In this document: piece after piece, positions 1 to 32,038 of the stretch
Position numbering within the stretch: position 1 is the first letter of the stretch
How the letters are laid out: every line of letters starts with the position of its first letter
Origin: a virus
Taxonomy: Duplodnaviria; Heunggongvirae; Uroviricota; Caudoviricetes
Reading direction: 5' to 3' (one strand)
IMG/VR virus record: IMGVR_UViG_2778261509_000010
Span: 1-32,038 of that record
DNA length: 32,038 nucleotides
Made by a program: the position numbers and the translations under genes
Notes under the pieces: generated by a model
Databases searched by the model: none
What the model saw: the letters and a program-made list of their open reading frames with translations, nothing else
What the model was told of the DNA's origin: nothing

Positions 1-318
1 ATGAAAAAGATAGCTGCTATATCATTAATTAGTATTTTTATTGTGTCTGGTTGTGCTGTGCATAATGATGAGACAAGTATCGGTAAATTTGGTCTTGCAT
101 ATAAAAGTAATATTCAGCGTAAACTCGATAACCAATACTACACCGAAGCCGAAGCTTCTTTAGCCAGGGGCAGAATATCTGGTGCAGAAAATATAGTAAA
201 AAATGATGCAGCCCATTTCTGTGTTACTCAGGGCAAAAAAATGCAGATAGTTGACCTGAAGACAGAAGGTGCAGGATTACATGGCGTCGCTCGTCTGACA
301 TTCAAATGTGGAGAGTGA
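1..318 (+). CDS. Small secreted lipoprotein (flanking gene, 105 aa)
   Basis: N-terminal signal peptide with lipobox-like IVSGC; AT-rich codon usage unlike the prophage backbone; lies outside the att repeat. Possibly the host yegR-like gene, unverified. Confidence 0.5.
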   Translation: MKKIAAISLISIFIVSGCAVHNDETSIGKFGLAYKSNIQRKLDNQYYTEAEASLARGRISGAENIVKNDAAHFCVTQGKKMQIVDLKTEGAGLHGVARLTFKCGE

Positions 319-476
319 GAATATTTTTTGGTAAGCGTCAAACATGCGCGTTCTGGTTGTGCTTAGCCGGAACCTGTGCGAGCACGATGCCGTTACGTGA
401 AAGGCATCGTGCTATGAAGGGAGATTCTATCGATGTGGTCAATGGAAGACGGTGACCAGGGATAGGGCTTATGCAT

Positions 477-503
477 AAAAAATAAGCCCGTGTAAGGGAG
501 ATT
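477..503. repeat. attL: att core, left copy (27 bp, AAAAAATAAGCCCGTGTAAGGGAGATT)
   Basis: Exact 27-bp direct repeat of 30506-30532; sits just outside the integrase gene. Matches the P2 att core as I recall it. Confidence 0.8.
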
Positions 504-582
504 TAGGGTGTCACCAGTAGGGGCTTTCAACGGTACAATGCGGGTTTGAGCGGCATAAATTACTACTGAAAGCCCTTAAACG

Positions 583-1596
583 TTACTCTACTGTGGACAC
601 TGTGTGGACACTCTCGGCCTCAGTACCACCTCTTAGCGGATTAAGAGAAATGGCGTCCTGAAGGTACTCTGGCGCAAAATGAGCGTAAACCATAGTTTGT
701 TCAATCCGCGTGTGACCTAGTATCCGTTGTAGCGTGATAATACTTCCTCCATTAATCATGAAATGAGTGGCAAAGCTGTGCCTTAGTGCATGTGTGGCTT
801 GCCCCATTGGCAAATCCGGTTTTATTGCTTTCATTGTTCGTCTGAAGCGAGGGTAATCAGCATCAGGGAATAAAAAACCTCGTTTGTTATCCGCGATCAT
901 TTTGGCAACAGCCTCTGAGATCGGGACGGTGCGTGGTTTGTTTGTTTTCGTTTTAACAAACGTGACGCGGTTATGGATGATATTTTCTGCTTTCAAACGA
1001 GCTGCTTCTCCCCAACGTGCTCCAGTACTCAGGCAAAGAATCGCAATCTTTTTATTGTCGCCGTCAAGAGCAGCAAGCAGTAAGGCAATTTCTTCCTGCG
1101 TGAGATAGCCTGTGTCTGGTTTTTCCTCCTTAAGCCTTTTTGTCCCTCTGATAGGGTGCTCACCAAAGAATAACTCCGCTTCAATCAGGGCTGTAAACAT
1201 GCCGCTAATACATGTTAAATCACGATTGATACTCGAAGGTTTAATACCCTGACTTCTTCGGGTGGCGCAGTACTGGCTGATAAGCGATTTCGTAATTTGA
1301 AATGCGCATGGGTCATTCGTTATTTTTGTGAAGATTTCAATTTTTCCAAGATTAGATTTCCCATGCTCTTCGTGTTTACCCTTTAAATCCCACCAGATCT
1401 GTGTCAGCTCCGACAGACGTCGCTTGTCTGTTGGTTTTGATAGCCATTCTTTATTGTGGTGGTTGTACAACGTGTATTTCTCGAAAGCGACAGCTTCGCT
1501 TTTCTTATCAAACTTCCTACGGATGCGTTTTCCATTACGTCCAGTAGGGCGGATGTCCACTTCATATCGACCATCATCGAGTTTTTTGATTGCCAT
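583..1596 (-). CDS. int: Tyrosine integrase (337 aa)
   Basis: ATG at 1596 with GGAGGG Shine-Dalgarno upstream; C-terminal HALRHSFATHF...LGH...TMVYAH catalytic motifs of tyrosine recombinases; adjacent to att core. Confidence 0.95.
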   Translation of the reverse strand: MAIKKLDDGRYEVDIRPTGRNGKRIRRKFDKKSEAVAFEKYTLYNHHNKEWLSKPTDKRRLSELTQIWWDLKGKHEEHGKSNLGKIEIFTKITNDPCAFQITKSLISQYCATRRSQGIKPSSINRDLTCISGMFTALIEAELFFGEHPIRGTKRLKEEKPDTGYLTQEEIALLLAALDGDNKKIAILCLSTGARWGEAARLKAENIIHNRVTFVKTKTNKPRTVPISEAVAKMIADNKRGFLFPDADYPRFRRTMKAIKPDLPMGQATHALRHSFATHFMINGGSIITLQRILGHTRIEQTMVYAHFAPEYLQDAISLNPLRGGTEAESVHTVSTVE

Positions 1597-1711
1597 CAGA
1601 AAACCCTCCGAGTGGTGTGTTTTTTGGCGACTACTAATCGCTTTTTTCGTGGTGGCTGAAATTTAGCCACCAATAGTAGGCACTTGTGATGAATATATTC
1701 ACGATGAATTC

Positions 1712-2011
1712 TTAACCAGTCTTTTGACCGGAGTGGGGCGACGTTGTTTCGTTTTGCCCAAAGTGTGCGAGAGCGGGCGCAATTTGCCCGGACTCAGGAG
1801 CGATCTGATTGGTCATGAACCATAAAGTGTATTTGGTGAATTGTGGGGTCTGCAGGATGTTCATCATGACATCTGTTGGAGGTGTTGAACGACCACTTTC
1901 ATAGTAACTCAGCGTGCCATACGGAACCCCTGTTAAATCAGCAAGTTGTTGTCTGCTCAAATACTCTGATTTTCGCATTAAGACTATCTTCTCGCTTATC
2001 GTGTTTGACAT
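1712..2011 (-). CDS. C: Immunity repressor C (99 aa)
   Basis: 99-aa HTH protein (QQLADLTGVPYGTLSYYESG) transcribed divergently from cox, upstream of int on the same strand. Confidence 0.9.
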   Translation of the reverse strand: MSNTISEKIVLMRKSEYLSRQQLADLTGVPYGTLSYYESGRSTPPTDVMMNILQTPQFTKYTLWFMTNQIAPESGQIAPALAHFGQNETTSPHSGQKTG

Positions 2012-2100
2012 GGTGTTTAGATCTCAATAGTATTTAGTTTAGATGTAGATTGTTCAGTGCTTGGATGTGTGCACTAAAAGGCATTATAAGGCATTAAACG
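2005..2100. promoter_or_regulatory. Pe/Pc lysis-lysogeny switch region with putative C operator direct repeats
   Basis: TTGACA (2005-2010), 17-nt spacer, TAGTAT (2028-2033) reading towards cox; GTTTAGAT direct repeats at 2015-2022 and 2037-2044 flank the -10; perfect TATAAT on the minus strand (complement of 2083-2088) as a candidate Pc -10. Confidence 0.5.
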
Positions 2101-2125
2101 CAATTCATGAGGGCTGGAGGACGAC

Positions 2126-2401
2126 ATGAGCAAGCAAGTAACACTCATGACTGATGCGATTCCTTATCAGGAGTTCGCAAAACTAATAGGAAAATCGACA
2201 GGAGCGGTTCGTCGGATGATCGATAAAGGAAAGCTGCCTGTAATTGATATGACCGATCCACAATCAGCTTCAGGTCGTGCAGGTGAATATTGGGTATACC
2301 TTCCGGCATGGAATAACGGACTAAAACTGGCTTATGAAAGCCGCCCTAAAGAGATTCGTGACGGCTGGTTGATGTGGTTAGGTCTCGGTGAACCACGTTA
2401 A
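2126..2401 (+). CDS. cox: Cox excisionase / transcriptional regulator (91 aa)
   Basis: First gene of the rightward early operon, GGAGG Shine-Dalgarno 6 nt upstream, size and position as for P2 Cox. Confidence 0.9.
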   Translation: MSKQVTLMTDAIPYQEFAKLIGKSTGAVRRMIDKGKLPVIDMTDPQSASGRAGEYWVYLPAWNNGLKLAYESRPKEIRDGWLMWLGLGEPR

Positions 2402-2411
2402 GGAGAACCGT

Positions 2412-2582
2412 ATGAATGAACCTCGTTGTATTGCTCAGTTACTGCGTAACGAAAGCCCCAGGGCGATTGACTTCACCATCACCCACGGTAAGGGGCGTAA
2501 GGGAATCATTATCCGCACCAAAAAACAGAGTCCGTTAAAAAAGGCTCTGACCTTTCTGAAAAGCCGGAGGGTATGGAAATGA
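2412..2582 (+). CDS. Small early protein (P2 orf78-like position)
   Basis: ATG at 2412 preceded by AGGAGA; position between cox and B. Confidence 0.5.
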   Translation: MNEPRCIAQLLRNESPRAIDFTITHGKGRKGIIIRTKKQSPLKKALTFLKSRRVWK

Positions 2583-3079
2583 CAGTGATGACGCTCAATC
2601 TCGTTGAAAAACAGCCAGCAACTATGCGCCGGATAATTGGTAAGCATCTGGCCGTCCCTCGCTGGCAGGAGACATGCGATTATTATAATCAGATGATGGA
2701 ACGCGAACGGCTAACGGTTTGCTTTCATGCGCAGTTAAAACAGCGTCACGCAACGATGCGTTTTGAAGAAATGAACGACGTCGAACGTGAACGACTGGTT
2801 TGTGCAATTGATGAATTGCGTGGGGCATTCTCAAAACGCCGTCAGGTTGGCGCAAGTGAGTATGCATATATTAGTTTTTTAACAGTCAGTCAGCGCCGTA
2901 CTTTATTTATGCACGCACGACTGACAGAAAAAGAATTTAACCAGCCATACTGGCGAATTAATGAGGAATCATGTTACTGGCGTGATGCTTTATTCCGTGC
3001 ATTACGTGAATTATTCAGTCTGTTTGAGTATGCACCGACAATTCTGACATCGGTAAAACCAGAGCAATATCTGCATTAA
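2579..3079 (+). CDS. B: Replication protein B (helicase-loader-like, 166 aa)
   Basis: Position between cox and A; ATG at 2579 is better spaced from GGAGG (2566-2570) than the ATG at 2573. Confidence 0.8.
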   Translation: MTVMTLNLVEKQPATMRRIIGKHLAVPRWQETCDYYNQMMERERLTVCFHAQLKQRHATMRFEEMNDVERERLVCAIDELRGAFSKRRQVGASEYAYISFLTVSQRRTLFMHARLTEKEFNQPYWRINEESCYWRDALFRALRELFSLFEYAPTILTSVKPEQYLH

Positions 3080-3142
3080 GTAATTAACCAGAGTTTTTAA
3101 CGCACTTAATTGTGCGGGGCTTCTTTTTGCCTGGAGAAAGTC

Positions 3143-3367
3143 ATGCATACAGTTTCTGAAAATCAGTGCGGTAAATACGCATTACTGCTGCAACAGGCCA
3201 GAACCGAAGCACAGGCCGATGCAGCGACGCGCTTTTCTTCTCATCTTGACGCCATGATTCACCACATCACAAAGGCGGAGTTATCCAGCGTGGAGATAGT
3301 CGAGCTGCTCAGTCAGGAGTCGGAAAAATTTCACAATATCGGATTGTCTCGCGGGGAGGTGCTTTGA
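3143..3367 (+). CDS. Small early hypothetical protein (orf80-like position)
   Basis: ATG at 3143 with GGAGA Shine-Dalgarno; the ORF-track start at 3110 is a TTG. Confidence 0.5.
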
Positions 3368-3669
3368 TGTCCTGTTCTCGTTCGGTTGTATTACTGAATA
3401 ACGCCTTAAAAATCGCCGTTATGAAAAATGGCGATTTATCTCTTATTCAACTTGGTCTTGATAAAGAAAAACGCGAAATAACTGAGTCTGTTATCGCGAT
3501 TTATCAGAATGAATTAAATCTCCTGTCTGATGTGGTCAATTTACTTGTTAAACGCGCTGTATTTCACAAGCAAATCTCCTCCGTGGATGAACTGACGAAA
3601 TTAACGACAGAAATTGCCAGCTATTGCGCTGATGAATTTAAAAAACTTAACGACAAAAGGAGCTGGTAA
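3367..3669 (+). CDS. Small early hypothetical protein (orf81-like position)
   Basis: ATG at 3367 after a GGGGAGGTG Shine-Dalgarno; translationally coupled neighbours. Confidence 0.5.
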   Translation: MSCSRSVVLLNNALKIAVMKNGDLSLIQLGLDKEKREITESVIAIYQNELNLLSDVVNLLVKRAVFHKQISSVDELTKLTTEIASYCADEFKKLNDKRSW

Positions 3670-3893
3670 TGCCGGACAACGTAGATTTTATTCAGGAACA
3701 ACAGGCTGAATTACTGGAGCGTCAGATTAACGCGGCAAGGGTAAAACATTGCGGTGCTTCTGCGCTGGTTTGCGAAGAGTGTTACGCGCCAATATCTGCT
3801 GCCCGTCGTGCGGCTTATCCGTCAGCCACGCGTTGTGTTTCCTGTCAGTCAGTCTTTGAAGCAAAAAACAAACATTACCGGAGAACGGCATGA
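3669..3893 (+). CDS. TraR/DksA-family C4 zinc-finger protein (74 aa)
   Basis: Cys pairs CEEC...CVSC with the typical spacing of the DksA/TraR zinc finger; start overlaps the upstream stop (TAATG). Confidence 0.7.
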   Translation: MPDNVDFIQEQQAELLERQINAARVKHCGASALVCEECYAPISAARRAAYPSATRCVSCQSVFEAKNKHYRRTA

Positions 3894-4165
3894 GTATTCG
3901 TATTGAAATTGGCGAACGTTATGTCGTTACCAGTGACAGCTTTCAGTTTATTCTCCACGAGAAAAAGAGAGCGGAAAGCGGTAAAAACGCCGGTCAGGAA
4001 TGGCTGGCAGTGGTTGGTTATTACCCGAAATTAAGCCAGCTCGTTTCCGGCCTGATGCATCACGATATTCTGACCGGAAGCGCAAAGTCTTTTGCTGATT
4101 TAAACGCGCAGGTTGAGCAACTCAGCAGGCGTTGTTCAGAGGCTTTTGGCTCATATGGCCGTTAA
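3890..4165 (+). CDS. Small early hypothetical protein (orf83-like position)
   Basis: ATG at 3890 with GGAGA Shine-Dalgarno; overlaps the start of A. Confidence 0.5.
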   Translation: MSIRIEIGERYVVTSDSFQFILHEKKRAESGKNAGQEWLAVVGYYPKLSQLVSGLMHHDILTGSAKSFADLNAQVEQLSRRCSEAFGSYGR

Positions 4166-6455
4166 AGCCTCCGGGCGTTTTGTCCCTCCGTCAGCATTTG
4201 TTGCAGGCACCGGTAAGGCGTTTACCGGTGCTTATGCATGGAACGCGCCACGCGAGGCTGTCGGGCGCGAAAGACCCCTTACACGTGACGAGATGCGTCA
4301 GGTGCAAGGTGTTTTATCCACGATTAACCGCCTGCCTTACTTTTTGCGCTCGCTGTTTACTTCACGCTATGACTACATCCGGCGCAATAAAAGCCCGGTG
4401 CACGGGTTTTATTTCCTCACATCCACTTTTCAGCGTCGTTTATGGCCGCGCATTGAGCGTGTGAATCAGCGCCATGAAATGAACACCGACGCGTCGTTGC
4501 TGTTTCTGGCAGAGCGTGACCACTATGCGCGCCTGCCGGGAATGAATGACAAGGAGCTGAAAAAGTTTGCCGCCCGTATTTCATCGCAGCTTTTCATGAT
4601 GTATGAGGAACTCAGCGATGCCTGGGTGGATGCGCATGGCGAAAAAGAATCGCTGTTTACGGATGAGGCGCAGGCTCACCTCTATGGTCATGTTGCTGGC
4701 GCTGCACGTGCTTTCAATATTTCCCCTCTCTACTGGAAAAAATACCGTAAAGGACAGATGACCACGAGGCAGGCATATTCTGCCATTGCCCGTCTGTTTA
4801 ACGATGAGTGGTGGACTCATCAGCTTAAAGGCCAGCGTATGCGCTGGCATGAGGCGTTACTGATTGCTGTCGGGGAGGTGAATAAAGACCGTTCTCCTTA
4901 TGCCAGTAAACATGCCATTCGTGATGTGCGTGCACGCCGCCAGGCAAATCTGGAATTTCTTAAATCGTGTGACCTTGAAAACAGGGAAACCGGCGAGCGC
5001 ATCGACCTTATCAGTAAGGTGATGGGCAGTATTTCTAATCCTGAAATTCGCCGGATGGAGCTGATGAACACCATTGCCGGTATTGAGCGTTACGCCGCCG
5101 CAGAGGGTGATGTGGGGATGTTTATCACGCTGACCACGCCGTCAAAGTATCACCCGACACGTCAGGTCGGAAAAGGCGAAAGTAAAACCGTCCAGCTTAA
5201 TCACGGCTGGAATGATGAGGCATTTAATCCAAAGGATGCGCAGCGTTATCTCTGCCGTATCTGGAGCCTGATGCGCACGGCATTCAAGGATAATGATTTA
5301 CAGGTCTACGGTTTGCGTGTCGTCGAGCCACACCACGACGGAACGCCGCACTGGCATATGATGCTTTTTTGTAATCCACGCCAGCGTAACCAGATTATCG
5401 AAATCATGCGTCGCTATGCGCTCAAAGAGGATGGCGACGAAAGAGGAGCCGCGCGAAACCGTTTTCAGGCGAAACACCTTAACCGGGGCGGTGCTGCGGG
5501 GTATATCGCGAAATACATCTCAAAAAATATCGACGGATATGCACTGGATGGTCAGCTCGATAATGATACCGGCAGACCGCTGAAAGACACTGCCGCGGCT
5601 GTTACCGCATGGGCGTCAACGTGGCGCATCCCGCAATTTAAAACGGTTGGTCTGCCGACAATGGGGGCTTACCGTGAACTACGCAAATTGCCTCGCGGCG
5701 TCAGCATTGCTGATGAGTTTGACGAGCGCGTCGAGGCTGCACGCGCCGCCGCAGACAGTGGTGATTTTGCGTTGTATATCAGCGCGCAGGGTGGGGCAAA
5801 TGTCCCGCGCGATTGTCAGACTGTCAGGGTCGCCCGTAGCCCGTCGGATGACGTTAACGAGTATGAGGAAGAAGTCGAGAGAGTGGTCGGCATTTACGCG
5901 CCGCATCTCGGCGCGCGTCATATTCATATCACCAGAACGACGGACTGGCGCATTGTGCCGAAAGTTCCGGTCGTTGAGCCTTTGACTTTAAAAAGCGGCA
6001 TCGCCGCGCCTCGGAGTCCTGTCAATAACTGTGGAAAGCTCACCGATGGTGATACTTCGTTACCGGCTCCCACACCTTCTGAACACGCCGCAGCAGTGCT
6101 TAATCTGGTTGATGACGGTGTTATCGAATGGAGTGACCCGGAGGTTGTGAGGGCGCTCAGAGGTGCATTAAAATGCGGACTGAGAACACCAAATCGTCAG
6201 CAAAGAAACGGAAGTCCGTTAAAACCGCATGAAATAGCGCCATCAGCCAGGCTGACCAGGTCGGAACGATTGCAAATTACCCGTATTCGCGTTGATCTTG
6301 CTCAGAACGGTATCAGACCTCAGCGATGGGAGCTTGAGTCGCTGGCGCGTGGGGCAACCGTAAATTATGACGGGAAAAAATTCACGTATCCGGTCGCTGA
6401 TGAGTGGCCGGGATATTCAACTATAACAGAGTGGAATCAATTTGATGACGGGTAA
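4155..6455 (+). CDS. A: Rolling-circle replication initiator A (HUH endonuclease)
   Basis: HUH-like motif PHWHMMLF and paired tyrosines in AGYIAKYISKNIDGY; ATG at 4155 preferred (the ORF-track start at 4113 is a TTG). Confidence 0.9.
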   Translation: MAVKASGRFVPPSAFVAGTGKAFTGAYAWNAPREAVGRERPLTRDEMRQVQGVLSTINRLPYFLRSLFTSRYDYIRRNKSPVHGFYFLTSTFQRRLWPRIERVNQRHEMNTDASLLFLAERDHYARLPGMNDKELKKFAARISSQLFMMYEELSDAWVDAHGEKESLFTDEAQAHLYGHVAGAARAFNISPLYWKKYRKGQMTTRQAYSAIARLFNDEWWTHQLKGQRMRWHEALLIAVGEVNKDRSPYASKHAIRDVRARRQANLEFLKSCDLENRETGERIDLISKVMGSISNPEIRRMELMNTIAGIERYAAAEGDVGMFITLTTPSKYHPTRQVGKGESKTVQLNHGWNDEAFNPKDAQRYLCRIWSLMRTAFKDNDLQVYGLRVVEPHHDGTPHWHMMLFCNPRQRNQIIEIMRRYALKEDGDERGAARNRFQAKHLNRGGAAGYIAKYISKNIDGYALDGQLDNDTGRPLKDTAAAVTAWASTWRIPQFKTVGLPTMGAYRELRKLPRGVSIADEFDERVEAARAAADSGDFALYISAQGGANVPRDCQTVRVARSPSDDVNEYEEEVERVVGIYAPHLGARHIHITRTTDWRIVPKVPVVEPLTLKSGIAAPRSPVNNCGKLTDGDTSLPAPTPSEHAAAVLNLVDDGVIEWSDPEVVRALRGALKCGLRTPNRQQRNGSPLKPHEIAPSARLTRSERLQITRIRVDLAQNGIRPQRWELESLARGATVNYDGKKFTYPVADEWPGYSTITEWNQFDDG

Positions 6456-6597
6456 TCGAATGGAATGATCCGGCGGTCGTGAGGGCGCTCAGAGGTGCAT
6501 TAAAACACGGTCTGAGAATACCAAATCGTCAGCAAAGAAACGGAAGTCCGTTAAAACCGCTTGCATTTGTGCCATCGCGAGGCTGATCAAATCAGGT
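6455..6597. repeat. Decayed direct duplicate of the A gene 3' region (copy of about 6123-6260)
   Basis: Long near-identical runs (GTGAGGGCGCTCAGAGGTGCATTAAAA; CCAAATCGTCAGCAAAGAAACGGAAGTCCGTTAAAACCGC) repeated immediately after the A stop codon. Confidence 0.75.
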
Positions 6598-6684
6598 TTG
6601 TGATAAATTACTAGTATTTATATAGACCTCGCTCAGTATGGCATCACACAGAAGTAATGTAAGCGTGGGGGGCGTGGTGTACCA

Positions 6685-6713
6685 TTGATATACGACGGTC
6701 GAAAATTTACATA
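6685..6713 (+). promoter_or_regulatory. Candidate sigma70 promoter for the cargo membrane gene
   Basis: TTGATA, 17-nt spacer, TACATA upstream of the 6729-7361 ORF; by eye only. Confidence 0.3.
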
Positions 6714-6872
6714 GCCGATTTCCTGTGATTGGTTTTCGTTATGCACTCTTTTCTGAAGAGATTAACTACTGATAGACTCAGGTTGGATGTCAGAATCGCT
6801 ATAGATTTCTTGCTATATATGTATTTTTCAATGAAAATGATCTCTGATTTAAACTGTAGTAAGGTGATTGGT

Positions 6873-7361
6873 ATGGATGGTTTATGGGAAAAAATATCGT
6901 CATATAATATATTTAATAATCTTTTTCCAGGTGCTCTTTTTATTTATCTTCTTGAGAGAATGACGAAGATCGTTTTATCTGGCGATGATTTAATAAAAAA
7001 TGTTGTCCTCTATTATTTTGTTGGCTTAGTCATTGGCCGGATTGGTTCTATCGTATTGGAACCTTTTTTAAAACTATCGCGTTTGATTAAGTTTGCTCCT
7101 TATAAAGATTATGTGTCAGCATGTGGTGTGGATGGAAAAATTGAAACTTTGCAAGAGATTGCGAATATGTATAGGACGATATTTTCAATGTCAATTATTC
7201 TTTTGGCGACATTGTGCGTTGTAGGACGGTTTACTGGCGAGACATATGGCTTATCTAAAATAACGTTGGCGGTTTTTGCTATTTTGTTTGTTGTCTCATA
7301 TATTAAACAAATAAGATACATAATATATAGAGTAAATGCTGTTAATAATAAGCTGCCGTAA
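6873..7361 (+). CDS. Multi-pass inner-membrane protein, cargo gene (about 4 TM segments)
   Basis: ATG at 6873 with AAGGTG Shine-Dalgarno 6 nt upstream; ORF is open from a TTG at 6729 (ATG at 6741 also possible). Hydrophobic segments FPGALFIYLL, VVLYYFVGLVIGRIGSIVL, IFSMSIILLATLCVVG, ITLAVFAILFVVSYI; strongly AT-rich. Confidence 0.6.
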   Translation: MDGLWEKISSYNIFNNLFPGALFIYLLERMTKIVLSGDDLIKNVVLYYFVGLVIGRIGSIVLEPFLKLSRLIKFAPYKDYVSACGVDGKIETLQEIANMYRTIFSMSIILLATLCVVGRFTGETYGLSKITLAVFAILFVVSYIKQIRYIIYRVNAVNNKLP

Positions 7362-7371
7362 GGCAGCTTTT
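7351..7371. terminator. Bidirectional intrinsic terminator between convergent cargo genes
   Basis: Hairpin AGCTGCC-GTAA-GGCAGCT overlapping the plus-gene stop, followed by TTTT on plus and an AT-rich tract on minus. Confidence 0.5.
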
Positions 7372-7374
7372 GAA

Positions 7375-8466
7375 TTATTCTTCGGTTCTATAGTTACTAA
7401 TGTATGATCGTGGAGTGGCTGTTTTCCATCCTGCCCTTTCAGGAGCATTATAAAAATGGTACTTACCAAGCCCCTCGGTGGCGATAACTTTCGCTCCTCG
7501 TCGAGTAAAGGCATTAATTACAGCTTGATGGGGATGTTTATCTGAACCTGGGGCACATGATACAAATGCGGTTATCTCCCTTTTTTCGCCTTCATTTACA
7601 ATGTTACCAACAAGTTTATCGAGAACATCAGGGCCTACATTTCTCCGGCTACCATGATGAGGTACTTGAATGAATCTTAATGATTCTTTATTAATGTATT
7701 GGGAGGCTTGATCTAAGGCTGTTATACCAGCATCGCCAGTGAACACTAACGTTCTTCCATCAATCTCAAGTTTCAAAATGACACTTGAGTTATTTTGTGC
7801 CGAGGTGGTATCGTCATTATCAATACCTTCATCAGTAAACCATTCAGCAACGTAATCAATAAATTTCTTCGTTTTTTCAACTACAGACTCAAAGACTGCT
7901 TTTAGTACTTCAAATCCAGCTGTATCCTCAGCTTTTTTGGGCATTCTTGCGAAATCAGGTATTAGAGTCTCATAGTAAGATTGGGTTGGCCCGATAACAA
8001 CCAGAGTAGCATTATCCCAGGTCATTCCTTGAAAAGGCTCTTTTATTTCAATTCCTTTTTTTTCCGCTAATTTGACAGCGTCATAAGCTTTTTGTAAGTT
8101 TTCTTTCATTCGATTTGCAATACTGGCATCAGTTATCCTGCCATCTGCAAACTCACTTGCGAGACCTTGATTATGTTCCCAAGGCTTATGAATCCAAAAC
8201 TCTTTTACTTCTGCATTTTCTAGAACAGATGTAAGTCCACCGACGTGGTCACCATCGGGGTGTGTGGAGATAAGCAAGTCAATAGTTTTTGTGCGGTAGT
8301 ATTTTTCAATATGCTCAATGACTTGTTCTCCGGTGCTGGCATATCCTGCATCAATAACGACAACTTTTTGTTCATCTCTTGAACCATGTAGGTTTCCCCA
8401 TCTGATGCAGATCGCATCGCCGCTTTTTTTTTCGCCAACAGCTAGAAAATCAATTTCGTAACCCAT
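7375..8466 (-). CDS. ComEC-like metallo-beta-lactamase-fold hydrolase (putative nuclease), cargo gene (363 aa)
   Basis: MBL motifs STHPDGDHVGG (residues ~67-77), VPHHGS and KHPH, resembling the ComEC C-terminal / Lactamase_B_2 pattern; ATG at 8466 with AAGGA Shine-Dalgarno; AT-rich. Confidence 0.8.
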   Translation of the reverse strand: MGYEIDFLAVGEKKSGDAICIRWGNLHGSRDEQKVVVIDAGYASTGEQVIEHIEKYYRTKTIDLLISTHPDGDHVGGLTSVLENAEVKEFWIHKPWEHNQGLASEFADGRITDASIANRMKENLQKAYDAVKLAEKKGIEIKEPFQGMTWDNATLVVIGPTQSYYETLIPDFARMPKKAEDTAGFEVLKAVFESVVEKTKKFIDYVAEWFTDEGIDNDDTTSAQNNSSVILKLEIDGRTLVFTGDAGITALDQASQYINKESLRFIQVPHHGSRRNVGPDVLDKLVGNIVNEGEKREITAFVSCAPGSDKHPHQAVINAFTRRGAKVIATEGLGKYHFYNAPERAGWKTATPRSYISNYRTEE

Positions 8467-8628
8467 TCCATATCCTTATTAAACTGTGAATTAACATGAA
8501 TCCAAGATGTTAAATCATATGGATAATAACGCAACTTTTCCGCAGTAAATACTGTGAGCGGATTTAATCTCGTCAGAACTAAAAGCAAGTAGTGTGACGA
8601 GGGACAATGAGTCTCTTTGGGGCGTTGG

Positions 8629-9168
8629 CTATGACACTGACGCAACCAGATTAACGCCGTGAGTCAGCAGATTTGTAATCACACCGGCAATGACCCCAGG
8701 AGTCCCATCTTTCACCGCACTGATCACTTTATCCCCCATCGTTTCATTTCCACCAAGCACCTCGGGTTTTTTGTTAAGAACTGTGAGCGCTTTTTCAGTA
8801 AGTCGAACATCGTAAAAATACGACTGATGGTCTGTGTTGTACTGAATGTACCCGTTTTCACAGAGAAAATTGAATGTACCTTCAACCACACTACGCAACT
8901 GATTTAACACTTTCATTTCTGGTGAGTTAAGTTGGTCAAAGTAGTCATCAGGTAGCGCGGCGTTAAATTTGTCGTAGTTAATCACCTGTGGTACGGGAAA
9001 ATTTTCCCATAGTACTGCAAAGATTTCCGCCGTTTGTTGGTTAAATAAATCGAGATTTTTCGACATGCAAAATTCCATTTCTTTTGATAATGAGTGGGTT
9101 AAACGCTGGACGAGGCAGATTACCACTCTGGCACAAAACAATGATCTTAGTTCACGCGAAGTTGACAT
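8629..9168 (-). CDS. Hypothetical cargo protein with Gly-rich hydrophobic C-terminus (start uncertain, 145-179 aa)
   Basis: ORF open from ATG at 9168; alternative ATG at 9066 (MSKNLDLF...). C-terminal GTPGVIAGVITNLLTHGVNLVASVS looks like a membrane-interacting tail. No family recognised. Confidence 0.55.
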   Translation of the reverse strand: MSTSRELRSLFCARVVICLVQRLTHSLSKEMEFCMSKNLDLFNQQTAEIFAVLWENFPVPQVINYDKFNAALPDDYFDQLNSPEMKVLNQLRSVVEGTFNFLCENGYIQYNTDHQSYFYDVRLTEKALTVLNKKPEVLGGNETMGDKVISAVKDGTPGVIAGVITNLLTHGVNLVASVS

Positions 9169-9259
9169 ATATACCGATAAGCTGGTTGCGCAGGCAACTA
9201 GCGTAGAACTCGCTCAGGTCATCAAGATGCTATTGAATTATATTCGAATGCACAAATAA
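9065..9259 (+). CDS. Possible small protein (64 aa), divergent from and overlapping the minus-strand cargo ORF
   Basis: ATG-initiated ORF; a plus-strand intrinsic terminator lies downstream at 9399-9425; no obvious Shine-Dalgarno. Conflicts with the 5' extension of the 8629-9168 ORF. Confidence 0.25.
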   Translation: MQNSISFDNEWVKRWTRQITTLAQNNDLSSREVDIYTDKLVAQATSVELAQVIKMLLNYIRMHK

Positions 9260-9398
9260 AATGATCTGTATCAATCTGTTAGGTGTCGTTTGTAAAAATG
9301 TGTGGACACGATTGTTCTGCTAATTGTTGTCAACATGTGCGTCAACAGTGAGATTGGTGCATTGCGCGGCCAGTGACAACTTTAAAAATTGGCCAAAA

Positions 9399-9425
9399 CC
9401 GGCACTATGAATGCCGTTTTTTTTG
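9399..9425 (+). terminator. Intrinsic terminator (plus strand)
   Basis: Stem CGGCA / TGCCG with 7-nt loop followed by T8 (9417-9424). Confidence 0.5.
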
Positions 9426-9582
9426 TGTTTTTTTCTGCGATACTCCTATTTTTAGCAGTGCATGCAATATGTGCGTGGTTTTGCATGTGCCTAAGTTGCA
9501 TGTTCTGGCTGTGCACCGTCAGGACGGACGCCCCTCAAAAGTGGTAATGCACCTGCATTAAAACCGACCTATGAAGCGGGCG

Positions 9583-9601
9583 GGCGAGGCGGGGAAAGCA
9601 C
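9583..9601. other. cos: cos-like cohesive-end sequence (GGCGAGGCGGGGAAAGCAC)
   Basis: 19-mer identical to the P2 cohesive-end sequence as I recall it; correct position between the cargo region and Q. Confidence 0.6.
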
Positions 9602-9743
9602 TGCGCGCTGGCGGTGGTGCTGATTTTATTTTTTCAGCGTCTCAGCGCGTCGTGACGGCGCTTAGTCTACCCGTTGTGGTGTTGGTGTGTCTGCGGGGTG
9701 TTTTGTGCGGTGGTGAGCGTGTGAGGGCGTGATGACGGGATGT

Positions 9744-9766
9744 AAAAAAGCCGCCCGCAGGCGGCG
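9744..9766 (-). terminator. Intrinsic terminator after Q (minus strand)
   Basis: GCCGCC-TGCG-GGCGGC hairpin followed by a T-run on the minus strand, immediately downstream of the Q stop. Confidence 0.6.
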
Positions 9767-9770
9767 ATGT

Positions 9771-10805
9771 TCAGCCGTTGTCAGTGTCCAGTGAGTAGTT
9801 TTTAAAGCGGATGACATCCTGACCGAGCCAGCCGTTTATTTCCCGAATCCTGTCCTGTAACGGGATAAGCTCATTGCGGACAAAGACCTTTGCCACTTTC
9901 TCAATATCTCCCAGCGACCCGACATTCTCCGGCTTGCCGCCCATCAACTGAAAGGGGATGCGGTGCGCGTCCAGCAGGTCAGCGGCGCTGGCTTTTTTGA
10001 TATTAAAAAAATCGTCTTTCGTCGCCACTTCACTGAGCGGGATAATTTTAATGCCGTCGGCTTTTCCCTGCGGGGCGTAGAGAAACAGATTTTTAAAGTT
10101 GTTGCGGCCTTTCGACTTAACCATGTTTTCGCGAAGCATTTCGATATCGTTGCGATCCTGCACGGCATCGGTGACGTACATGATGTATCCGGCATGTGCG
10201 CCGTTTTCGTAATACTTGCGGCGGAACAGCGTGGCCGATTCATTCAGCCAGGCAGAGTTAAGGGCGCTGAGATATTCCGGCAGGCCGTACAGCTCCTGAT
10301 TAATATCCGGCTCCAGCAGGTGAAACACGGAACCGGGCGCGAAGGCTGTCGGCTCGTTGAAGGACGGCACCCACCAGTAAACATCCTCTTCCACACCACG
10401 GCGGGTATATTTTGCCGGTGAGGTTTCCAGTCTGATGACTTTACCGGTAGTGCTGTAACGCTTTTCCAGAAACGCATTACCGAACACCAGAAAATCCAGC
10501 ACAAAGCGGCTGAAATCCTGCTGGGAAAGCCACGGATGCGGGATAAATGTCGAGGCCAGAATATTACGTTTGACGTAAATCGGTGAGCTGTGATGCACGG
10601 CAGCACGCAGGCTTTTTGCCAGACCGGTAAAGCTGACCGGTGGCTCATACCATCTGCCGTTACTGATGCACTCGACGTAATCCAGAATGTCACGGCGGTC
10701 GAGTACCGGCACCGGCTCACCAAAGGTGAATGCCTCCATTTTCGGGGCGCTGGCGGTCATTGTTTTTGCCGCAGGTTGCGGTGTTTTCCCTTTTTTCTTG
10801 CTCAT
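9771..10805 (-). CDS. Q: Portal protein (344 aa)
   Basis: Position and size; start overlaps the P stop (ATGA). Confidence 0.9.
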   Translation of the reverse strand: MSKKKGKTPQPAAKTMTASAPKMEAFTFGEPVPVLDRRDILDYVECISNGRWYEPPVSFTGLAKSLRAAVHHSSPIYVKRNILASTFIPHPWLSQQDFSRFVLDFLVFGNAFLEKRYSTTGKVIRLETSPAKYTRRGVEEDVYWWVPSFNEPTAFAPGSVFHLLEPDINQELYGLPEYLSALNSAWLNESATLFRRKYYENGAHAGYIMYVTDAVQDRNDIEMLRENMVKSKGRNNFKNLFLYAPQGKADGIKIIPLSEVATKDDFFNIKKASAADLLDAHRIPFQLMGGKPENVGSLGDIEKVAKVFVRNELIPLQDRIREINGWLGQDVIRFKNYSLDTDNG

Positions 10806-12577
10806 CAGTAAAACTCCAGAATGGTGGATGTCAGCGGGGTGCTGATACCGGCGGTGAGTGGCTCATTTAACAGGGCGTGCATGGTCGCCCAGGCGAGGTC
10901 GGCGTGGCTGGCTTCCTCGCTGCGGCTGGCCTCATAGGTGGCACTGCGTCCGCTGCTGGTCATGGTCTTGCGGATAGCCATAAACGAGCTGGTGATGTCG
11001 GTGGCGCTGACGTCATATTCCAGACAGCCACGGCGGATAACGTCTTTTGCCTTGAGCACCATTGCGGTTTTCATTTCCGGCGTGTAGCGGATATCGCGCG
11101 CGGCGGGATAGAACGAGCGCACGAGCTGGAACACGCCGACACCGAGGCCGGTGGCATCAATACCGATGTATTCGACGTTATATTTTTCGGTGAGTTTGCG
11201 GATGGATTCAGCCTGAGTGGCAAAGTCCATGCCTTTCCACTGGTGACGCTCAAGTATTCTGAATTTGCCACCGGCCACCACCGGCGGTGCCAGCACCACG
11301 CATCCGGCGCTGTCGCCACGGTGTGACGGGTCGTAACCAATCCATACCGGGCGGGAACCGAACGGATTTGCGGCAAAGGGTGCATAGTCTTCCCATTCTT
11401 CCAGCGTGTCGACCATGCAGCGTTGCAGCTCCTCGAACGGGAACACCGACGCCTTGTCGTCAACAAATTCACACATGAACAGGTTTTTAAAATCGTCGGC
11501 GCTGTTTTCGCGTTTGAGCTGCTCAATGTCGAACAGCGTGCAGCCACCTTTCAGGGCGTCCTCAATGGTGACAATCTGCCGCCACTGGCCGTCCGCACAG
11601 AGAAGACCACCGGCAAGGGCGTTATGACTGACGTCGATTTCCACGCGTTCGGCGGCGCTGGCGCGTCCCCGGTTGAACAGTTCACCTGACCAGAACGGGT
11701 AGGCGTCGTGCGCCAGCGTGGACGGGGTGGAGAAATAGGTCGAGCGCAGGTGACTCTGTGAGGCCATACCTGATGCTACCTTACGCAGTACCTGAAAATT
11801 CGGAATCCAGAAAATCTCGTCGACGTACAGGTCGCCGTTATGGCTCTGTGCGGTGTTGGAGTTGGTGCCGAGAAAAATCAGTTTTGCACCGTTATTGCCC
11901 AGGACAATCGGGTCACCGGTCAGGTCAACGTCAACCAGCCGGGCAAAGGCAATGATGTATTCGCGGAACACATACGCCTGCGTTTTACTGGCCGACAGAA
12001 AAATCTGGTTATGGCCGGTTTTCAGGGCGCGCAGCAGCGCCTCGCGGGAAAAATAAAACGTCGCGCCAATCTGGCGGGATTTCAGGATATCGCGGATGCG
12101 GTGCTCAAGCCCGGCGCGATACCAGTGCAACTGATAGTCGAAAGACTGCTCAAAGAAAATCTGCTCCAGCTTTTCGATGGCCTCGTCACTGAAAAAATTC
12201 TTTTTCGGTTTGCGACGCCCGCCTTTGTTGCGGTTAGCGACGTTCGGATTAAGGTCTGCTTCGTTGCCGGTCTGGCTGTAGCGGTTTACCCGTGCCAGTC
12301 GTTCAATCTGGCGTCCGAGCAGGTCAATTTCCTTGAAGTCACCGCCGGTTTTCTGCGGTTTGATGATGAGCTGAGTCAGCCGCGCTTCCAGACTCATTTC
12401 GACACGGCTGATGGGGGCAACGCTGTCCCAGCCGTCGCGCTGTTTCCAGCTCTGCACCGTCGGGCGTTTCATCTGCAACATGGCGGCAATCTGCGGCACG
12501 GAAAACCCCTGCCAGTACAGCAGCGCCGCCTGACGACGCGGGTCGTGTAAAAGAGTGGTGTCTGTGGTGATGGTCAT
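10805..12577 (-). CDS. P: Terminase large (ATPase) subunit (590 aa)
   Basis: ATG at 12577 (MTITTDTTLL...) with GAGGT Shine-Dalgarno; the ORF-track start at 12607 adds 10 codons. Confidence 0.9.
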   Translation of the reverse strand: MTITTDTTLLHDPRRQAALLYWQGFSVPQIAAMLQMKRPTVQSWKQRDGWDSVAPISRVEMSLEARLTQLIIKPQKTGGDFKEIDLLGRQIERLARVNRYSQTGNEADLNPNVANRNKGGRRKPKKNFFSDEAIEKLEQIFFEQSFDYQLHWYRAGLEHRIRDILKSRQIGATFYFSREALLRALKTGHNQIFLSASKTQAYVFREYIIAFARLVDVDLTGDPIVLGNNGAKLIFLGTNSNTAQSHNGDLYVDEIFWIPNFQVLRKVASGMASQSHLRSTYFSTPSTLAHDAYPFWSGELFNRGRASAAERVEIDVSHNALAGGLLCADGQWRQIVTIEDALKGGCTLFDIEQLKRENSADDFKNLFMCEFVDDKASVFPFEELQRCMVDTLEEWEDYAPFAANPFGSRPVWIGYDPSHRGDSAGCVVLAPPVVAGGKFRILERHQWKGMDFATQAESIRKLTEKYNVEYIGIDATGLGVGVFQLVRSFYPAARDIRYTPEMKTAMVLKAKDVIRRGCLEYDVSATDITSSFMAIRKTMTSSGRSATYEASRSEEASHADLAWATMHALLNEPLTAGISTPLTSTILEFY

Positions 12578-12750
12578 GAATACCTCGCCGTGATGAATAC
12601 ACGGCAAGGCTACTGAGTCGCGCCCCGCGATTCGCTAAGGTGCTGTTGTGTCAGTGATAAGCCATCCGGGACTGATGGCGGAGGATGCGCATCGTCGGGA
12701 AACTGATGCCGACATGTGACTCCTCTAATCACTATTCAGGACTCCTGACA
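12578..12750. promoter_or_regulatory. Divergent late promoter region (P leftward, O rightward)
   Basis: Non-coding region between divergent late operons; no consensus element could be pinned down by eye. Confidence 0.4.
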
Positions 12751-13605
12751 ATGGCAAAAAAAGTCTCAAAATTCTTTCGTATCGGCGTTGAGGGTGACAC
12801 CTGTGACGGGCGTGTCATCAGTGCGCAGGATATTCAGGAAATGGCCGAAACCTTTGACCCGCGAGTCTATGGTTGCCGCATTAACCTGGAACATCTGCGC
12901 GGCATCCTGCCTGACGGTATTTTTAAGCGTTATGGCGATGTGGCCGAACTGAAGGCCGAAAAGATTGACGATGATTCGGCGCTGAAAGGCAAATGGGCGC
13001 TGTTTGCGAAAATCACCCCGACCGATGACCTTATCGCGATGAACAAGGCCGCGCAGAAGGTCTACACCTCAATGGAAATTCAGCCGAACTTTGCCAACAC
13101 CGGCAAATGTTATCTGGTGGGTCTGGCCGTCACCGATGACCCGGCAAGCCTCGGCACGGAATACCTGGAATTCTGCCGCACGGCAAAACACAACCCCCTG
13201 AACCGCTTCAAATTAAGCCCTGAAAACCTGATTTCAGTGGCAACGCCTGTTGAGCTGGAATTTGAAGACCTGCCTGAAACCGTGTTCACCGCCCTGACCG
13301 AAAAGGTGAAATCCATTTTTGGCCGCAAACAGGCCAGCGATGACGCCCGTCTGAATGACGTGCATGAAGCGGTGACCGCTGTTGCTGAACATGTGCAGGA
13401 AAAGCTGAGCGCCACTGAGCAGCGACTCGCTGAGATGGAAACCGCCTTTTCCGCACTTAAGCAGGAGGTGACTGACAGGGCGGATGAAACCAGTCAGGCA
13501 TTCACCCGCCTGAAAAACAGTCTCGACAGCGCCGAAAGTCTGACCCAGCAGCGCCGCAGCAAGGCCACCGGCGGTGGCGGTGACGCCCTGATGACGAACT
13601 GCTGA
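12751..13605 (+). CDS. O: Capsid scaffolding protein (284 aa)
   Basis: ATG at 12751 (MAKKVSKFFRIGVEGD...); coiled-coil-rich C-terminal half. Confidence 0.9.
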   Translation: MAKKVSKFFRIGVEGDTCDGRVISAQDIQEMAETFDPRVYGCRINLEHLRGILPDGIFKRYGDVAELKAEKIDDDSALKGKWALFAKITPTDDLIAMNKAAQKVYTSMEIQPNFANTGKCYLVGLAVTDDPASLGTEYLEFCRTAKHNPLNRFKLSPENLISVATPVELEFEDLPETVFTALTEKVKSIFGRKQASDDARLNDVHEAVTAVAEHVQEKLSATEQRLAEMETAFSALKQEVTDRADETSQAFTRLKNSLDSAESLTQQRRSKATGGGGDALMTNC

Positions 13606-13663
13606 CCGGCGTCAGTCAGTCCGGGAAAACCTTCACGATTAACCCTTAATTTCAGGAAAAACT

Positions 13664-14737
13664 ATGCGCCAGGAAACCCGCTTTAAATTTAATGCCTACC
13701 TGTCCCGTGTTGCCGAGCTGAACGGCATCGACGCCGGTGATGTGTCGAAAAAATTCACCGTTGAACCGTCGGTCACCCAGACCCTGATGAACACCATGCA
13801 GGAGTCCTCTGACTTTCTGACCCGCATCAACATTGTGCCGGTCAGCGAAATGAAAGGGGAAAAAATTGGTATCGGTGTCACCGGCTCCATCGCCAGCACC
13901 ACCGACACCGCCGGTGGCACCGAGCGTCAGCCGAAGGACTTCTCGAAGCTGGCGTCCAGTAAGTACGAATGCGACCAGATTAACTTCGATTTTTATATTC
14001 GCTACAAAACGCTTGACCTGTGGGCGCGTTATCAGGATTTCCAGCTCCGTGTCCGTAACGCCATTATCAAACGCCAGTCCCTTGATTTAATCATGGCCGG
14101 TTTTAACGGCGTGAAGCGTGCCGAAACCTCTGACCGCAGCAGCAATCCGATGCTGCAGGATGTGGCGGTCGGCTGGCTGCAGAAATACCGCAATGAAGCC
14201 CCGGCGCGCGTGATGAGCAAGGTCACTGACGAGGAAGGGCACACCACATCTGAGGTCATCCGCGTGGGTAAGGGCGGTGATTATGCCAGCCTTGACGCAC
14301 TGGTGATGGATGCGACCAACAACCTGATTGAGCCGTGGTATCAGGAAGACCCTGACCTTGTGGTGATTGTGGGGCGTCAGCTACTGGCGGACAAGTATTT
14401 CCCCATCGTCAACAAGGAGCAGGACAACAGCGAAATGCTGGCCGCTGACGTCATCATCAGCCAGAAACGCATCGGTAACCTGCCGGCGGTACGCGTCCCG
14501 TACTTCCCGGCGGATGCGATGCTCATCACGAAGCTGGAAAACCTGTCCATCTACTACATGGATGACAGCCATCGCCGCGTGATTGTGGAAAACCCGAAAC
14601 TCGACCGCGTGGAGAACTACGAGTCAATGAACATTGATTACGTGGTGGAAGACTACGCCGCCGGTTGTCTGGTGGAAAAAATTAAGGTCGGTGATTTCTC
14701 CACACCGGCTAAAGCGACCGCAGAGCCTGGAGCGTAA
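13664..14737 (+). CDS. N: Major capsid protein (357 aa)
   Basis: Position after scaffold gene; size. Confidence 0.9.
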   Translation: MRQETRFKFNAYLSRVAELNGIDAGDVSKKFTVEPSVTQTLMNTMQESSDFLTRINIVPVSEMKGEKIGIGVTGSIASTTDTAGGTERQPKDFSKLASSKYECDQINFDFYIRYKTLDLWARYQDFQLRVRNAIIKRQSLDLIMAGFNGVKRAETSDRSSNPMLQDVAVGWLQKYRNEAPARVMSKVTDEEGHTTSEVIRVGKGGDYASLDALVMDATNNLIEPWYQEDPDLVVIVGRQLLADKYFPIVNKEQDNSEMLAADVIISQKRIGNLPAVRVPYFPADAMLITKLENLSIYYMDDSHRRVIVENPKLDRVENYESMNIDYVVEDYAAGCLVEKIKVGDFSTPAKATAEPGA

Positions 14738-14740
14738 CCG

Positions 14741-15484
14741 ATGACGAGTCCCGCACAGCGCCACATGATGCGGGTCTCGGCAGCGATGACCGCGCAGCGG
14801 GAAGCCGCCCCGCTGCGACATGCAACTGTCTATGAGCAGATGCTGGTTAAGCTCGCCGCAGACCAGCGCACACTGAAAGCGATTTATTCAAAAGAGCTGA
14901 AGGCCGCGAAAAAACGCGAACTGCTGCCGTTCTGGTTGCCGTGGGTGAACGGCGTGCTGGAGCAGGGCAAAGGTGCACAGGATGACATTCTGATGACGGT
15001 CATGCTGTGGCGTCTGGATACCGGCGATATTGCCGGTGCGCTGGAGATTGCCCGTTATGCCCTGAAGTACGGTCTGACCATGCCGGGTAAACACCGCCGC
15101 ACCCCGCCGTACATGTTCACCGAGGAGGTGGCGCTCGCGGCCATGCGTGCTCACGCTGCCGGTGAGTCTGTGGATACCCGCCTGCTGACGGAGACCCTTG
15201 AACTGACCGCCACGGCTGACATGCCTGATGAAGTGCGCGCAAAGCTGCACAAAATCACCGGTCTGTTTCTGCGTGACGCTGGTGATGCCGCCGGTGCGCT
15301 GGCTCACCTGCAACGTGCGACACAGCTCGACTGTCAGGCAGGCGTCAAAAAAGAGATTGAACGACTGGAGCGGGAACTGAAACCGAAGCCGGAGCCGCAG
15401 CCAAAAGCGGCCACCCGCGCCCCGCGTAAGACCCGGAGTGCGATACCGGCAAAACGTGGACGCCCGAAAAAGAAAGCCAGTTAA
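14741..15484 (+). CDS. M: Terminase small (endonuclease) subunit (247 aa)
   Basis: Position and size; basic C-terminal tail (RAPRKTRSAIPAKRGRPKKKAS). Confidence 0.85.
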   Translation: MTSPAQRHMMRVSAAMTAQREAAPLRHATVYEQMLVKLAADQRTLKAIYSKELKAAKKRELLPFWLPWVNGVLEQGKGAQDDILMTVMLWRLDTGDIAGALEIARYALKYGLTMPGKHRRTPPYMFTEEVALAAMRAHAAGESVDTRLLTETLELTATADMPDEVRAKLHKITGLFLRDAGDAAGALAHLQRATQLDCQAGVKKEIERLERELKPKPEPQPKAATRAPRKTRSAIPAKRGRPKKKAS

Positions 15485-15583
15485 CAACCGAATGCGCCCC
15501 GCGCCAGGGCGGCACGCCGGTCAGTGAGGGTGAATCACCTGACACTGCACCGGCGTCCACCGCCCGACTTTTCTGAGGTAGTC

Positions 15584-16093
15584 ATGATGACGCTGATTAT
15601 TCCGCGAAAGGAGGCTCCCGTGTCCGGTGAGGGTACGGTGGTCATCCCGCAACCGGCAGGCGACGAGCCGGTGATTAAAAACACGTTCTTTTTTCCCGAT
15701 ATCGACCCGAAGCGCGTCCGGGAACGTATGCGTCTTGAGCAGACCGTCGCCCCCGCCCGTCTGCGTGAGGCCATCAAGTCAGGCATGGCGGAGACGAATG
15801 CGGAGCTGTACGAGTACCGCGAACAGAAAATTGCTGCCGGTTTTACGCGTCTGGCGGACGTCCCGGCGGACGACATCGACGGTGAAAGCATCAAAGTTTT
15901 TTACTACGAGCGCGCCGTGTGTGCGATGGCGACCGCATCGCTTTATGAGCGTTATCGCGGCGTGGATGCCAGTGCGAAAGGCGACAAGAAGGCCGACAGC
16001 ATTGACAGCACCATTGATGAGCTGTGGCGGGATATGCGCTGGGCGGTGGCACGTATCCAGGACAAGCCGCGCTGCATCGTGAGTCAAATCTGA
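15584..16093 (+). CDS. L: Head completion / stabilisation protein (169 aa)
   Basis: ATG at 15584 (MMTLIIPRKEAP...); upstream part of the ORF-track call is unlikely to be translated. Confidence 0.8.
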   Translation: MMTLIIPRKEAPVSGEGTVVIPQPAGDEPVIKNTFFFPDIDPKRVRERMRLEQTVAPARLREAIKSGMAETNAELYEYREQKIAAGFTRLADVPADDIDGESIKVFYYERAVCAMATASLYERYRGVDASAKGDKKADSIDSTIDELWRDMRWAVARIQDKPRCIVSQI

Positions 16094-16296
16094 TGAAGAC
16101 CTTTGCGCTACAGGGCGACACGCTCGACGCCATTTGTGTCCGGTATTACGGGCGCACTGAGGGCGTGGTTGAGACCGTGCTCGCCGCAAATCCGGGACTG
16201 GCTGAACTGGGTGTGGTGCTGCCACACGGCACCGCCGTCGAACTGCCCGATGTTCAGACCGCGCCCGTGGCTGAAACTGTCAATCTGTGGGAGTAA
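16093..16296 (+). CDS. X: Tail protein X (67 aa)
   Basis: ATG at 16093 (MKTFALQGDTLDAICVRYYGRT...) overlapping the L stop. Confidence 0.8.
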   Translation: MKTFALQGDTLDAICVRYYGRTEGVVETVLAANPGLAELGVVLPHGTAVELPDVQTAPVAETVNLWE

Positions 16297-16299
16297 CGC

Positions 16300-16581
16300 A
16301 TGACAGCAGAAGAAAAAAGCGTCCTGTCGCTTTTCATGATTGGGGTGCTGATTGTTGTCGGCAAGGTGCTTGCCGGTGGTGAACCCATCACCCCGCGTCT
16401 GTTTATCGGGCGCATGTTGCTCGGTGGTTTTGTCTCGATGGTTGCCGGTGTTGTTCTGGTGCAGTTTCCTGACCTGTCACTGCCTGCGGTGTGCGGTATT
16501 GGCTCCATGCTGGGTATCGCCGGTTATCAGGTGATTGAGATTGCCATTCAGCGCCGTTTTAAGGGCAGGGGGAAACAGTAA
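16300..16581 (+). CDS. Y: Holin (93 aa)
   Basis: Small protein with hydrophobic segments, immediately upstream of the endolysin. Confidence 0.85.
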   Translation: MTAEEKSVLSLFMIGVLIVVGKVLAGGEPITPRLFIGRMLLGGFVSMVAGVVLVQFPDLSLPAVCGIGSMLGIAGYQVIEIAIQRRFKGRGKQ

Positions 16582-17078
16582 TGCCGGTAATTAACACGCA
16601 TCAGAATATCGCGGCCTTTCTCGACATGCTGGCCGTGTCCGAAGGGACGGCGAATCATCCGCTGACGAAAAACCGGGGCTATGACGTGATAGTCACCGGA
16701 CTGGACGGGAAGCCGGAAATTTTCACTGACTACAGTGACCACCCGTTCGCGCATGGCCGACCGGCGAAGGTGTTTAACCGTCGCGGTGAAAAATCCACGG
16801 CCTCCGGTCGCTATCAGCAGCTTTACCTGTTCTGGCCGCACTACCGCAAACAGCTTGCCCTGCCGGATTTCAGTCCGTTGTCGCAGGACAGACTCGCCAT
16901 TCAGTTGATCCGCGAACGCGGTGCACTGGATGACATCCGGGCGGGACGCATTGAGCGCGCCATTTCACGCTGTCGCAATATCTGGGCGTCCCTGCCGGGT
17001 GCCGGTTACGGTCAGCGTGAGCATTCACTGGAAAAACTGGTCACCGTCTGGCGTACCGCCGGCGGTGTACCAGCTTAA
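16581..17078 (+). CDS. K: Endolysin (165 aa)
   Basis: Position in lysis cassette between holin and lysA; size. Confidence 0.85.
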   Translation: MPVINTHQNIAAFLDMLAVSEGTANHPLTKNRGYDVIVTGLDGKPEIFTDYSDHPFAHGRPAKVFNRRGEKSTASGRYQQLYLFWPHYRKQLALPDFSPLSQDRLAIQLIRERGALDDIRAGRIERAISRCRNIWASLPGAGYGQREHSLEKLVTVWRTAGGVPA

Positions 17079-17092
17079 ACGGAGTAAACACC

Positions 17093-17518
17093 ATGAAGAA
17101 ATTATCCCTTTCACTGATGCTGAATGTGTCGCTGGCGCTGATGCTGGCACTGTCCCTGATTTACCCGCAGAGCGTGGCCGTCAATTTTGTCGCCGCCTGG
17201 GCGATTCTGGCGACGGTTATCTGTGTGGTTGCCGGTGGTGTCGGCGTGTATGCCACTGAGTATGTGCTGGAACGCTACGGGCGGGAGCTGCCGCCGGAAT
17301 CGCTGGCCGTGAAGATTGTCACGTCGCTGTTTTTGCAGCCGGTGCCGTGGCGCAGACGGGCGGCGGCTCTGGTAGTGATGGTGGCGACGTTTATCTCGCT
17401 GGTCGCTGCCGGGTGGATTTTTACCGCGCTGATTTATCTTGTGGCGTCGCTGTTTTTCCGGCTGATACGTAAAGCCTGTCGTCAGCGTCTTGAGGGGCGG
17501 GAACTATGTCAAAGCTGA
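17093..17518 (+). CDS. lysA: LysA, membrane lysis-timing protein (141 aa)
   Basis: Four hydrophobic segments; follows the endolysin with a GGAG Shine-Dalgarno. Confidence 0.8.
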   Translation: MKKLSLSLMLNVSLALMLALSLIYPQSVAVNFVAAWAILATVICVVAGGVGVYATEYVLERYGRELPPESLAVKIVTSLFLQPVPWRRRAAALVVMVATFISLVAAGWIFTALIYLVASLFFRLIRKACRQRLEGRELCQS

Positions 17519-17931
17519 TGATTGTGCTGGTCGTGTTGTTATCGCTGGCGGTGACCGGTCTGTTTCTGGTGAAACACAAAAATGCCAGCCTGCGCGCCTC
17601 GCTGGACAGGGCGAATAACGTCGCCAGTGAACAGCAGACGACCATCACCATGCTGAAAAATCAGCTTCATGTTGCCCTCACCAGGGCAGACAAAAACGAG
17701 CTGGCGCAGGTGGCACTGCGTCAGGAACTGGAGAACGCGGCGAAGCGTGAAGCACAGCGCGAGAAAACCATCACGAGGTTACTGAATGAAAACGAAGATT
17801 TTCGCCGCTGGTACGGCGCTGGCCTGCCTGATGCTGTGCGCCGGTTGCACCAGCGCCCGGCCTGCACCGACGCCAGTGATTGTTGCCAACGCCTGCCCGA
17901 AAGTGAGCCTTTGCCCGATGCCGGGCAGTGA
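17506..17931 (+). CDS. lysB: LysB, Rz-like i-spanin (141 aa)
   Basis: N-terminal TM segment followed by a charged coiled-coil region. Confidence 0.8.
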   Translation: MSKLMIVLVVLLSLAVTGLFLVKHKNASLRASLDRANNVASEQQTTITMLKNQLHVALTRADKNELAQVALRQELENAAKREAQREKTITRLLNENEDFRRWYGAGLPDAVRRLHQRPACTDASDCCQRLPESEPLPDAGQ

Positions 17932-18055
17932 CCCTGAGACGAACGGCGATTTAAGTGCCGATATCCGACAGCTTGAGAACGCGCTGGCACGCTGTGCCAG
18001 CCAGGTAAAAATGATAAAACACTGTCAGGACGAAAACGATGCTCAAACCCGATAG
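17786..18055 (+). CDS. lysC: LysC, Rz1-like o-spanin lipoprotein (89 aa)
   Basis: Starts in an alternative frame inside lysB and extends past its stop; lipoprotein signal MKTKIFAAGTALACLMLCAGC, Pro-rich mature part. Confidence 0.75.
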   Translation: MKTKIFAAGTALACLMLCAGCTSARPAPTPVIVANACPKVSLCPMPGSDPETNGDLSADIRQLENALARCASQVKMIKHCQDENDAQTR

Positions 18056-18506
18056 CCTGCGCAGGGCGCTGACTGATGCCGTCACGGTGCTGAAAACCAG
18101 TCCCGAGATGCTGCGGATATTCGTTGATAACGGGAGTATTGCCTCCACGCTGGCGACGTCGTTGTCATTCGAAAAGCGTTACACGCTCAATGTGATTGTG
18201 ACCGACTTTACCGGTGATTTTGACCTGCTCATCGTGCCGGTGCTGGCGTGGCTGCGGGAAAATCAGCCCGACATCATGACCACCGACGCAGGCCAGAAAA
18301 AGGGCTTCACGTTTTATGCAGACATCAACAATGACAGCAGCTTTGATATCAGCATTAGCCTGATGCTGACCGAGCGCACGCTGGTCAGTGAGGTGGACGG
18401 CGCACTGCATGTGAAGAATATCCCGGAACCCCCGCCGCCGGAGCCGGTCACCCGCCCGATGGAGCTTTATATCAATGGTGAACTGGTGAGTAAGTGGGAT
18501 GAATGA
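18039..18506 (+). CDS. R: Tail completion protein R (155 aa)
   Basis: Position and size. Confidence 0.8.
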   Translation: MLKPDSLRRALTDAVTVLKTSPEMLRIFVDNGSIASTLATSLSFEKRYTLNVIVTDFTGDFDLLIVPVLAWLRENQPDIMTTDAGQKKGFTFYADINNDSSFDISISLMLTERTLVSEVDGALHVKNIPEPPPPEPVTRPMELYINGELVSKWDE

Positions 18507-18951
18507 GTTTAAGCGTTTTGAAGACCGGCTGACCGGACTGATTGAGTCGCTGTCACCGTCAGGGCGTCGGCGACTGAGTGCCGAACTGGCAAAACGTCTG
18601 CGACAGAGTCAGCAGCGTCGGGTGATGGCACAGAAAGCCCCGGACGGCACACCCTACGCGCCACGCCAGCAGCAGAGCGCCAGAAAAAAGACCGGTCGCG
18701 TTAAGCGAAAAATGTTTGCGAAACTTATCACCAGTCGTTTTTTGCATATCCGCGCCAGCCCGGAGCAGGCATCAATGGAATTTTACGGCGGGAAGTCACC
18801 GAAAATCGCCAGCGTGCATCAGTTCGGTCTGTCGGAAGAAAACAGGAAAGACGGTAAGAAAATTGATTATCCGGCGCGTCCTCTGCTCGGCTTTACCGGT
18901 GAGGATGTGCAGATGATTGAAGAGATTATTCTGGCTCACCTCGACCGTTAG
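18499..18951 (+). CDS. S: Tail completion protein S (150 aa)
   Basis: Position and size; overlaps the R stop. Confidence 0.8.
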   Translation: MNEFKRFEDRLTGLIESLSPSGRRRLSAELAKRLRQSQQRRVMAQKAPDGTPYAPRQQQSARKKTGRVKRKMFAKLITSRFLHIRASPEQASMEFYGGKSPKIASVHQFGLSEENRKDGKKIDYPARPLLGFTGEDVQMIEEIILAHLDR

Positions 18952-19017
18952 TTGTGCCATTCCTGACACCTCATCGTCACATTGCCGCCGGTATGACCCG
19001 GCGGCATCCTTCCCGTT

Positions 19018-19653
19018 ATGAACACTCTCGCAAATATTCAGGAACTCGCGCGCGCACTGCGCAACATGATTCGCACCGGCCTTGTCGTCGAAACCGACCT
19101 TAACGCCGGTCGCTGCCGTGTGCAGACCGGCGGCATGTGCACCGACTGGCTTCAGTGGCTGACCCATCGTGCCGGACGTTCACGCACATGGTGGGCACCT
19201 TCCGTGGGGGAACAGGTGCTGATTCTGGCCGTGGGCGGTGAACTCGACACGGCGTTCGTTCTGCCGGGGATTTATTCCGGCGATAACCCCGCGCCGTCTG
19301 CGTCGGCGGATGCCCTGCATATCCGTTTCCCTGACGGGGCGGTGATTGAGTATGAACCCGAAACCAGTGCACTCACGGTAAGCGGAATTAAAACGGCCAG
19401 CGTGACGGCTTCTGATTCTGTTACTGCCACGGTGCCGGTGGTCACGGTGAAAGCATCAACCCGCGTCACCCTGGACACACCGGAGGTGGTCTGCACCAAC
19501 AGGCTGATTACCGGCACGCTGGAAGTGCAGAAGGGCGGGACGATGCACGGCAACATTGAACACACCGGCGGTGAACTCTCATCAAACGGTAAGGTACTGC
19601 ATACCCATAAACACCCCGGCGACAGCGGCGGCACAACCGGGAGTCCTCTATGA
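19018..19653 (+). CDS. V: Baseplate central spike (211 aa)
   Basis: Position and size; first gene of the V-W-J-I-H-G block after a non-coding gap. Confidence 0.85.
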   Translation: MNTLANIQELARALRNMIRTGLVVETDLNAGRCRVQTGGMCTDWLQWLTHRAGRSRTWWAPSVGEQVLILAVGGELDTAFVLPGIYSGDNPAPSASADALHIRFPDGAVIEYEPETSALTVSGIKTASVTASDSVTATVPVVTVKASTRVTLDTPEVVCTNRLITGTLEVQKGGTMHGNIEHTGGELSSNGKVLHTHKHPGDSGGTTGSPL

Positions 19654-19997
19654 CAGCGCGTTATCTCGGAATGAATCGCAGTGATGGCCTGACTGTCACT
19701 GACCTTGAGCATATCAGCCAGAGTATCGGCGATATCCTGCGCACACCAGTCGGCTCACGGGTGATGCGTCGTGATTACGGCTCGTTGCTGGCGTCAATGA
19801 TTGACCAGCCGCAGACCCCGGCGCTTGAGTTGCAGATTAAGGTCGCCTGTTACATGGCGGTGCTGAAATGGGAACCCCGCGTCACCCTGTCATCCGTCAC
19901 CACTGAGCGCAGTTTTGACGGGCGAATGACGGTCACGTTAACCGGCCAGCACAACGACACCGGCCAGCCACTTTCGTTAACCATCCCTGTGAGTTGA
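19650..19997 (+). CDS. W: Baseplate wedge protein W (gp25-like, 115 aa)
   Basis: Position and size; start overlaps the V stop. Confidence 0.85.
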   Translation: MTARYLGMNRSDGLTVTDLEHISQSIGDILRTPVGSRVMRRDYGSLLASMIDQPQTPALELQIKVACYMAVLKWEPRVTLSSVTTERSFDGRMTVTLTGQHNDTGQPLSLTIPVS

Positions 19998-20001
19998 AAC
20001 C

Positions 20002-20910
20002 ATGCCGATTATCGACCTGAACCAGCTACCCGCACCGGATGTGGTCGAGGAGCTGGACTTTGAAACCATTCTCGCTGAACGCAAGGCGACACTGATTTCC
20101 CTTTACCCGAAAGACCAGCAGGAGGTGGTCGCCCGTACCCTGACGCTGGAGTCTGAGCCTCTCGTCAAACTGCTGGAGGAAAATGCTTATCGTGAGCTTA
20201 TCTGGCGTCAGCGTGTGAATGAGGCCGCACGGGCGGTGATGCTGGCCTGTGCCGCCGGTAATGACCTTGATGTGATTGGTGCCAATTACAACACCACGCG
20301 CCTGATTATCACCCCGGAAGATGATTCGACCATTCCGCCGACACCGGCAGTGATGGAATCTGACACCGATTATCGTCTGCGTATTCAGCAGGCGTTTGAA
20401 GGTTTAAGCGTCGCCGGGTCGGTGGGTGCCTATCAGTATCATGGCCGCAGTGCCGACGGGCGTGTCGCGGATATCTCTGTCACCAGTCCGTCTCCGGCCT
20501 GTGTCACCATCTCTGTGCTGTCACGTGAAAATAACGGTGTGGCATCCGAAGACCTGCTGGCCGTGGTGCGTAACGCCCTTAATGGCGAGGACGTCAGGCC
20601 GGTGGCCGACCGCGTGACCGTGCAGTCTGCCGACATCGTTGAATACCAGATAAACGCCACGCTGTATCTTTACCCTGGTCCCGAAAGCGAACCCATTCGC
20701 GCTGCCGCCGTGAAAAAACTGGAAGCGTATATCACGGCACAGCACCGGCTGGGGCGCGACATCCGTCTGTCTGCCATTTATGCCGCTTTGCATGTGGAAG
20801 GCGTGCAGCGTGTCGAACTGGCTGCACCACTGGCCGACATCGTGCTCAACAGTACGCAGGCGTCTTTCTGTACTGAATACCGCGTCGCGACCGGAGGCTC
20901 GGATGAATGA
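20002..20910 (+). CDS. J: Baseplate wedge protein J (302 aa)
   Basis: Position and size. Confidence 0.85.
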   Translation: MPIIDLNQLPAPDVVEELDFETILAERKATLISLYPKDQQEVVARTLTLESEPLVKLLEENAYRELIWRQRVNEAARAVMLACAAGNDLDVIGANYNTTRLIITPEDDSTIPPTPAVMESDTDYRLRIQQAFEGLSVAGSVGAYQYHGRSADGRVADISVTSPSPACVTISVLSRENNGVASEDLLAVVRNALNGEDVRPVADRVTVQSADIVEYQINATLYLYPGPESEPIRAAAVKKLEAYITAQHRLGRDIRLSAIYAALHVEGVQRVELAAPLADIVLNSTQASFCTEYRVATGGSDE

Positions 20911-21514
20911 TTCGCGACTGCTGCCGACCGGCTCATCACCGCTTGAAGTCGCTGCCGCAAAAGCCTGTGCGGAAATTGAAAAAACGCCGGTCAGTATTCG
21001 TGAGCTGTGGAACCCGGACACCTGTCCGGCAAATCTGCTGCCGTGGCTGGCGTGGTCATTTTCGGTTGACCGCTGGGATGATAAGTGGCCGGAAGCGACA
21101 AAACGCGCTGTTATCCGCGATGCGTATTTCATTCACTGCCATAAGGGCACTATAGGCGCAATCCGGCGTGTGGTGGAGCCGCTCGGCTATCTGATTGAGG
21201 TGAGGGAGTGGTGGCAACTCAACGAGGAGCCGGGGACGTTCCGCATCGTTGTTGGTGTGCTTGAGCAGGGTATTACCGAGGAAATGTATCAGGAGCTGGA
21301 GCGCCTCGTTGCTGATGCAAAACCGGCAAGCCGCCATCTGACGGGACTGGCTATCAGCTTAAGTACAACCGGCAACATTTTTGCCGGTGCGGGATGCTAT
21401 CACGGTGACGCCCTGACGGTTTATCCCTACACCCCGGAGGCCATTATTGTCAGAGGGGATTATTTCCCGGCCTCGGCCATTCATTTAATTGATAACCTGA
21501 GAGTAAACGCATGA
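20903..21514 (+). CDS. I: Baseplate wedge protein I (203 aa)
   Basis: ATG at 20903 (MNDSRLLPTGSSPLEVAAAK...) overlapping the J stop. Confidence 0.8.
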   Translation: MNDSRLLPTGSSPLEVAAAKACAEIEKTPVSIRELWNPDTCPANLLPWLAWSFSVDRWDDKWPEATKRAVIRDAYFIHCHKGTIGAIRRVVEPLGYLIEVREWWQLNEEPGTFRIVVGVLEQGITEEMYQELERLVADAKPASRHLTGLAISLSTTGNIFAGAGCYHGDALTVYPYTPEAIIVRGDYFPASAIHLIDNLRVNA

Positions 21515-23241
21515 CAGTGAAATACTACGCCATTCTGACTAATCAGGGCGCGGCACGGCTGGCTAACGCGACGATGCTCGGCAGTAAGCTGAATCTGACG
21601 CAAATGGCCGTTGGTGATGCGAATGGTGTCTTGCCGACACCAGACCCGGCACAGACAAAACTGATTAACCAGAAACGCATCGCGCCGCTGAATCTTCTGA
21701 GTGTTGACCCGAACAACCAGAGCCAGATTATTGCGGAGCAAATCATCCCGGAGAACGAGGGCGGATTCTGGATCCGTGAGATAGGTCTTTATGATGATGA
21801 AGGCGTACTCATTGCGGTGGCGAACTGCCCGGAAACGTACAAACCACAGTTACAGGAAGGCAGTGGTCGTACCCAGACCATCCGTATGATTCTGGTCGTC
21901 TCGAATACCGAAGCCATCACGCTGAAAATCGACCCGTCAGTGGTACTTGCGACCCGCCAGTATGTAGATCAGCAAATAGAAGTTCATGAGCAATCGCGCC
22001 GTCATCCATCTGCTTCTTTGACAGAAAAGGGATTTGTACGTCTGTATAGCGGTGTGGAAAGCAATGATGAAACAGTCGCTGCAACGCCAAAAGCAGTGAA
22101 AATAGCGATGGATAATGCCAGCGCCAGACTGGCAAAAGACCGCAATGGTTCTGATATTCCCAATCCGGCACTGTTTGTTCAGAATCTGGGATTGAAAACG
22201 ACTGTTGATAAAGCAGCATCAGCGATTCAGCCAGGAGATTATGGAATTGGTCTGGCTTATCTGAAAACCATGGGAACCAAATCGCAATTTTTTGCTTACA
22301 GTACAGCTGTCGGCTATCCAGAAGTGCCAACACATGGTGCTGGTTTCCAGGCCTGTTACAACGACAATCGGCGTGCACAAATTTATGTCGCTAATGATGG
22401 CAAGATGTACTGTCGATTCAGCATGTTATCGAAAATTGCCGATGATGAAACACCGTGGAATCAGGTGTTCACCAGTGCACATTATCCAGAAGCATCAGTG
22501 AGTGTTAAAGGAATGGTGCAACTGGGGAGCGATGTAAACAGCGTGTCAGAAAATGTTGCGGCGACATTGAAAGCGGTAAAAATTGCGATGGACAACGCCA
22601 GCGCGAGACTGGCAAAGGACCGCAATGGTGCTGATATTCCTGACCCGACTTTGTTTATTCAGAATCTGGGACTTAAACCGACAGTTGATAAGGCTGAAAG
22701 TGCTCTGCAACAGGGAGCATACGGAATCGGTAGCAAAAATAACTACGAAATGGGTGAGGTTTCACAGTTTCTTGCATATTCAGGTAATGCAGATGAAGTG
22801 CCATCGAATGGTGCAGGTTTTCAGGCTGCGTATAACAAGAACAGACGCGCGCAGATTTTCATCACCGGAGCAGGGGAAATGTATCACCGTTTCAGCGGCT
22901 CTGATACGGTTAAAGACAGTACAACACTATGGCGTCGGGGTGTTTGTGAAGATGAATTTTCATTTGGCAGCAATTATCACCGAATAACTGGCGGTGTGCT
23001 GAAGCAGTTTTTTAACAGTTATTTTTCCGGGGAAACTGGTGTGGTGAATAAAAATTATCAGGTGAATTTTCCGACACCATTTGCCCGTCAGTGCTGGTAC
23101 GTGATCCCTGTTTTCCGTTCGGCACACGGTGGGAGTGTTGAGGGGGTTGCCATTACAACTATTACTGCAACTGGTTTTACTCTGAGCATCACCGGAGATA
23201 ACGGTGGATGGAATATTGGGTTTATTGCGGAGGGGGTCTGA
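21511..23241 (+). CDS. H: Tail fibre protein (576 aa) with internal tandem duplication
   Basis: Position after I. Two ~100-aa segments are near-identical (ATPKAVKIAMDNASARLAKDRNG... and AATLKAVKIAMDNASARLAKDRNG...). Confidence 0.85.
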   Translation: MTVKYYAILTNQGAARLANATMLGSKLNLTQMAVGDANGVLPTPDPAQTKLINQKRIAPLNLLSVDPNNQSQIIAEQIIPENEGGFWIREIGLYDDEGVLIAVANCPETYKPQLQEGSGRTQTIRMILVVSNTEAITLKIDPSVVLATRQYVDQQIEVHEQSRRHPSASLTEKGFVRLYSGVESNDETVAATPKAVKIAMDNASARLAKDRNGSDIPNPALFVQNLGLKTTVDKAASAIQPGDYGIGLAYLKTMGTKSQFFAYSTAVGYPEVPTHGAGFQACYNDNRRAQIYVANDGKMYCRFSMLSKIADDETPWNQVFTSAHYPEASVSVKGMVQLGSDVNSVSENVAATLKAVKIAMDNASARLAKDRNGADIPDPTLFIQNLGLKPTVDKAESALQQGAYGIGSKNNYEMGEVSQFLAYSGNADEVPSNGAGFQAAYNKNRRAQIFITGAGEMYHRFSGSDTVKDSTTLWRRGVCEDEFSFGSNYHRITGGVLKQFFNSYFSGETGVVNKNYQVNFPTPFARQCWYVIPVFRSAHGGSVEGVAITTITATGFTLSITGDNGGWNIGFIAEGV

Positions 23242-23678
23242 TGAGTTATTTTTACAGTCCATCAAGAAATGCATTTTATAACAGTGAACTGAAATCTGAT
23301 TATTACGATGCTCTCGATGCGTGGCCGGATGACTGTATTGAGGTAAGTGATGCAGTCTATCAGGAGTTTTATCTTGGTTATCGGGAAGGGTACAAAATGG
23401 TTGCAGGCACTGATAACCAGCCATCATGGGAAGAACGTCCACCATTGACCCATGAGGAACAGGTGGAACAGGCAGAAATGATGAAACAGATGCGCATTAA
23501 TGAGGCTAACAACCTGATTAATGAAAAACAATGGCCATCAAAATTACAGCTTGGCAGGCTGAGCGAATTAGAAAAGAATAGTTTTAATGCTGTACTGGAT
23601 TACCTTGATGCACTGGATAAAGTTGATATTAGTACGGCACCTGATATTGACTGGCCGGTAAGTAGCTTCAACAAATGA
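23241..23678 (+). CDS. G: Tail fibre assembly chaperone (145 aa)
   Basis: ATG at 23241 overlapping the H stop (TGATG); position. Confidence 0.75.
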   Translation: MSYFYSPSRNAFYNSELKSDYYDALDAWPDDCIEVSDAVYQEFYLGYREGYKMVAGTDNQPSWEERPPLTHEEQVEQAEMMKQMRINEANNLINEKQWPSKLQLGRLSELEKNSFNAVLDYLDALDKVDISTAPDIDWPVSSFNK

Positions 23679-23801
23679 TTGCAGTTGTCTGAATAAATTT
23701 TCTGGTTGGTGTTGTACCAGGTGTTAGCCAACCTGGATAAATAGATTGCAATAATAGCTCAACAGAAAATGCACTCACCCATTAACCACGGAGTTAAACG
23801 G

Positions 23802-24992
23802 ATGAGTGACTATCATCACGGCGTGCAGGTGCTGGAGATTAACGACGGCACCCGCGTCATTTCCACTGTATCCACTGCCATTGTCGGCATGGTCTGCACG
23901 GCCAGCGATGCGGATGCGGAAACCTTCCCCCTCAATAAACCGGTGCTGATTACCAATGTGCAGAGCGCAATTGCAAAGGCCGGTAAAAAAGGCACGCTGG
24001 CGGCATCGTTGCAGGCCATCGCCGACCAGTCAAAACCGGTCACCGTTGTCGTGCGTGTGGAAGACGGCACCGGCGACGACGAGGAAACGAAACTCGCGCA
24101 GACCGTTTCCAATATCATCGGCACCACTGACGAAAACGGTCAGTACACCGGACTGAAAGCCCTGCTGGCGGCGGAGTCGGTAACCGGTGTTAAACCGCGT
24201 ATTCTTGGTGTGCCGGGGCTGGATACCAAAGAGGTGGCTGTTGCACTGGCATCAGTCTGTCAGAAGCTGCGCGCTTTCGGATATATCAGCGCATGGGGCT
24301 GTAAAACCATTTCCGAGGTGAAAGCCTACCGCCAGAATTTCAGCCAGCGTGAGCTGATGGTCATCTGGCCGGATTTCCTCGCATGGGATACGGTCACCAG
24401 TACCACCGCCACCGCGTATGCCACCGCCCGTGCGCTGGGTCTGCGTGCCAAAATCGACCAGGAGCAGGGCTGGCATAAAACGCTGTCCAACGTCGGGGTA
24501 AACGGTGTTACCGGCATCAGCGCATCTGTATTCTGGGATTTGCAGGAGTCCGGCACCGATGCTGACCTGCTTAACGAGTCAGGCGTCACTACGCTGATTC
24601 GCCGCGACGGTTTCCGATTCTGGGGTAACCGTACCTGCTCTGATGACCCGCTGTTCCTCTTTGAAAACTACACCCGCACCGCGCAGGTGCTGGCCGACAC
24701 GATGGCTGAGGCGCACATGTGGGCGGTGGACAAGCCCATCACTGCAACGCTGATTCGCGACATTGTTGACGGCATCAATGCCAAATTCCGTGAGCTGAAA
24801 ACAAACGGCTATATCGTGGATGCGACCTGCTGGTTCAGCGAAGAATCCAACGATGCGGAAACCCTCAAGGCCGGAAAATTGTATATCGACTACGACTATA
24901 CACCGGTGCCTCCTCTCGAAAACCTGACCCTGCGCCAGCGTATTACCGATAAATACCTGGCAAATCTGGTCACCTCGGTTAACAGCAATTAA
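23802..24992 (+). CDS. FI: Tail sheath protein (396 aa)
   Basis: ATG at 23802 with GGAG Shine-Dalgarno (MSDYHHGVQVLEIN...); size and position. Confidence 0.9.
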   Translation: MSDYHHGVQVLEINDGTRVISTVSTAIVGMVCTASDADAETFPLNKPVLITNVQSAIAKAGKKGTLAASLQAIADQSKPVTVVVRVEDGTGDDEETKLAQTVSNIIGTTDENGQYTGLKALLAAESVTGVKPRILGVPGLDTKEVAVALASVCQKLRAFGYISAWGCKTISEVKAYRQNFSQRELMVIWPDFLAWDTVTSTTATAYATARALGLRAKIDQEQGWHKTLSNVGVNGVTGISASVFWDLQESGTDADLLNESGVTTLIRRDGFRFWGNRTCSDDPLFLFENYTRTAQVLADTMAEAHMWAVDKPITATLIRDIVDGINAKFRELKTNGYIVDATCWFSEESNDAETLKAGKLYIDYDYTPVPPLENLTLRQRITDKYLANLVTSVNSN

Positions 24993-25004
24993 GGAGCCTG
25001 ACCG

Positions 25005-25523
25005 ATGGCAATGCCGCGCAAACTCAAGTTAATGAACGTCTTTCTGAACGGCTACAGCTATCAGGGCGTTGCAAAGTCCGTCACGCTGCCAAAACTGACC
25101 CGTAAGCTCGAAAACTATCGCGGTGCGGGGATGAACGGCAGCGCACCGGTAGACCTCGGCCTTGATGACGATGCGCTGTCAATGGAGTGGTCGCTCGGTG
25201 GCTTCCCGGATTCGGTTATCTGGGAGCTTTACGCCGCAACCGGTGTGGATGCCGTGCCGATTCGTTTTGCAGGCTCTTACCAGCGCGACGATACCGGCGA
25301 AACGGTGGCCGTCGAAGTGGTCATGCGTGGACGTCAGAAAGAAATCGACACCGGCGAGGGCAAACAGGGAGAAGACACCGAGTCGAAAATCTCCGTGGTC
25401 TGCACCTATTTCCGGCTGACGATGGACGGCAAGGAGCTGGTCGAAATCGACACCATCAACATGATTGAGAAGGTGAACGGCGTCGACCGGCTGGAGCAAC
25501 ACCGCCGCAATATCGGCCTGTGA
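25005..25523 (+). CDS. FII: Tail tube protein (172 aa)
   Basis: Position and size; AAGGAG Shine-Dalgarno. Confidence 0.9.
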   Translation: MAMPRKLKLMNVFLNGYSYQGVAKSVTLPKLTRKLENYRGAGMNGSAPVDLGLDDDALSMEWSLGGFPDSVIWELYAATGVDAVPIRFAGSYQRDDTGETVAVEVVMRGRQKEIDTGEGKQGEDTESKISVVCTYFRLTMDGKELVEIDTINMIEKVNGVDRLEQHRRNIGL

Positions 25524-25579
25524 TTTTCATCCGGTCAGCCAGGCTGACCGGTTAACCCTGATTCAGAAGTGAGAAAACC

Positions 25580-25855
25580 ATGAACAAAGAAAATGTCATT
25601 ACCCTGGACAATCCGGTCAAACGTGGTGAGCAGGTTATCGAACAGGTCACACTGATGAAACCCAATGCCGGGACGCTGCGCGGTGTCAGTCTGGCAGCGG
25701 TCGCGAACTCCGAAGTCGATGCACTGATTAAGGTGCTGCCGCGCATGACGGCACCGATGCTGACCGAGCAGGAGGTCGCCGCGCTGGAACTGCCTGACCT
25801 TGTGGCGCTGGCCGGTAAGGTGGTCGGTTTTTTGTCTCCGAACTCGGTGCAGTGA
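25580..25855 (+). CDS. E: Tail assembly chaperone E (91 aa)
   Basis: Small acidic protein directly upstream of the tape measure gene; contains slippery G GTT TTT TG near its 3' end. Confidence 0.8.
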   Translation: MNKENVITLDNPVKRGEQVIEQVTLMKPNAGTLRGVSLAAVANSEVDALIKVLPRMTAPMLTEQEVAALELPDLVALAGKVVGFLSPNSVQ

Positions 25856-26007
25856 CGTTTCCGAAAAATCTCTCGGTCGATGACCTGATGGCAGATGTGG
25901 CAGTGATATTTCACTGGCCGCCATCAGAACTGTATCCCATGAGCCTGACCGAACTCATCACATGGCGCGAAAAGGCGCTCCGGCGAAGCGGAAACACGAA
26001 TGAGTAA
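25580..26007 (+). CDS. E': E+E' fusion produced by -1 programmed ribosomal frameshift (shift at about 25826-25834)
   Basis: The -1 frame is open from the T6 slippery site to a TAA at 26005-26007, overlapping the T start; conserved chaperone-frameshift arrangement of tailed phages. Confidence 0.65.
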
Positions 26008-28447
26008 CAATGTAAAATTACAGGTATTGCTCAGGGCTGTTGACCAGGCATCCCGCCCGTTTAAATCCATCCGCACAGCGAGCAAATCGCTGTCGGGGGA
26101 TATCCGGGAAACACAAAAATCACTGCGCGAGCTGAACGGTCACGCATCCCGTATTGAGGGATTTCGCAAGACCAGTGCACAGCTCGCCGTGACTGGTCAT
26201 GCACTTGAAAAGGCACGGCAGGAGGCCGAAGCCCTTGCCACACAGTTTAAAAACACCGAACGTCCGACACGTGCTCAGGCGAAAGTGCTGGAATCCGCAA
26301 AGCGTGCGGCGGAGGACTTACAGGCGAAATATAACCGCCTGACGGATTCCGTTAAACGCCAGCAGCGGGAACTGGCCGTTGTGGGAATTAATACCCGCAA
26401 TCTTGCACATGATGAGCAGGGACTGAAAAACCGTATCAGTGAAACCACCGCACAGCTTAACCGTCAGCGTGACGCGCTGGCGCGTGTCAGTGCGCAACAG
26501 GCAAAACTTAACGCAGTAAAACAGCGTTATCAGGCAGGCAAGGAACTGGCCGGAAATATGGCCTCAGTGGGCGCTGCCGGTGTGGGGATTGCGGCGGCGG
26601 GAACGATGGCCGGAGTTAAGTTGCTGATGCCCGGTTATGAGTTTGCGCAGAAAAACTCAGAATTGCAGGCCGTGCTCGGAGTGGCAAAAGACTCCGCCGA
26701 AATGACCGCACTACGCAAACAGGCGCGCCAGCTCGGCGACAATACCGCCGCTTCGGCGGATGATGCGGCCGGTGCACAGATAATCATCGCGAAAGCGGGT
26801 GGGGATGTTGATGCCATTCAGGCGGCAACGCCGGTCACGCTGAATATGGCGCTGGCGAACCGCCGCACGATGGAAGAAAACGCCGCCCTGCTGATGGGGA
26901 TGAAATCCGCCTTTCAGCTTTCAAACGATAAGGTCGCTCATATCGGGGATGTTCTCTCCATGACGATGAACAAAACCGCCGCCGATTTTGACGGCATGAG
27001 CGATGCGCTGACCTATGCCGCACCTGTGGCAAAAAATGCCGGTGTCAGCATTGAAGAAACCGCCGCAATGGTCGGGGCGCTGCATGATGCAAAAATTACC
27101 GGTTCAATGGCGGGGACGGGAAGCCGTGCCGTGTTAAGCCGCCTGCAGGCACCGACGGGAAAAGCATGGGATGCACTCAAAGAGCTTGGTGTGAAAACCT
27201 CAGACAGCAAGGGAAACACCCGGCCAATATTTACCATTCTGAAAGAAATGCAGGCCAGTTTTGAGAAAAACCGGCTCGGTACTGCCCAGCAGGCTGAATA
27301 CATGAAAACTATTTTCGGGGAGGAGGCCAGCTCAGCCGCCGCCGTGCTGATGACTGCCGCCTCAACCGGAAAGCTGGACAAACTGACCGCTGCGTTTAAA
27401 GCCTCAGACGGGAAGACCGCCGAGCTGGTAAATATCATGCAGGACAACCTCGGCGGTGACTTTAAAGAGTTTCAGTCCGCTTATGAGGCGGTGGGGACTG
27501 ACCTGTTTGACCAGCAGGAAGGCGTGCTGCGTAAGCTCACGCAGACGGCCACAAAGTATGTGTTAAAACTCGACGGCTGGATCCAGAAAAACAAATCACT
27601 GGCATCAACCATCGGCCTCATTGTCGGTGGTGCACTGGCGCTGATTGGTGTCATCGGTGCCATTGGTCTTGTAGCCTGGCCGGTTATCACCGGCATCAAT
27701 GCCATTATCGCGGCAGCAGGCGCAATGGGGGCAATCTTCACGACGGTTAGCAGTGCTGTTATGACGGCCATCGGGGCGATTAGCTGGCCGGTTGTGGCCG
27801 TGGTGGCCGCCATTGTCGCCGGGGCGTTGCTTATCCGTAAATACTGGGAGCCTGTCAGCGCATTCTTTGGCGGTGTGGTTGAAGGGCTGAAAGCGGCATT
27901 TGCGCCGGTGGGGGAACTGTTCACGCCACTTAAGCCGCTGTTTGACTGGCTGGGTGAAAAGTTACAGGCCGCGTGGCAGTGGTTTAAAAACCTGATTGCC
28001 CCGGTTAAAGCCACCCAGGACACCCTGAACCGTTGCCGTGACACGGGCGTCATGTTCGGGCAGGCACTGGCTGACGCGCTGATGCTGCCGCTTAATGCGT
28101 TCAACAAACTGCGCAGCGGTATTGACTGGGTACTGGAAAAACTCGGTGTTATCAACAAAGAGTCAGACACACTTGACCAGACCGCCGCAAGGACTCATGC
28201 CGCCACGTATGGCACCGGTGGTTATATTCCGGCGACCAGCTCTTATGCAGGCTATCAGGCTTATCAGCCGGTCACGGCACCGGCTGGCCGCTCTTATGTG
28301 GACCAGAGTAAAAACGAATATCACATCAGCCTGACGGGTGGTACTGCGCCGGGGACACAGCTTGACCGCCAGTTACAGGATGCACTCGAAAAATACGAGC
28401 GGGATAAACGTGCGCGCGCCCGTGCCAGCATGATGCATGACGGTTAA
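26000..28447 (+). CDS. T: Tail tape measure protein (815 aa)
   Basis: Long coiled-coil N-terminal region, Ala/Gly-rich hydrophobic central segments; position. Confidence 0.9.
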   Translation: MSNNVKLQVLLRAVDQASRPFKSIRTASKSLSGDIRETQKSLRELNGHASRIEGFRKTSAQLAVTGHALEKARQEAEALATQFKNTERPTRAQAKVLESAKRAAEDLQAKYNRLTDSVKRQQRELAVVGINTRNLAHDEQGLKNRISETTAQLNRQRDALARVSAQQAKLNAVKQRYQAGKELAGNMASVGAAGVGIAAAGTMAGVKLLMPGYEFAQKNSELQAVLGVAKDSAEMTALRKQARQLGDNTAASADDAAGAQIIIAKAGGDVDAIQAATPVTLNMALANRRTMEENAALLMGMKSAFQLSNDKVAHIGDVLSMTMNKTAADFDGMSDALTYAAPVAKNAGVSIEETAAMVGALHDAKITGSMAGTGSRAVLSRLQAPTGKAWDALKELGVKTSDSKGNTRPIFTILKEMQASFEKNRLGTAQQAEYMKTIFGEEASSAAAVLMTAASTGKLDKLTAAFKASDGKTAELVNIMQDNLGGDFKEFQSAYEAVGTDLFDQQEGVLRKLTQTATKYVLKLDGWIQKNKSLASTIGLIVGGALALIGVIGAIGLVAWPVITGINAIIAAAGAMGAIFTTVSSAVMTAIGAISWPVVAVVAAIVAGALLIRKYWEPVSAFFGGVVEGLKAAFAPVGELFTPLKPLFDWLGEKLQAAWQWFKNLIAPVKATQDTLNRCRDTGVMFGQALADALMLPLNAFNKLRSGIDWVLEKLGVINKESDTLDQTAARTHAATYGTGGYIPATSSYAGYQAYQPVTAPAGRSYVDQSKNEYHISLTGGTAPGTQLDRQLQDALEKYERDKRARARASMMHDG

Positions 28448-28461
28448 GGAGGTGACGAAAA

Positions 28462-28941
28462 ATGATGCTCGCGTTAGGTATGTTTGTTTTTATGCGCCAG
28501 ACGCTGCCACACCAGACCATGCAGCGTGAATCAGATTATCGCTGGCCGTCAAATTCCCGTATCGGTAAACGGGATGCCTTTCAGTTTCTCGGTGTTGGCG
28601 ATGAAAACATCACGCTTGCCGGTGTGCTTTATCCTGAACTGACCGGCGGAAAGCTGACGATGACCACGCTCAGGCTGATGGCAGAGGAAGGCCGGGCGTG
28701 GCCGTTGCTGGATGGCACCGGCATGATTTACGGCATGTATGTCATCAGCAAGGTGAGTGAAACAGGGAGTATTTTCTTTGCAGACGGCACACCCCGGAAA
28801 ATTGATTTTACGCTGTCGCTCACCCGCGTTGATGAATCACTGGCCGCGCTTTATGGCGATATCGGTAAACAGGCGGAATCGCTTATCGGTAAGGCTGGCA
28901 GTATGGCGACTAAATTCACGGGTATGACGGGGGCGGGATAA
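28462..28941 (+). CDS. U: Tail protein U (tail terminator, 159 aa)
   Basis: AAGGAGG Shine-Dalgarno; position and size. Confidence 0.85.
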   Translation: MMLALGMFVFMRQTLPHQTMQRESDYRWPSNSRIGKRDAFQFLGVGDENITLAGVLYPELTGGKLTMTTLRLMAEEGRAWPLLDGTGMIYGMYVISKVSETGSIFFADGTPRKIDFTLSLTRVDESLAALYGDIGKQAESLIGKAGSMATKFTGMTGAG

Positions 28942-30104
28942 TGCTGGATGCACTGACATTTGATGCAGGCAGTACGCTGACGCCGGATTACATGCTGATG
29001 CTCGACAGCAGGGATATTACCGGCAATATCAGCGACCGTCTGATGAGCATGACCCTGACGGATAACCGGGGCTTTGAGGCTGACCAGCTTGATATTGAAC
29101 TGAACGATGCCGACGGGCAGGTCGGGCTGCCGGTTCGTGGCGCTGTCCTGACGGTGTATATCGGCTGGAAAGGTTTTGCCCTGGTATGTAAAGGGAAATT
29201 TACCGTTGATGAGGTTGAACACCGGGGCGCGCCGGATGTGGTCACCATCCGCGCCCGGAGTGCAGATTTTCGCGGGACGCTCAATTCCCGCCGTGAAGGC
29301 TCCTGGCATGATACCACGCTCGGTGCGATTGTTGAGGCGATAGCCTCCCGTAACAGGCTGGAAGCCAGTGTCGCTCCGTCACTGGCAGGAATTAAAATCC
29401 CGCACATCGACCAGTCGCAGGAGTCTGATGCGAAATTCCTGACCCGTCTTGCAGAACGCAACGGCGGTGAGGTCTCGGTAAAAATGGGAAAACTGTTGTT
29501 TCTCAAAGCGGGGCAGGGGGTGACGGCCAGTGGTAAAAAAATCCCGCAGATTACCATCACCCGCAGCGACGGCGACCGTCATCATTTTGCGATTGCTGAC
29601 CGTGGAGCTTACACCGGCGTAACGGCAAAGTGGTTACACACCAAAGACCCGAAGCCGCAAAAGCAGAAGGTAAAACTGAAACGCAAAAAGAAAGAGAAAC
29701 ACCTGCGCGCACTGGAGCACCCGAAAGCGAAACCAGTCACGCAGAAGAAAGCCCCTAAAGTACCGGAAGCGCGCGAAGGTGAATACATGGCCGGTGAGGC
29801 TGATAACGTTTTTGCCCTGACCACGGTATATGCCACGAAAGCGCAGGCCATGCGCGCCGCTCAGGCGAAGTGGGATAAACTGCAACGGGGCGTTGCGGAG
29901 TTCTCCATCAGCCTGGCTACCGGTCGGGCAGATATTTACACGGAAGCACCGGTTAAAGTGTCAGGCTTTAAGCGCGTCATAGACGAGCAGGACTGGACAA
30001 TCACTAAGGTGACACATTTTCTGAATAATAGCGGCTTCACGACGTCCTTAGAGCTTGAGGTCAGGCTTTCTGATGTGGAGTATGAAACAGAAGATGATGA
30101 GTGA
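28941..30104 (+). CDS. D: Tail protein D (387 aa)
   Basis: Start overlaps the U stop (TAATG); Lys-rich low-complexity linker KPQKQKVKLKRKKKEK. Confidence 0.85.
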   Translation: MLDALTFDAGSTLTPDYMLMLDSRDITGNISDRLMSMTLTDNRGFEADQLDIELNDADGQVGLPVRGAVLTVYIGWKGFALVCKGKFTVDEVEHRGAPDVVTIRARSADFRGTLNSRREGSWHDTTLGAIVEAIASRNRLEASVAPSLAGIKIPHIDQSQESDAKFLTRLAERNGGEVSVKMGKLLFLKAGQGVTASGKKIPQITITRSDGDRHHFAIADRGAYTGVTAKWLHTKDPKPQKQKVKLKRKKKEKHLRALEHPKAKPVTQKKAPKVPEAREGEYMAGEADNVFALTTVYATKAQAMRAAQAKWDKLQRGVAEFSISLATGRADIYTEAPVKVSGFKRVIDEQDWTITKVTHFLNNSGFTTSLELEVRLSDVEYETEDDE

Positions 30105-30185
30105 TGTGTTTTGTTTATCTGTTTGTTTTATAAGGATAAATCAACTAAAATGGCACCATCGACAAAACCGGAAGAGGTGCTCGCG

Positions 30186-30404
30186 ATGTTTCATTGTCCT
30201 TTATGCCAGCATGCCGCACATGCGCGTACAAGCCGCTATATCACTGACACGACAAAAGAGCGTTATCACCAGTGCCAGAACGTGAATTGCAGCGCCACGT
30301 TCATCACCTATGAGTCGGTACAGAGATACATCGTGAAGCCGGGAGAAGTCCACGCCGTAAGGCCGCACCCGTTACCGTCAGGGCAGCAAATTATGTGGAT
30401 GTAA
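30186..30404 (+). CDS. ogr: Ogr late-gene transcriptional activator (C4 zinc finger, 72 aa)
   Basis: ATG at 30186 (MFHCPLCQH...CQNVNC); last phage gene before att, as in P2. Confidence 0.85.
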   Translation: MFHCPLCQHAAHARTSRYITDTTKERYHQCQNVNCSATFITYESVQRYIVKPGEVHAVRPHPLPSGQQIMWM

Positions 30405-30414
30405 TTACAAACAG

Positions 30415-30441
30415 AAAGCCCCTCAGTCGAGGGGCTTTTTT
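30415..30441 (+). terminator. Intrinsic terminator after ogr
   Basis: Hairpin AGCCCCTC-AGTC-GAGGGGCT followed by T6. Confidence 0.75.
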
Positions 30442-30505
30442 GTCGATGTGGTCAATGTGTGGACGTGACCAGAAATAAATCCTTTTATTTCATTGAATTA
30501 CGCGT

Positions 30506-30532
30506 AAAAAATAAGCCCGTGTAAGGGAGATT
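30506..30532. repeat. attR: att core, right copy (27 bp)
   Basis: Exact direct repeat of 477-503, downstream of the ogr terminator. Confidence 0.8.
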
Positions 30533-30676
30533 ACACAGGCTAAGGAGGTGGTTCCTGGTACAGCTAGCATTTTATGGGTTATGTTTTTCAGCGAAACGGA
30601 TGATAACCTTAATAAATGCAGCTGTATGTGATCGGTTTCTAAGAATTTTCCATCCGGGAAAAATAATCGAAATTAA

Positions 30677-32038
30677 TCACTTACCGTGGGGGTTACGCGT
30701 GGTTTCCCCGGAGAAATTACGCATCAGCAGCGCGTAATTTAGCTCAAGATCCTGCGGCACCGGGAGCCACACAGTATAACCATCGCCTGGTGCTACCGGC
30801 ATAGCTTCGCCTTTGGCGTTTTCCATGTGCTCAAGGGTAAAGTTAATGTTGCCTTGCGGCGTCATCAGCTCAAGGCTGTCGCCAACGGAGAATTTATTTT
30901 TCACCGCTACCGCCGCGAGGTCCCCCTTGCGCTCACCGGTAAACTCACCAACAAACTGCTGGCGGTCAGAAACCGAATAACCGTATTCGTAGTTCTGATA
31001 ATCGTCGTGAGTATGACGACGCAGGAAACCTTCGGTATAGCCACGATGCGCCAGACCTTCCAGAGTTTCCAGCAGGCTGGTATCGAACGGTTTGCCCGCA
31101 GCGGCATCATCGATAGCTTTACGATAAACCTGTGCGGTGCGTGCGCAATAGTAGAAAGATTTAGTACGGCCTTCGATCTTCAGCGAATGCACGCCCATTT
31201 TGGTCAGGCGTTCTACATGGGCGATGGCGCGCAGATCTTTCGAGTTCATGATGTAAGTGCCGTGCTCATCTTCAAACGCGGTCATATACTCGCCCGGACG
31301 CTGGGCCTCTTCGATCATAAACACTTTGTCGGTTGGTGCGCCGATACCCAGCGTCGGCTCAACATTTTGCACCGGAATCGGCTCGTACTTGTGTACGATG
31401 TTGCCAACATCATCTTCTTTCCCTTCCAGGACGTTGTACTCCCAGCGGCAGGCGTTGGTGCAGGTGCCCTGGTTCGGGTCGCGCTTGTTGATATAGCCAG
31501 AGAGCAGGCAGCGACCGGAGTAGGCCATGCACAGCGCGCCGTGAACGAAGATCTCGATCTCCATATCCGGCACCTGATTGCGGATCTCTTCAATCTCTTC
31601 CAGCGACAGCTCGCGAGAGAGGATCACGCGGGTCAGGCCCATTTGCTGCCAGAATTTCACCGTCGCCCAGTTCACGGCGTTAGCCTGCACCGAAAGGTGG
31701 ATCGGCATTTCAGGGAAGTGCTCACGCACCAGCATAATCAGCCCTGGATCGGACATAATCAGCGCATCCGGCCCCATTTCCACCACCGGTTTCAGGTCAC
31801 GGATAAAGGTTTTCAGCTTGGCGTTGTGCGGTGCAATGTTGACCACGACATAAAACTTTTTCCCCAGCGCGTGGGCTTCATTGATGCCGAGCTGAAGATT
31901 TTCGTGGTTGAATTCGTTGTTGCGCACACGCAGGGAATAACGCGGCTGGCCCGCATAAACAGCATCTGCGCCATAAGCGAAAGCGTAACGCATATTTTTC
32001 AGCGTTCCCGCCGGGGAAAGGAGTTCCGGTTTAAACAT
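30677..32038 (-). CDS. yegQ: U32-family peptidase (yegQ/trhP-like, 453 aa), flanking host gene
   Basis: Full-length 453-aa ORF on the minus strand with its ATG at the last three bases of the window; sequence pattern of U32 peptidases; lies outside the att repeat. In E. coli K-12 a cryptic P2 remnant (ogrK) sits beside yegQ, consistent with this being a P2 attachment locus (from memory). Confidence 0.7.
   Translation of the reverse strand: MFKPELLSPAGTLKNMRYAFAYGADAVYAGQPRYSLRVRNNEFNHENLQLGINEAHALGKKFYVVVNIAPHNAKLKTFIRDLKPVVEMGPDALIMSDPGLIMLVREHFPEMPIHLSVQANAVNWATVKFWQQMGLTRVILSRELSLEEIEEIRNQVPDMEIEIFVHGALCMAYSGRCLLSGYINKRDPNQGTCTNACRWEYNVLEGKEDDVGNIVHKYEPIPVQNVEPTLGIGAPTDKVFMIEEAQRPGEYMTAFEDEHGTYIMNSKDLRAIAHVERLTKMGVHSLKIEGRTKSFYYCARTAQVYRKAIDDAAAGKPFDTSLLETLEGLAHRGYTEGFLRRHTHDDYQNYEYGYSVSDRQQFVGEFTGERKGDLAAVAVKNKFSVGDSLELMTPQGNINFTLEHMENAKGEAMPVAPGDGYTVWLPVPQDLELNYALLMRNFSGETTRNPHGK

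Follow-up and report, generated by a model that had tools for sequence, protein, structure and literature searches.

Organization of the prophage-cyaR locus

The window, by which we mean the whole stretch of 32,038 nucleotides that was analysed, carries a P2-like prophage flanked by yegR on the left and by cyaR and yegQ on the right. The features needed here are given by position, strand and basis of assignment.

1–318, plus strand: yegR, coding for a lipoprotein of 105 aa (RefSeq annotation in matching genomes)
319–476: non-coding flank of 158 bp, from yegR to the att core
381–413, no strand: inverted repeat AGCACGATGCC...GGCATCGTGCT, 3' of yegR (read off the sequence)
416–476, plus strand: probable decayed P2-type attP P arm (alignments, repeat family, shuffle test and P2 protein_bind annotation)
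477–503, plus strand: attL core AAAAAATAAGCCCGTGTAAGGGAGATT, 27 bp, identical to 30506–30532 and to the attP core of P2
504–617, plus strand: phage P' arm (pattern search, coordinates transferred from the P2 annotation)
about 520–593: part of the P' arm homologous to the Cox-binding stretch of P2 (transfer of the P2 annotation)
592–599 and 603–610: two predicted Int arm-type repeats in the P' arm, both TGTGGACA (pattern search)
583–1596, minus strand: P2-type integrase gene int (Pfam Int_N, 1.3e-24; Phage_integrase, 8.7e-22)
28941–30104: D gene (Pfam match)
30186–30404, plus strand: ogr, the final prophage gene (Pfam Ogr_Delta, 1.1e-21; 99% identity to OgrK of K-12)
30405–30505: ogr-side arm, between ogr and the right core
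30415–30438, plus strand: rho-independent terminator of ogr (ungapped alignment to the annotated P2 terminator)
30443–30470, plus strand: predicted Int P-arm binding site (gapless alignment to the P2 protein_bind feature 'Int, P arm', 24293–24320; pattern search)
30447–30454 and 30458–30465, plus strand: P-arm repeats TGTGGTCA and TGTGGACG within this site
30474–30507, plus strand: predicted IHF site of the P arm (alignment transfer from the P2 protein_bind feature 'IHF', 24324–24357)
30506–30532, plus strand: attR core, the 3' half of the cyaR terminator with its U tract
30509–30594, minus strand: cyaR (RyeE) sRNA gene, the integration target (Rfam RF00112, full length)
30677–32038, minus strand: yegQ/trhP, the right bacterial flank (RefSeq annotation of matching genomes)

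The cyaR gene was recovered with an RF00112 score of 100.7 bits, compared to a gathering score of 47, and cyaR is the site of P2 prophages in E. coli W, K-12 and B (PMC3032704). Among the prophage genes, Pfam matches also identified a C-type repressor and cox. The inverted repeat at 381–413 shows no homology to the phage arm and lacks a T run. A terminator search over 250–650, which takes in the left flank, called no site, and a sister Escherichia species (locus L104) has other sequence at the position of the repeat.

In the interior of the prophage two adjacent ORFs (6729–7361, plus strand, and 7375–8466, minus strand, the latter with a metallo-beta-lactamase fold) match PDC-M48 of PADLOC, a candidate defence system, at 1.7e-50 for A and 7.4e-101 for B. 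This pair is presumably cargo of a P2 variable region; the ORF next to it (8629–9168, minus strand) gave no match. Just 5' of the defence-like cargo lies a direct repeat of 125 nt with 89% identity (6120–6244 and 6452–6576), and a repeat of 248 nt with 71% identity (22004–22251 and 22484–22731) is located in the presumed tail-fibre region.

The left flank is homologous to the ogr-side arm of the prophage

An earlier note on this DNA had pointed out that a motif at 431–459, just outside the left core, closely matches 30444–30472, just inside the right one. The bases are indeed found at these positions: CGATGTGGTCAATG is present at 431–444 and at 30444–30457, and GACGGTGACCAG at 448–459 corresponds to GACGTGACCAG at 30462–30472. 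A repeat search paired 416–464 with 30429–30477 at 71% identity over 49 nt and also returned the att repeat (469–503 and 30498–30532), which contains the identical 27-nt core (477–503 and 30506–30532). MAFFT traces the homology from about position 416 up to the core and opens a gap of 16 nt in the left flank. The homologous segments, 416–476 and 30429–30505 of the ogr-side arm, have an exact 15-mer plus GTGACCAG in common, and they occupy the same position relative to the core, 416–476 abutting the core at 477–503 as 30429–30505 abuts the core at 30506–30532.

The probability that this resemblance is due to chance is, in our estimate, negligible. The match is short, and nothing else speaks in favour of coincidence, but the local alignment of flank 380–476 with arm 30405–30505, from which the cores were excluded, reaches a score of 38, while dinucleotide shuffles give a mean of 13.7 ± 2.2 with a maximum of 29, none of 2000 attaining the observed value. 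Allowing up to two mismatches, the 15-mer TCGATGTGGTCAATG occurs in the window only at 430 and 30443, where 0.05 occurrences are expected, and no shuffle out of 100 contained two matches. In addition, an independent E. coli allele (strain 405, see below) and the sister species fill in more of the same arm. The likeness of the segment outside the left core to the phage arm inside the right one, as seen by the earlier note, is thus well founded.

The copy in the left flank is degraded. Arm-type repeat 1 is intact (TGTGGTCA at 434–441), and GTGACCAG is kept at 452–459. Repeat 2 is degenerate, reading GAAGACGG in register, with two of eight matches to the phage repeat TGTGGACG; shifted by one base it reads GGAAGACG (444–451) with five of eight. 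The IHF-site region of the flank (460–476) is shortened: owing to the 16-nt gap, about half of the bases corresponding to the annotated IHF site of P2 are missing. Repeat 1 lies 43 nt from the core, compared to 59 nt in the phage. The left flank therefore lacks a P-arm IHF site as well as the pair of tgTGGaCa repeats about one helical turn apart, of which the phage arm has both members.

A separate detail of the flank is AAGGGAGATT at 417–426, 4 nt 5' of the 15-mer, which repeats the final 10 nt of the core (494–503) exactly. Of the 17 nt preceding it, only 5 agree with the core. The same bases align with the descending half of the ogr terminator (8/14), where the sister species has GAGGAAGCGCTTT, and AAGGGAGATT may be either a decayed terminator or a truncated extra copy of the core.

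The phage partner corresponds to the Int-binding P arm of P2

The ogr-side arm of the window aligns without gaps to P2 (GenBank NC_001895), where the aligned bases comprise the ogr terminator, the 'Int, P arm' site (24293–24320, TCGATGTGGTCAATGTGTGGACGTGACC), the 'IHF' site (24324–24357) and the attP core. Since the P2 record annotates the aligned phage bases in this way, the motif of the earlier note corresponds to the P-arm binding site of Int. The phage repeats TGTGGTCA and TGTGGACG are spaced 11 nt apart, and both fit the consensus tgTGGaCa of Int arm-type sites (PMC3448106) and the two P'-arm repeats TGTGGACA (592 and 603).

Wphi, fiAA91-ss, R18C and Yersinia phage YPM-4 all have the conserved P arm although their cores are unrelated. 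The first three have one common, unrelated core, and YPM-4 has yet another. These arms have in common the ogr terminator, the GTCGATGTGG..TGTGGAC repeats and a ATAAATCC.TTTAT.TCAT block, and diverge only from the start of the core. As P2-like phages with unrelated cores conserve the P arm, it is intrinsic to the phage, and the transfer went from phage to host. The reverse origin, in which the P arm of cyaR-integrating P2 phages is host DNA captured from 3' of cyaR, e.g. by aberrant excision in the way that att cores copy the 3' ends of target genes, is highly improbable. It is true that the 27-bp core copies the 3' end of cyaR and that the identity extends about 8 nt past the core (TTAYGCRT). 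However, the arm is common to P2-like phages that differ in core and integration site, it bears the annotated Int and IHF sites, which the phage needs, and the ancestral spacer between cyaR and yegS in 60 species (see below) has nothing alike.

We also searched for a phage arm more than 71% identical to the E. coli flank and found only the records of vB_EcoM-720R8 and 'Phage TP'. Both hold host DNA, and the E. coli version of the flank is absent from genuine phages. The record of Escherichia phage vB_EcoM-720R8 (ON470606.1) includes host yegS and yegR, and that of 'Phage TP' (AY639599.1) is a K-12-like clone with the order yegR'-D'-ogr-cyaR-yegQ; the two can yield false 'phage' matches for the bacterial flank.

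The flank belongs to the ordinary attB of E. coli

The unoccupied site was rebuilt by joining 150–503 to 30533–30800 and was sought in 5426 complete E. coli genomes, a genome being counted when a single place covered at least 80% of the query. The reconstructed order yegR, flank, core and cyaR, in one place and with no full-length prophage, is present in 4563 of these genomes, a number that includes K-12-type sites with the 630-bp ogrK-D' remnant and sites with an insert of 170 bp. Strain BE2-5 is 100% identical to the reconstructed empty site. Flank and core together (124 nt) are found in 5374/5426 genomes. Thus, the flank is ordinary E. coli attB, namely locI, the site that P2 uses at the cyaR 3' end.

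This changes the reading of the junction. The earlier note had interpreted the flank as the end of an older resident P2-like element next to which the incoming phage integrated, unless the motif should turn out to be part of the conserved attB arm of prophage-free strains. This is what the 4563 genomes, and BE2-5 with full identity, contain. The older element survives in so far as the flank is best explained by the attR of an earlier P2-like element, whereas its restriction to a strain or lineage is contradicted by the 5374 genomes. The note had also suggested looking for remains of ogr or D; tblastn revealed no such fragments in 319–476 or in the yegS-yegR stretch of related loci.

A recent scar, left by a P2-like prophage that resided in this strain or in a narrow lineage and beside which the present phage integrated, is accordingly scarcely credible. 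The homology to the P arm is genuine, and K-12 shows that recent remnants of this kind form at the cyaR site. Yet the identical flank occurs in a site without prophage (BE2-5, over the whole reconstructed attB) and throughout nearly the entire set of genomes, there are no ogr or D fragments nearby, and K-12 has the motif on top of a remnant of its own. The latter consists of ogrK, the D' pseudogene yegZ and attR beside cyaR, and appears as 'ogr-D'' under the site 'cyaR RNA' in PMC3032704. The order in K-12 is flank with motif, truncated core AAAAAAATAAGCCCGTGTA joined straight to D'-ogrK, intact P arm, full core and cyaR, and tblastn matches to D and Ogr are found only to the right of the motif. 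Because the D'-ogrK remnant sits between the truncated attL core and attR, inside the same attB, it is a separate event and later than the motif.

The flank exists in more than one form within the species. A minority allele, found in strain 405 (locus L004, 585–640), has 12 extra bases, GGGATCAATCCGTCTCTATGG, which restore part of the IHF region, and about 665 of the 5426 genomes match this long arm at 95% identity or more. More of the IHF region is kept both in this allele and in the sister species. In E. coli S3 (NZ_CP010228.1) the left flank matches only to window position 431, and the matched bases fall in a gene annotated for a major capsid protein of the P2 family, suggesting that the junction is rearranged. 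An AT-rich insert of about 170 bp follows the yegR stop codon directly in some E. coli (MNCRE44 and the host of 720R8) as well as in the sister species; it is seen at 475–645 of locus L002 and also in L006 and L104, and one record annotates it as a hypothetical protein of 41 aa.

The yegS-cyaR junction in other species

We surveyed the site in other species with cyaR as seed and one genome per species. The survey lists 120 loci, with E. fergusonii and E. marmotae not among them. In 60 of the 120, all from Enterobacteriaceae, yegS starts at most 130 nt from the core, and the spacer between yegS and core is conserved (...AGTGTA..CAG...GTCAGAACAGGATGAAAG...). None of these 60 loci contains arm-like sequence. 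The uninterrupted target is thus found in Escherichia sp. E1V33, where yegS abuts cyaR with neither yegR nor arm-like sequence, and in 59 further species. The same adjacency of yegS and cyaR was sought in the E. coli genomes and occurs in none.

Arm-like sequence, defined by upstream 100 nt that score above all of 918 random controls, is present at 15 of the listed loci, and all 15 have an insertion or prophage or lack a yegS start within the fetched locus. In the sister species the flank aligns to the arm, IHF site and core of P2 in BLAST with 83.8% identity (E = 9e-11), its repeats being mutated. Good P arms are kept in Citrobacter sp. Awk 4 (L019) and 'Bacterium BS0013' (L027), the former with an ogr-type terminator and with no int, D or ogr within 2.8 kb. 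The island of Enterobacter sp. Bisph1 is made up of a core copy, an int fragment, further ORFs, a P arm and the core. Citrobacter youngae has an ORF of 201 aa between ogr and the P arm, so that cargo can occupy the position that yegR would have had.

Several further arrangements were seen at this site. E. albertii NBRC 107761 (L060, about 2600–2900) keeps the proximal 50 nt of the P arm beside cyaR, has no yegS or yegR within 3 kb, and shows to the left of the arm remnant what by eye resembles a putative orfA fragment of the IS3 family. In five Enterobacter and Scandinavium loci (L013, L029, L096, L078 and L112) islands of 0.9–2.2 kb lie between yegS and cyaR with a second core beside yegS, most of them without P-arm-like sequence, so that the cyaR core seems to serve other types of element as well. 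A fixed insertion of about 630 bp, common to many Enterobacter species, has an ORF that appears to be directed towards the core.

A low-GC island with a second core-like copy beside yegS

In E. coli the ancestral yegS-cyaR spacer is kept beside yegS and is followed at once by a core-like 27-mer. Compared to the core, this left copy has 16/27 ungapped matches in the host of 720R8 (AAAAAGTCAGTTCAGGTATGGGGATTC), 17/27 in K-12 (AAAAAGTCAGTTCAAGTATGGAGGATT, counted manually on the alignment) and 20/27 in the sister species (AAACCGTCAGTCTGCATAAGAGAGATT). On its own the E. coli copy is weak, as about 1 in 1000 locus positions reach 16–17/27. In the 8-kb locus of the sister species, on the other hand, the left copy is the sole site besides the true core with at least 18 matches in 15,948 positions. 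The left copies have the derived bases GTCAGT in common, and their majority consensus AAAAAGTCAGTCTGCGTAAGGGAGATT matches a TGCG-type core at 24/27 positions by manual count. The island thus has core repeats at both ends, a perfect one on the right and a degenerate one on the left. Resemblance to a P' arm was looked for 3' of the E. coli left copy, where the alignment of core plus P' arm is not significant (670/2000 shuffles).

The enclosed DNA has a GC content of 36–38% compared to 50% in yegS and 54% in yegQ, with yegR itself at 38.7%. Among the 120 listed species loci, tblastn finds yegR only in E. coli, Shigella and the sister species, whose YegR is 90% identical. No homologue of yegR was found in genuine phage records, the protein gave only sub-threshold Pfam matches and no family, and with Int, D and Ogr as queries tblastn returned no match in the interval from yegS to the core of empty-site loci. 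Since yegR has no homologue in real phages, it is the arm alone that argues for a P2-like origin of the entire island. Taken as a whole, the yegR segment of about 0.8–1 kb looks like a fossil integrated element.

Proposed origin of the decayed arm

We consider it likely that 416–476 is a decayed P2-type P arm that stems from an ancient integration of a P2-like element at cyaR in an ancestor of E. coli. The outgroups have neither the arm nor yegR, and the second core-like copy is located at the place where such an integration predicts it. The ancient element would have entered the 3' end of cyaR in the orientation of the present prophage and would then have lost nearly everything. What was left over would be, in order, a degenerate left core beside yegS, AT-rich DNA, yegR, the decayed P arm, an intact right core and cyaR. 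The intact right core would be the attB of today (locI), with the ogrK remnant of K-12 and the prophage of the window as later occupants. A phage-like arm would then lie just outside attL because the prophage of the window integrated into the right core of the fossil, and yegR sits within this proposed fossil island. We infer that one P2-like element made both ends of the island and carried yegR. Between E. coli and the sister species, the arms differ to a greater extent than the flanking genes. For this reason the arm may have been rewritten by later P2-like visits, and it need not date from the event that brought yegR.

The same difference bears on a two-event origin, in which the yegR island derives from another element that used the cyaR core, and the arm is a later, independent P2-like scar, left when a prophage was lost by deletion between the old flank and its own P arm. 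The arms are strongly different although YegR is 90% identical, E. coli has a short and a long arm allele, the island contains no P2 genes, and the cyaR core hosts many islands in Enterobacter and relatives that do not look P2-like and are flanked by core copies. We nevertheless regard two events as unlikely. They are less economical than one, and an arm beside the right core together with a left core beside yegS fits a single P2-type element.

The preferred reading, an ancient P2-like integration, treats the arm as a relic, and the decayed arm is probably inert. We base this on the sequence, in which one of the two repeats is intact, 16 nt of the IHF site are missing, and 43 instead of 59 nt separate repeat 1 from the core. 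It is very unlikely that the motif is maintained as a functional element, either as a residual arm-type site of Int that helps to make locI the preferred P2 site or alters attL in excision, or as part of the 3' regulation of yegR. Repeat 1 and its surroundings match over an exact 15-mer with the mismatches clustered in repeat 2, and the stretch is kept in nearly all E. coli. However, conservation within the species is no higher than that of neighbouring non-coding DNA, the flank has lost repeat 2 and the IHF site and has an altered spacing to the core, and in the sister species it is the repeats that are mutated. Attachment sites that consist of the core only suffice as attB substrates for P2 in vitro, which also counts against a function of the arm. 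We give little credence to the further idea that the arm may be active at locI, in site preference or lysogen stability, and that yegR may be domesticated cargo of an ancient P2-like phage. If this were true, the surviving Int repeat would provide the attB at locI with a residual arm site, and attL would be partly attP-like. The yegR gene is reported to be regulated by EvgA.

Comparison with known remnants and implications

The cyaR site, the 27-bp core, the arm sites of P2 and the ogrK/D' remnant of K-12 are already known. The cryptic P2 remnant of K-12 was reportedly described by Barreiro and Haggard-Ljungquist (J Bacteriol 1992). The literature that could be searched, which does not include this 1992 locI paper, holds nothing on the attB flank as a relic of a P arm or on yegR in a fossil element, and nothing relevant was found on yegR and prophages or on locH.

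The motif is a further, older and more decayed prophage remnant at the 3' end of an sRNA gene. It lies at the same site as the K-12 remnant, which is also a P2-like prophage cut down to the ogr-side end, with P arm and live core. Unlike the motif, the K-12 remnant is young, its D' and Ogr being 96% and 99% identical to the proteins of the window prophage. It has an intact arm and, among the genomes examined, is confined to K-12-type strains and close laboratory relatives. The motif, in contrast, is about 71% identical to the phage arm, comes without phage genes and is found in nearly every E. coli; the ogr and D 3' fragment that accompanies attR in K-12 is absent from the left flank of the window (319–476). 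With the attP P arm of P2 the motif has in common its homology, the position on the same side of the same 27-bp core and an identical repeat 1 (TGTGGTCA). It differs by the degenerate repeat 2, an IHF site cut by 16 nt and an ogr terminator that is unrecognisable, and it is part of host DNA, at a site unoccupied in most strains.

'Grounded' prophages are fossil islands flanked by duplicated 3' ends of tRNA, tmRNA and sRNA genes. The yegR island resembles them in its insertion at an sRNA 3' end, the direct repeats of the core, the low GC content and its absence from relatives. In contrast to them it is extremely reduced, to about 0.8–1 kb and a single orphan gene, has been fixed in the species, and still offers present-day P2-like phages an active attB at its right end.

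The arm outside attL is part of the host DNA, is shared across the species and is silent on the lysogeny history of this strain, which corrects the reading of the junction. Our analysis suggests that what survives of a much older element at its right end now serves as the preferred P2 site of E. coli, and that yegR came along with this element. The locus illustrates, on a small scale but clearly, how remnants stack up when one sRNA 3' end is used repeatedly, with three layers seen here, i.e. the putative ancient island, the ogrK remnant of K-12 and the prophages of the present day. In practical terms, attL at the cyaR site could be put in the wrong place by predictors of prophage boundaries that rely on similarity to extend att repeats.

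Follow-up and report, generated by a model that had tools for sequence, protein, structure and literature searches.

The window, by which we mean the whole stretch of 32,038 nucleotides analysed here, very probably carries an ordinary, apparently intact P2-type prophage (genus Peduovirus) of 30,029 bp, lying between two copies of a 27-mer. In four blocks that total ∼24.5 kb its nucleotide identity to phage P2 (NC_001895, Peduovirus P2) is 95.3-97.8%, and over 76% of positions 477-24000 it is 97.3%. Compared with their P2 counterparts, the proteins Int, C, Cox, and Ogr show 99.7-100% identity. Identity to P2 runs at ∼97-98% throughout the conserved blocks, about 76% of the genome is shared, and signs of decay are absent. 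The core, cos, and gene order are those of P2 at locI of E. coli C, and the arrangement of a P2-type prophage at locI is already known biology. The genome measures 30.0 kb, compared with 33.6 kb for P2 and a range of 29.2-33.6 kb for deposited Peduovirus genomes. An earlier, sequence-only reading had recognised a prophage but had not named it as P2 itself, bar the accessory modules; the practical value of doing so lies in correct annotation, in that the element can be called a P2-type prophage at locI with its boundaries fixed to the base.

The complete set of P2 essential genes is present in the P2 order (Q P O N M L X Y K R S V W J I H G FI FII E E' T U D ogr int C cox B A), and none of the genes listed as essential in the P2 record shows a frameshift, IS element, or truncation. 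When every P2 protein was compared with the window by tblastn, the structural genes aligned in a single piece and at full length with 81.7-100% identity, most above 95%, whereas H and G of P2 are replaced by a different module (present as another allele, identified by Pfam). The earlier claims of an apparently complete prophage and of no truncated structural gene were thus borne out, with the essential P2 genes all full length, cos exact, and the E/E' site kept. The packaging, late, and lysis regions are laid out as follows.

9583..9601, plus strand: cos, the 19-nt cohesive end, between the accessory slot and Q; exact match to P2 cos GGCGAGGCGGGGAAAGCAC
9771..12577, minus strand: Q (portal) and P (large terminase); 99.4% and 100% identity to P2, full length
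12641..12671, unstranded: Ogr activator site common to the pO and pP late promoters; 31/31 identical to P2 3057-3087
12751..18951, plus strand: O operon, with O, N, M, L, X, Y (holin), K (endolysin), lysA, lysB, lysC, R, and S; 95.7-100% identity, all full length except lysC
18952..19017, unstranded: short S-V spacer without orf30, containing the pV region; replaces P2 9370-10307
19018..21514, plus strand: V, W, J, and I (baseplate); V, W, and J 96.7-99.1% identity, I 81.7%
21511..23678, plus strand: H-type tail fibre (576 aa) and tail-fibre assembly protein (longest ORF 23208-23678); Pfam Phage_tail_fib, Phage_fiber_2, Gp53-like_C, Caudo_TAP
23802..30104, plus strand: F operon, with FI, FII, E, E+E', T, U, and D; 98.1-100% identity, all full length
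30186..30404, plus strand: ogr, late-gene activator; 100% identity to P2 Ogr; NCBIfam PRK09678, 177.6 bits

The programmed frameshift, noted previously as intact, is indeed preserved: the slippery heptamer TTTTTTG is kept at 25828-25834, the E' frame is open to 26007, and the E+E' product differs from that of P2 at 2 residues. The lysis cassette had been described in the same terms, and this holds for Y, K, lysA, and lysB, which are full length, but not for lysC (17786-18055), an Rz1-like spanin gene called non-essential in the P2 record. Here a nonsense codon at codon 90 (18053-18055) costs the last 7 residues compared with P2, and no deposited phage matches the 141-nt stretch of this stop allele at 100%; the shortening could affect lysis efficiency. 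The orf30-less S-V junction is common to the window and isolated Peduovirus phages (a query spanning it is covered to 80% or more by 53 phage records, and the 12 matches listed are 98.5-99.6% identical). The entire pV region differs from that of P2 in a variant common to 53 deposited phage records, and at pF the upstream half-site is related but different (TTGTACCAGGTGTTAGCCAACC), part of the activator site differing from P2; occurrence in isolated phages was demonstrated for the pV variant only.

Compared with P2, the C-terminus of I (which is longer), H, and G have been exchanged for another tail-fibre module, and Z/fun is missing from the region. H resembles P2 only at its N-terminus (54.6% over 207 aa), and for the distal part of the fibre and for its chaperone no close relative was found in the deposited phages. 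Judged by its sequence, the tail-fibre region is a swapped host-range module.

Functions present include immunity (C), excision (Cox, Int, and the arm, IHF, and Cox sites), replication (A and B), packaging (cos, P, M, and Q), and late control (Ogr). Because immunity, excision, replication, packaging, head, tail, lysis, and late-control functions appear undisrupted, we infer that the phage is most likely viable, although a missense change that inactivates a gene could go unnoticed in the sequence alone. A cryptic prophage, complete in appearance and correctly integrated at locI yet defective and yielding no infectious progeny, would fit with the premature lysC stop and its allele not found at 100% in deposited phages, with the novelty of the fibre tip and chaperone, with the part of the pF activator site unlike P2, and with a locus that accumulates decayed P2 remnants (the K-12 remnant and the fossil arm described below). 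We consider this unlikely, however, given that the P2-essential genes are free of lesions of the three kinds sought (frameshift, IS element, truncation), that the element has kept cos, the att arms, the switch region, and the frameshift signal, and that identity to P2 stays at ∼97-98% in every conserved block without signs of decay.

The immunity and early region of this apparently intact prophage is likewise that of P2.

583..1596, minus strand: int, tyrosine integrase, 337 aa; 99.7% identity to P2 Int over 337 aa
1712..2011, minus strand: C immunity repressor, 99 aa; 100% identity to P2 C
2126..2401, plus strand: cox, excisionase and Pc repressor; 100% identity to P2 Cox
2412..4165, plus strand: early genes orf78, B, orf80, orf81, orf82, and orf83; 95.9-100% identity to P2, all full length
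4155..6455, plus strand: A, replication initiator (nickase); 97.6% identity over residues 1-760 of P2 A

Of the 114 positions of the Pe/Pc switch region (2012-2125), 4 differ from P2, and P2 homology in gene A stops at 6435, 5 nt ahead of the P2 stop codon. P2 is the classical non-inducible temperate phage. The sequence-only reading had suggested that the element may be inducible and had put forward mitomycin C as the test. Some P2-like prophages are indeed induced by mitomycin C, such as that of E. coli HS, but induction in that case required the Tum antirepressor and LexA cleavage (PMC11195241). In the window, tblastn with the 186 proteins gave no credible match to Tum, 186-type CI, CII, or Apl, the best Tum match (E = 0.02, 25 aa) lying on the wrong strand inside the tail genes; likewise, no LexA box CTGT-N8-ACAG is present, the sole relaxed match falling inside gene D. 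Because the immunity is that of P2, with C and Cox 100% identical, without Tum, and without a credible LexA box, SOS induction, including that by mitomycin C, would not be expected; that the prophage nonetheless responds to mitomycin C or UV is highly improbable, and the proposed test is ill suited to it. Instead, C would repress Pe, and maintenance and release would follow P2: derepression would be spontaneous and rare, or forced by a P4-type antirepressor, after which Cox, Int, and IHF would excise the genome. Experiments should therefore lean not on mitomycin C but on spontaneous, Cox-driven, or P4 antirepressor-driven excision.

The ends of the prophage are marked by the following sites.

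477..503, plus strand: attL core (27 bp); exact repeat, equal to the P2 attP core and the published locI/attP core
520..617, unstranded: Cox-binding region and Int P' arm, with TGTGGAC repeats at 592 and 603; P2 homology (24399-24496), one mismatch
30415..30505, unstranded: ogr terminator, Int P arm (TGTGGTC at 30447, TGTGGAC at 30458), and IHF site; P2 homology (24265-24357)
30506..30532, plus strand: attR core (27 bp), doubling as the 3' terminator half of cyaR; exact repeat, Rfam match, fold

The 27-mer AAAAAATAAGCCCGTGTAAGGGAGATT occurs on the plus strand exactly twice (477-503 and 30506-30532), with no further match in the window when up to 3 mismatches are allowed. As the earlier reading had placed them, the copies lie just outside int and just past the ogr terminator, the left core 79 nt from the int stop codon and the right core 67 nt beyond the terminator (30415-30438, placed by homology to the P2 annotation). 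Their interpretation as att cores was also correct; what had gone unrecognised is that the 27-mer equals the annotated P2 attP core (P2 24356-24382) and is identical, letter for letter, to the published P2 attP / E. coli locI core (PMC3931495). Furthermore, P2 homology stops at the core edges, window 476-6435 corresponding to P2 24355-30314 and window 23724-30532 to P2 17572-24382. A chance repeat or host duplication unrelated to site-specific recombination is so improbable that we rejected it, since not one match arose in 100 dinucleotide-preserving shuffles, the copies sit where P2 homology ends and match the annotated attP core, and the unoccupied site carries a single copy.

The layout of arm, IHF, and Cox sites is common to P2 and the window, and the terminator/P arm/IHF stretch is identical to P2 except for 5 substitutions in the IHF-to-core spacer. 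An attP rebuilt from the attR arm, the core, and the attL arm is 97.8% identical to that of P2, differing at these 5 spacer positions and at 1 position in the Cox region; the genome records of phages P22H4, P22H1, and 9W contain it in one piece at 99.4%, and the range across the isolated Peduovirus phages P22H4, P22H1, 9W, P24C9, and 10W is 98.8-99.4%. We infer that the tyrosine integrase of the prophage inserted it at locI, the preferred E. coli attachment site of P2: the attP and attB cores are the same 27 bp, and recombination inside this identity would leave one core at each junction.

The prophage is flanked by host genes and by a small RNA gene.

1..318, plus strand: yegR, left host flank, 105-aa ORF; matching sequence annotated yegR in many genomes (RefSeq)
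416..476, unstranded: in host DNA, an apparent fossil attR arm that copies the phage P arm/ogr-terminator region in decayed form; local alignment to 30428-30477
30509..30594, minus strand: cyaR (RyeE) sRNA gene, complete; Rfam RF00112
30677..32038, minus strand: yegQ/trhP, right host flank; Peptidase_U32 and its C-terminal domain, RefSeq annotation of matching sequence

The Peptidase_U32 match identifies the right neighbour as yegQ/trhP, in line with the U32 peptidase (yegQ-like) gene named previously. The check proposed in that reading, for a single core at the locus in prophage-free genomes, gave a clear answer: a flank-to-flank join with a single core is present in 4562 of 5426 complete E. 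coli genomes (counted where the match covers at least 80% of the query), and in strain BE2-5 the join is 100% identical. The 27-mer is found once each in BE2-5, Nissle, and K-12. In 811 of the 5426 genomes, about 15%, the same flank is joined to a P2-type int.

The earlier placing of the K-12 ogrK remnant at this locus was confirmed. The K-12 order is yegR, truncated attL core, D', ogrK, P arm, full core, cyaR, and yegQ, so that its cryptic P2 remnant (yegZ/D' to ogrK, between yegR and cyaR-yegQ) shares both locus and orientation with the prophage in the window. The attR arm of the remnant has the same IHF-spacer variant as the window apart from 1 nt. However, whereas the window retains the whole prophage, K-12 has lost int through most of D: all that is left ahead of ogrK is the initial 18 nt of the attL core, joined directly to the final ∼213 nt of D.

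The sequence-only reading also missed that the sRNA gene cyaR has this core as its 3' end. The cyaR match to RF00112 scored 100.7 bits against a gathering score of 47 and covered model positions 1-85 of 85. In the minimum free energy fold, an 11-bp terminator stem is formed, and the 27-bp core comprises the loop, 3' stem strand, and U-tail of this intrinsic terminator. Because the phage brings an identical copy of the core, integration would regenerate cyaR at attR base for base, and the cyaR gene beside the prophage should be annotated as intact. The principle is common to the P2-like phage 186 (Eganvirus), which integrates into the 3' end of the tRNA gene ileY: each phage brings along a 3' end for the small structured-RNA gene that it targets, and integration leaves that gene restored. 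The target of 186 is a tRNA, whereas that of the phage in the window is an sRNA terminator; the late genes of the two are homologous, and int is 36.7% identical. The two also differ in control, 186 being SOS-inducible through Tum, whereas the window has a P2-type C rather than the 186 CI and is without cII, tum, and a LexA-controlled operon. The exact core is also found in the cyaR genes of Kluyvera and Enterobacter, an observation of modest evolutionary interest.

In addition to the loss of orf30 and Z/fun, the window differs from P2 in its cargo slot, where orf91, tin, and old give way to a cassette of three genes, PDC-M48-like in type, and an A' remnant.

6442..6753, plus strand: A', at the edge of the cargo, repeating the last ∼100 codons of gene A in degenerate form; matches P2 29988-30137 at 84% of nucleotides
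6873..7361, plus strand: cargo gene 1, 162-aa hydrophobic protein, PDC-M48A-like; PADLOC PDC-M48A, E = 1.7e-50; phrog_11864
7375..8466, minus strand: cargo gene 2, 363-aa MBL-fold hydrolase, PDC-M48B-like; PADLOC PDC-M48B, E = 7.4e-101; Pfam Lactamase_B, E = 6.8e-12
8629..9066, minus strand: cargo gene 3, ∼145-aa protein, upstream of the MBL gene; phrog_2266, E = 2.1e-58

In A', tblastn fragments for A residues 656-758 lie in two different frames. Cargo genes 1 and 3 are annotated as 162-aa and 145-aa CDSs, respectively, in strain 5444; gene 2 has weaker matches to the LmuA and Avs1a MBL models, and gene 3 has no match in Pfam, PADLOC, or NCBIfam. The PDC-M48A- and PDC-M48B-matching genes are adjacent and convergent, not co-oriented. 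The cassette is a candidate defence system of PDC-M48-like type, a name of which we found no mention in the literature searched.

Seven isolated Peduovirus phages (P22H1, P22H4, 9W, 10W, P24C9, fiAA91-ss, and PhiR44_1) are 97.3-97.5% identical to the window over 76-77% of positions 477-24000, but none of the isolated relatives has the tail-fibre tip of the window or, at high identity, its cargo cassette, to which the nearest (12W, D8, 11W, and P24E6b) are ∼73% identical. The exact mosaic was not found among the 5426 complete E. coli genomes, the best of which covers 93% at 97.9% identity, and the combination of P2 immunity and integrase, PDC-M48-like cassette, and unusual fibre tip was found in none of these genomes or of 50,697 phage records. 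This combination of modules is the expected mosaicism of the phage group, not a new kind of system.

Finally, the host DNA to the left of attL has the look of a fossil attR arm, with an alignment score (core excluded) that 0 of 2000 shuffles reached. The same left flank with the fossil arm is present in BE2-5, Nissle, and K-12, and also in unoccupied sites; a longer fossil arm, in which the IHF stretch is also kept, is found in Escherichia sp. MOD1-EC7003. It is possible, although we would lean slightly against it, that the cassette is a functional, uncharacterised anti-phage system exchanged as a unit among P2-like phages whose integrases differ and, separately, that the "empty" Escherichia locI is the attR scar of an ancient P2-like prophage. 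If the scar reading is true, every E. coli would carry phage-derived DNA immediately downstream of the cyaR terminator. Together with the Kluyvera and Enterobacter cores, the fossil arm bears on sRNA 3' ends as phage landing pads, and its presence in every unoccupied site is of modest evolutionary interest.

The 27-mer AAAAAATAAGCCCGTGTAAGGGAGATT occurs in two exact copies in the whole window, at 477-503 and 30506-30532, both on the + strand and at precisely the coordinates proposed in the sequence-only reading. The window holds no near-match to it at up to three mismatches, and a chance repeat was ruled out by the absence of the 27-mer from all of 100 dinucleotide-preserving shuffles of the window. 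We next compared the element with 50,697 phage records by megablast. Positions 477-24000 matched P2 (NC_001895) at 97.3% identity over 76% of their length, and similar closeness was found for the isolated Peduovirus phages P22H1, 9W, 10W and P24C9. A blastn map against P2 resolved four collinear blocks, which are listed here together with cos.

P2 landmarks in the window (blocks by blastn)
476-6435: block 1, P2 24355-30314, 97.8%
9583-18953: block 2, P2 1-9369, 97.6%
19018-21339: block 3, P2 10308-12629, 95.3%
23724-30532: block 4, P2 17572-24382, 97.0%
9583-9601: cos, 19 nt, exact match to P2

Because the P2 homology is bounded on either side by a copy of the repeat, and because the P2 annotation places the attP core at 24356-24382, the repeat is the attP core. 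PMC3931495, citing Barreiro & Haggard-Ljungquist 1992, gives the same 27 letters as the core common to P2 attP and locI; it names locI as the attB that P2 prefers in E. coli C and describes the K-12 site as filled by a P2 remnant. The window element is a P2 prophage at locI, a site sequenced in 1992, which is textbook biology; the earlier finding is real, and its essentials were read correctly. Wherever the element departs from P2, it does so in a slot already known to vary: 6436-9553 replaces orf91, tin and old; 21340-23723 has other sequence in place of the C terminus of I, of H and of G, and lacks Z/fun; and orf30 is absent, the short S-V junction being the common form in isolated phages. 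What is new here is only mildly so, namely the combination of modules, a candidate defence cassette and a putative fossil attR arm.

The flanks of the prophage are formed by the following genes.

Host genes at the integration site
1-318: yegR, left flank
30509-30594, - strand: cyaR (RyeE), complete; Rfam 100.7 bits against a gathering threshold of 47, model positions 1-85 of 85
30677-32038, - strand: yegQ/trhP, right flank; Peptidase_U32

To represent the unoccupied site, a 508-nt query in which a single core joins the two flanks was compared with 5426 complete E. coli genomes. The join was present in 4562 of them at ≥80% coverage, in strain BE2-5 at 100% identity, and the 27-mer is single-copy in the yegR-yegQ interval of BE2-5, Nissle 1917 and K-12 (one each), as the sequence-only reading had anticipated for an empty site. 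The attL junction (host flank, core and the 3' end of int) was detected in 811 of the 5426 genomes, and so ∼15% of sequenced E. coli carry a P2-type prophage at locI. None of the 5426 contained an identical prophage, the best match reaching 93% coverage and 97.9% identity. K-12 has the same left flank, after which the attL core breaks off at its 18th nucleotide and runs straight into the final ∼213 nt of D; beyond this stand, in order, ogrK, the P arm, a complete core, cyaR and yegQ. The K-12 remnant is a deletion derivative of exactly the window arrangement and sits at the same yegR/cyaR-yegQ site, where the sequence-only reading had correctly placed ogrK.

The overlap between the attachment core and cyaR was not seen in that reading. 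The cyaR fold ends in an 11-bp terminator hairpin followed by a U-tail; the att core takes in the loop, the entire 3' strand and the U-tail and, from the 5' stem strand, the final two bases. Because of this overlap, the phage inserts in the terminator of the sRNA, and the identical copy that it brings makes the terminator whole again. Phages that target tRNA genes follow the same logic, phage 186 for instance bringing along the 3' end of ileY. That cyaR/ryeE lies beside the P2 site has been noted in work on sRNAs; a paper treating cyaR and the P2 attachment site together was not found in the literature searched. A new terminator arising from the attL core copy received no support, as the fold of the - strand at 470-560 resembled that of shuffles (z = 0.11), and a scan of the whole window at Rfam gathering thresholds revealed no RNA gene other than cyaR inside the prophage or elsewhere in the window.

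We then reconstructed attP from the two phage-side segments, 30405-30532 (attR) followed by 504-640 (attL). The product matched the P2 attP region throughout, except for five substitutions in the IHF-to-core spacer and one in the Cox region, and it is contiguous in phage genome records (99.4% in P22H4, P22H1 and 9W; 97.8% in P2). Both arms carry Int arm-type repeats (30447 and 30458; 592 and 603), Int is 99.7% and Cox 100% identical to the P2 proteins, and excision would release 30,029 bp, which fits the sizes of deposited Peduovirus genomes (about 29.2-33.6 kb). The reading of an apparently complete prophage was borne out: tblastn with all P2 proteins gave a single, full-length match for every gene marked essential in the P2 record. 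Likewise, the programmed frameshift is intact: the E/E' slippery heptamer TTTTTTG (25828-25834) is kept and the -1 frame is open, its product differing from that of P2 by two residues. The pO/pP activator site is identical to P2 at 31 of 31 positions, and 4 of 114 differ in the C-cox switch region. One blemish is found in lysC, encoding an Rz1-like spanin, in which a nonsense codon at codon 90 (18053-18055) leaves the product 7 residues shorter than in P2. In the P2 record lysC is listed as non-essential, and the 141 nt surrounding the nonsense allele had no 100% match in deposited phages.

P2 is the textbook example of a non-inducible temperate phage. The repressor of the window prophage is P2 C at 100% identity, and a 186-type or Tum-type inducible phage was ruled out because the window contains no credible match to 186 Tum, CI, CII or Apl. 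Induction of the P2-like prophage of E. coli HS by mitomycin C required Tum and a cleavable LexA (PMC11195241). SOS-inducible phages have been contrasted with non-inducible phages, which depend on induction that arises spontaneously (PMC7708051), and the P4 antirepressor can inactivate P2 C (PMC2995052). No CTGT-N8-ACAG box was found, the sole relaxed match lying inside gene D. Taken together, the P2 C repressor, the lack of Tum and of a LexA box, the HS case and the non-inducible character of P2 lead us to expect spontaneous, low-frequency release of the prophage; SOS induction, which the sequence-only reading had considered possible with mitomycin C, would not be expected from these sequence features.

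The host DNA immediately left of the attL core bears on the history of the site. Approximately 60 nt (416-476) resemble the phage's own attR arm (ogr-terminator/P-arm), and with the core excluded none of 2000 shuffles reached the alignment score. The same flank is present in unoccupied sites, and the decayed arm copy also occurs at comparison loci L002-L004 and at ∼590-660 of L027. In Escherichia sp. MOD1-EC7003 this fossil arm is longer, with the IHF-site stretch also kept; aligned to the phage arm it agrees in 52 of 74 columns, a score that none of 2000 shuffles attained. These alignments suggest that the "empty" locI site is itself the scar of an older P2-like prophage. On the simplest reading, an Escherichia ancestor would have been lysogenised at cyaR and the prophage deleted down to its attR arm, and the K-12 remnant would be a younger repeat of the same kind of deletion. 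A distant blastn search of the left flank (319-476) against phages matched two records, which look like included host flank because both matches adjoin a prophage end. Positions 417-426, which directly follow a hairpin at about 382-414 and lie 51 nt upstream of the attL core, repeat 10 nt from the 3' end of the core exactly (AAGGGAGATT); they may be left over from an older core or from the ogr terminator. Nissle-type strains carry an additional ∼170 bp of AT-rich sequence right after the yegR stop, upstream of the fossil arm (∼388-560 of the Nissle 1917 locus, L003).

The exact core was also located in one genome per species, a sample that is limited to exact matches and therefore silent on core conservation. 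In Escherichia, Shigella, Enterobacter hormaechei and at least 10 Kluyvera species it always adjoins the cyaR body, so that Kluyvera and Enterobacter hormaechei offer a perfect P2 attB. The fossil is absent in most Kluyvera representatives and in both Enterobacter representatives; a divergent P2-like attR arm takes its place in K. intermedia (L026) and in a record labelled E. coli ECDA1023 (L008), and E. ruysiae (L020/L022) has both junctions of a P2-type prophage.

The slot between gpA and gpQ, proximal to cos, is a defence hotspot of P2-like phages (PMC9122126). In the window it contains the following features.

Features within 6436-9553
6442-6753: degenerate duplicate of the last ∼100 codons of gene A (A'), directly after intact A
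6873-9066 (cassette), + strand: 162-aa hydrophobic/membrane protein; PADLOC PDC-M48A, E = 1.7e-50
6873-9066 (cassette), - strand: 363-aa MBL-fold hydrolase, convergent; PDC-M48B, E = 7.4e-101; Pfam Lactamase_B
6873-9066 (cassette), - strand: 145-aa protein upstream of the MBL-fold gene; phrog_2266 only

The three-gene cassette in this old/tin hotspot is a candidate defence system, for which no experimental record was found in the literature searched. The cassette was found in 23 of the 5426 E. coli genomes (≥80% coverage). It recurs at 99.9% identity, A' remnant included, in strain 5444, within a P2-like prophage that adjoins pflA and whose integrase is a different one, and thus it is an exchangeable module. 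The A' duplicate, which travels with the cassette, is probably a recombination scar from module exchange.

The distal two-thirds of H and the assembly protein (22130-23678) had no close relative among the 50,697 phage records. The nearest match was 72% to K of phage 186 over 29% of the query, and distant matches of the distal fibre reached at most 36% identity over ∼70% of the query (∼36% to a Hafnia phage). This segment is a putative host-range module without counterpart among isolated phages. In the strain 5444 prophage by pflA (35112-38766 of locus L005), opposed tail-fibre and assembly gene fragments lie beside a "recombinase family protein", in what looks like an invertible host-range segment, and the H gene of that prophage is annotated as partial.

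Follow-up and report, generated by a model that had tools for sequence, protein, structure and literature searches.

In the window examined here (the whole 32,038 nt stretch of DNA that was analysed, from a P2-like phage), the replication endonuclease gene A is followed by a second, degraded copy of its own 3′ end. The locus raises the question of what this copy is, how it came to stand between A and the cargo genes beyond it, and whether it marks the edge at which that cargo is exchanged. The features at the end of A are listed below in window coordinates.

4155–6455, + strand: gene A, replication endonuclease, 766 aa, intact (Pfam Phage_GPA, E=2.5e-123; RefSeq CDS)
6113–6455, + strand: copy 1, the functional 3′ end of A, which recurs downstream (repeat search, gapped alignment)
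6442–6445, + strand: probable join, TTGA microhomology (junction sequences; counterpart in copy 1 at 6109–6112)
6446–6560, + strand: copy 2, well-preserved tier, equivalent to 6113–6228 in copy 1 (90–97% match to the majority of 46 alleles)
6561–~6765, + strand: copy 2, decayed tier, equivalent to 6229–~6440 in copy 1 (50–63% match to alleles)

Gene A corresponds to the RefSeq CDS at 1..2301 of NZ_CP042336, also matches Pfam REP_ORF2-G2P and encodes an HUH-type initiator. A repeat search of the window returned an ungapped repeat of 125 nt with 89% identity (6120–6244 against 6452–6576), and gapped local alignment extended the homology to approximately 6102–6407 against 6435–6732. When compared with dinucleotide shuffles, the 5′ part scored z=69, the 3′ part (6583–6790 against 6251–6455) z=15 and a distal piece z=7.8, and gene A was also recovered in copy 2 by tblastn as segments with 81% and 38% amino acid identity, the latter being the decayed tier. 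These searches bear out the claim in an earlier note on this DNA that a segment of A is repeated past the A stop codon, and the alignment and shuffles show that the similarity is not a matter of low-complexity sequence. The coordinates given there (6123–6260 and 6455–6597) hold for the well-preserved half, but the full copy runs on to ~6765 and is a tandem second copy, at 6446–~6765, of approximately the last 335 bp of gene A (6113–6455). The end at ~6765 is approximate and was placed by collinearity with the A stop of phage 11W.

The two tiers of copy 2 differ sharply, with a change-point at ~6554–6582 in the match to the alleles along its length. Besides the two changes that create the stop codon of A, the well-preserved tier has only three private substitutions (6469, 6474 and 6519) in ~105 nt. 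The decayed tier contains indels and stop codons and has a GC content of 39% compared to 50% in copy 1. Changes in copy 2 are AT-biased (36 GC>AT versus 17 AT>GC), and its coding capacity has been lost through a 1 nt deletion and a TAA at the start, later indels, and stops in all frames distally. The homology and the loss of coding capacity are those of a recombination scar or gene-fragment pseudogene. As to selection, the distal tier looks neutral and the proximal tier is unexpectedly well kept, and the carriers are only 0–3 differences apart. Outside the 23 carrier genomes described below, no match to a source of the decayed tier was found in E. coli genomes or the phage collection, and amongst 146 A tails the best match was only ~72%.

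The genes beyond copy 2 and the landmarks on either side are as follows.

6005–6021, + strand: ori nick-site motif CGCGCCTCGGAGTCCTG, identical in P2 and the window (AF063097, rep_origin 29892)
6810–6838, + strand: putative promoter-like TTGCTA-N17-GAAAAT upstream of cargo gene 1, kept in three PDC-M48A lineages
6873–7361, + strand: cargo gene 1, PDC-M48A-like small membrane protein, 162 aa (PADLOC PDLC04670, E=1.7e-50; RefSeq CDS in LR-25)
7375–8466, − strand: cargo gene 2, PDC-M48B-like metallo-beta-lactamase-fold protein, 363 aa (PADLOC PDLC04676, E=7.4e-101; Pfam Lactamase_B, E=6.8e-12)
8629–9168, − strand: third cargo ORF (the RefSeq version is 145 aa, 8629–9066)
9583–9601, + strand: cos cohesive-end sequence GGCGAGGCGGGGAAAGCAC, an exact match to the P2 cosR 19-mer
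9771–10805: portal gene Q, flanking the hotspot beyond cos

The match to PDLC04670 begins at residue 49 of a 210 aa ORF, the promoter-like sequence scores under the threshold of a consensus scan, and the third ORF has no family match in Pfam or PADLOC. With genes 1 and 2 matching the HMMs of PDC-M48A/B, a candidate system in PADLOC, the cargo can be regarded as a candidate defence pair.

Copy 2 was found in 23 of 5,426 complete E. coli genomes and in four IMG/VR contigs, with this same cargo in every one. The cargo at ≥99% identity is likewise present in 23 genomes, a perfect and exclusive linkage, and copy 2 is missing from the remaining ~1,660 E. coli genomes that have an A gene of the P2-like type. 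In a survey of 157 A junctions, three had the remnant and 154 had none. The duplicate is thus not a property of every P2-like genome, a possibility that the earlier note had singled out for checking, and is instead restricted to one lineage and tied to one neighbouring module, as is expected of a scar or gene-fragment pseudogene. Two further apparent remnants (L064 and L155) proved to be A genes interrupted by premature stops, with the remainder of A behind them, and an apparent scar on the cargo side (H149) is an insertion of ISEc12. A separate scar, derived independently from another lineage of A, was found in L089, where 61 aa with 59% identity (E=1e-21) lie 1.5 kb beyond an intact A.

In relatives of phage 11W a related cargo directly follows an intact A, and copy 2 and the cargo are collinear with the A end and cargo of 11W. 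PDC-M48A is also found downstream of an intact A in two further lineages. The suggestion that the remnant is an alternative, decayed 3′ end of A therefore stands, as copy 2 is pseudogenised, linked to one cargo and collinear with an intact A and cargo in 11W. The single-copy parent arrangement was not found, the nearest relatives of the cargo being just 63–66% identical at the protein level.

The offset from copy 1 to copy 2 is 333 nt (111 codons), which keeps the reading frame across the join. The sequence CAATTTGA can be recognised as a natural A tail because allele L008 ends that way, with the A terminus …TGG CAT CAA TTT GAG TAA. In the window, the last three codons and the stop of A (DDG-stop) come from the start of copy 2, giving the terminus …NQFDDG-stop, and the stop codon itself (TAA, 6453–6455) was made by a 1 nt deletion (the equivalent of T6119) together with T>A at 6454. 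The L008 tail and the junction sequences do not agree with the proposal of exchange by recombination within the 3′ end of A; they point instead to an illegitimate join, in frame, between the extreme end of A and a site lying 111 codons upstream.

When copy 2 was searched for a function, no Rfam match was found at E≤1, its folding was not beyond that of shuffles (MFE z=−0.82), there was no credible ORF, and a consensus scan detected no promoter and one weak terminator-like site on the minus strand. The ori nick motif, and with it the nick-site sequence of a second origin, is absent from copy 2; its sole match in the window at ≤3 mismatches is at 6005–6021, upstream of the duplicated unit, which begins ~100 nt downstream of the nick. 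Having no nick motif, Rfam match, significant fold or credible ORF, copy 2 is therefore most likely a non-functional scar, in line with the scar proposed in the earlier note. The three private substitutions beside a sharp decay, and a palindrome (AACGGAAGTCCGTT) within the preserved half, are what might be expected if that half were a functional cis element, for instance one that serves as an accessory origin, binds A, regulates the cargo or offers homology for cargo capture. This is very unlikely: in addition to the absence of a nick motif, Rfam match or significant fold, the same stretch within A shows no DNA-level constraint, its third-codon-position diversity across 51 alleles being an ordinary 0.10–0.16 (6102–6257), unlike the true ori core (0.000 at 5988–6032). 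Other PDC-M48 cassettes without copy 2 still have the promoter-like motif further downstream, and a crossover of copy 2 with the A gene of another phage would truncate A. Use of copy 2 as an alternative C-terminus of A, reached by frameshifting or stop-codon readthrough, could draw on an A-like frame that is open for 43 codons (6457–6588) and a 35 aa ORF with a GTG start (6479–6586). It is scarcely credible, as readthrough of the TAA at 6453–6455 meets a TGA nine codons on, the A-like frame requires a frameshift at a place with no evident slippery site, two of the three private changes are non-synonymous, and the final eight codons are scrambled. An assembly artefact is suggested by nothing but the tandem nature of the repeat, and its likelihood is practically negligible given that the copies are at least 10% different and the same structure recurs in 23 complete genomes that were assembled independently, as well as in four IMG/VR contigs.

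We consider it likely, with a probability of roughly 0.8, that 6446–~6765 is a non-functional scar, a former end of A that was displaced by an in-frame join and has since been carried passively. In the order of events, and with the parents, that we infer, copy 2 would be the 3′ end of the A gene that once adjoined the PDC-M48 cargo, as in phage 11W. An illegitimate join at the TTGA microhomology would have set a complete A 3′ end before the old one, after which the 1 nt deletion and T>A change would have given A its stop three codons past the join. A two-step history best accounts for the two-tier decay: the displaced end had probably been truncated beforehand, with a stop close to 6586–6588 and a decaying tail, and its proximal part would have kept its coding constraint until the join; a truncated A would then have to be viable. 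A similar two-tier state is found in the L055–57 prophages, which have a truncated single-copy A with a decayed tail. This precedent spans two distinct backbones (L055 and L056 are 96.2% identical left of ori and 100% right of ori). Against it, the L055-type truncated A is rare, with one instance in 5,426 genomes and none in an isolated phage. A search for derived changes shared by the tail of copy 2 and the decayed tail of L055 gave a few AT-biased coincidences and was unconvincing. Also against the two-step history, the change-point lies ~27 nt upstream of the stop in the A-like frame of copy 2, and hence is not precisely at the place of a former stop codon. The failure to find a single-copy parent, or a sampled A allele closer than ~72% to the decayed tier, counts against the explanation too.

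A tandem duplication of the A 3′ end within one genome, by slippage or unequal sister exchange and unrelated to cargo exchange, is a possible though rather unlikely alternative; repeated conversion from copy 1 would then have preserved the proximal 115 nt while the distal part decayed. The copies are in tandem and in register at 333 nt, and have similar haplotypes at 6161, 6164 and 6227. A private synonymous T (6215/6548) is common to both and missing from 52 other alleles, and gene conversion between the copies or intragenomic duplication would explain it no less well than the two-step history does. However, at 6133, 6146, 6174 and 6175 copy 2 has the common allele state and copy 1 the rare one, and allele L013 (92.1%) is a slightly better match to copy 2 than copy 1 is (89.8%). 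With 60% identity between the partners, conversion would be hard to sustain, the similar state of the single-copy L055–57 genes is left unexplained, and the scar in L089 indicates that such remnants can derive from a foreign A lineage. Whether copy 1 is an imported allelic patch, making the copies sister sequences, was also considered, and the haplotypes were too mosaic to tell.

Contrary to what the earlier note had supposed, the displaced A end is not where the cargo island has its recombination boundary. In 14 carriers of the scar, a near-identical block starts at ~5977–6046, around the ori nick (~6013), and ends at cos (9583–9601), where segregating sites rise from 1 to 21 per 100 nt. Its left edge is ~430 nt upstream of the scar. 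The base annotated as the nick in P2 is 6013 in the window, a position based on the AF063097 annotation. An independent set of eight carriers of the 11W-type cargo without the scar has the same block edges, which recur less strictly in a broad panel; amongst same-cargo pairs, five of 13 have crossovers beyond ori. Blocks were mapped on RefSeq genomes, the same-cargo groups in IMG/VR being too small. The scar is thus a passenger within the block from ori to cos and not its working boundary, and the unit that moves between P2-like backbones extends from the ori nick (~6013) to cos and holds the tail of A together with the scar and cargo.

The cargo lies between A (4155–6455) and Q (9771–10805), beside cos, which is the position of the P2 gpA-gpQ (old/tin, ‘TO’) defence hotspot (Rousset et al. 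2022, PMC9122126; PMC13586616). It resembles the contents of that hotspot in being a candidate defence pair with rapid turnover, the same cargo occurring in many backbones, but the cassette here also bears a pseudo-end of gene A. Those papers treat the hotspot as the space between genes and describe linkage per whole gene, whereas the unit found here extends from the ori nick inside A to cos. Unannotated intergenic fragments resembling core genes have been described at the defence locus, and copy 2 is alike in kind and place; the earlier description is statistical, while here an in-frame, partial tandem duplicate of gpA has a mapped junction, two-tier decay and a collinear intact relative. How the contents are exchanged was posed as an open question in PMC9122126, with speculation only on the cos ends, and PMC13586616 states that defence genes enter hotspots “through a presumably different mechanism”.

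Initiators of the HUH type can start at one origin and terminate at the next, as in multimer resolution and hybrid formation in rolling-circle plasmids and in oriT-oriT recombination by relaxases. The block resembles the products of such recombination in that one edge lies at the nick site of an HUH-type initiator, at a resolution of ~30–60 nt. It differs in that the junction is placed near the nick, in a region whose invariant ori core also offers the best homology locally, and in that five of the 13 same-cargo pairs cross over beyond ori. One unlikely model is that the cargo is swapped as an ori-to-cos cassette by the DNA-breaking enzymes of the phage itself rather than by general recombination, with the scar a by-product of rare illegitimate repair. 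Co-resident genomes would join via their identical cohesive ends, and rolling-circle replication from the nick at one origin would be ended by protein A at the origin of the other genome. The released monomer would have the ori, A tail, cargo and cos of one phage in the backbone of the other, and illegitimate repair within the cassette may have rescued one with a damaged A end.

In itself the scar is ordinary, a small piece of natural history, although it indicates that, at the best-studied defence hotspot of phages, at least some turnover of cargo involves illegitimate joins in which part of an essential gene is duplicated, and suggests that changes at the extreme C-terminus of A are tolerated. 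Its main value is as a marker. Being unique, the scar tags one cassette, and tracing this tag in 14 genomes reveals a unit that reaches from the ori nick region to cos. That unit is the more interesting lead, and the two-break, ori-to-cos model is directly testable.

Gene order in the window (integrase, C, cox, B, A, cargo, then Q, P and the late genes) is that of a P2-like prophage. The features of the region between A and Q are as follows.

4155-6455, plus strand: gene A, replication endonuclease (start as in RefSeq)
6873-7361: PDC-M48A (PADLOC profile match and RefSeq annotation; start ATG 6873)
7375-8466, minus strand: PDC-M48B, MBL-fold protein (PADLOC/Pfam profile matches)
8629-9168, minus strand: third cargo ORF without a family, 179 aa (145 aa in the RefSeq version)
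9583-9601: cos 19-mer
9771-10805: Q

Neither Pfam nor PADLOC gave a match for the third ORF (8629-9168). The cassette of the 11W-type phages, which carry a related cargo directly after an intact A, lacks this ORF and holds the M48A/B pair only. The interval 6456-6872 is non-coding. A 210-aa ORF opening at TTG 6729 was rejected as an artefactual extension, because the PADLOC match to PDC-M48A begins only at its residue 49 (ATG 6873), which is also the RefSeq start. The putative promoter TTGCTA-N17-GAAAAT at 6810-6838 is probably the cargo's own; it scores under the threshold of the consensus promoter scan, and TTGCTA-N17-RARAAT is found upstream of PDC-M48A in all three lineages compared, which are otherwise diverged.

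A tandem copy (copy 2, 6446 to about 6765) of almost the entire 3′ end of A (copy 1, 6113-6455) runs from the last codons of A into the non-coding interval. The earlier note had described 6455-6597 as a repeat of 6123-6260; that repeat is real, with 89% identity between 6120-6244 and 6452-6576 in an ungapped search, and those coordinates cover its well-preserved half only. With gapped alignment the homology reaches about 6102-6407 versus 6435-6732. Short low-complexity matches do not account for it. Both halves lie far above dinucleotide shuffles, with z=69 in the proximal part, z=15 over 6583-6790 and z=7.8 in the most distal 130 nt. The offset at the start of the repeat is 333 nt, or 111 codons, and copy 2 therefore starts in the reading frame of A. 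The join is at TTGA (6442-6445, equivalent to 6109-6112). The sequence leading into it, ...TGG AAT CAA TTT GA, is the natural tail of copy 1, since in a comparison with natural A tails the allele of one relative (L008) ends likewise (...TGG CAT CAA TTT GAG TAA). Just past the join, loss of one nucleotide (equivalent to T6119) together with a T>A change converts GGT GTT ATC to GG- GTA ATC, creating the TAA stop at 6453-6455, so that A ends ...NQFDDG*.

Copy 2 has decayed in two tiers. Over 6464-6553 its agreement is 90-97% with the majority of 46 A alleles and 97-100% with some allele, and private substitutions there number only three (6469, 6474, 6519). The match falls to 73% at 6554-6582 and to 50-63% beyond, with indels and stop codons; the decayed tier has 39% GC versus 50% in copy 1, and 36 GC>AT changes versus 17 AT>GC. 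Uniform neutral decay was rejected, as about 3% private change adjoins about 40% divergence. No sampled allele matched the decayed tier above about 72%, so the tier is old and was not a recent import.

A two-step explanation is modestly favoured, in which the displaced A end would already have been truncated by a stop in its own frame (6586-6588), its tail decaying, while the proximal part would have remained coding until the join. Exactly this state is seen in single copy in three relatives (L055-57), where A is intact to a premature TAA (equivalent to 6271) and the tail beyond it is about 60% identical, and these provide a precedent. Gene conversion between copies 1 and 2 could also account for the tiers, and a private synonymous T (6215/6548) is common to both copies and found in 0 of 52 other alleles. 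However, four sites have the common allele state in copy 2 and a rare one in copy 1, and copy 2 resembles copy 1 (89.8%) no more closely than it does another allele, L013 (92.1%). The haplotypes of copies and alleles are too mosaic to choose between the two.

Truncated A genes, which stop about 55-65 codons early and have a decayed remainder of A beyond the stop, were seen in L055/L056/L057 (stop at 5728/5736), L064 and L155. Two different backbones carry the L055-type cassette (L055 and L056 are 96.2% identical left of ori and 100% right of it), which suggests that phages with this truncated A still move and hints that the C-terminal ~60 residues may be dispensable. The L055-type A is rare and was not found among isolated phages. 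In another relative (L177), A has an internal deletion of about 130 codons (2276-2882).

A P2-like A 3′ region is present in 1,681 of the 5,426 complete E. coli genomes searched, and the duplicate arrangement in only 23. The decayed tier and leader (6560-6872) are in exactly the same 23 and had no match in any phage-collection record; the window cargo is present at at least 99% identity in exactly 23. Only three of 157 A-to-cargo junctions from IMG/VR and GTDB genomes have the duplicate (the window, L003 and L004), which is therefore not common to every P2-like genome. The copy 1 tail motif is confined to four IMG/VR contigs, all cargo-carrying, and the last 5-25 codons of A vary with cargo type.

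Copy 2 appears to be the leftover of an A end that formerly adjoined the PDC-M48 cargo, because the window from 6435 onward is collinear with the intact A 3′ end, 115-nt spacer and PDC-M48A/B genes of 11W (the best 11W alignment to 6000-7500 starts at 6435 and continues through the cargo), and because PDC-M48A follows an intact A elsewhere, in the 11W-type phages and one distant A lineage. In the upstream-region comparison of all three PDC-M48A lineages, the remnant was absent beyond the window type. A second, independent scar was found in an Enterobacteriaceae genome (L089) at about 7529-7711, which is 1.5 kb beyond the stop (6029) of an intact P2-type A. Its open stretch of 61 codons matches the C-terminus of a different, L117-like A lineage at 59% aa identity (E=1e-21). 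Gene-A scars therefore recur and can come from another phage.

Several relatives carry other lesions: an ISEc12 insertion in the 11W-type PDC-M48A of GZEC065 (L183 2396-4882), a split PDC-M48B in CB8671 (L189 5876-6966) and, in ETEC6 (L187 9304-10401), a terminase gene with an internal stop. Many "complete" E. coli chromosomes (such as NZ_CP042336, NZ_CP117001, NZ_CP048025; L165, L183) begin at base 1 of prophage gene A, so that matches keep appearing at the record positions 1846-3246 or 2396-3984. A genome-rotation tool presumably took the replication endonuclease for a chromosomal start gene.

The P2 ori nick (AF063097 position 29892) maps to 6013. The nick motif occurs once in the window (6005-6021), and the duplicated unit starts about 100 nt further downstream. 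Third-codon-position diversity in a set of 51 A alleles is 0.000 at 5988-6032; this stretch spans the annotated nick and is clearly the footprint of the cis-acting origin within coding sequence. At 6102-6257 the diversity is an ordinary 0.10-0.16, and over the final 90 nt of A it climbs to 0.37-0.47; the preserved tier therefore matches no DNA-level element inside A. Copy 2 had no Rfam match at E<=1, an RNA fold no more stable than shuffles (z=-0.8), no promoter-like site in the promoter scan and nothing annotated in RefSeq. It contains a single weak terminator-like site on the minus strand, and its only notable ORF is the leftover A frame (35 codons). From these tests we conclude that copy 2 is likely a scar without a function of its own.

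The edges of the co-inherited block were mapped in the window together with four IMG/VR contigs and nine genomes from RefSeq, 14 carriers in all. Within A, each 100 nt contains 4-15 segregating sites as far as about 5976, and the stretch 5726-5976 has at least 10 distinct haplotypes. Between about 5977 and 9599 the density is down to 0-2 per 100 nt, and directly past cos (9600-9699) it jumps to 21. The sole break is a short foreign patch in LR-25 (L164), within copy 1 (6133-6270), where a cassette that is identical elsewhere shows 22 differences; it resembles a gene-conversion tract inside the block, no longer than about 230 nt. Eight carriers of the scar-free 11W-type cargo are similarly near-monomorphic from ori to cos, with the last left polymorphisms 25-49 nt ahead of the ori motif and 22 segregating sites per 100 nt after cos. 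The blocks are as follows.

~5977-9601: window, from the ori nick (~6013) to cos (9583-9601)
3933-6530: L192, one of the related loci

The scar at 6446 therefore sits well inside the block. The earlier note's reading thus holds in part. The duplicate is a recombination scar linked to the cargo (23 genomes carry the remnant and 23 the cargo), but the scar is not the island's working boundary, the edges in the 14 carriers being the ori nick region and cos.

In a 54-locus panel, same-cargo and different-cargo pairs have 96.8% versus 96.7% identity just left of ori, and 99.7% versus 93.3% just right of it. Of 13 independent same-cargo pairs, 8 have the step at ori, their last differences lying 22-142 nt left of it; in the other 5, differences run past ori. 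Window-type and 11W-type cassettes share 64% identity left of cos and 96% right. Since cargo-linked identity steps at ori and divergence steps at cos, the ori-to-cos interval behaves as a separate, deeply diverged linkage unit, with cos as a sharp edge and ori as a preferred but leaky one.

Three readings of these edges fit the data. Genomes may join via identical cohesive ends, and rolling-circle replication begun at one ori would then stop at the next, where the HUH-type A protein terminates it, yielding ori-cos chimeras without general recombination. Alternatively, the nick and the cos cut may stimulate homologous recombination, or an ordinary homologous crossover may be favoured at ori core and cos because these are the only near-invariant patches bordering the diverged cassette. 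As there is no polymorphism within about 20-40 nt of the nick, the three are inseparable by sequence.

The gpA-gpQ hotspot beside cos is well established; as a speculation, Rousset et al. suggest exchange via cohesive ends and a second homologous event (PMC9122126). A preprint on hotspot annotation also locates the hotspot between these two genes. Defence loci commonly hold small intergenic pseudogene fragments, some resembling core genes and likely recombination remnants, and defence genes show low linkage to whole core genes, with ori unmentioned (PMC13586616). No description of the ori-side boundary or the gpA duplicate was found in the literature library searched. The observation of a gene-A duplicate is confirmed and extended, and the ori-to-cos block is a more valuable lead than the scar that helped to expose it.

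Follow-up and report, generated by a model that had tools for sequence, protein, structure and literature searches.

The DNA analysed here (the window, 32,038 nucleotides of a Caudoviricetes virus) belongs to a P2-like prophage and carries a P2-type cargo slot between gene A and cos. We lean towards reading this slot as two independent cassettes, the first being a two-gene PDC-M48 defence system with an MBL-fold DNase as effector under the control of a membrane protein. PDC-M48 stands for phage defence candidate, multi-gene no. 48. The features of the slot and its borders are as follows.

4155..6455, plus strand: P2 gene A, replication endonuclease, left hotspot border (ORF call)
6435..6713, plus strand: decayed, out-of-frame copy of the A 3′ region at ~6102-6388 (direct repeats, translations)
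~6714-8623: cassette 1, candidate two-gene PDC-M48 module
6873..7361, plus strand: predicted inner-membrane protein, 162 aa, PDC-M48A (PADLOC, PHROG, hydropathy, alignments)
7375..8466, minus strand: ComEC-type MBL-fold metallo-hydrolase, 363 aa, predicted DNase, PDC-M48B (Pfam, PADLOC, AF2)
8467..8623, minus strand: stretch upstream of the MBL gene, part of the pair cassette (blastn block boundaries)
8629..9066, minus strand: orf3, 145-aa winged-helix-like protein, phrog_2266, with a C-terminal hydrophobic Gly-rich helix
9065..9259, plus strand: 64-aa gene, phrog_2454, divergent from orf3 and overlooked in the original prediction
9295..9558, minus strand: remnant of an 89-aa ORF annotated here in other P2-like prophages (tblastn)
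9583..9601, plus strand: P2/P4 cos core, 19-nt cohesive end GGCGAGGCGGGGAAAGCAC, right hotspot border (exact match)

Because a perfect cos lies at 9583-9601 and the A stop codon at 6455, positions 6456-9582 are exactly the A-to-cos slot. An exact match to the 19-nt cos is expected 0.02 times by chance, and in the RefSeq annotation of an identical locus the 2301-nt ORF is called 'replication endonuclease'. The slot is a known defence hotspot of P2 (Rousset 2022, PMC9122126), and its canonical occupants, old and tin, are exclusion genes expressed by the prophage (PMC9122126). The window locus shares the slot with old and tin and the MBL gene lies on the same strand, but its proteins have no sequence similarity to them; no Old or Tin match was obtained using PADLOC and Pfam. 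Positions 6456-9582 have a GC content of 0.398, and the membrane and MBL genes have 0.323 and 0.402, versus 0.530, 0.527 and 0.570 for the backbone genes A, Q and P. The original prediction, which had placed AT-rich, swapped-in cargo at this hotspot of a GC-rich backbone with neither old nor tin present, was correct in each of these respects. Four ORFs make up the gene content of the slot. Promoter-like sites did not exceed chance (4 found, 8.7 expected), and the promoter/terminator scan was therefore left unused. The remnant of the 89-aa ORF (34% identity, E 1e-10 by tblastn) contains two in-frame stops in this window upon translation.

The island begins with a degenerate copy of the 3′ end of A, as had also been noted from the sequence: 6120-6244 is repeated at 6452-6576 (125 nt, 89% identity), direct repeats D1, D8 and D2 occur at a spacing of 325-333, and translation of 6455-6586 yields IEWNDPAVVRALRGALKHGLRIPNRQQRNGSPLKP, compared with IEWSDPEVVRALRGALKCGLRTPNRQQRNGSPLKP in A, out of frame with the A stop. 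This duplicate is a recombination scar located at the left cassette junction. A 291-bp insertion apparent in 17 E. coli loci was rejected as a BLAST artefact, pieces having been joined across the A-3′ direct repeat; gene spacing in these loci was identical.

The ORF of the membrane gene has two candidate starts, 6729 and 6873. The start at 6873, giving 162 aa, is most likely the one used, since it is shared by homologues, by RefSeq and by the profiles of PADLOC and PHROG. The protein matched PDC-M48A model PDLC04670 (E 1.7e-50) over residues 49-207 of the long ORF, corresponding to the full 162 aa, and phrog_11864 (E 2.5e-97). By hydropathy only, three strong hydrophobic segments (44-60, 102-118 and 126-142) and a weak one (13-29) were found, giving 3-4 predicted TM segments, in line with the multi-pass membrane protein expected on the plus strand; the topology is predicted from hydropathy and the positive-inside rule. 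Alignments revealed invariant polar motifs (SSYNIFN, PG, YYFxG..R.GS...EP, NxYRT and KQ..Y...R), and the charged residues R56, E63 and R101, in or beside hydrophobic segments, are invariant. No Competence or OB domain was recognisable using Pfam and NCBIfam.

The MBL gene is convergent with the membrane gene, the stop codons lying 13 nt apart; as the two genes converge in Enterobacterales, they cannot form one operon there. The protein matched Pfam Lactamase_B (E 6.8e-12) and, over residues 3-357 of 363, PDC-M48B model PDLC04676 (E 7.4e-101). Its AF2 model (pLDDT 82.8) had the ComEC MBL domain 9ic4 as best PDB fold match (E 1.5e-13, TMt 0.73), confirming the ComEC-like MBL-fold hydrolase expected on the minus strand. 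ComEC nuclease domains 9ic4 and 30bt are the closest solved relatives by both sequence and fold, followed among the fold matches by the Pce phosphorylcholine esterase, in second place, and a phosphodiesterase; the MBL fold is catalytically versatile, a point against reading the protein as a defence DNase. Across 28 sequences of 50-80% identity, the metal ligands H69/D71/D73/H74, H93, D245 and H270/H271 are invariant, with the HxDxDH site reading H69-P-D71-G-D73-H74, and the catalytic motifs are intact. Relative to ComEC the protein has an extra segment of ~75 aa, which includes a low-confidence disordered loop at 181-197 (pLDDT <50). Hydropathy revealed no hydrophobic segments, and lack of a signal peptide points to a cytoplasmic enzyme.

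Pairing of the two genes is conserved. A scan with the MBL profile over one genome per species yielded 382 relatives, and 75 of the best 80 of these 382 loci have an adjacent gene for a 3-4-TM protein of 157-278 aa, which in 69 of the best 80 lies immediately downstream on the same strand; three of the five exceptions among these 80 are contig ends. Searching in reverse from the membrane protein, homologues from Faecalibacillus, Porphyromonas and a metagenome contig were found to adjoin PDC-M48B-type MBLs, gene order varying. The pair is spread over many phyla (>10), with relatives in at least 382 species; in E. coli, 45 of 5426 genomes matched the two-gene query, all at a coverage of at least 87%. 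In Vibrio the pair adjoins type I R-M and AAA_15 genes, and it is also found within a Tn7-like element and a Bacteroidales conjugative transposon. Among 136 flanking ORFs, HsdS is the most frequent direct neighbour (8-9 of them), the other flanking genes including VWA/MoxR, integrases, TniQ, NERD, UvrD and 5′-nucleotidase (5 of 136). The P2 A-cos hotspot and the R-M, Tn7-like and conjugative-element contexts are settings that speak for defence.

Mean identity was 50% for the MBL versus 22% for the membrane partner. At least three partner families, apparently unrelated, have been exchanged around the conserved MBL, and MBLs with short-type partners nest among those with long-type partners. Comparison of the short type (PDC-M48A; ~1,200 clusters at 50% identity) with the long type gave hhalign probabilities of 3-30% and scattered HMM matches from 1e-6 to 0.2. 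Nesting and divergence fit a conserved effector with an exchangeable sensor or anchor.

The third product, orf3, on the minus strand, is the unrecognised protein with a Gly-rich hydrophobic C-terminus described earlier, its tail being GTPGVIAGVITNLLTHGVNLVASVS; an alternative start at 9168 would give 179 aa, 9066 (145 aa) being the most likely one. Its start codon overlaps by 2 nt that of the 64-aa gene, which is lacking from the RefSeq annotation of the identical locus; this gene matched phrog_2454 at full length (E 3e-35) and is conserved in O157, a Klebsiella phage and phage Midge (pN/pS 0.25-0.38). Membrane protein, MBL and orf3 had been proposed to form one three-gene module. In favour of a single undescribed defence system, 23 E. 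coli genomes carry all three genes together at an identity of at least 99%, and orf3 and the MBL gene lie on the same strand, 162 nt apart. However, blastn blocks place the start of homology to other orf3-bearing phages at ~8624, the border between the cassettes coinciding exactly with the stop codon of orf3, and comparison across P2-like prophages, as had been suggested, showed that pair and orf3 are separable: the pair fills the slot without orf3 in E. coli 118UI and a Yersinia prophage, orf3 adjoins HTH and reverse-transcriptase cargo in O157:H7 and Klebsiella phage ST147-VIM1phi7.1, phage Midge has orf3 with neither cargo, and strain QEC11-421 carries pair and orf3 in different prophages. 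Their taxonomic ranges also differ greatly, orf3 being confined to Enterobacterales versus the many phyla of the pair, and the pair by itself is already modelled in PADLOC as PDC-M48. A single three-gene system is hence very improbable indeed. By homology, cassette 2 (8624-9446), consisting of orf3 and the 64-aa gene, is a separate cos-proximal block common to many P2-like phages, probably with a regulatory function, and orf3 is not part of the MBL system.

By model match the locus is a member of PDC-M48, a computational defence candidate: two adjacent genes give full-length matches to its A (1.7e-50) and B (7.4e-101) models, with no sequence-level difference. The suggestion that the system may be undescribed does not hold, as the trio too is catalogued; an arrangement with exactly WP_001752367, WP_001752365 and WP_001752366 is listed for the P2 hotspot in Table S5 of Rousset 2022. 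PDC-M48 is among 145 candidates predicted from embedding in BREX, DISARM and R-M systems by Payne et al. (bioRxiv 10.1101/2024.01.29.577857). The profile and structure searches that had been advised returned the PDC-M48 candidate for the pair and no validated system in PADLOC, Pfam, NCBIfam or PHROGs; in PADLOC, the three proteins matched only PDC-M48 and MBL relatives. What stands of the proposed anti-phage module is a credible candidate consisting of the membrane/MBL pair; the three-gene unit and its novelty do not. Rousset 2022 contains no cloned Lactamase_B system, the term occurring in Table S5 and being absent from Table S2, and a literature search returned no experimental test of the pair or of PDC-M48 and no full-text match for 'PDC-M48'. 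Other PADLOC candidates were validated upon experimental test in four of eight cases in one study and in none of two in another. The PDC-M48A models cover the short-type partner only, whereas pairs with a 205-270-aa partner are far commoner; the long-type examples from Vibrio and Chromobacterium gave no PDC-M48A match, and 1 of 38 long-type members did.

Among defence MBLs in PADLOC, the window protein matched LmuA (2e-29), RTasMBL (3e-20) and Avs1a (2.5e-14). The MBLs of Hachiman (HamM), AVAST type 1 (Avs1a), Lamassu and DRT are protease-activated DNases serving as defence effectors, termed the 'trypsin-MBL module' (PMC12799240, bioRxiv 2025.09.03.673762, PMC12642450); DNase activity of related defence MBLs has been established biochemically. 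In this module the MBL adjoins a trypsin-like protease that is fused to a sensor (HamA, Avs, LmuA or RT). By its PADLOC matches the window MBL shares with these enzymes a homologous ComEC-like fold, but its locus lacks a trypsin-like protease, sensor NTPase or helicase, the partner being a small membrane protein; no protease, STAND or helicase match was obtained among the four ORFs of the slot using Pfam and PADLOC. In the trypsin-MBL module, the active site is blocked by a pair of disordered insertions containing the cleavage sites, compared with the one low-confidence loop (181-197) here. An identity as Avs1a (62 bits, NCBIfam cut-off 420) or 6A-MBL was rejected, scores lying far below the cut-offs. 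The latter (P. aeruginosa, NF058524) is a validated defence system that, like the window pair, has an MBL-fold component, but the window MBL scored 33.9 bits against a cut-off of 220 and its locus lacks a ubiquitin-like '6A' partner gene. Scores against validated MBL families that lie this far below curated cut-offs are an observation against a defence DNase. As in ComEC/Rec2, the MBL nuclease domain has an HxDxDH metal site; unlike ComEC/Rec2, the protein gave only Lactamase_B-type Pfam matches, without the Competence (PF03772) TM domain or the N-terminal OB/DUF4131 domain, and scored 49 bits against the TIGR00361 cut-off of 190. Since the nuclease domain alone is present, RefSeq misnames the protein as 'ComEC/Rec2 family competence protein'.

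Makarova et al. (2019, FEMS Microbiol Lett) reportedly made a functional prediction for Csx27-family proteins (4-TM, type VI-B CRISPR accessory) that are linked to competence nucleases; PMC7642515 cites this work. The window pair resembles this arrangement in linking a small, putatively 4-TM protein to a competence-type MBL nuclease, but no Cas13b, ubiquitin-system or WYL gene lies near it. Matches to the Csx27 HMM were weak, with E 0.25 for the window membrane protein and 0.0039, 1.7e-4, 6e-5 and 1.6e-6 for homologues and alternative partners.

In the favoured two-cassette reading, the pair, carried by the prophage, would defend the cell against superinfecting phages or other DNA that comes in, and the MBL would be a metal-dependent DNase acting as effector. 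Its fast-evolving partner, the membrane protein, would hold the MBL localised or inactive, and would release or position it upon DNA entry or a disturbance of the inner membrane by infection; likely contact surfaces of the membrane protein are its basic C-tail and the loop at residues 64-100, which is predicted to be cytoplasmic. As the protease that activates related MBLs is absent here, the activation step is one that we purely infer, and no sensor domain was recognisable in the pair. More specifically, and as a tentative proposal, the pair may be a protease-independent, membrane-gated MBL-nuclease effector, a minimal 'split ComEC', in which the membrane protein senses DNA entry or envelope perturbation and recruits or unleashes the DNase at the inner membrane.

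In line with what Makarova et al. reportedly predicted in 2019 for the Csx27 family, a 'split ComEC' could also work by entry exclusion: the membrane protein would form or join an inner-membrane DNA conduit and the MBL would degrade DNA as it enters, giving superinfection exclusion or an anti-plasmid effect without cell death. ComEC itself has this nuclease domain joined to a channel in the membrane, its MBL domains are the best matches by sequence and by fold, both partner types show weak Csx27 HMM matches, and the pair also travels on conjugative and Tn7-like elements. Homology of the partner to Csx27 is, however, not established, the partner is small and has no recognisable Competence/OB domain, and the nearest characterised defence MBLs are abortive DNases that degrade all DNA; we regard such entry exclusion as rather unlikely. 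With several defence systems using small multi-TM effectors, and with R56, E63 and R101 invariant, the membrane protein might instead be the killing component, forming pores or causing depolarisation, with the MBL as a sensor, regulator or antitoxin-like partner. This is improbable, since strict conservation of the catalytic centre argues for selection on enzymatic activity and since partner exchange around a conserved MBL is the pattern expected of a sensor or anchor, not of an effector.

Defence may also not be involved. The pair would then serve lysogenic conversion or housekeeping, as a phosphodiesterase whose substrate is a small molecule or a component of the envelope, or would be selfish cargo. 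About one quarter of P2 hotspots hold non-defence cargo (PMC9122126), the versatile MBL fold brings Pce and a phosphodiesterase among the fold matches, and 5′-nucleotidase is at times found in the flanks. An enzyme without signal peptide would nevertheless be cytoplasmic, its nearest homologues are nucleases, and the pair recurs in or beside R-M loci and on mobile elements, making this explanation decidedly improbable.

As to annotation, the names 'phosphohistidine phosphatase' and 'ComEC/Rec2 competence protein' are unsupported, as is 'tail protein', a PHROG label. The P2 A-cos slot can carry stacked cassettes that are exchanged independently. The PDC-M48 pair is worth testing, though already listed as a defence candidate. 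If validated, PDC-M48 would be a widespread two-gene addition to the defence repertoire, a relative being present in 382 species. If our reading is true, a ComEC-type nuclease would be controlled by a membrane protein instead of a protease; membrane gating would be a new way of activating nucleases of a family so far known only as protease-activated proenzymes. It would bear on the exclusion of competitors by prophages and on the co-option of DNA-uptake machinery for immunity.

The window bears a P2-like prophage in which gene A stops at 6455 and an exact copy of the P2/P4 cohesive-end core follows at 9583-9601, so that 6456-9582 is exactly the A-to-cos slot. In E. coli P2-like prophages, this slot is a hotspot for anti-phage cargo (Rousset et al. 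2022, PMC9122126). The following features were assigned.

Stop at 6455: gene A, replication endonuclease, left border of the slot
6873-7361, plus strand: membrane protein, 162 aa
7375-8466, minus strand: MBL-fold protein, 363 aa
8629-9066, minus strand: orf3, 145 aa
9065-9259, plus strand: 64-aa gene, divergent from orf3, the start codons overlapping by 2 nt; matches phrog_2454 over its full length
9295-9558, minus strand: remnant of an 89-aa ORF
9583-9601: P2/P4 19-nt cohesive-end core, exact copy
From 9771, minus strand: Q (portal) and P (terminase) genes

The GC content of the slot is 0.398 overall and 0.323 in the membrane-protein gene, versus 0.53-0.57 in A, Q, and P. At the left edge, 6452-6576 is a decayed copy of 6120-6244 in the 3′ region of A (89% identity); its translation, IEWNDPAVVRALRGALKHGLRIPNRQQRNGSPLKP, is out of frame with the A stop and corresponds to IEWSDPEVVRALRGALKCGLRTPNRQQRNGSPLKP in A. 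The duplicate looks like the scar of a cassette exchange through recombination inside A. Near cos, the remnant at 9295-9558 is 34% identical to an ORF annotated in related P2-like prophages (WP_001177885) and contains two in-frame stops, being either a pseudogene or DNA kept for cos function. A longer membrane-protein ORF starting at 6729 was rejected, as it was unsupported by homologues, profiles, and RefSeq.

The original prediction had described the slot accurately, with its exact borders, its AT-richness, and the A 3′ duplicate, and had read the genes for the membrane protein, the MBL, and orf3 as a single module. The slot instead holds four genes in two cassettes, the 64-aa gene having been overlooked. 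This gene is annotated in an O157:H7 P2-like prophage, Klebsiella phage ST147-VIM1phi7.1, and phage Midge, and unannotated in the identical RefSeq locus NZ_CP103515. With a pN/pS of 0.25-0.38 it is under purifying selection; the values for orf3 were 0.08-0.14. The region 8624-9800 is colinear with the same three elements at 75-78% nucleotide identity, and homology to them begins exactly at the stop codon of orf3. Beside orf3, the O157:H7 prophage and ST147-VIM1phi7.1 carry an HTH gene and a reverse transcriptase as cargo, and Midge has nothing there beyond a DinI-like gene and a small hypothetical one.

Conversely, the membrane-protein and MBL genes (hereafter the pair) are the sole cargo of the slot in E. 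coli 118UI, and likewise in a P2-like prophage of Yersinia enterocolitica; phage 12W also carries the pair, with no orf3 homologue annotated there. Among 5426 complete E. coli genomes, the pair was found in 45 (23 with the window allele and 22 with an allele approximately 72% identical, each match covering at least 87% of the two-gene query) and orf3 in 79, and strain QEC11-421 has the pair in one prophage and orf3 in another. The orf3 family comprises 69 clusters limited to Enterobacterales, whereas the pair spans phyla. Pair-only loci, orf3 with other cargo, and this difference in range together mark orf3 and the 64-aa gene as a separate cos-proximal block. The confident structural model of orf3 (pLDDT 90.2) has a winged-helix-like core and a C-terminal hydrophobic helix; no specific relative was found. 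The two genes may be a regulator and its partner beside cos. As a side observation, coordinate 1 of chromosome NZ_CP042336.1, which carries the locus, falls on the opening base of P2 gene A, and the locus occupies the identical record position 1955-5496 in at least seven other independent complete E. coli assemblies. Presumably, a start-fixing tool took the prophage replication gene for the replicon start gene.

To survey the pairing, 28 MBL homologues were combined into a profile, which was run on a single genome from each species. This yielded 382 relatives from Gammaproteobacteria, Planctomycetota, Acidobacteriota, Bacteroidota, Cyanobacteria, Streptomyces, Saccharibacteria, and other groups. 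Of the best 80 of these 382 loci, 75 have, adjacent to the MBL gene, a gene whose product measures 157-278 aa and contains two to four hydrophobic segments (three or four in almost every case). This neighbour directly follows the MBL gene on the same strand in 69 loci; it lies upstream in divergent orientation in 4 and in the same orientation in 1, and in one further locus the two genes converge. Of the five loci without such a neighbour, three lie at contig ends. In the reverse search, starting from the membrane protein, homologues were again adjoined by PDC-M48B-type MBLs in varying gene order, in Faecalibacillus (Firmicutes), in a Porphyromonas conjugative transposon, and on a metagenome contig. 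As a two-gene unit, the pair is deeply conserved.

At least three partner families were distinguished: a common long type of 205-270 aa, the short type present in the window (1206 representatives at 50% identity, E ≤ 1e-3, nearly all of 160-200 aa), and a third, small type. The last is encoded downstream of the MBL gene in place of the usual partner at two loci.

L063, 6082-6609: third-type small membrane protein, Sedimentisphaerales MAG
L074, 1907-2377: third-type small membrane protein, unclassified uncultured bacterium

Third-type proteins are unrelated in sequence to the other partners and gave no PADLOC match. Homology between partner families was not demonstrated by hhalign (3-30% probability), which aligned the NxYR(T/D)+TM motif alone. 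MBLs with short-type partners nest among those with long-type partners; for example, the MBL of locus L035 is 60% identical to a Vibrio MBL having a long-type partner. Mean identity was 50% for the MBL versus 22% for the partner. Such nesting and contrast in conservation typify a well-conserved enzyme whose membrane component evolves fast and can be exchanged.

Additional genes were seen at some loci. In six loci from marine Gammaproteobacteria (L017, L023, L026, L037, L055, and L008), a recurrent soluble protein of 177-260 aa is encoded approximately 160 bp upstream of the MBL gene on the same strand, a Vibrio example giving a weak match to PADLOC PDC-S63 (2.3e-7); this protein could be either an adjoining single-gene candidate or a third component. 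In Faecalibacillus intestinalis (L095-L097), the pair, in the order membrane protein then MBL, is preceded by a gene for a DUF4365 protein with a weak PADLOC match (8e-9) to an Argonaute-associated REase model, and these loci could represent a three-gene variant.

The MBL has invariant H69-x-D71-x-D73-H74, H93, D245, and H270-H271, and it also contains the motifs TSAxNNSSV and KHP; accordingly, it is very probably a catalytically active metallo-enzyme. The nearest solved structures by sequence are ComEC MBL nuclease domains (9ic4, 30bt). An AF2 model (pLDDT 82.8) likewise matched 9ic4 best (E 1.5e-13, TMt 0.73), with Pce phosphorylcholine esterase in second place and RNase J and CPSF73-type nucleases after it. 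Profile searches and hydropathy revealed no ComEC channel domain, OB domain, or hydrophobic segment, and the protein is predicted to be a soluble cytoplasmic nuclease-domain protein rather than a competence protein. The public name "ComEC/Rec2 family competence protein" therefore looks unsupported, the nuclease domain alone being present. So does "tail protein", used in phage P24E6b (NC_049389), since phrog_7043 is a chimeric 1077-position profile matched at 619-901 only.

The membrane protein has three strong and one weak hydrophobic segments. Its basic C-tail (3 K/R, 0 D/E) would, by the positive-inside rule, put both the conserved loop at 64-100 and the C-terminus on the cytoplasmic side. 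The invariant polar residues R56, E63, N98, Y100, R101, K145, Q146, and R153 speak for a role beyond anchoring. Weak matches to the Csx27 model of type VI-B CRISPR loci recurred in both partner types (1.6e-6 to 0.25) and serve as a lead only; in 2019, in work cited by PMC7642515, Makarova and colleagues reportedly described an association of this 4-TM family with nucleases of the competence type and suggested a DNA-channel role. The public name "phosphohistidine phosphatase" had no Pfam or NCBIfam support.

The pair resides in defence hotspots and on mobile elements. In Vibrio it has a type I R-M or an AAA_15 system on one side and a VWA-PP2C-kinase cluster on the other; in Chromobacterium it lies beside Tn7-like TniB and TniQ genes, and in Porphyromonas within a conjugative transposon. 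In a descriptive census, made with no background control, of 136 ORFs directly flanking 72 pairs, the commonest family was the type I R-M specificity subunit (8-9), followed by VWA (4), MoxR-vWA (3), integrases (3), TniQ/TnsD (3/2), NERD (2), UvrD (2), and PLD (2). 5′-nucleotidase (PF06189) and DUF7004 were seen five times each among these 136 neighbours.

The original prediction held that the module may be undescribed, but the pair is already known as a predicted system, its two genes having full-length matches to PADLOC PDC-M48A and PDC-M48B. PDC systems are 145 candidates inferred from their location inside BREX, DISARM, and type I R-M loci, which entered PADLOC without testing; other PDC candidates were put to test in two studies, with 4/8 and 0/2 validated. 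The exact accessions of the window locus are listed in the P2-hotspot census (Rousset 2022, Table S5) as "hypothetical + hypothetical + Lactamase_B", as is the pair-only arrangement; "Lactamase" is absent from the other supplementary tables, including that of cloned systems. A literature search found no paper naming or testing PDC-M48. What stands of the original defence reading is a credible, experimentally uncharacterised candidate; its unit composition and novelty were wrong.

It is considered reasonably probable that the pair serves in defence or against MGEs. A small membrane protein is conservedly paired with a ComEC-type MBL whose catalytic motifs are intact, and the PADLOC matches of this MBL (LmuA 2e-29, RTasMBL 3e-20, Avs1a 2.5e-14) point to homology with proven defence DNases, namely the MBLs of Lamassu, DRT, and AVAST systems. 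Three studies from 2025 identified MBLs of this kind as DNase proenzymes, whose disordered insertions cover the active site until a fused trypsin-like protease cleaves them (bioRxiv 2025.09.03.673762, PMC12799240, PMC12642450). The window MBL, which has an acidic C-tail, carries approximately 75 residues more than ComEC, including a disordered variable loop at 181-197, but unlike in protease-activated systems, no protease gene is present in the slot. The composite explanation, slightly favoured here, is prophage-borne defence in which the MBL would act as DNase effector and the membrane protein would restrain or localise it and react to infection. The outcome might be bulk DNA degradation with abortive infection, or exclusion through DNA degradation at entry. 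The status of defence candidate will not surprise a specialist; the pair is nevertheless widespread and easily tested, and could show protease-independent control of MBL nucleases.

Follow-up and report, generated by a model that had tools for sequence, protein, structure and literature searches.

A predicted four-helix inner-membrane protein encoded in the cargo of an E. coli prophage, here called A, is the fixed partner of the metallo-beta-lactamase-fold (MBL) enzyme encoded next to it, here called B, and in bacteria of many phyla genes of the two families almost always occur side by side, usually as a tightly coupled operon. Judged by profile matches and position, the pair is a candidate anti-phage system, catalogued computationally as PDC-M48 in PADLOC, and it lies in the defence hotspot of a P2-like prophage. 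Prophages of this type are common in E. coli, and what they carry between gpA and Q helps decide which other phages can infect the lysogen. The fixation of A to an MBL partner, together with the presence of the same family in an effector-like slot of 6A-MBL loci, suggests a concrete hypothesis for a module that is widespread yet unstudied.

The pair lies in the cargo hotspot of a P2-like prophage

The window, the whole stretch of 32,038 nucleotides that was analysed, is assigned as an E. coli prophage of the P2-like group (Peduovirus); gpA, portal and terminase were identified among its genes by Pfam and PGAP annotation. The PDC-M48 genes are located between replication gene A (gpA, 4113-6455) and portal gene Q (9771-10805), in the known hotspot for variable cargo. 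The gpA/Q locus of P2-like phages is a hotspot rich in anti-phage systems and also holds non-defence cargo (Rousset et al. 2022, PMC9122126). Table S5A of that study contains exactly the window's cargo, WP_001752367 + WP_001752365 + WP_001752366, labelled 'hypothetical + hypothetical + Lactamase_B', and a search of its Table S2 did not find the locus among the systems tested. Of 5426 complete E. coli genomes, 23 contain the cargo, which has relatives throughout Enterobacterales. Gene C (8629-9066) was considered as a third component and rejected: C turns up without A/B in other phages, and A/B turn up without C. An Rfam scan of 6300-9900 gave a single sub-threshold match, distant from the A/B locus.

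Gene A has its own start signals and encodes a conserved membrane protein

The plus-strand gene described in the earlier note is real: it is a PGAP CDS (WP_001752365.1), it belongs to a conserved family, and it matches both PADLOC PDC-M48A (PDLC04670; E 1.7e-50, profile positions 1-162 of 164) and PHROG phrog_11864 (E 2.5e-97). The open reading frame spans 6729-7361 on the plus strand and would give 210 residues if read from TTG, with the PDC-M48A match at residues 49-207. Among the three starts that the earlier note left open (TTG 6729, ATG 6741 and ATG 6873), its best Shine-Dalgarno candidate, ATG 6873, proved the right choice. PGAP uses this start in E. coli genomes that are 99.7% identical, and the PADLOC and PHROG profiles both begin at residue 49 of the long frame. 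In all but a few of the best 150 A-family representatives, profile positions 1-4 fall within protein residues 1-10; the invariant motif EKISSYNIFN begins 5 residues beyond the methionine of ATG 6873. A Shine-Dalgarno sequence (AAGGTGA, 6861-6867, plus strand) is located 5 nt ahead of this codon, and other alleles have no frame extension upstream of it. Together these observations assign the gene A coding sequence to 6873-7361 (plus strand, 162 aa). TTG 6729 and ATG 6741 were discarded, being unconserved and upstream of a conserved promoter-like site.

That site is a predicted sigma-70-type promoter at 6810-6838 (plus strand) inside the spurious extension, with a -35 element TTGCTA (6810-6815), a 17-nt spacer and a -10 element GAAAAT (6833-6838). 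Both elements recur at equal distance in the aligned convergent alleles of phage 12W, Klebsiella, Pectobacterium, Huaxiibacter and Enterobacter; a consensus promoter scan did not report the site. All convergent alleles also have a purine-rich Shine-Dalgarno sequence upstream of gene A. Since gene A is convergent with gene B and has a conserved promoter-like site and Shine-Dalgarno sequence of its own, each of the two must here have a transcript of its own, in line with the independent regulation suggested earlier.

A word-indexed search retrieved 188 A-family homologues and a profile search 1224 clusters at 50% identity, spanning bacterial phyla and at least one archaeon. AlphaFold2 modelled A (pLDDT 89, pTM 0.82) with four long helices (12-31, 40-68, 89-121 and 126-157) and a short one (77-86), and Kyte-Doolittle analysis found three strongly hydrophobic segments and a weaker helix 1, agreeing with the earlier count of about four hydrophobic helices. 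Hydropathy and the positive-inside count predict an N-in/C-in topology with periplasmic loops at 32-39 and 122-125. Invariant or near-invariant residues are K7, S9, S10, Y11, P19, G20, Y48, G51, R56, S59, E63, Y77, R101, F139, K145 and Q146; the conserved polar motifs are concentrated on the predicted cytoplasmic face, and the invariant Arg56 is located within TM2. Pfam and NCBIfam gave no family match for A, Foldseek against viral structures gave none under E 0.5, and neither a recognisable ligand-binding domain nor an informative structural relative or fold match was found.

We found no experimental work or supported annotation for the A family. The NCBI name of A homologues, 'phosphohistidine phosphatase', was rejected: Pfam and NCBIfam detect no histidine-phosphatase/SixA domain in what is a protein of four membrane helices, and the label looks like a propagated error. 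Its correction joins that of two other misleading database names, 'ComEC/Rec2 competence protein' and 'tail protein'.

Gene B encodes a ComEC-like MBL-fold enzyme

Gene B (7375-8466, minus strand) encodes a 363-aa MBL-fold metallo-hydrolase that Pfam recognises as Lactamase_B. It matches PADLOC PDC-M48B (PDLC04676) at E 7.4e-101, covering profile positions 5-353 of 357 with residues 3-357. Its metal-binding motif, H69-x-D71-x-D73-H74 with D245 and H270/H271, is invariant in 64 homologues. The AlphaFold2 model (pLDDT 90) has the ComEC nuclease domain as its best fold match and phosphorylcholine esterase as the second, followed by phosphodiesterases and RNase J/CPSF73. The closest solved structure by both sequence and fold is the ComEC beta-lactamase-like domain 9ic4 (sequence E 2.4e-08; Foldseek 3.1e-14, TM 0.75 on target). 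We assign B on these comparisons to the ComEC-like phosphodiesterase/nuclease-type branch of the MBL fold, with an intact metal site. Identity at comparable phylogenetic distance is about 52% for B and about 42% for A, making B the better conserved. On inspection its N-terminus, MGYEIDFLAVGEKKSGD, has no hydrophobic signal-peptide-like segment, so B is probably cytoplasmic.

PGAP names B ComEC/Rec2, a name that was rejected: B scores 49.2 bits on TIGR00361 against a cut-off of 190, over the MBL part only, and its only Pfam domain is Lactamase_B. By sequence, B is a homologue of the ComEC MBL domain and not a ComEC. The two share the motifs STHPDxDHxGGL and VPHHGSR, and in ComEC too the MBL domain works with a membrane domain, but B lacks the OB and competence (channel) domains, and A has no similarity to the ComEC membrane domain. 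The nuclease activity of ComEC is documented (PMC8579336, PMC12455585). Its MBL domain is extracellular (PMC8579336), in contrast to the predicted location of B.

A and B are paired across phyla and converge on a hairpin in Enterobacterales

We surveyed 80 species-level A-family loci from many phyla for an MBL gene in the fetched flanks, and found one in 77. Within 100 nt of each other, the genes were arranged A before B in 51 loci, B before A in 14 and convergently in one. In 65 of the 80 loci the two run in the same direction, spaced -74 to +71 nt apart and often overlapping by 4 bp or 1 bp. Convergence with a hairpin was seen only in Enterobacterales (E. coli, phage 12W, Huaxiibacter, Pectobacterium, Klebsiella, Enterobacter and Yersinia). 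The prevailing co-directional order and the joint modelling as PDC-M48A/B argue that the convergent layout is a lineage-specific rearrangement of an operon and not a sign of unrelated function. The top 150 A representatives and the top 120 B homologues included no A-B fusion. Neighbouring genes across phyla encode methylases, AbiLi, AriA-like ATPases, mad2/3, integrases, ResIII, reverse transcriptases, NERD, Fic and WYL proteins. Outside P2, A and B also stay together in an Enterobacter kobei allele among the toxin-antitoxin genes SymE, HicB and Gp49/HTH; one further allele lies in a polysaccharide-synthesis locus and another among conjugative-transposon tra genes.

In the window, a perfect, G+C-rich 8-bp hairpin, AAGCTGCC-GTAA-GGCAGCTT, is located at 7350-7369 between the convergent stop codons, its arms occupying 7350-7357 and 7362-7369. 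The gene A stop codon (TAA, 7359-7361) is inside the loop, with the last codons of the gene, K-L-P-stop, making up the 5' arm and loop, and the gene B stop codon (7375-7377) is 5 nt past the 3' arm, leaving 13 nt between the two stops. An end of the gene within a hairpin at 7351-7368 had been noted before; the hairpin and the stop in its loop are confirmed, and the coordinates were one base short at each end. The hairpin is also common to both genes, as claimed, and is kept in convergent alleles. Its folding energy is -14 kcal/mol, with z scores of -4.05 (plus strand) and -4.74 (minus strand), and 0 of 200 shuffles fold as well.

The hairpin is at the same position in every convergent allele examined (L002, L011, L091, L092, L094, L095/96 and L101), and that of Yersinia (L101) has a wholly different sequence. 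Reading the folds allele by allele identified two base pairs with compensatory changes; RNAalifold counted zero compensatory pairs, MAFFT having displaced the 3' arm in alleles of the 9-bp variant. The tails, stem A-U pairs included, are UUUUGAAUUAUU on the plus strand and UUAUUAUUAA on the minus strand, and the plus-strand tail is A-rich in L011 and L095. A terminator scan requiring at least 5 T in 8 did not call the hairpin, and a canonical U-run is absent. The element is probably a bidirectional intrinsic terminator or a 3'-end stabiliser.

The A family occurs in the third slot of 6A-MBL loci

The 6A-MBL system, consisting of cap2_3 (NF058523) and an MBL enzyme (NF058524), is said to go back to van den Berg et al. 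2024. NCBIfam names it 'anti-phage', and it is also listed among known jumbo-phage defences. In 5 of the 80 loci (L013, L024, L031, L042 and L060) a member of the A family follows an MBL gene and an E2-E1-JAB fusion. Among these five, scoring on the NCBIfam models concerns the MBL of L013 and L031 and the fusion of L031: the MBLs of L013 and L031, like that of L077, reach 356-359 bits on NF058524 (cut-off 220), and the L031 fusion reaches 536 bits on NF058523 (cut-off 320). E2/E1/JAB-like ORFs accompany A-MBL pairs in 13 of the 80 loci.

The third slot of other 6A-MBL loci is occupied by other multi-TM proteins (L097, L099 and L100) or by a patatin-like phospholipase (L098). Homology between A and the L099 membrane protein was rejected (hhalign probability 0.1%), and a 195-aa protein of L098 gave a weak match (E 0.0047, probability 7.5%). 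NF058523 and NF058524 are the only 6A-MBL models matched in NCBIfam, and none matches any third-slot protein. The effector role considered for A below is drawn from slot equivalence in this related but distinct MBL clade.

The window pair itself was rejected as a 6A-MBL system: B scores 33.9 bits on NF058524 (residues 49-89 only) against the cut-off of 220, and there is no E2-E1-JAB gene. A Cap2_3 profile built from the five loci found no match among the window ORFs at E <= 1e-5. The two share an MBL-fold enzyme as the core, and in the five loci the A family directly follows bona fide 6A-MBL gene pairs. The relation of the window pair to 6A-MBL would resemble that of type I to type II CBASS.

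Comparison with other defence systems

PDC-M48 is the system that the window fits, with both proteins matching the models end to end and the genes adjacent; it is commonly a co-directional operon, whereas the window genes converge around the hairpin. The name PDC-M48 occurs in no paper of the literature searched, where neither an experimental test nor a described mechanism was found. Weaker, partial but significant PADLOC matches of B to LmuA (2.2e-29), RTasMBL (3.1e-20) and Avs1a (2.5e-14) indicate that MBL enzymes of its branch recur in defence systems. In Lamassu, AVAST type 1 and DRT, respectively the homes of LmuA, Avs1a and RTasMBL, the partners are SMC-like, STAND and reverse-transcriptase proteins and there is no A-type membrane protein; B reaches 62 bits on Avs1a against a cut-off of 420. 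The related MBLs of Lamassu, Avs1 and DRT occupy effector positions, which counts toward B as an effector.

In Kiwa (KwaA/KwaB) and Zorya (ZorAB with ZorC/D), a small membrane protein with several passes is paired with a cytoplasmic partner directed at DNA. The likeness to A and B is in layout only: neither protein matches a Kiwa or Zorya PADLOC model, and A matches just three models at E <= 0.1, all of them PDC-M48A. CBASS type I/II and Pycsar have a like architecture, an enzyme gene with a small membrane effector and optional Cap2/Cap3-like E2-E1-JAB regulators, and various proteins, patatin phospholipase among them, fill their effector slot. They differ in that their enzyme is a nucleotidyltransferase/cyclase where the window has an MBL hydrolase and in that A has no recognisable nucleotide-binding domain; PADLOC models reveal no sequence homology of A or B to CBASS or Pycsar components.

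A possible defence mechanism and its alternatives

We give an even chance to the reading that A and B form a minimal MBL-based defence pair in which B is the sensing and catalytic enzyme and A the membrane effector. The pair would be a prophage-encoded anti-phage module acting against superinfection, and would represent MBL-based defence in its minimal 'type I' form, comparable to a cyclase with its effector as opposed to type II CBASS/Pycsar. Upon infection, B would activate A, either by binding it directly or by way of a hydrolysis product, and activated A would perturb the inner membrane such that infection is aborted. The hairpin may end and/or stabilise both convergent transcripts, leaving each gene to its own promoter and the two doses to be set separately. 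The earlier idea of a membrane sensor or effector was of the right kind. Its other proposal, a separate small exclusion gene whose only tie to an unrelated MBL gene is the shared terminator, is barely credible. It fits the convergence and the promoter-like region of each gene in the window, but A has its MBL partner in nearly all surveyed loci across phyla, usually with translational coupling through 4-bp or 1-bp overlaps, is modelled jointly with B as PDC-M48, and travels with it outside P2.

The more serious challenge, in our judgement possible but on the unlikely side, is that the roles are reversed. B would then be the effector, a ComEC-like nuclease degrading phage or host DNA, and A a membrane sensor of phage entry or membrane perturbation, or an anchor tethering the nuclease to the inner membrane at the site of phage DNA entry, on the model of Zorya or Kiwa. 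The nearest characterised relative of B is indeed the ComEC nuclease domain, its resemblance to LmuA, Avs1a and RTasMBL points to effector positions, and its catalytic residues are invariant in a protein better conserved than A. The invariant polar residues of A face the cytoplasm, as a docking surface would, and since NCBIfam models just two 6A-MBL components and none in the third slot, the MBL may suffice as effector. However, the slot that A fills in 6A-MBL loci is exchangeable with a patatin-like phospholipase or unrelated multi-TM proteins, which are typical effectors and not sensors; in related Cap2-dependent pathways the conjugated partner is called the signalling enzyme; and A, with almost no predicted periplasmic exposure, would offer little surface for sensing from outside. 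A non-defence function, for example as addiction or toxin-antitoxin-like cargo of a mobile element, or in membrane-associated nucleic-acid or phosphodiester processing for host or element, appears improbable. The literature searched holds no experimental validation of PDC-M48, the P2 hotspot carries non-defence cargo too (Rousset et al., PMC9122126), phosphorylcholine esterase ranks second among the fold matches of B, and alleles are found among toxin-antitoxin genes, polysaccharide-synthesis genes and tra genes. Against this, the pair is a defence candidate in PADLOC, its neighbours across phyla are mostly restriction-modification, Abi, ATPase-nuclease and integrase genes, and it is directly linked to the E2-E1-JAB and MBL genes of 'anti-phage 6A-MBL'.

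As a two-gene system in E. coli, the pair provides a simple model for how MBL-based defence kills or protects. A broader reading, which we offer tentatively and think rather doubtful, is that MBL-based defence constitutes a third family with the same plan as CBASS and Pycsar. An MBL hydrolase would replace the nucleotide cyclase and control the small membrane effector A directly or via a hydrolysis-derived signal, with PDC-M48 as its 'type I' and the Cap2/Cap3-regulated 6A-MBL as its 'type II'. If so, the enterobacterial convergence would give the prophage separate control over the dose of a potentially lethal effector and that of its activator.

The A/B locus occupies the cargo hotspot of a P2-like prophage

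By its genes the window is a P2-like prophage. The replication endonuclease gpA (4113-6455) matches Phage_GPA at 2.5e-123, the portal protein (9771-10805, minus strand) and terminase (10805-12607, minus strand) were assigned from ORFs, and the remaining genes have sizes typical of P2 morphogenesis genes. The plus-strand membrane-protein gene A (6873-7361, 162 aa) and the minus-strand metallo-beta-lactamase-fold (MBL) gene B (7375-8466, 363 aa) lie between the gpA and portal genes, an interval that is a hotspot for variable cargo, a large share of it anti-phage (Rousset et al. 2022, PMC9122126). Eighteen complete E. coli genomes contain the 3.3-kb cargo at 99% identity or higher, and 23 of 5426 have 80% or more of it. 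The 190 nt directly after the gpA stop (6456-6645) match the 3' coding end of the replication gene A of other peduoviruses at about 80% identity; gpA appears either to end early here or to have had its original end displaced by cargo insertion.

The locus has previously been catalogued by computation, as the candidate defence system PDC-M48 in PADLOC and in Table S5A of PMC9122126, which lists precisely these three cargo proteins (WP_001752367, WP_001752365 and WP_001752366) as 'hypothetical + hypothetical + Lactamase_B'. When the tested-systems table of that paper was searched, none of the three accessions and no lactamase entry came up, and our literature search turned up neither experiments on the PDC-M48 locus nor a mechanism. 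Our analysis adds a resolved start codon for A, the recognition of convergence and hairpin as an operon rearrangement, and a tie to 6A-MBL systems, whose effector-like slot the A family can fill.

Start codon and predicted structure of A

An earlier note had described a plus-strand gene at 6729-7371 and left its start ambiguous among TTG 6729, ATG 6741 and ATG 6873. The long ORF (6729-7361) is real and appears in our ORF calls, but coding starts at ATG 6873, the start annotated by PGAP. Both the PADLOC and the PHROG profile first match the long ORF at its residue 49, and nearly all of the 150 best representatives, taken from 1224 family clusters, align to profile positions 1-4 inside their first 10 residues. 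Five residues past the Met of ATG 6873 comes the invariant motif EKISSYNIFN, and AAGGTGA lies 5 nt upstream of this codon. The upstream extension is absent in other alleles of A; a promoter-like TTGCTA-N17-GAAAAT (6810-6838), kept among related alleles, falls within it.

The AlphaFold2 model of A, built from 86 sequences (pLDDT 89, pTM 0.82), contains four long helices (12-31, 40-68, 89-121 and 126-157) and one short one, in line with the roughly four helices noted earlier; hydropathy gives three strong membrane segments and a weaker first. Basic residues concentrate in the loop 69-88 and the C-terminal tail, which suggests that both termini are inside (N-in/C-in) and that the outside loops are very short. 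Invariant polar residues are located at the predicted cytoplasmic face, and TM2 carries an invariant Arg. A matches PADLOC PDC-M48A at 1.7e-50 and also phrog_11864; Pfam and NCBIfam scans returned no family. The NCBI name 'phosphohistidine phosphatase' on A homologues was unsupported by our tests.

B is an MBL-fold protein with an intact metal site

B matches PDC-M48B at 7.4e-101 and has the invariant residues H69-x-D71-x-D73-H74, D245 and H270/H271 and an intact metal site of the nuclease/phosphodiesterase type. The ComEC nuclease domain is its closest solved relative, in sequence (9ic4, 2.4e-08) as well as in fold (Foldseek, 3.1e-14), followed by a phosphorylcholine esterase, RNase J, a phosphodiesterase and CPSF73-type nucleases. 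In ComEC the MBL domain degrades DNA in a metal-dependent manner (PMC8579336, PMC12455585). B itself is not ComEC: it scores 49 bits on TIGR00361 against a cut-off of 190 and has no membrane domain, and the PGAP name 'ComEC/Rec2 family competence protein' is unsupported. So is the 'tail protein' label (PHROG 7043; RefSeq NC_049389.1, Peduovirus P24E6b); the PHROG 7043 match spans just columns 619-901 of a 1077-column profile.

A and B form a conserved pair that is rarely convergent

A degenerate-pattern scan using one genome per species identified 235 relatives of A. The best 80 were analysed as loci by ORF calling and iterated profile searches; they span Bacteroidota, Firmicutes, Proteobacteria, Nitrospirota, Chlamydiae, candidate phyla radiation groups and one Methanosarcinales archaeon. 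An MBL gene was present within the fetched flank in 77 of the 80. The two genes lay on one strand at most 100 nt apart as A then B in 51 loci, about half with a 1- or 4-bp overlap or 3-nt spacing, and as B then A in 14; a single locus, from the enterobacterium Huaxiibacter, was convergent at this distance. Pairing is the rule and convergence the exception, and these comparisons show A and B to be a conserved two-gene module. Targeted look-ups recovered the convergent form also in E. coli, phage 12W (73% DNA identity), Pectobacterium, Klebsiella, Enterobacter and Yersinia, nearly always in the P2 hotspot; one allele, in E. kobei, sits in a chromosomal toxin-antitoxin island. At the level of sequence comparison, convergence with the hairpin is demonstrated to be an Enterobacterales-specific operon rearrangement.

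The hairpin described earlier at the convergent gene ends is indeed present, as a perfect 8-bp stem (7350-7357 paired with 7362-7369) whose loop contains the TAA stop of A; the MBL stop lies 5 nt past the 3' arm. It is far more stable than shuffled sequence (z of -4.05 and -4.74, one per strand), and it escaped the consensus terminator scan because its T-run is interrupted. In all convergent alleles examined, the two stops flank a hairpin. Most retain the core CTGCC/GGCAG, two stem pairs are changed on both sides (AAGCUGCC/GGCAGCUU versus GAACUGCCC/GGGCAGUUC), and Yersinia has a distinct 10-bp stem (GTAAGCCACC/GGTGGCTTAC). Thus position and structure are conserved rather than sequence, which fits a possible terminator or 3'-end stabiliser common to both transcripts.

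A relatives occupy a variable slot of 6A-MBL operons

In five loci (L013, L024, L031, L042 and L060) a gene of about 760 aa between B and A encodes an E2-E1-JAB fusion (Prok-E2_A, ThiF, Prok-JAB). Among the scanned loci, the L031 fusion scores 536 bits (cut-off 320) on NF058523, 'anti-phage 6A-MBL system cap2_3 protein', and the L013 and L031 MBLs score 356-359 bits (cut-off 220) on NF058524, '6A-MBL system MBL-fold protein'. A 2025 preprint counts 6A-MBL among the known jumbo-phage defences. The window MBL is not itself a 6A-MBL enzyme (33.9 bits on NF058524), and no E2-E1-JAB gene was found in the window.

Four more distant Cap2_3 homologue loci were fetched. The gene after Cap2_3 encodes a multi-TM protein of 193 aa in L097 (6373-6954), 241 aa in L099 (6357-7082) and 246 aa in L100 (6323-7063). 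The three share the motif NAEYGxxRNL, have no Pfam or NCBIfam match and no detectable kinship to A, and by sequence are an unannotated family in the third slot of 6A-MBL operons. In L098 this gene encodes a 433-aa patatin-like phospholipase with hydrophobic segments. L098 2833-9050 (Pedobacter panaciterrae) is a defence island in which the 6A-MBL MBL, Cap2_3 and patatin genes are followed by the gene of a 195-aa membrane protein with a faint likeness to A (hhalign E 0.0047, probability 7.5%), paired with a second MBL of PDC-M48B type, then AbiH. We show by gene order that A occupies the same slot of a named anti-phage system as patatin and other membrane proteins. The third-position gene thus differs among loci, and the slot behaves as the effector slot does in CBASS and Pycsar operons, where it is variable too.

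Of the 80 loci, 13 contain E2/E1/JAB-like ORFs, whose order varies; they are placed before or after the A-MBL pair in L018 (5669-7765) and L029 (354-2609); L077 has an E2-only gene (3312-4004) between a 6A-type MBL and A. In the first ~65 of the 80 loci we scanned the two long ORFs closest to A (118 ORFs). Commonest were DNA methylases, AbiLi, AriA-like and AAA_21 ATPases, MADS components, integrases, ResIII helicases, reverse transcriptases, NERD, Fic, SocA and WYL, a make-up that is by annotation that of defence islands and mobile elements. In L012 a WYL-domain regulator (2873-3769) lies between divergently oriented MBL and A genes.

A candidate defence mechanism and its alternatives

In our best reading, which taken as a whole has about an even chance of being right, the A/B locus would be a minimal, rearranged form of MBL-based defence. 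B would sense infection and/or produce a trigger, and A would abort infection by damaging or depolarising the membrane; the hairpin would stop both transcripts, so that the doses of A and B would be set by separate promoters. The roles may instead be swapped, B being the effector, a nuclease, and A serving in the membrane as sensor or anchor, on the pattern of Zorya, Kiwa or ComEC itself. B is akin to the effector-position MBLs LmuA, Avs1a and RTasMBL and is more conserved than A, whereas the slot equivalence of A with patatin and other membrane proteins and its minimal exposure on the outside speak against the swap, which we consider possible and the less probable arrangement. That the pair is non-defence cargo seems improbable. 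Most improbable by far is that A is an unrelated small exclusion gene, as the earlier note had entertained, an idea contradicted by the frequency with which A is paired with an MBL gene.

Other features of the hotspot

Gene C (8629-9066, minus strand; 145 aa, phrog_2266, no Pfam match) shares the strand of the MBL gene and sits upstream of it. Its long ORF extends to 9168, and this 34-codon 5' extension is probably spurious. As a candidate module component it was rejected: it is present without A/B in Klebsiella, Salmonella and E. coli peduoviruses and missing from the A/B alleles of Pectobacterium, Klebsiella and Enterobacter, so that it looks like an independent hotspot-flanking gene. The right hotspot edge carries two strong terminator-like hairpins, CGGCA-N7-TGCCG + T8 (9400-9416, plus strand) and, just downstream of the portal gene, GCCGCC-TGCG-GGCGGC + T6 (9750-9765, minus strand); the latter sequence also opens a cloned P2 hotspot insert in Table S2 of Rousset et al.

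Follow-up and report, generated by a model that had tools for sequence, protein, structure and literature searches.

What does a ComEC-type MBL-fold protein do in the cargo interval of a prophage, and does it act alone? The question is raised by a gene at positions 7375–8466 (minus strand) of a 32,038-nucleotide stretch of DNA from a tailed virus (IMG/VR record IMGVR_UViG_2778261509_000010, positions 1 to 32,038), referred to below as the window. A preliminary description of this gene, made from the sequence alone, had proposed that it encodes a stand-alone MBL-fold protein related to ComEC and that this protein is the probable effector in a phage defence hotspot.

Genomic Location of the MBL Gene

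The window holds an almost complete P2-like prophage of E. coli. An integrase gene (583–1596, minus strand) and replication gene A (gpA; 4113–6455, plus strand; Pfam Phage_GPA, 2.5e-123) are followed by a low-GC cargo island (6456–9770), the portal gene gpQ (9771–10805, minus strand; Pfam Phage_portal), the terminase gene (10805–12607, minus strand) and the tail genes, the last of which is gpD (28941–30104); a host peptidase U32 gene lies after gpD. The GC content of the island is 0.37–0.42, compared with 0.54–0.57 in its flanks. A sequence scan revealed at positions 9583–9601, inside the island, an exact match, GGCGAGGCGGGGAAAGCAC, to the cos sequence of P2. Rousset et al. 2022 (PMC9122126) described the cos-proximal gpA–gpQ interval of P2 as a hotspot that serves as a reservoir for systems directed against phages. 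The island occupies this interval, has low GC and carries the cos match, in line with the hotspot location given in the preliminary description.

Three ORFs are present in the island, at 6873–7361 (plus strand), 7375–8466 (minus strand) and 8629–9066 (minus strand). The last, encoding 145 amino acids, was considered as a component of the same module and rejected, since it is missing from a 75% identical E. coli variant and from Yersinia loci that have the other two genes, and since in hotspots of Salmonella and Klebsiella it accompanies other, unrelated cargo. It is a portal-proximal hotspot gene that stands outside the module formed by the MBL gene and its membrane-protein neighbour.

The full island was found in 23 of 5426 complete E. 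coli genomes. Variants of the MBL protein with 58–80% identity are encoded in the same gpA–portal slot of P2/186-like prophages of other E. coli, Klebsiella and Yersinia, and each of these variants is accompanied by a convergent gene for a membrane protein of 158–162 amino acids. The pair is also carried by the isolated phages P24E6b, D8, 11W and 12W. The exact cassette (WP_001752367, WP_001752365 and WP_001752366) is contained in Table S5A of Rousset 2022 (PMC9122126). It is outside the systems reported active in that work, in which five clones, possibly this cassette among them, showed no defence (PMC9122126).

Sequence and Fold of the MBL Protein

The MBL ORF starts with an ATG preceded, 7 nt upstream, by the Shine–Dalgarno sequence AAGGA, and its 363-amino-acid product is listed as WP_001752366 in RefSeq. 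Homologues form 1199 clusters at E ≤ 1e-5, and an exhaustive profile search retrieved 688 clusters (50% identity) at E ≤ 1e-30. The Pfam family Lactamase_B (PF00753) matches the protein at 6.8e-12, with 46.2 bits against a cutoff of 22.7. The homologue clusters and the above-cutoff Pfam match show that the gene is real and not a chance ORF. Lactamase_B_2, which the preliminary description had named together with ComEC, gave a match below the Pfam threshold (19.7 bits, cutoff 27).

Translation of the ORF confirmed the motifs STHPDGDHVGG (residues 67–77), VPHHGS (268–273) and KHPH (310–313), together with the numbering H69, D73 and H74, exactly as they had been described. When 23 homologues with 49–80% identity to the window protein were aligned, residues H69, D71, D73, H74, H93, D245, H270, H271, S273, K310 and H311 proved to be invariant. 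The last histidine of KHPH, H313, is H, R, N or S in the same alignment and lies outside any conserved motif. As judged from the sequence, the predicted metal site (H69, D71, D73, H74, H93, D245 and H270/H271) is complete, and S273 would be the phosphate-binding serine of the ComEC/RNase J type.

Structure prediction, suggested earlier as a check, yielded a confident AlphaFold2 model with the MBL fold (pLDDT 81.4, pTM 0.83; built from the alignment), in which loops 107–110 and 171–199 are of low confidence. The alpha-beta/beta-alpha sandwich of the MBL superfamily is present, as are its motifs (H-x-[HD]-x-D-H, a later His, a bridging Asp and a C-terminal His). A profile search of PDB sequences placed ComEC MBL domains on top (9ic4, 1e-11; 30bt), with STHPDADHIGG, NNNS and VPHHGS visible in the aligned ComEC sequences, and Foldseek with the model likewise ranked 9ic4 first (1.5e-14). 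Thus, both searches agree with the ComEC-type relationship that had been proposed, and the window protein combines ComEC as its nearest neighbour with the H-x-D-x-D-H, PHHGS and NNxS motifs of the clade.

The MBL domain of ComEC is an endo- and 5′-3′ exo-DNase whose metal-binding residues are needed for DNase activity; its motif H598-x-D600-x-D602-H603, with D700, binds two Mn2+, and H725 and S728 of the HHGS motif have a role in catalysis or substrate binding (PMC12455585). Residue equivalences between the two proteins were taken from the alignments. The preliminary description had regarded the H-x-D-x-D-H motif as non-canonical and metal coordination as possibly non-standard. Since ComEC carries the identical motif (PMC12455585), it is instead the norm of the clade.

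The window protein belongs, by its sequence, to the ComEC clade at the level of the domain and is not a member of the ComEC/Rec2 family as such. The ComEC_Rec2 model TIGR00361 scores 49.2 bits against a cutoff of 190 and aligns only in its MBL part (residues 220–331 to model positions 558–660), and the OB fold and the competence channel domain are absent from the 363-amino-acid protein, which is MBL from residue 1. The 150 best representatives of the family are 250–457 amino acids long, none of them reaching channel length. “ComEC/Rec2 family competence protein”, as RefSeq calls it, is therefore misleading and needs correction. In ComEC (PDB 9IC4, Moorella), the nuclease domain lies outside the cytoplasm, at the C-terminal end of a large OB-fold channel protein, whereas the window MBL is a separate, signal-less and hence presumably cytoplasmic protein; a signal peptide and transmembrane or other hydrophobic segments were looked for in it, and none were found. 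Unlike ComEC, it has about 100 extra residues, with two insertions (~95–140 and ~165–222) and a C-terminal extension, it is paired with an unrelated small 4-TM protein, and it is borne by a prophage and not by a competence locus. The insertions are specific to the family and partly of low confidence in the model. They might occlude the active site, and constitutive nuclease activity should therefore not be assumed. A family-specific loop of the MBL reads F106-DGR-x-x-D-x-S115. From its sequence, the protein is predicted to be a phosphodiesterase of the cytoplasm with a binuclear metal site and with DNA as its most likely substrate.

The Convergent Membrane-Protein Gene

The neighbouring gene (6873–7361, plus strand) encodes a four-helix integral membrane protein of 162 amino acids (WP_001752365). 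The mechanically called ORF extends to a TTG at 6729; homology and the Shine–Dalgarno sequence AAGGTG set the start at the ATG at 6873, which is also the PGAP start. The AlphaFold2 model (pLDDT 89.7) has helices at residues 11–31, 40–68, 89–121 and 126–157, and a fold search of the PDB with this model returned generic helical hairpins only and no specific relative. The family comprises at least 4253 homologue clusters and has the strictly conserved polar residues N12, N15, R56, S59, E63, D87, E95, N98, R101, K145, Q146 and R153. Application of the positive-inside rule to the sequence places the conserved central loop (residues 61–101) and the basic C-terminal tail in the predicted cytoplasmic compartment. 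The RefSeq name of this protein, “phosphohistidine phosphatase”, should be corrected.

The two genes are convergent, and their stop codons are 13 bp apart. Between the stops lies a hairpin (7350–7369) with the stem AAGCTGCC/GGCAGCTT and the loop GTAA, which contains the stop codon of the membrane-protein gene. Its RNA folding energy is −15.4 kcal/mol (z −3.5), and none of 200 shuffled sequences was equally stable. The U-tracts are weak, and a scan for consensus terminators made no call; the hairpin is probably a shared bidirectional terminator. A consensus promoter scan returned nothing above chance. Given the convergent layout in Enterobacterales, the two genes are not co-transcribed here.

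Both products match PADLOC models. The membrane protein matches PDC-M48A (PDLC04670) at 9.5e-51 over residues 1–159, and the MBL protein matches PDC-M48B (PDLC04676) at 7.4e-101, residues 3–357 aligning to positions 5–353 of the 357 of the model; the two matches adjoin, 13 bp apart. On these profile matches, the window pair belongs to the candidate family PDC-M48, A being the membrane protein and B the MBL protein. PADLOC systems of the PDC-x type are unpublished candidates (PMC11811056), and PDC-M48 is an unvalidated database entry with no described mechanism. A literature search for PDC-M48 found no mention of it, and in the literature searched we found no experiment on the MBL–TM pair. The window genes of this family are convergent and not operonic.

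Association of MBL and 4-TM Genes across Genomes and Viruses

The generality of the pairing was assessed at 80 MBL-seeded loci from distinct species of Gammaproteobacteria, Planctomycetota, Acidobacteriota, Bacteroidota, Streptomyces, Cyanobacteria and Saccharibacteria, a partner being scored as a match to any of three 4-TM profiles. An adjacent partner was present at 75 of the 80 loci, usually downstream and co-directional, with stop and start codons overlapping or abutting. On viral contigs, the same was true of 32 of 35 loci with a window-type MBL gene. The MBL–4TM partnership is thus near-obligate across phyla. The term “stand-alone” used in the preliminary description is apt insofar as the ComEC channel and OB domains are missing, but not with respect to the 4-TM partner, which is encoded 13 bp away and recurs at these genome and viral loci.

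The partners fall into three groups of about 162, about 210 and about 240–250 amino acids. Comparison of the groups by hhalign gave probabilities of 0.5–17%, so homology between them is not demonstrable. Co-divergence of MBL and membrane proteins in a mirror-tree analysis was r = 0.76 overall and 0.11 among distant pairs. A single in-frame MBL::4TM fusion, with the MBL directly N-terminal to the first transmembrane segment, was found in an Acidobacteriota MAG (L050). No further fusion was seen among the 150 best family representatives or at the other loci examined, so this instance is possibly an assembly artefact.

The converse search was seeded with the window-type membrane family. Among 33 metagenome loci with full flanks, 23 had a detectable MBL gene, which was directly adjacent to the TM gene in 18 cases, behind an E2/E1/JAB gene in four and nearby in one. 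At each of the remaining 10 loci, the TM gene is abutted by an ORF of 258–317 amino acids with an MBL-like N-terminus and x-x-D-x-D-H and HHG motifs; four of these 10 ORFs give sub-threshold Lactamase_B matches. Judged by these sequences, the window-type TM family almost always abuts a ComEC-like MBL gene, validated 6A-MBL operons (see below) included. Across the five MBL subtypes that partner this family, D73, H74, S228, D245, H270 and H271 are invariant, and H69 is substituted in three of the five.

Relatives of the window MBL are patchily distributed, occurring in 381 of ~185,000 species genomes from more than 10 phyla. The majority are not phage-borne but lie on chromosomes, next to R-M systems in defence islands. 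Outside Enterobacterales, 144 flanking genes, representing 114 Pfam families, were collected; they are enriched in HsdS/HsdM (type I R-M), MADS, PDC-S08, MoxR-vWA, UvrD, TOTE and Tn7 genes, and no housekeeping synteny was detected among them. Best matches to housekeeping hydrolases with intact synteny outside prophages had been named in advance as evidence against an effector; the flanks are instead made up of defence-island and mobile-element genes.

Relation to Known Defence Systems

Close homologues of the window membrane protein (42–48% identity) end operons of the order MBL – E2/E1/JAB fusion – TM. The MBL – E2/E1/JAB operon type corresponds to row 6a of Table 1 of Iyer, Burroughs and Aravind 2006 and is sister to present-day type II CBASS (PMC1779556). 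The operons with the terminal TM gene were considered as type II CBASS and rejected, as their first gene encodes an MBL (the 6A-MBL enzyme) and not a CD-NTase. Three of four enzymes tested from them score 337–372 bits with NF058524 (cutoff 220); a Vibrio operon falls just under the cutoffs with both its enzyme (216.8 bits) and its cap2_3 protein (305 bits, NF058523, cutoff 320). For 6A-MBL, NCBIfam has enzyme and cap2_3 models only. In the two-gene form of 6A-MBL, MBL plus E2-E1-JAB with no TM protein, the MBL is the sole candidate effector (PMC1779556). Anti-phage activity of 6A-MBL in P. aeruginosa is reported, with van den Berg 2024 cited for it (PMC13276650; 10.1101/2025.09.30.679545). The window locus shares with 6A-MBL a ComEC-like MBL enzyme and the 4-TM family, which provides the third gene of many 6A-MBL operons. 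It differs in that there is no E2/E1/JAB gene among the three ORFs of the island and in that the window MBL reaches 33.9 bits with NF058524, against the cutoff of 220, which makes it a sister family and not a member of 6A-MBL.

A further group of ComEC/RNase J-like defence effectors comprises protease-activated MBLs linked to Avs1a, Avs2/Avs4, HamMAB, DRT and Lamassu. The protease-associated MBLs of Avs, Hachiman HamMAB, DRT and others are zymogens of Zn2+-dependent dsDNA nucleases in which two linkers block the active site (PMC12642450; PMC13069673). Their activation takes two cuts by a neighbouring protease, which is trypsin-, caspase- or subtilisin-like and forms a fusion with a sensor. Insertions in the MBL core occur in these proteins as they do in the window MBL, where they include the low-confidence loops 107–110 and 171–199; unlike the zymogens, the window MBL has a membrane protein as partner, and its island contains no protease or NTPase/STAND/Hachiman gene. 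Its matches to the corresponding PADLOC models are weak (LmuA-MBL, 2.2e-29; RTasMBL, 3e-20; Avs1a, 2.5e-14), and the Avs1a equivalog NF041809 scores 62.1 bits against a cutoff of 420. The LmuA match spans the MBL region only and the island has no SMC/LmuB gene, which does not correspond to Lamassu.

Identity with Rst_Hydrolase-3TM was also considered. That system resembles the window pair in joining a soluble hydrolase to a small multi-TM protein and in its ecology, the cos-adjacent hotspots of P2 and P4. It was rejected because its enzyme is a HAD-like hydrolase from P4 (PMC9122126), whereas the enzyme of the window has the MBL fold; there is no relationship between the proteins, and the hotspot is that of P4 rather than P2.

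ComEC-like MBLs are established, recurrent defence effectors, as the Avs/Hachiman zymogens (PMC12642450) and 6A-MBL demonstrate. Their presence in a defence hotspot is thus not the rarity it had been taken for, the more so as the cassette itself stands in Table S5A of Rousset.

Proposed Function of the Pair and Alternatives

We favour, with modest confidence, the view that the two genes form a candidate anti-phage module in which an MBL DNase effector is linked to an infection signal by a 4-TM anchor or regulator. The cytoplasmic ComEC-clade MBL would be the catalytic effector and would hydrolyse DNA in a metal-dependent manner. The 4-TM partner would hold or regulate the nuclease at the inner membrane and couple it to an infection cue, such as the entry of DNA or a disturbed membrane, and might double as a co-effector. 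This reading is drawn from homology-based chemistry and the nuclease precedent among defence MBLs of the ComEC clade, from the TM-less 6A-MBL systems, where the MBL must be the effector, and from the invariant active site as opposed to a fast-changing partner; we infer alike that the MBL cleaves DNA, that the pair acts against phages, which way the signal runs and how the membrane protein is oriented. By analogy, the MBL is a plausible effector, and its membrane partner deserves to be taken seriously in that role, alone or jointly with the MBL.

The main rival reading is that the 4-TM protein itself kills the infected cell, by pore formation or depolarisation in an abortive infection, and that the MBL is its sensor or activator, recognising or processing, for example, phage nucleic acid. 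The effector label of the preliminary description would then be on the wrong gene. We judge this unlikely, albeit deserving of attention: the homologues with 42–48% identity fill the terminal slot of MBL-E2/E1/JAB operons, which is the effector slot in type II CBASS, so a membrane protein in this position could be the killer; membrane effectors are common in the hydrolase + TM, TIR + TM and RT + TM systems of P2/P4 hotspots (PMC9122126); and the large size of the TM family (at least 4253 clusters) goes together with strictly conserved polar residues. However, two-gene 6A-MBL functions without a TM protein (PMC1779556), which means that an MBL can be the effector, and the characterised defence MBLs of the ComEC clade are all nucleases (PMC12642450). 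The catalytic residues of the MBL are invariant, whereas its TM partner is swapped among three unrelated-looking groups, and the model of the membrane protein has no resemblance to known pore-formers.

If the MBL is catalytic, its substrate could be a phosphodiester other than DNA, either a substrate of the membrane or envelope such as lipid head groups, cleaved by a Pce-like enzyme recruited by the TM protein, or cyclic (oligo)nucleotides, cleaved in an Apyc1-like manner for counter-defence or regulation. A phage-borne gene with a membrane partner would fit such a role, but we find it improbable, as sequence searches detect ComEC and not Pce, the 5′-phosphate serine of ComEC/RNase J (HHGS) and the NNxS motif are conserved, and the relationship to Apyc1-type enzymes and PDEs is far more remote; a family that is mostly chromosomal and beside R-M systems argues against a dedicated anti-defence function. 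A non-immune role, as a degenerate competence or DNA-uptake remnant or as a housekeeping hydrolase, is suggested by the PGAP name “ComEC/Rec2 family competence protein” and by the sub-threshold TIGR00361 match. It is effectively refuted by domain architecture and genomic context: that match has 49 bits, against 190, and covers the MBL part only, in a protein with no OB, channel or TM segment; the family is patchy (381 of ~185,000 species genomes) with no conserved housekeeping neighbours; and the gene is cargo of a prophage hotspot, set apart from the flanks by its GC content.

Within the favoured reading of an MBL nuclease tied to a membrane protein, a bolder version can be formulated, which we put forward as speculation that is rather unlikely to be right. 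The pair might constitute a split, inverted ComEC, i.e., a cytoplasmic DNase docked on a membrane protein and destroying the DNA of the phage during its passage through the inner membrane. On a wider scale, the 4-TM protein of the PDC-M48A type might be a common module of at least five ComEC-like MBL subfamilies, 6A-MBL among them.

Significance

The cassette is already known, having been catalogued by Rousset 2022, and the family is listed as the candidate PDC-M48. What is new here is the near-obligate MBL–4TM partnership across phyla, the modular swapping of partners, and the finding that the membrane family of the window also accompanies 6A-MBL operons. Among the immune effectors of bacteria, ComEC-like MBL nucleases are emerging as a major class, but they are understood to date only with protease licensing (Avs, Hachiman) or ubiquitin-like machinery (6A-MBL). 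An MBL with a small membrane protein is the simplest form of such an arrangement, and it is widespread, isolated coliphages included. Because the pair resides in a P2-like prophage of E. coli, it can be cloned, challenged in lysogens and point-mutated by routine methods.

If the split, inverted ComEC were real, it would reveal an unrecognised MBL–membrane axis in bacterial immunity, whose members would differ only in what regulates them (nothing further, E2/E1/JAB or a second MBL). Membrane control of a ComEC-type nuclease, or control of the membrane protein by it, would, if demonstrated, help to clarify the role of the third gene of many 6A-MBL operons, and the same demonstration would put to the test the idea that DNA can be a target of immunity while still at the membrane.

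Arrangement of the MBL and membrane protein genes

In all Enterobacterales P2/186-like prophages (the window and loci L002, L082-L089, L104-L110 and L184-L196), the genes for the ComEC-type metallo-hydrolase (MBL) and the four-helix membrane protein (TM) are convergent, with stop codons located ca. 13-33 bp apart, an arrangement that points to separate promoters there. In the window, a hairpin common to both genes lies between the convergent stop codons (7350-7369). In other phyla, the two genes form a tight co-directional operon. In an Acidobacteriota MAG, they are joined in frame in a single 670-aa ORF (L050:4833-6845), in which a window-type MBL occupies residues 56-416 and a four-helix partner of group C, one of three groups that pair with such MBLs, occupies residues 423-658. 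This ORF reflects either a Rosetta-stone fusion that occurs naturally or a fault in the assembly.

A 245-aa four-helix partner at L068:6085-6822 carries motifs of both group A and group C and, judging by these, is a possible bridge between the two groups. It is matched by the PADLOC models Csx27 (1.6e-6), named for a Cas13b-associated membrane protein, and PDC-M48A (1e-4), the model that the window TM also matches.

In RefSeq/PGAP naming, the TM (6873-7361, plus strand) appears as "phosphohistidine phosphatase" in many records, and the MBL (7375-8466, minus strand) goes under "ComEC/Rec2 family competence protein". Neither name is backed by Pfam, NCBIfam or structure models, and both look wrong.

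Family-specific and variant features of the MBL

An invariant, family-specific loop, F-x-D-G-R-x-x-D-x-S (residues 106-115 of the window protein, DNA ca. 8122-8151), falls within an insertion that ComEC does not have and is modelled with pLDDT below 50. Candidate roles for this loop are contact with the partner or a lid over the active site.

Four-gene arrays at L112, L115 and L128 (and at L131) encode the enzyme of the 6A-MBL anti-phage system, an E2-E1-JAB protein, a PDC-M48A-type TM and a second, shorter MBL of ca. 294 aa; two different ComEC-like MBLs thus flank one membrane protein. In some MBL subtypes whose genes abut PDC-M48A genes (L116:5528-6307, L126:2441-3391, L137:4683-5504 and similar), the first histidine of H-x-D-x-D-H is substituted (TNYDEDH, TSWDQDH, TGFDADH), while D-x-D-H, GD and HHG are still present. 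These proteins may have a changed metal site 1.

Genomic surroundings of the pair

Within the hotspot island, a 19-nt stretch (9583-9601, plus strand) matches the P2 cos cohesive-end sequence exactly, confirming that the element is a P2-like phage whose packaging signals are intact. Upstream of the MBL gene, in the same orientation, lies the 145-aa ORF WP_001752367 (8629-9066, minus strand), whose C-terminal tail is hydrophobic. The family of this ORF, found solely in Enterobacterales, takes the first position on the portal/cos side of P2-like hotspots, adjoining unrelated cargo in Salmonella and Klebsiella; some MBL-TM loci have no such ORF.

In Rheinheimera, Alishewanella and Chromatiaceae (L007, L011, L013, L024 and L031; ca. 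6764-7309), the pair is preceded by a DUF7017/TOTE S1-CSD/TPR protein gene and followed by a recurrent DUF7004 gene. These neighbours may be additional components, or the pair may belong to a conflict island of greater extent.

Follow-up and report, generated by a model that had tools for sequence, protein, structure and literature searches.

In a stretch of viral DNA of 32,038 nt (the window, by which we mean the whole stretch analysed) a minus-strand ORF runs away from a plus-strand ORF of 64 codons that begins at essentially the same position, and a plus-strand terminator lies farther to the right. This arrangement raises the question of which ORFs are genes, where the minus-strand gene begins and which transcript the terminator ends. 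In a first-pass annotation the minus-strand ORF had been taken as a third cargo gene with two possible 5' ends, and the terminator had been explained either by a real small ORF or by a small RNA or antisense regulator. We judged the gene structure by comparing more than 50 related loci, 53 of which were counted for the small ORF. With a probability of roughly 80% we consider the region to be a two-gene accessory module of P2-like (Peduoviridae) phages, located at the cos-proximal edge of the gpA-gpQ defence/diversity hotspot. The features of the region are listed in Table 1.

Table 1. Features of the module and its surroundings, in window coordinates.
Feature	Position	Strand	Basis or remark
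PDC-M48 candidate defence system (MBL cargo)	A 6729/6873-7361; B 7375-8466	B -	PADLOC component matches
Gene of the 145-aa winged-helix protein (phrog_2266 family)	8629..9066	-	start assigned to the ATG at 9066
CATG, two start codons overlapping by 2 nt	9064..9067	.	locus comparison, synonymous diversity
Gene of the 64-aa three-helix protein (phrog_2454 family)	9065..9259	+	profile match, intact ORF, dN/dS, AF2
34-codon N-terminal extension of the minus-strand ORF, spurious, non-coding on the - strand	9067..9168	-	locus comparison
Conserved non-coding block directly after the small-gene stop	9260..9284	+	contains GATC and an IHF consensus match
Moderately conserved non-coding spacer, dispensable	9285..9399	+	no conserved ORF or structure
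Rho-independent terminator at the end of the plus-strand unit, shortly before the cos region	9400..9424	+	hairpin and T8, conservation
P2-type cos sequence	9583..9601	+	single exact match to GGCGAGGCGGGGAAAGCAC

Position of the module between cargo and cos

The module is carried by a P2-like prophage and its right end lies about 160 bp to the left of cos. The position of cos was assigned with GGCGAGGCGGGGAAAGCAC, which we take to be the cos sequence of P2. Similarity to P2 begins at 9452 in the window, and the terminus of the linear genome of phage Midge falls within sequence homologous to the cos of the window. Among complete E. coli genomes carrying the P2 cos region the pair was found in 78 of 2,156, and it is also present in Salmonella, Klebsiella, Citrobacter, Enterobacter and others.

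The slot between gpA and gpQ is the defence hotspot of P2 described by Rousset et al. 2022 (PMC9122126). Table S5A of that paper lists the arrangement of the window (WP_001752367 + WP_001752365 + WP_001752366) among the P2 hotspot loci; this table is the only place where we found it, and searches for the accessions, the PHROG identifiers and PDC-M48 retrieved nothing from main texts. Like P2 tin/old and other cargo of the hotspot as presented in PMC9122126, the pair is accessory, non-essential and located between gpA and cos/gpQ. Unlike swappable hotspot cargo, it is a semi-conserved element of the cos edge and is found together with many different cargos.

PADLOC assigned the neighbouring MBL cargo to a candidate defence system and returned no match for the 145-aa or the 64-aa protein. 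Homology breakpoints separate the pair from the PDC-M48 cargo. In the related loci the pair is found beside many different cargos, and the small gene points in the same direction as gpA in every locus, an orientation common to the whole clade of the window. By this comparison of loci the module was shown to be evolutionarily independent of the MBL/PDC-M48 cargo. The minus-strand gene cannot be upheld as a third cargo gene: it is not part of PDC-M48 (6873-7361 and 7375-8466) and belongs to a separate two-gene module occurring beside varied cargos or none. The MBL system is accordingly a cargo of two genes, not of three.

The two genes are already annotated as hypothetical genes in sequenced Peduoviridae (phrog_2266 and phrog_2454). 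Orthologous pairs are CPTMidge_045/046 of Midge (Escherichia), gp04/gp05 of ST147-VIM1phi7.1 (Klebsiella) and gp39/gp40 of FSL SP-004 (Salmonella), with identities of 85-87% for the large and 53-72% for the small protein. These pairs have the same CATG geometry, likewise lie next to cos and are followed by the terminator, and they differ in cargo only, with Fic, HTH + polymerase or none in place of the MBL/PDC-M48 cargo of the window. The GenBank record of Midge notes a similarity to T7 gp5.5/5.7 (H-NS binding); this profile similarity was not reproduced.

The minus-strand gene starts at the internal ATG

The longest minus-strand ORF (8629..9168) starts with ATG and comprises 179 codons, and an internal ATG at 9066 leaves 145. 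Both starts named in the first-pass annotation are thus present, but the supposed ambiguity between them is not real: relatives and family profile identify 9066 as the start and 9168 as a lineage-specific artefact. An in-frame ATG 34 codons upstream occurs only in the window and in its ~99% identical relatives (L010-L013), and in the other loci the frame upstream of the position equivalent to 9066 reaches a stop after 4-34 codons or contains no ATG. The extension frame has an apparent dN/dS of 0.29, a low value which is an expected artefact because its wobble positions are shared with the real plus-strand frame.

The profile of phrog_2266 matched the 145-aa protein with E = 1e-58 over residues 1-142 of the 144-position profile, and it also matched 40 out of 40 diverse relatives. 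Like the members of this family in general, the protein is stand-alone, falls into the size range of ~125-170 aa and combines a winged-helix core with the conserved N-terminal NI(E/D)xF motif. That the gene starts at 9168 (179 aa) or 9078, overlapping the small ORF over 100 nt, is hardly conceivable. A 179-aa product is annotated in one GenBank record, and the window keeps the frame open, but in nearly all relatives the upstream ATG is missing or the frame is closed, the family profile begins at the methionine encoded at 9066, and all family representatives (735/735) are ~125-170 aa long, their alignments beginning at residue 1-4.

The resemblance to MarR-type regulators is confined to the fold level, with a weak PDB profile match (E = 0.035). 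Unlike these regulators the 145-aa protein did not match the Pfam MarR family at E <= 1, and it is set apart by a distinct conserved motif at the N-terminus (NIExFN..TA.IFA.LYE.FPVP) and by a helical hairpin at the C-terminus. A structure search of BFVD with the large protein yielded nothing significant. The winged-helix fold in general also mediates protein contacts, and DNA binding by the 145-aa protein is a prediction.

The plus-strand ORF is a gene

The 64-aa ORF is present as described in the first-pass annotation, beginning at essentially the start of the minus-strand gene, and of the two explanations offered for the terminator it is the real small ORF that finds support. In 51 of the 53 related loci the ORF is intact, with 63-64 codons, while protein identity drops as low as 44%, and the 64-aa protein matched all 64/64 positions of the phrog_2454 profile (E = 3e-35). 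Its own frame gave a dN/dS of 0.19, compared to 1.1-1.7 in the off frames, and variability at the third position was 0.31 versus 0.13 and 0.10 at the other positions. For the large gene dN/dS is 0.095, and by these measures both genes were shown to be under purifying selection. A comparison of reading frames in related loci had been proposed as a check; it found the plus-strand frame and the 145-aa minus-strand frame both conserved, so codon-level conservation is not restricted to the minus strand.

An AF2 model predicts the small protein to fold as a three-helix bundle (pLDDT 73), for which structure searches retrieved generic helical bundles only. The small gene is an annotated CDS in Midge, ST147-VIM1phi7.1 and FSL SP-004, and it stands alone in two phages (SW9 and SI22) whose large gene has shrunk to 18 codons.

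We also considered that the 64-aa ORF might be untranslated and its constraint act on the DNA, as promoter, operator or 5' UTR of the minus-strand gene, with the terminator ending a non-coding or antisense RNA. The stretch must indeed hold the ribosome-binding site and probably the promoter of the large gene, in the window the small ORF has a weak Shine-Dalgarno sequence, and NCBI's PGAP leaves the small ORF unannotated in the RefSeq E. coli genome examined. We nevertheless regard this explanation as very improbable, because substitutions are codon-periodic with the low dN/dS found in the small-ORF frame only, length is held despite the divergence, amino-acid replacements are conservative with an invariant DLSSRE motif, Rfam matches and conserved RNA structure are lacking, and SW9 has kept the ORF intact despite the destruction of its large gene.

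Start codon overlap and expression signals

The two start codons overlap within the tetranucleotide CATG, and the Shine-Dalgarno region of each gene sits within the first codons of the opposite gene. The CATG overlap together with a plus-strand ORF of 63-64 codons recurs in 51/53 related loci, and the geometry is the same throughout the loci of the window's clade. Judged by this recurrence the overlap of the ORFs is far beyond chance. Synonymous diversity is reduced around CATG, in codons 1-16 of the large and codons 1-8 of the small gene. Since there is no intergenic DNA and the ribosome-binding sites lie inside the opposite genes, the two mRNAs would have to overlap at their 5' ends. The head-to-head layout leaves no room for conventional promoters.

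Consensus scans for promoters on either strand of the window, of Midge and of 41 loci revealed nothing convincing, the best candidates agreeing with the consensus at 8-9 of 12 positions, which is no better than in shuffled sequences. Most relatives have lost the promoter-like TTGAAT-18-TAAAAT found at 9233-9262 and have TAAAAG in place of its -10 element. A search for candidate operators among inverted and direct repeats gave only short matches, probably due to chance. The gap between the 145-aa gene and the MBL gene, previously given as 163 bp and taken to hint at separate promoters of these two genes, measures 162 nt (8467-8628) and contains no canonical terminator in the window. In relatives a GC-rich hairpin directly follows the 145-aa gene, and the window is devoid of it.

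Terminator and 3' region

The terminator consists of a stem (9400-9404/9412-9416) followed by T8 at 9417-9424. Hairpin and T-run, which had been described as a clean terminator at 9399-9425, are present and conserved, but clean they are not: in the window the stem has 5 bp (4 G-C pairs) around a 7-nt loop, and the minimum free energy of the 46-nt stretch enclosing it is -8.1 kcal/mol (z = -0.43 compared to shuffled sequences). Terminator-like motifs were seen 10 times in the window, where 4.6 +/- 2.5 are expected. As the hairpin of the window is weak and such motifs are not rare, the reality of the terminator rests on its conservation. Relatives carry CCGGCA-loop-TGCCGG followed by T7-8, with stems of 6-9 bp reaching -12.7 kcal/mol and z = -2.4; relative to the near-identical locus L010 the window has a G-to-T change. 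The allele of the window reads GCCGT and the consensus allele GCCGG. Across 20 diverse loci the arms are nearly invariant and the loops variable.

In most loci the terminator lies 3' of the small gene. It is kept 3' of an inserted extra gene (phrog_11386) in three loci (L006/L050/L053) and follows the small-gene stop by ~25 nt in two others (L008/L052). Because it is kept 3' of the small gene with or without an intervening extra gene, we conclude that it ends the plus-strand unit. The earlier proposal that it implies a plus-strand transcription unit is thereby supported from the comparison of loci, as the terminator is conserved downstream of a real gene.

Directly behind the small-gene stop lies a block (GGATCTnTATCAATaTGTTA) which is conserved even where the downstream sequence differs. 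Positions 9269-9281 within it are the only exact match of the window to the IHF consensus WATCAANNNNTTR and represent a putative IHF site; as chance alone would give 1.2 occurrences of this pattern in 32 kb, against the one observed, only its conservation is informative. The following spacer is replaced by the phrog_11386 gene in the three loci with the extra gene and is missing in the two loci with the close terminator. It contains no ORF conserved in strand, frame or length and is probably the 3' UTR of the small-gene mRNA. CDSs annotated by others between the small gene and cos, a 33-aa one in the Klebsiella phage and a 90-aa minus-strand one in Midge, are likewise not conserved in strand, frame and length.

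RNAalifold applied to 9257-9432 in 20 loci found the terminator hairpin alone to be robust, and no compensatory changes. Searching Rfam with the whole window and with 8900-9800 gave no family in the region (best match 17 bits versus a gathering score of 80); matches to STnc470 and to miRNA families were weak and were dismissed as chance. The alternative of a small RNA or antisense regulator found no support, there being no Rfam family, no conserved structure except the terminator, and as sole promoter-like site the unconserved one at 9233-9262.

Across cos a strong minus-strand terminator follows the portal gene (9750-9765, -14.4 kcal/mol). This mirrored arrangement fits an explanation in which the plus-strand terminator chiefly ends long rightward read-through from the early operon or the cargo, insulating cos and the leftward late operon, and in which the small gene is a promoterless last cistron. 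The orientation with gpA in every locus points the same way, as do the hairpin between the DinI-like and large genes of cargo-less phages, which has no plus-strand T-run, and the small gene of SW9, which sits in a co-directional array. In the window, however, the path from gpA would cross the convergent MBL and large genes, about 1.7 kb of antisense, and codons 37-50 of the large gene are synonymously constrained beside a weak promoter-like site (-10 ending at 8969), which hints at an internal promoter. We hold read-through to be a serious possibility that falls short of an even chance. It is compatible with the explanation we prefer, the sole difference being where transcription starts.

Family members elsewhere

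The wider family was sampled by single-protein scans and one DNA pattern scan, which replaced profile-based sampling of loci because the family has no conserved stretch of 7-10 residues. Distant phrog_2266 members in other prophages (L056/L070/L100, L072, L075 and L098/L106) are arranged head-to-head through CATG with different small proteins. In 4/5 of these distant loci the flanking phage operon has the direction of the small gene and is opposed by the winged-helix gene. The 64-aa protein showed no significant homology to the small partners of the distant members or to the phrog_11386 extra gene. This recurrence of CATG pairing with unrelated small proteins suggests, on the basis of gene arrangement, an antisense-coupled cassette. 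Many other family members lack a partner and are co-oriented with tail operons; since these exist and the small gene is found alone in SW9 and SI22, pairing is obligatory for neither protein.

Of the two proteins the small one evolves faster, with 59% identity, versus 84% for the large one, between the two small-protein types. Across these two types the large and small proteins showed no co-variation, except for one linked site of the large protein. A type II toxin-antitoxin pair was rejected as an identity of the module: the genes are divergent, and searches of Pfam, NCBIfam and PADLOC detected no toxin or antitoxin domains.

The pair could also be a two-component defence, exclusion or toxin-antidote-like system in which the winged-helix protein is counteracted by its small, fast-evolving partner. 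Apart from the difference in evolutionary rate, this would agree with the position in a hotspot whose defence function has been validated (PMC9122126) and with the pairing of the winged-helix gene with at least three unrelated types of small protein. On the other hand 0/40 diverse family members match a PADLOC model, the orientation is divergent whereas classical toxin-antitoxin pairs are operonic, either gene can occur alone, and no enzymatic or toxic domain was detected. We consider such a system rather unlikely.

Discussion

Our preferred reading remains that of a two-gene accessory module at the cos edge of the hotspot, most likely serving as a prophage accessory (moron) cassette. From the geometry, two mRNAs would arise from convergent, face-to-face promoters located in, or beyond, the opposite coding sequences. 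Alternatively, transcription of the early (gpA) operon, which has the same direction as the small gene, would read through the antisense winged-helix gene and so express the small gene. In either case the expression of one gene would be antisense to the other. The winged-helix protein may be a factor expressed in the lysogen and probably DNA-binding, and the small protein may be made as rightward, lytic transcription passes through. The terminator would keep rightward transcription out of cos and from entering the leftward portal/terminase operon in antisense.

In the P2 family, face-to-face promoter switches are formed by Pe/Pc of P2 (C, Cox) and pR/pL of 186 (CI, Apl). By analogy, the module would resemble these in its divergent genes, 5'-overlapping transcripts and mutual interference, within the same phage family. 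It differs in that the start codons themselves overlap, a more extreme arrangement, and in that its proteins are unrelated to C, Cox, CI and Apl. The immunity region of the window's own prophage lies elsewhere, near 583-3079.

For annotation, the large gene should be taken as 145 aa from 9066, with a real 64-aa gene on the opposite strand to which the terminator belongs. The pair serves as a marker of the P2 defence hotspot's conserved border on the cos side.

A more far-reaching idea, which we put forward as speculation with the odds clearly against it, is that phrog_2266 genes and their small head-to-head partners form an undescribed, portable "antisense-locked" cassette that toggles between lysogeny and lysis. 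A winged-helix gene would be set against a lytic operon, its ATG overlapping at CATG with a fast-evolving small gene that runs with the operon. The lysogen would make the winged-helix factor only; lytic transcription would silence the winged-helix gene, by collision or antisense RNA, and yield the small protein, possibly an antagonist. If true, this would be a toggle for a prophage-expressed exclusion or regulatory protein, used in defence hotspots and tail-gene moron sites of Enterobacterales, Pseudomonas and Laribacter. If the head-to-head arrangement acts as a switch by transcription interference on a winged-helix factor of the lysogen, it could explain how hotspot genes are on in lysogens and off during the phage's own lytic growth.

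The divergent small ORF is a gene

The plus-strand ORF of 64 codons marked in the first-pass annotation is present in the sequence. It aligns with phrog_2454 over 64 of 64 positions (E = 3e-35), and its homologues form 25 clusters, almost all exactly 64 aa long. For comparison we used 53 related loci with usable coordinates, comprising 3 annotated phages, 6 bacterial genomes and 44 of 46 IMG/VR viral contigs. The ORF is intact with 63–64 codons in 51 of them, with protein identity down to 44%. Of the other two, L048 has lost the stop codon, giving an ORF of 86 aa, and L009 is without such an ORF. L048 is the sole locus with a lost stop; the terminator region is degenerate in L048 and also in L045.

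In the small-ORF frame dN/dS (Nei-Gojobori) is 0.19. The other frames show 1.1–1.7, save one antisense frame (0.29) whose wobble positions coincide with those of the small ORF; the spurious 179-aa extension discussed below uses this frame. Variability is 0.31 at third codon positions versus 0.13 at first and 0.10 at second, and amino-acid exchanges are conservative, with an invariant DLSSRE motif. The AF2 model is a three-helix bundle (pLDDT 73) with generic structural neighbours only. The gene is an annotated CDS in Midge, ST147-VIM1phi7.1 and FSL SP-004 and is absent from one RefSeq E. coli annotation (NCBI PGAP pipeline). The suggestion that the small ORF is real is thus borne out by its intactness, its dN/dS and its full-length family match, and selection on the plus frame means that conservation does not support the minus frame alone. 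The small ORF is a real gene.

Start site and family of the winged-helix gene

The opposing minus-strand ORF (8629–9168, 179 aa) with its internal ATG at 9066 (145 aa) is likewise present, and its 5’ end had been left ambiguous between the two positions. The ATG aligned with 9066 is the start in 53 of 53 loci, giving products of 141–148 aa. An in-frame ATG 34 codons upstream, at 9168, occurs only in the window and four ~99% identical contigs; in the other loci the upstream frame is shut after 4–34 codons or has no ATG. Alignment to the phrog_2266 profile (144 positions) begins at the first residue of the 145-aa form (E = 1e-58). Judged from these alignments 9066 is the true start, and 9168 drops out.

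An exhaustive profile search returned 735 cluster representatives, all stand-alone proteins of ~125–170 aa aligning end to end and sharing the motif NI(E/D)xFN..TA.IFA.LYE.FPVP. All 40 sampled family members belong to phrog_2266 and none of the 40 matched PADLOC. A similarity to T7 gp5.5/5.7 proposed by the annotators of Midge was not reproduced.

The head-to-head junction

In all loci the ATGs of the two genes overlap by two bases (CATG), and the Shine-Dalgarno region of each gene lies within the first codons of its partner; the GGA or GGGA element of the large gene is the complement of conserved Asn-Ser codons of the small protein. Synonymous diversity is lowered over the initial ~16 codons of the large gene and 8 codons of the small gene (0.55–0.62 bits versus ~1.0–1.1 elsewhere). 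As no DNA separates the genes, the 5’ ends of the two mRNAs must overlap. It follows that either each promoter lies within or beyond the partner gene and points towards the other, or plus-strand transcription from upstream reads the small gene. A search for sigma-70 promoters gave no convincing candidate. A weak plus-strand promoter-like site, TAGTCA-16-TAAATT, with its -10 element ending at 8969, is found in 28 of 41 loci. It adjoins a dip at codons 37–50 of the 145-aa gene (8910–8955), where synonymous diversity reaches a pronounced minimum of 0.24–0.42 bits; the 3’ part has ~1.1. This dip may represent an embedded promoter of the small gene or a recombination footprint.

A conserved terminator on the cos side of the small gene

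The window is a P2-like (Peduoviridae) prophage. It has a single copy of the P2 cos sequence, GGCGAGGCGGGGAAAGCAC, and in the related phage Midge the end of the linear genome falls within the homologous sequence.

Features of the window around the gene pair and at the right end of the prophage
Feature	Coordinates	Strand	Remark
Replication gene A	4113–6455	+	
ORF with PDC-M48A match	6729–7361	+	TTG start; RefSeq: 176-aa 'phosphohistidine phosphatase'
MBL gene (PDC-M48 component B)	7375–8466	-	E = 7e-101
Winged-helix gene	8629–9066	-	phrog_2266
Start codon overlap (CATG)	9064–9067		
Small gene	9065–9259	+	phrog_2454
Exact IHF consensus match	9269–9281	+	WATCAANNNNTTR; only one in the window
Terminator	9400–9424	+	
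GCATGC/TGCATG-rich repeats	9455–9510		common to P2, similarity from 9452
cos match	9583–9601		
Intrinsic terminator	9750–9765	-	GCCGCC-TGCG-GGCGGC + T6; -14.4 kcal/mol, z = -3.0; just past portal gene
Portal gene Q	9771–10805	-	
Terminase gene P	10805–12607	-	followed by capsid and tail genes
CyaR/RyeE sRNA gene, full-length	30509–30594	-	Rfam RF00112, 100.7 bits
453-aa host ORF	30677–32038		adjoins CyaR/RyeE gene

A hairpin at 9400–9416 followed by T8 is present as annotated, although it cannot be called clean: the stem has only 5 bp with a 7-nt loop, and the 46 nt around it (minimum free energy -8.1 kcal/mol) fold no better than shuffled sequence (z = -0.43). As terminator-like patterns are also common here (10 observed versus 4.6 ± 2.5 expected), the pattern alone is unconvincing and conservation has to decide.

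Downstream of the small gene most loci have a conserved block, GGATCTnTATCAATaTGTTA, then a spacer of ~110 nt with moderate conservation and finally the hairpin, which in the relatives reads CCGGCA-loop-TGCCGG plus T7–8 and directly precedes the GCATGC-rich cos-proximal region common to P2. In a comparison of 20 diverse sequences the stem is almost constant, so compensatory changes cannot account for its conservation, while the loop varies, a pattern consistent with selection on the stem. Natural variants of three kinds link the terminator with the small-gene transcript. In Rosenbergiella (L008/L052) the spacer is absent and the terminator follows ~25 nt past the small-gene stop; in L006, L050 and L053 the same terminator comes after an extra plus-strand gene (phrog_11386) inserted behind the small gene; and relatives carry stronger versions of up to 9 bp (-12.7 kcal/mol, z = -2.4). 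At 9416 the window has GCCGT in place of the GCCGG of its ~99% identical relative L010, a G-to-T change that shortens the stem and extends the T-run from 7 to 8. On these comparative grounds the terminator belongs to the plus-strand transcript of the small gene, and the proposal that it marks a plus-strand transcription unit is upheld by its conservation downstream of that gene and its retention past the inserted one.

A small RNA or antisense regulator had been offered as the other explanation. We found no Rfam family in the region and no conserved RNA structure there besides the terminator, and no conserved ORF between the small gene and cos. Most relatives lack the promoter-like TTGAAT-18-TAAAAT at 9233–9262 and have TAAAAG as the -10 element. 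These results give no support to a small RNA.

The block at 9260–9284 is conserved even where the downstream sequence differs, and its GATC adjoins the IHF consensus match. The match may be a site for IHF or belong to the promoter of the minus-strand gene, for which nine loci show a TTAACA-18-TATTTT arrangement.

On the far side of cos the strong minus-strand terminator ends the P-Q operon, so that cos is bracketed by terminators on both sides. The repeats between terminator and cos may be terminase recognition elements. To judge from its right end, the prophage seems to be integrated next to cyaR.

The pair is a module separate from the PDC-M48 cargo

From the positions of genes A and Q, the pair lies in the gpA-gpQ interval, where P2 carries tin and old. 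Rousset et al. 2022 (PMC9122126) described this interval, close to cos, as a hotspot for accessory and defence genes.

The large gene had been read as a third cargo gene, 163 bp from the MBL gene; the gap measures 162 nt. The PADLOC candidate system PDC-M48 has two components, the MBL gene and, as component A, the convergent gene ending at 7361 (E = 2e-50). The component A (phrog_11864) match begins at residue 49 of its TTG ORF, at 6873, and homology to L045 begins at the ATG there, which is probably the real start. Only 13 nt separate the ends of the two convergent genes, with no terminator between them, and a 3’ overlap of their transcripts is probable.

Alignment of the pair extends from 8624/8645 to about 9610 whatever cargo a locus has, and the PDC-M48 cargo aligns with L045 over 6873–8479, while the spacer 8480–8644 is not common to the compared loci. 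These breakpoints identify pair and PDC-M48 as separate modules. In other loci the interval from gpA to the pair contains a Fic protein, a 519-aa reverse-transcriptase-like protein, a plus-strand HTH gene with a 316-aa gene annotated as polymerase, other one- or two-gene sets, or DinI-like small genes and nothing else. The 145-aa protein is WP_001752367, and Table S5A of Rousset et al. (PMC9122126) has exactly the set found here, 'hypothetical + hypothetical + Lactamase_B'. Semi-conserved and placed at the cos edge of the hotspot, the pair forms a module of its own, and the large gene is not a third gene of the MBL system.

In ten relatives a long GC-rich hairpin lies directly 3’ of the 145-aa gene, even where a same-strand Fic gene is next. 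This element of ~75 bp (…TTTCAGTGCYGRCGGGGTTGAACAACGAGC) was located in L068 (2489–2518 and 2894–2923), L001 (2950–2979) and 8 further loci; it is absent from the window, where the gap between the 145-aa and MBL genes has no canonical terminator. In SW9 (L068) it is duplicated and flanks an inserted phrog_11386 gene on both sides, suggesting that it mediates gain and loss of cassettes. The phrog_11386 gene is a third small accessory gene (~69–77 aa), located either between small gene and terminator (L006 4513–4791 on the minus strand, L050, L053) or in place of the deleted winged-helix gene (SW9, 2658–2867, and SI22).

Recurrence in distant relatives

Distant family members (~25–30% identity) occupy other accessory sites of P2-like and Mu-like prophages: in P. 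aeruginosa between the genes for tail tube and chaperone, in Laribacter at the Z/fun position between those for sheath and fibre, elsewhere between the tape-measure gene and gpU, gpU and gpX, or gpX and gpD, and in a Mu early region. A divergent small ORF of ~70–75 aa whose ATG overlaps the winged-helix ATG as CATG is found in L056/L070/L100, L072, L075 and L098/L106; Laribacter has ATA at the equivalent position and an ATG 4 nt off. These partners belong to other families (phrog_25421 and the type represented by L098), with no significant similarity to the 64-aa protein. In four of five such paired loci the small gene has the direction of the flanking phage operon and the winged-helix gene opposes it, the same orientation logic as in the clade of the window, where the small gene is co-directional with gpA. 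Many other members have no partner and run in the direction of the tail genes, and SW9 and SI22 keep the small gene with the large gene cut to 18 codons. The coupling is therefore recurrent, not obligatory.

Proposed regulation

In summary, the pair consists of two real genes in head-to-head orientation, its rightward unit is closed ahead of cos by a conserved terminator, and the module is independent of the cargo. From this geometry, transcribing either gene would run antisense over the start of its partner, and the terminator would bar rightward transcription from cos and the leftward late operon. No co-variation between the two proteins was detectable and each gene is able to exist alone, which argues against a tight protein partnership. 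We tentatively propose, with a probability of about one in four, that the winged-helix protein is an accessory, probably DNA-binding, factor expressed in the lysogen, and that rightward lytic transcription silences it and makes the small protein.

Databases already list both genes as hypothetical proteins and under PHROG families, and the hotspot has been described. At this level the initial puzzle was largely a matter of annotation, now settled. As far as our limited literature search shows, the conserved CATG pairing of phrog_2266 with differing small proteins across distant prophages is undescribed, and this recurrent head-to-head arrangement merits experiment.

Follow-up and report, generated by a model that had tools for sequence, protein, structure and literature searches.

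The window analysed here, the whole stretch of 32,038 nucleotides, carries a P2-like (Peduovirus) prophage, as indicated by Pfam hits for GPA, portal, and large and small terminase across its length. The integrase-side region occupies the left end and is followed by replication gene A (4113-6455, Pfam Phage_GPA), a cargo block at 6729-9259 and the cos region. The portal gene Q (9771-10805, minus strand, Pfam Phage_portal) adjoins cos on the right and encodes a protein with 99.1% identity to P2 gpQ. It is followed by the large terminase gene P (10805-12607, minus strand, Pfam Terminase_6N/6C), the product of which is 100% identical to P2 gpP over 590 aa. In its longest version the open reading frame of this gene begins with a TTG, 10 codons before the start annotated in P2, giving 600 aa instead of 590 aa. 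Residues 22-79 of gpP match Pfam Terminase_5/HTH_23 and form an N-terminal helix-turn-helix, an unusual feature for a large terminase. Scaffold and capsid genes lie between P and the small terminase gene M (14741-15484, plus strand, Pfam Phage_term_smal, E=3e-48), which encodes a protein identical to P2 gpM at 243 of 247 positions (98%). A search of PDB sequences with gpM and gpP returned no relatives. The chromosome of E. coli GZ04-0086 is 100% identical to the window over 9260-9620, and the RefSeq annotation of that locus agrees with the gene assignments given here.

The cargo block occupies the known P2 hotspot between gpA and cos; the hotspot for defence genes bordering cos in P2 was described by Rousset et al. 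(PMC9122126). Two of its genes, at 6729-7361 (plus strand) and 7375-8466 (minus strand), match the PADLOC candidate defence system PDC-M48 (PDC-M48A, E=2e-50; PDC-M48B, E=7e-101). RefSeq names this pair a phosphohistidine phosphatase and a ComEC/Rec2-family metallo-beta-lactamase-fold protein. Closer to cos lies a divergent gene pair, 8629-9168 (minus strand) and 9065-9259 (plus strand), belonging to phrog_2266 and phrog_2454, for which no function is assigned. The same pair accompanies the 186-type cos arm in Midge, SW9 and one Klebsiella phage, and its 64-aa gene is left without annotation in the identical RefSeq locus.

The 19-nt sequence GGCGAGGCGGGGAAAGCAC, which is the nick-to-nick segment that forms the cohesive ends, lies at 9583-9601 on the plus strand and has no other exact match in the window, where 0.02 occurrences would be expected with up to three mismatches. 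It is identical letter for letter to the annotated cosL (1-19) and cosR (33575-33593) of P2 (RefSeq NC_001895), so the match to the P2 cohesive end given in the original prediction is exact. We number positions from the first G of the 19-mer, taken as 0. The conserved 55-bp cos core then extends from -29 to +25 (9554-9608, plus strand); it opens with a TGCAT (TGCATTAAAACC...) and closes with TGCGCGC. The alignment with the cos regions of P2 and 186 that had been proposed as a check showed 52/55 and 49/55 identical positions in this core, and P4 likewise shares 49/55. The core was carried by 2140 of 5426 complete E. coli genomes (about 40%), the whole 9260-9620 segment by only 60.

By its sequence, 9583-9601 is a P2-type cos site of an ordinary and already known kind. 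It is placed between gene A with its cargo and the portal gene Q, in a prophage with P2-type terminase genes. On induction, the P2-type terminase (gpM and gpP) would cut here with a 19-nt stagger between the strands, so that 5' cohesive ends are formed and the genome is packaged. In P2 the packaging substrate consists of monomeric circles, and the minimal functional cos fragment has reportedly been put at about 125 bp. Calling cos at this position sets the predicted ends of the virion genome and marks the adjoining cargo as a case of the known P2 hotspot. The concept of a 55-bp core is that of Ziermann and Calendar (1990), as cited in PMC9594776 and PMC5694545.

To the left of about -33 the window departs from P2. 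Apart from the TGCAT sites, ungapped identity with P2 is 37/111, whereas identity with 186 over -140 to -30 amounts to 81/111. This left arm is 70-78% identical over about 320 bp to the Eganvirus members SW9, SEN1, FSLSP004 and Midge and to Klebsiella prophage-like phages. A mosaic junction can be placed at about 9547-9582: the arm to the left is 186-like, and the last dozen bases before the 19-mer, the 19-mer itself and everything to the right are P2-like. This fits recombination at or near cos. An identical left arm recurs in at least three viral contigs and, at ≥99% identity, in 27 E. coli records, which indicates that it is a circulating form.

The left arm further contains an intrinsic-terminator-like hairpin with a T run at 9400-9424 (plus strand), found by a terminator scan and aligning with the annotated 186 terminator t95b. 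Its stem is weak in the window copy. The cargo genes lie on one side of this hairpin and the cos region on the other. Upstream of it, the list of open reading frames shows a small hydrophobic ORF at 9302-9376 (plus strand), which encodes 24 aa from a GTG start (peptide MDTIVLLIVVNMCVNSEIGALRGQ). The versions in relatives are 33 aa long with an ATG start, that of SW9 being MLSLVYENPWTTVFLLIVASCCLNSIIGALRGQ; they occur in SW9 (segment L001, about 1530-1635) and in the viral contigs L045, L046, L081, L106 and L127. The window ORF differs by a 1-nt deletion and by CTG in place of ATG, leaving a 24-aa remnant started by GTG. Translation by hand placed most differences among the relatives at synonymous third codon positions, so the product is probably a genuine small membrane peptide. 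A PHROG search with the ORF at 9302-9376 gave no match. An Rfam scan of 8500-10000 at a permissive threshold returned sub-threshold matches only. The best of these lies at 9270-9354, opposite the small ORF, on the minus strand and is to STnc470, an sRNA of Salmonella. Its 17 bits (E=0.14) are below the gathering threshold of 80, and it is probably due to chance or to distant prophage homology. The stretch 9380-9560 was also considered as coding; the short ORFs annotated there in relatives (such as 'aI protein') span the terminator and the TGCAT sites, are not conserved as ORFs and were dismissed as spurious.

Two sets of short direct repeats had been proposed upstream of the 19-mer, either as terminase recognition elements or as operators of the adjacent cargo genes. 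The first was a set of three GTCAACA or GTGACAAC repeats. The heptamer GTCAACA is indeed present in two exact copies 12 bp apart, at 9329-9335 and 9341-9347, but GTGACAAC, counted as the third repeat (9373-9380), is not the same word and overlaps the stop codon of the small ORF. Even the exact pair is at chance level: the window holds 8 copies against 4.7 expected, and an exact 7-mer repeat within 20 bp arose in 21% of shuffles of 9327-9601. Both copies coincide with Val-Asn codons of the small ORF 9302-9376. Close relatives with this module have not kept the set: in SW9, Midge, SEN1 and the Klebsiella phage, GCCAGTT, GCCAGCA, GCGAGCT or ACCAGCG stands where the window has the first copy, and the third word differs as well. 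In P2 the entire segment is missing despite near-identical packaging genes. Although two exact heptamers at such a short distance drew attention to a possible terminase site or operator, a functional repeat of either type is extremely improbable here. On the alignments, the pair is a set of Val-Asn codons produced by lineage-specific substitutions and no more than chance.

The second set fared differently. The hexamer TGCATG occurs on the plus strand at 9459-9464, 9482-9487 and 9497-9502; the three repeats had thus been recognized correctly, with coordinates (9460-9465, 9483-9488 and 9498-9503) one base too far to the right. With 21 copies on the two strands and 30.7 expected, the word itself is not enriched in the window. 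A group of three on one strand within 44 bp is unusual, at p~0.01 by a rough scan-statistic estimate. The terminator scan had read the first two copies as a hairpin (9461-9477), which we rejected: TGCA is its own reverse complement, so copies of the motif pair with one another as a matter of course.

Comparison with other cos regions gave far stronger evidence and revealed which of these copies follow a family pattern. We collected 120 viral contigs with a P2/186-type 19-mer and set them, together with P2, 186, P4 and the window, in a common orientation relative to cos; HP1, the cos of which is too different, was left out. The left flanks (-350 to -46) were clustered into 53 types sharing no 100-bp alignment, and one representative of each was used. 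The 55-bp core was nearly invariant among these 53 flank types. On the cos strand, TGCAT occurred at -29 in 49/53 types, at -101 (±1) in 43, at -111 (±1) in 42 and at -121 to -124 in 28, and the dominant spacing between copies was 10 bp. In the rest of the -350 to +260 interval the background was about one TGCAT per 10-bp bin for all 53 sequences summed. Within -130 to -92 the pentamer was by far the commonest, with 115 copies against 3.2 expected, and was present in 52 of the 53 types. At least two copies were found there in 44/53 types; 2000 shuffles gave a mean of 0.06 such types and a maximum of 2.

In the window, the canonical sites of this pattern are those at -124 (9459), -101 (9482) and -29 (9554). 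The first distal site (9459-9463, plus strand) falls in the family's -121 to -124 range, where 26-28 of the 53 flank types have an exact copy. The second (-111; 9472-9476, plus strand) is degenerate in the window, reading TGCGT for the TGCAT that is exact in 42/53 types (±1); this TGCGT is a trait of the window lineage. The third (-101; 9482-9486, plus strand) is exact in 43/53 types within ±1 bp. The remaining TGCAT, at -86 (9497-9501, plus strand), is lineage-specific, with a counterpart near -86 in only 1-2 of the 53 types; the third TGCATG of the original prediction is this extra copy and lies outside the family pattern. Next to the core, an ATGCA at -36 (9547-9551, plus strand) and the TGCAT at -29 together make up an inverted pair (ATGCAnnTGCAT). 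Such a pair is common in the family, ATGCA being present in the -40 to -31 bin in 34/53 types. Between array and core, at about -63 to -47 (window positions about 9520-9536), 30-40 of the 53 types share a further, less strongly conserved element, CCAGnnCTGGCGCGG. It reads CCGGCGCGGyCTGAG in P4-likes and is degenerate in the window (CAGGACGGACGCCCC), with a GGCGCGG box at about -53.

The pentamers were conserved in otherwise unrelated surroundings. Mean pairwise identity was 0.56 in the motif columns, compared with 0.29 at -96 to -66 and 0.27 at -160 to -131. The distance from array to core was fixed to ±1 bp, and the 60-70 bp in between were unrelated from one type to the next. P2 itself has TGCAT at -123, -111 and -101 amid sequence that otherwise cannot be aligned with the window. 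The TGCATG set therefore survives in a relative with near-identical packaging genes (gpP 100%, gpQ 99%, gpM 98%), a comparison in which its absence had been named as evidence against a packaging role. Among P4-like satellites all three distal sites were invariant in 18 of 18 distinct sequences, and the spacers varied. Variable cargo begins to the right of +25 in these satellites and to the left of about -130 in the P2-likes; because the cargo boundaries lie on different sides, the unit common to both groups is about -125 to +25. P4 reportedly has only the cos packaging signal in common with P2 (PMC9122126), and its retention of the array argues that the array is tied to packaging and to no neighbouring gene.

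Two further cos types showed the same arrangement with other letters. Ralstonia/Burkholderia-type cos regions (15 flank types) carry YGCATA at -123, -110 and -100 and TGCATAAAAACC at -29, and phiCTX-type regions (26 flank types) carry YGCAGG at -110 and -100 and TGCAGGnnTGCAGAAAAA at -37 and -29. Across the three cos types the layout is constant and the motif switches in step at the distal and the core-proximal sites. Short motif copies are thus kept in a fixed register beside the nick site, independently of the flanking genes, and they change jointly with the motif in the core of each packaging system. Since distal and proximal motifs change together, the simplest reading is a single co-evolving reader for both sets.

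Taken together, we consider it likely from these comparisons that the cos at 9583-9601 is served by the distal TGCAT array as an accessory terminase-loading site resembling lambda cosB, with the GTCAACA pair playing no role. Of the two functions originally offered for the TGCATG repeats, that of terminase recognition elements is the better one in view of the fixed register to cos in 52/53 types, with the qualification that binding is something we infer. The other option, that the repeats are promoter or operator elements for the adjoining cargo genes, is highly improbable. One observation speaks for it: in P2, transcription of old-tin on the minus strand begins at -151/-149, which would place the -35 region of its promoter over the first TGCAT. 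This overlap suggests that cargo promoters can extend over the array and was judged incidental. Against this option, the register to cos is constant over 52 cargo contexts and is the same in P4-like satellites, where the array follows the end of psu. The array tracks cos rather than cargo, being neither fixed in position to a regulated gene nor present only with one. In the window and in 186 it sits downstream of a terminator, which in the window separates it from the cargo genes, and the nearest genes are transcribed towards cos. A promoter scan of 9300-9600 found no promoter-like site.

Two other explanations accept the conservation and account for it differently. In one, the array would be read not by terminase but by a host DNA-binding or DNA-bending protein with a helper role in cos cleavage like that of IHF at lambda I1. 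The ten-base phasing on one helix face would suit an architectural protein, the motif varies with host group (TGCAT in enterics, GCAGG in Pseudomonas-type contigs), and the literature searched reports no terminase binding data. We nevertheless regard a host reader as rather unlikely. The identical motif at -29, within the accepted core, shifts in step with the distal copies, for which one phage-encoded reader is the simplest explanation, and a GCAT-type motif is kept in Ralstonia/Burkholderia-type phages despite very different hosts. A TGCAT-N5-TGCAT site is, moreover, not known to us for any host factor of enterics, which counts against this reading. In the other explanation the array would be kept by descent only, as the diverged edge of the backbone beside a recombination hotspot, and would have no sequence-specific function. 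It does lie exactly at the boundary of the cargo hotspot of Rousset et al. (PMC9122126), and clustering at 100 bp may miss short common ancestry within -130 to -46. Descent alone is still distinctly unlikely, as the pentamers keep their positions to within ±1 bp although some 70 bp of unrelated sequence intervenes, spacers and the next 30 bp are at background identity, and the motif co-varies with the proximal site in the other cos types.

If the array acts as an accessory terminase-loading site, the recognized unit would be larger than the 19-mer and would consist of the 55-bp core (9554-9608) plus the distal same-strand TGCAT array. The distal pentamers, about 10 bp apart and some 100, 110 and 122 bp to the left of the cut (here 9482, the degenerate 9472, and 9459), and the proximal TGCAT at -29 would be read by one DNA-binding module. 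Candidates for this module are gpM and the N-terminal helix-turn-helix of gpP. The spacer of about 70 bp, unconserved but constrained in length, may be bent or wrapped such that array and core cooperate across the bend, and the array would then load terminase in the fashion of lambda cosB. An anchoring site would have to lie to the left of the cut, because all conserved sequence lies left of +25. Depending on the end from which P2 packages its DNA, this would be the side of initiation or of termination.

The array may also have a broader meaning. A tentative and, in our view, doubtful proposal is that every Peduoviridae cos requires the proximal -36/-29 pair and the phased TGCAT copies at -100/-110/-122, which would make up a terminase-loading site not described before. 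The motif of this site would co-evolve with the packaging enzyme (TGCAT, GCATA, GCAGG), and the array would mark both where cos really ends on the left and where the P2 defence-gene hotspot ends on its inner side. The novelty of the array is unproven: the literature searched contained no description of a TGCAT array or of gpM binding sites, and it did not include key primary papers (Ziermann and Calendar 1990). Should the array prove to be a genuine recognition element, the signal needed for P2/P4 packaging would measure about 150 bp (-125 to +25) and not the 55 bp of the core. It would also account for the observation that cargo exchange ends about 130 bp short of cos in P2-likes and starts about 25 bp to its right in P4-likes. 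Indirect experimental support comes from one study, in which P2 cosmids with longer cos flanks, published without their sequences, gave about 10^4-fold better transduction (PMC9594776). The length of the signal has thus shifted yields by orders of magnitude, and an extended signal would matter for the design of P2/P4 cosmids and transducing particles (PMC9594776).

The retron Ec86 prophage of E. coli B was examined as a case that might have lost the array naturally. In E. coli BLR(DE3) (NZ_CP020368.1; segment L135, about 2860-3100) only the first 13 nt of its cos remain (GGCGTGGCGGGGA), with the retron beginning to the right of them, so that, on this sequence, the prophage cannot form a functional cos. 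The TGCAT array to the left is intact in this prophage, and the case consequently gives no test of the necessity of the array. Dodd and Egan are said to have noted in 1996 that retrons replace the DNA between cos and a terminator of a 186-related prophage.

Among characterized systems the closest is P2 cos with its 19-nt 5' cohesive ends. The 19-mer is identical, its place between the gene A/cargo hotspot and portal gene Q is the same, and terminase and portal are near-identical; the window differs in carrying a 186-type left arm. The right end of 186 and of other Eganvirus members has a homologous terminator and TGCAT sites at equal positions, and several of the 186-type relatives share the upstream small-ORF module with the window. 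Unlike the window, 186 has a 19-mer that is two positions off (GGCGTGGCGGGGAAAGCAT), a different right arm, TGCAT instead of TGCGT at -111, and TTGCCCG in place of the -86 copy. For phiCTX, the RefSeq record marks a 'region 3 containing R4, R5, R6 repeats' spanning cos in this P2-like phage; R4-R6 may correspond to elements of the array. The motif in phiCTX-type contigs is YGCAGG/GCAGAAA instead of TGCAT, in the same -110/-100 and -37/-29 layout. In lambda, cosB comprises the sites R3, R2 and R1, which are bound by the small terminase gpNu1, and the IHF site I1. The array shows no sequence similarity to cosB, lies on the opposite side relative to the terminase genes and has no IHF-like site that could be seen in the window. 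Both, however, consist of several short motifs beside the nick site and outside the nicked segment, with a spacing that suggests bending or wrapping, and by this analogy the TGCAT array may anchor terminase as cosB does.
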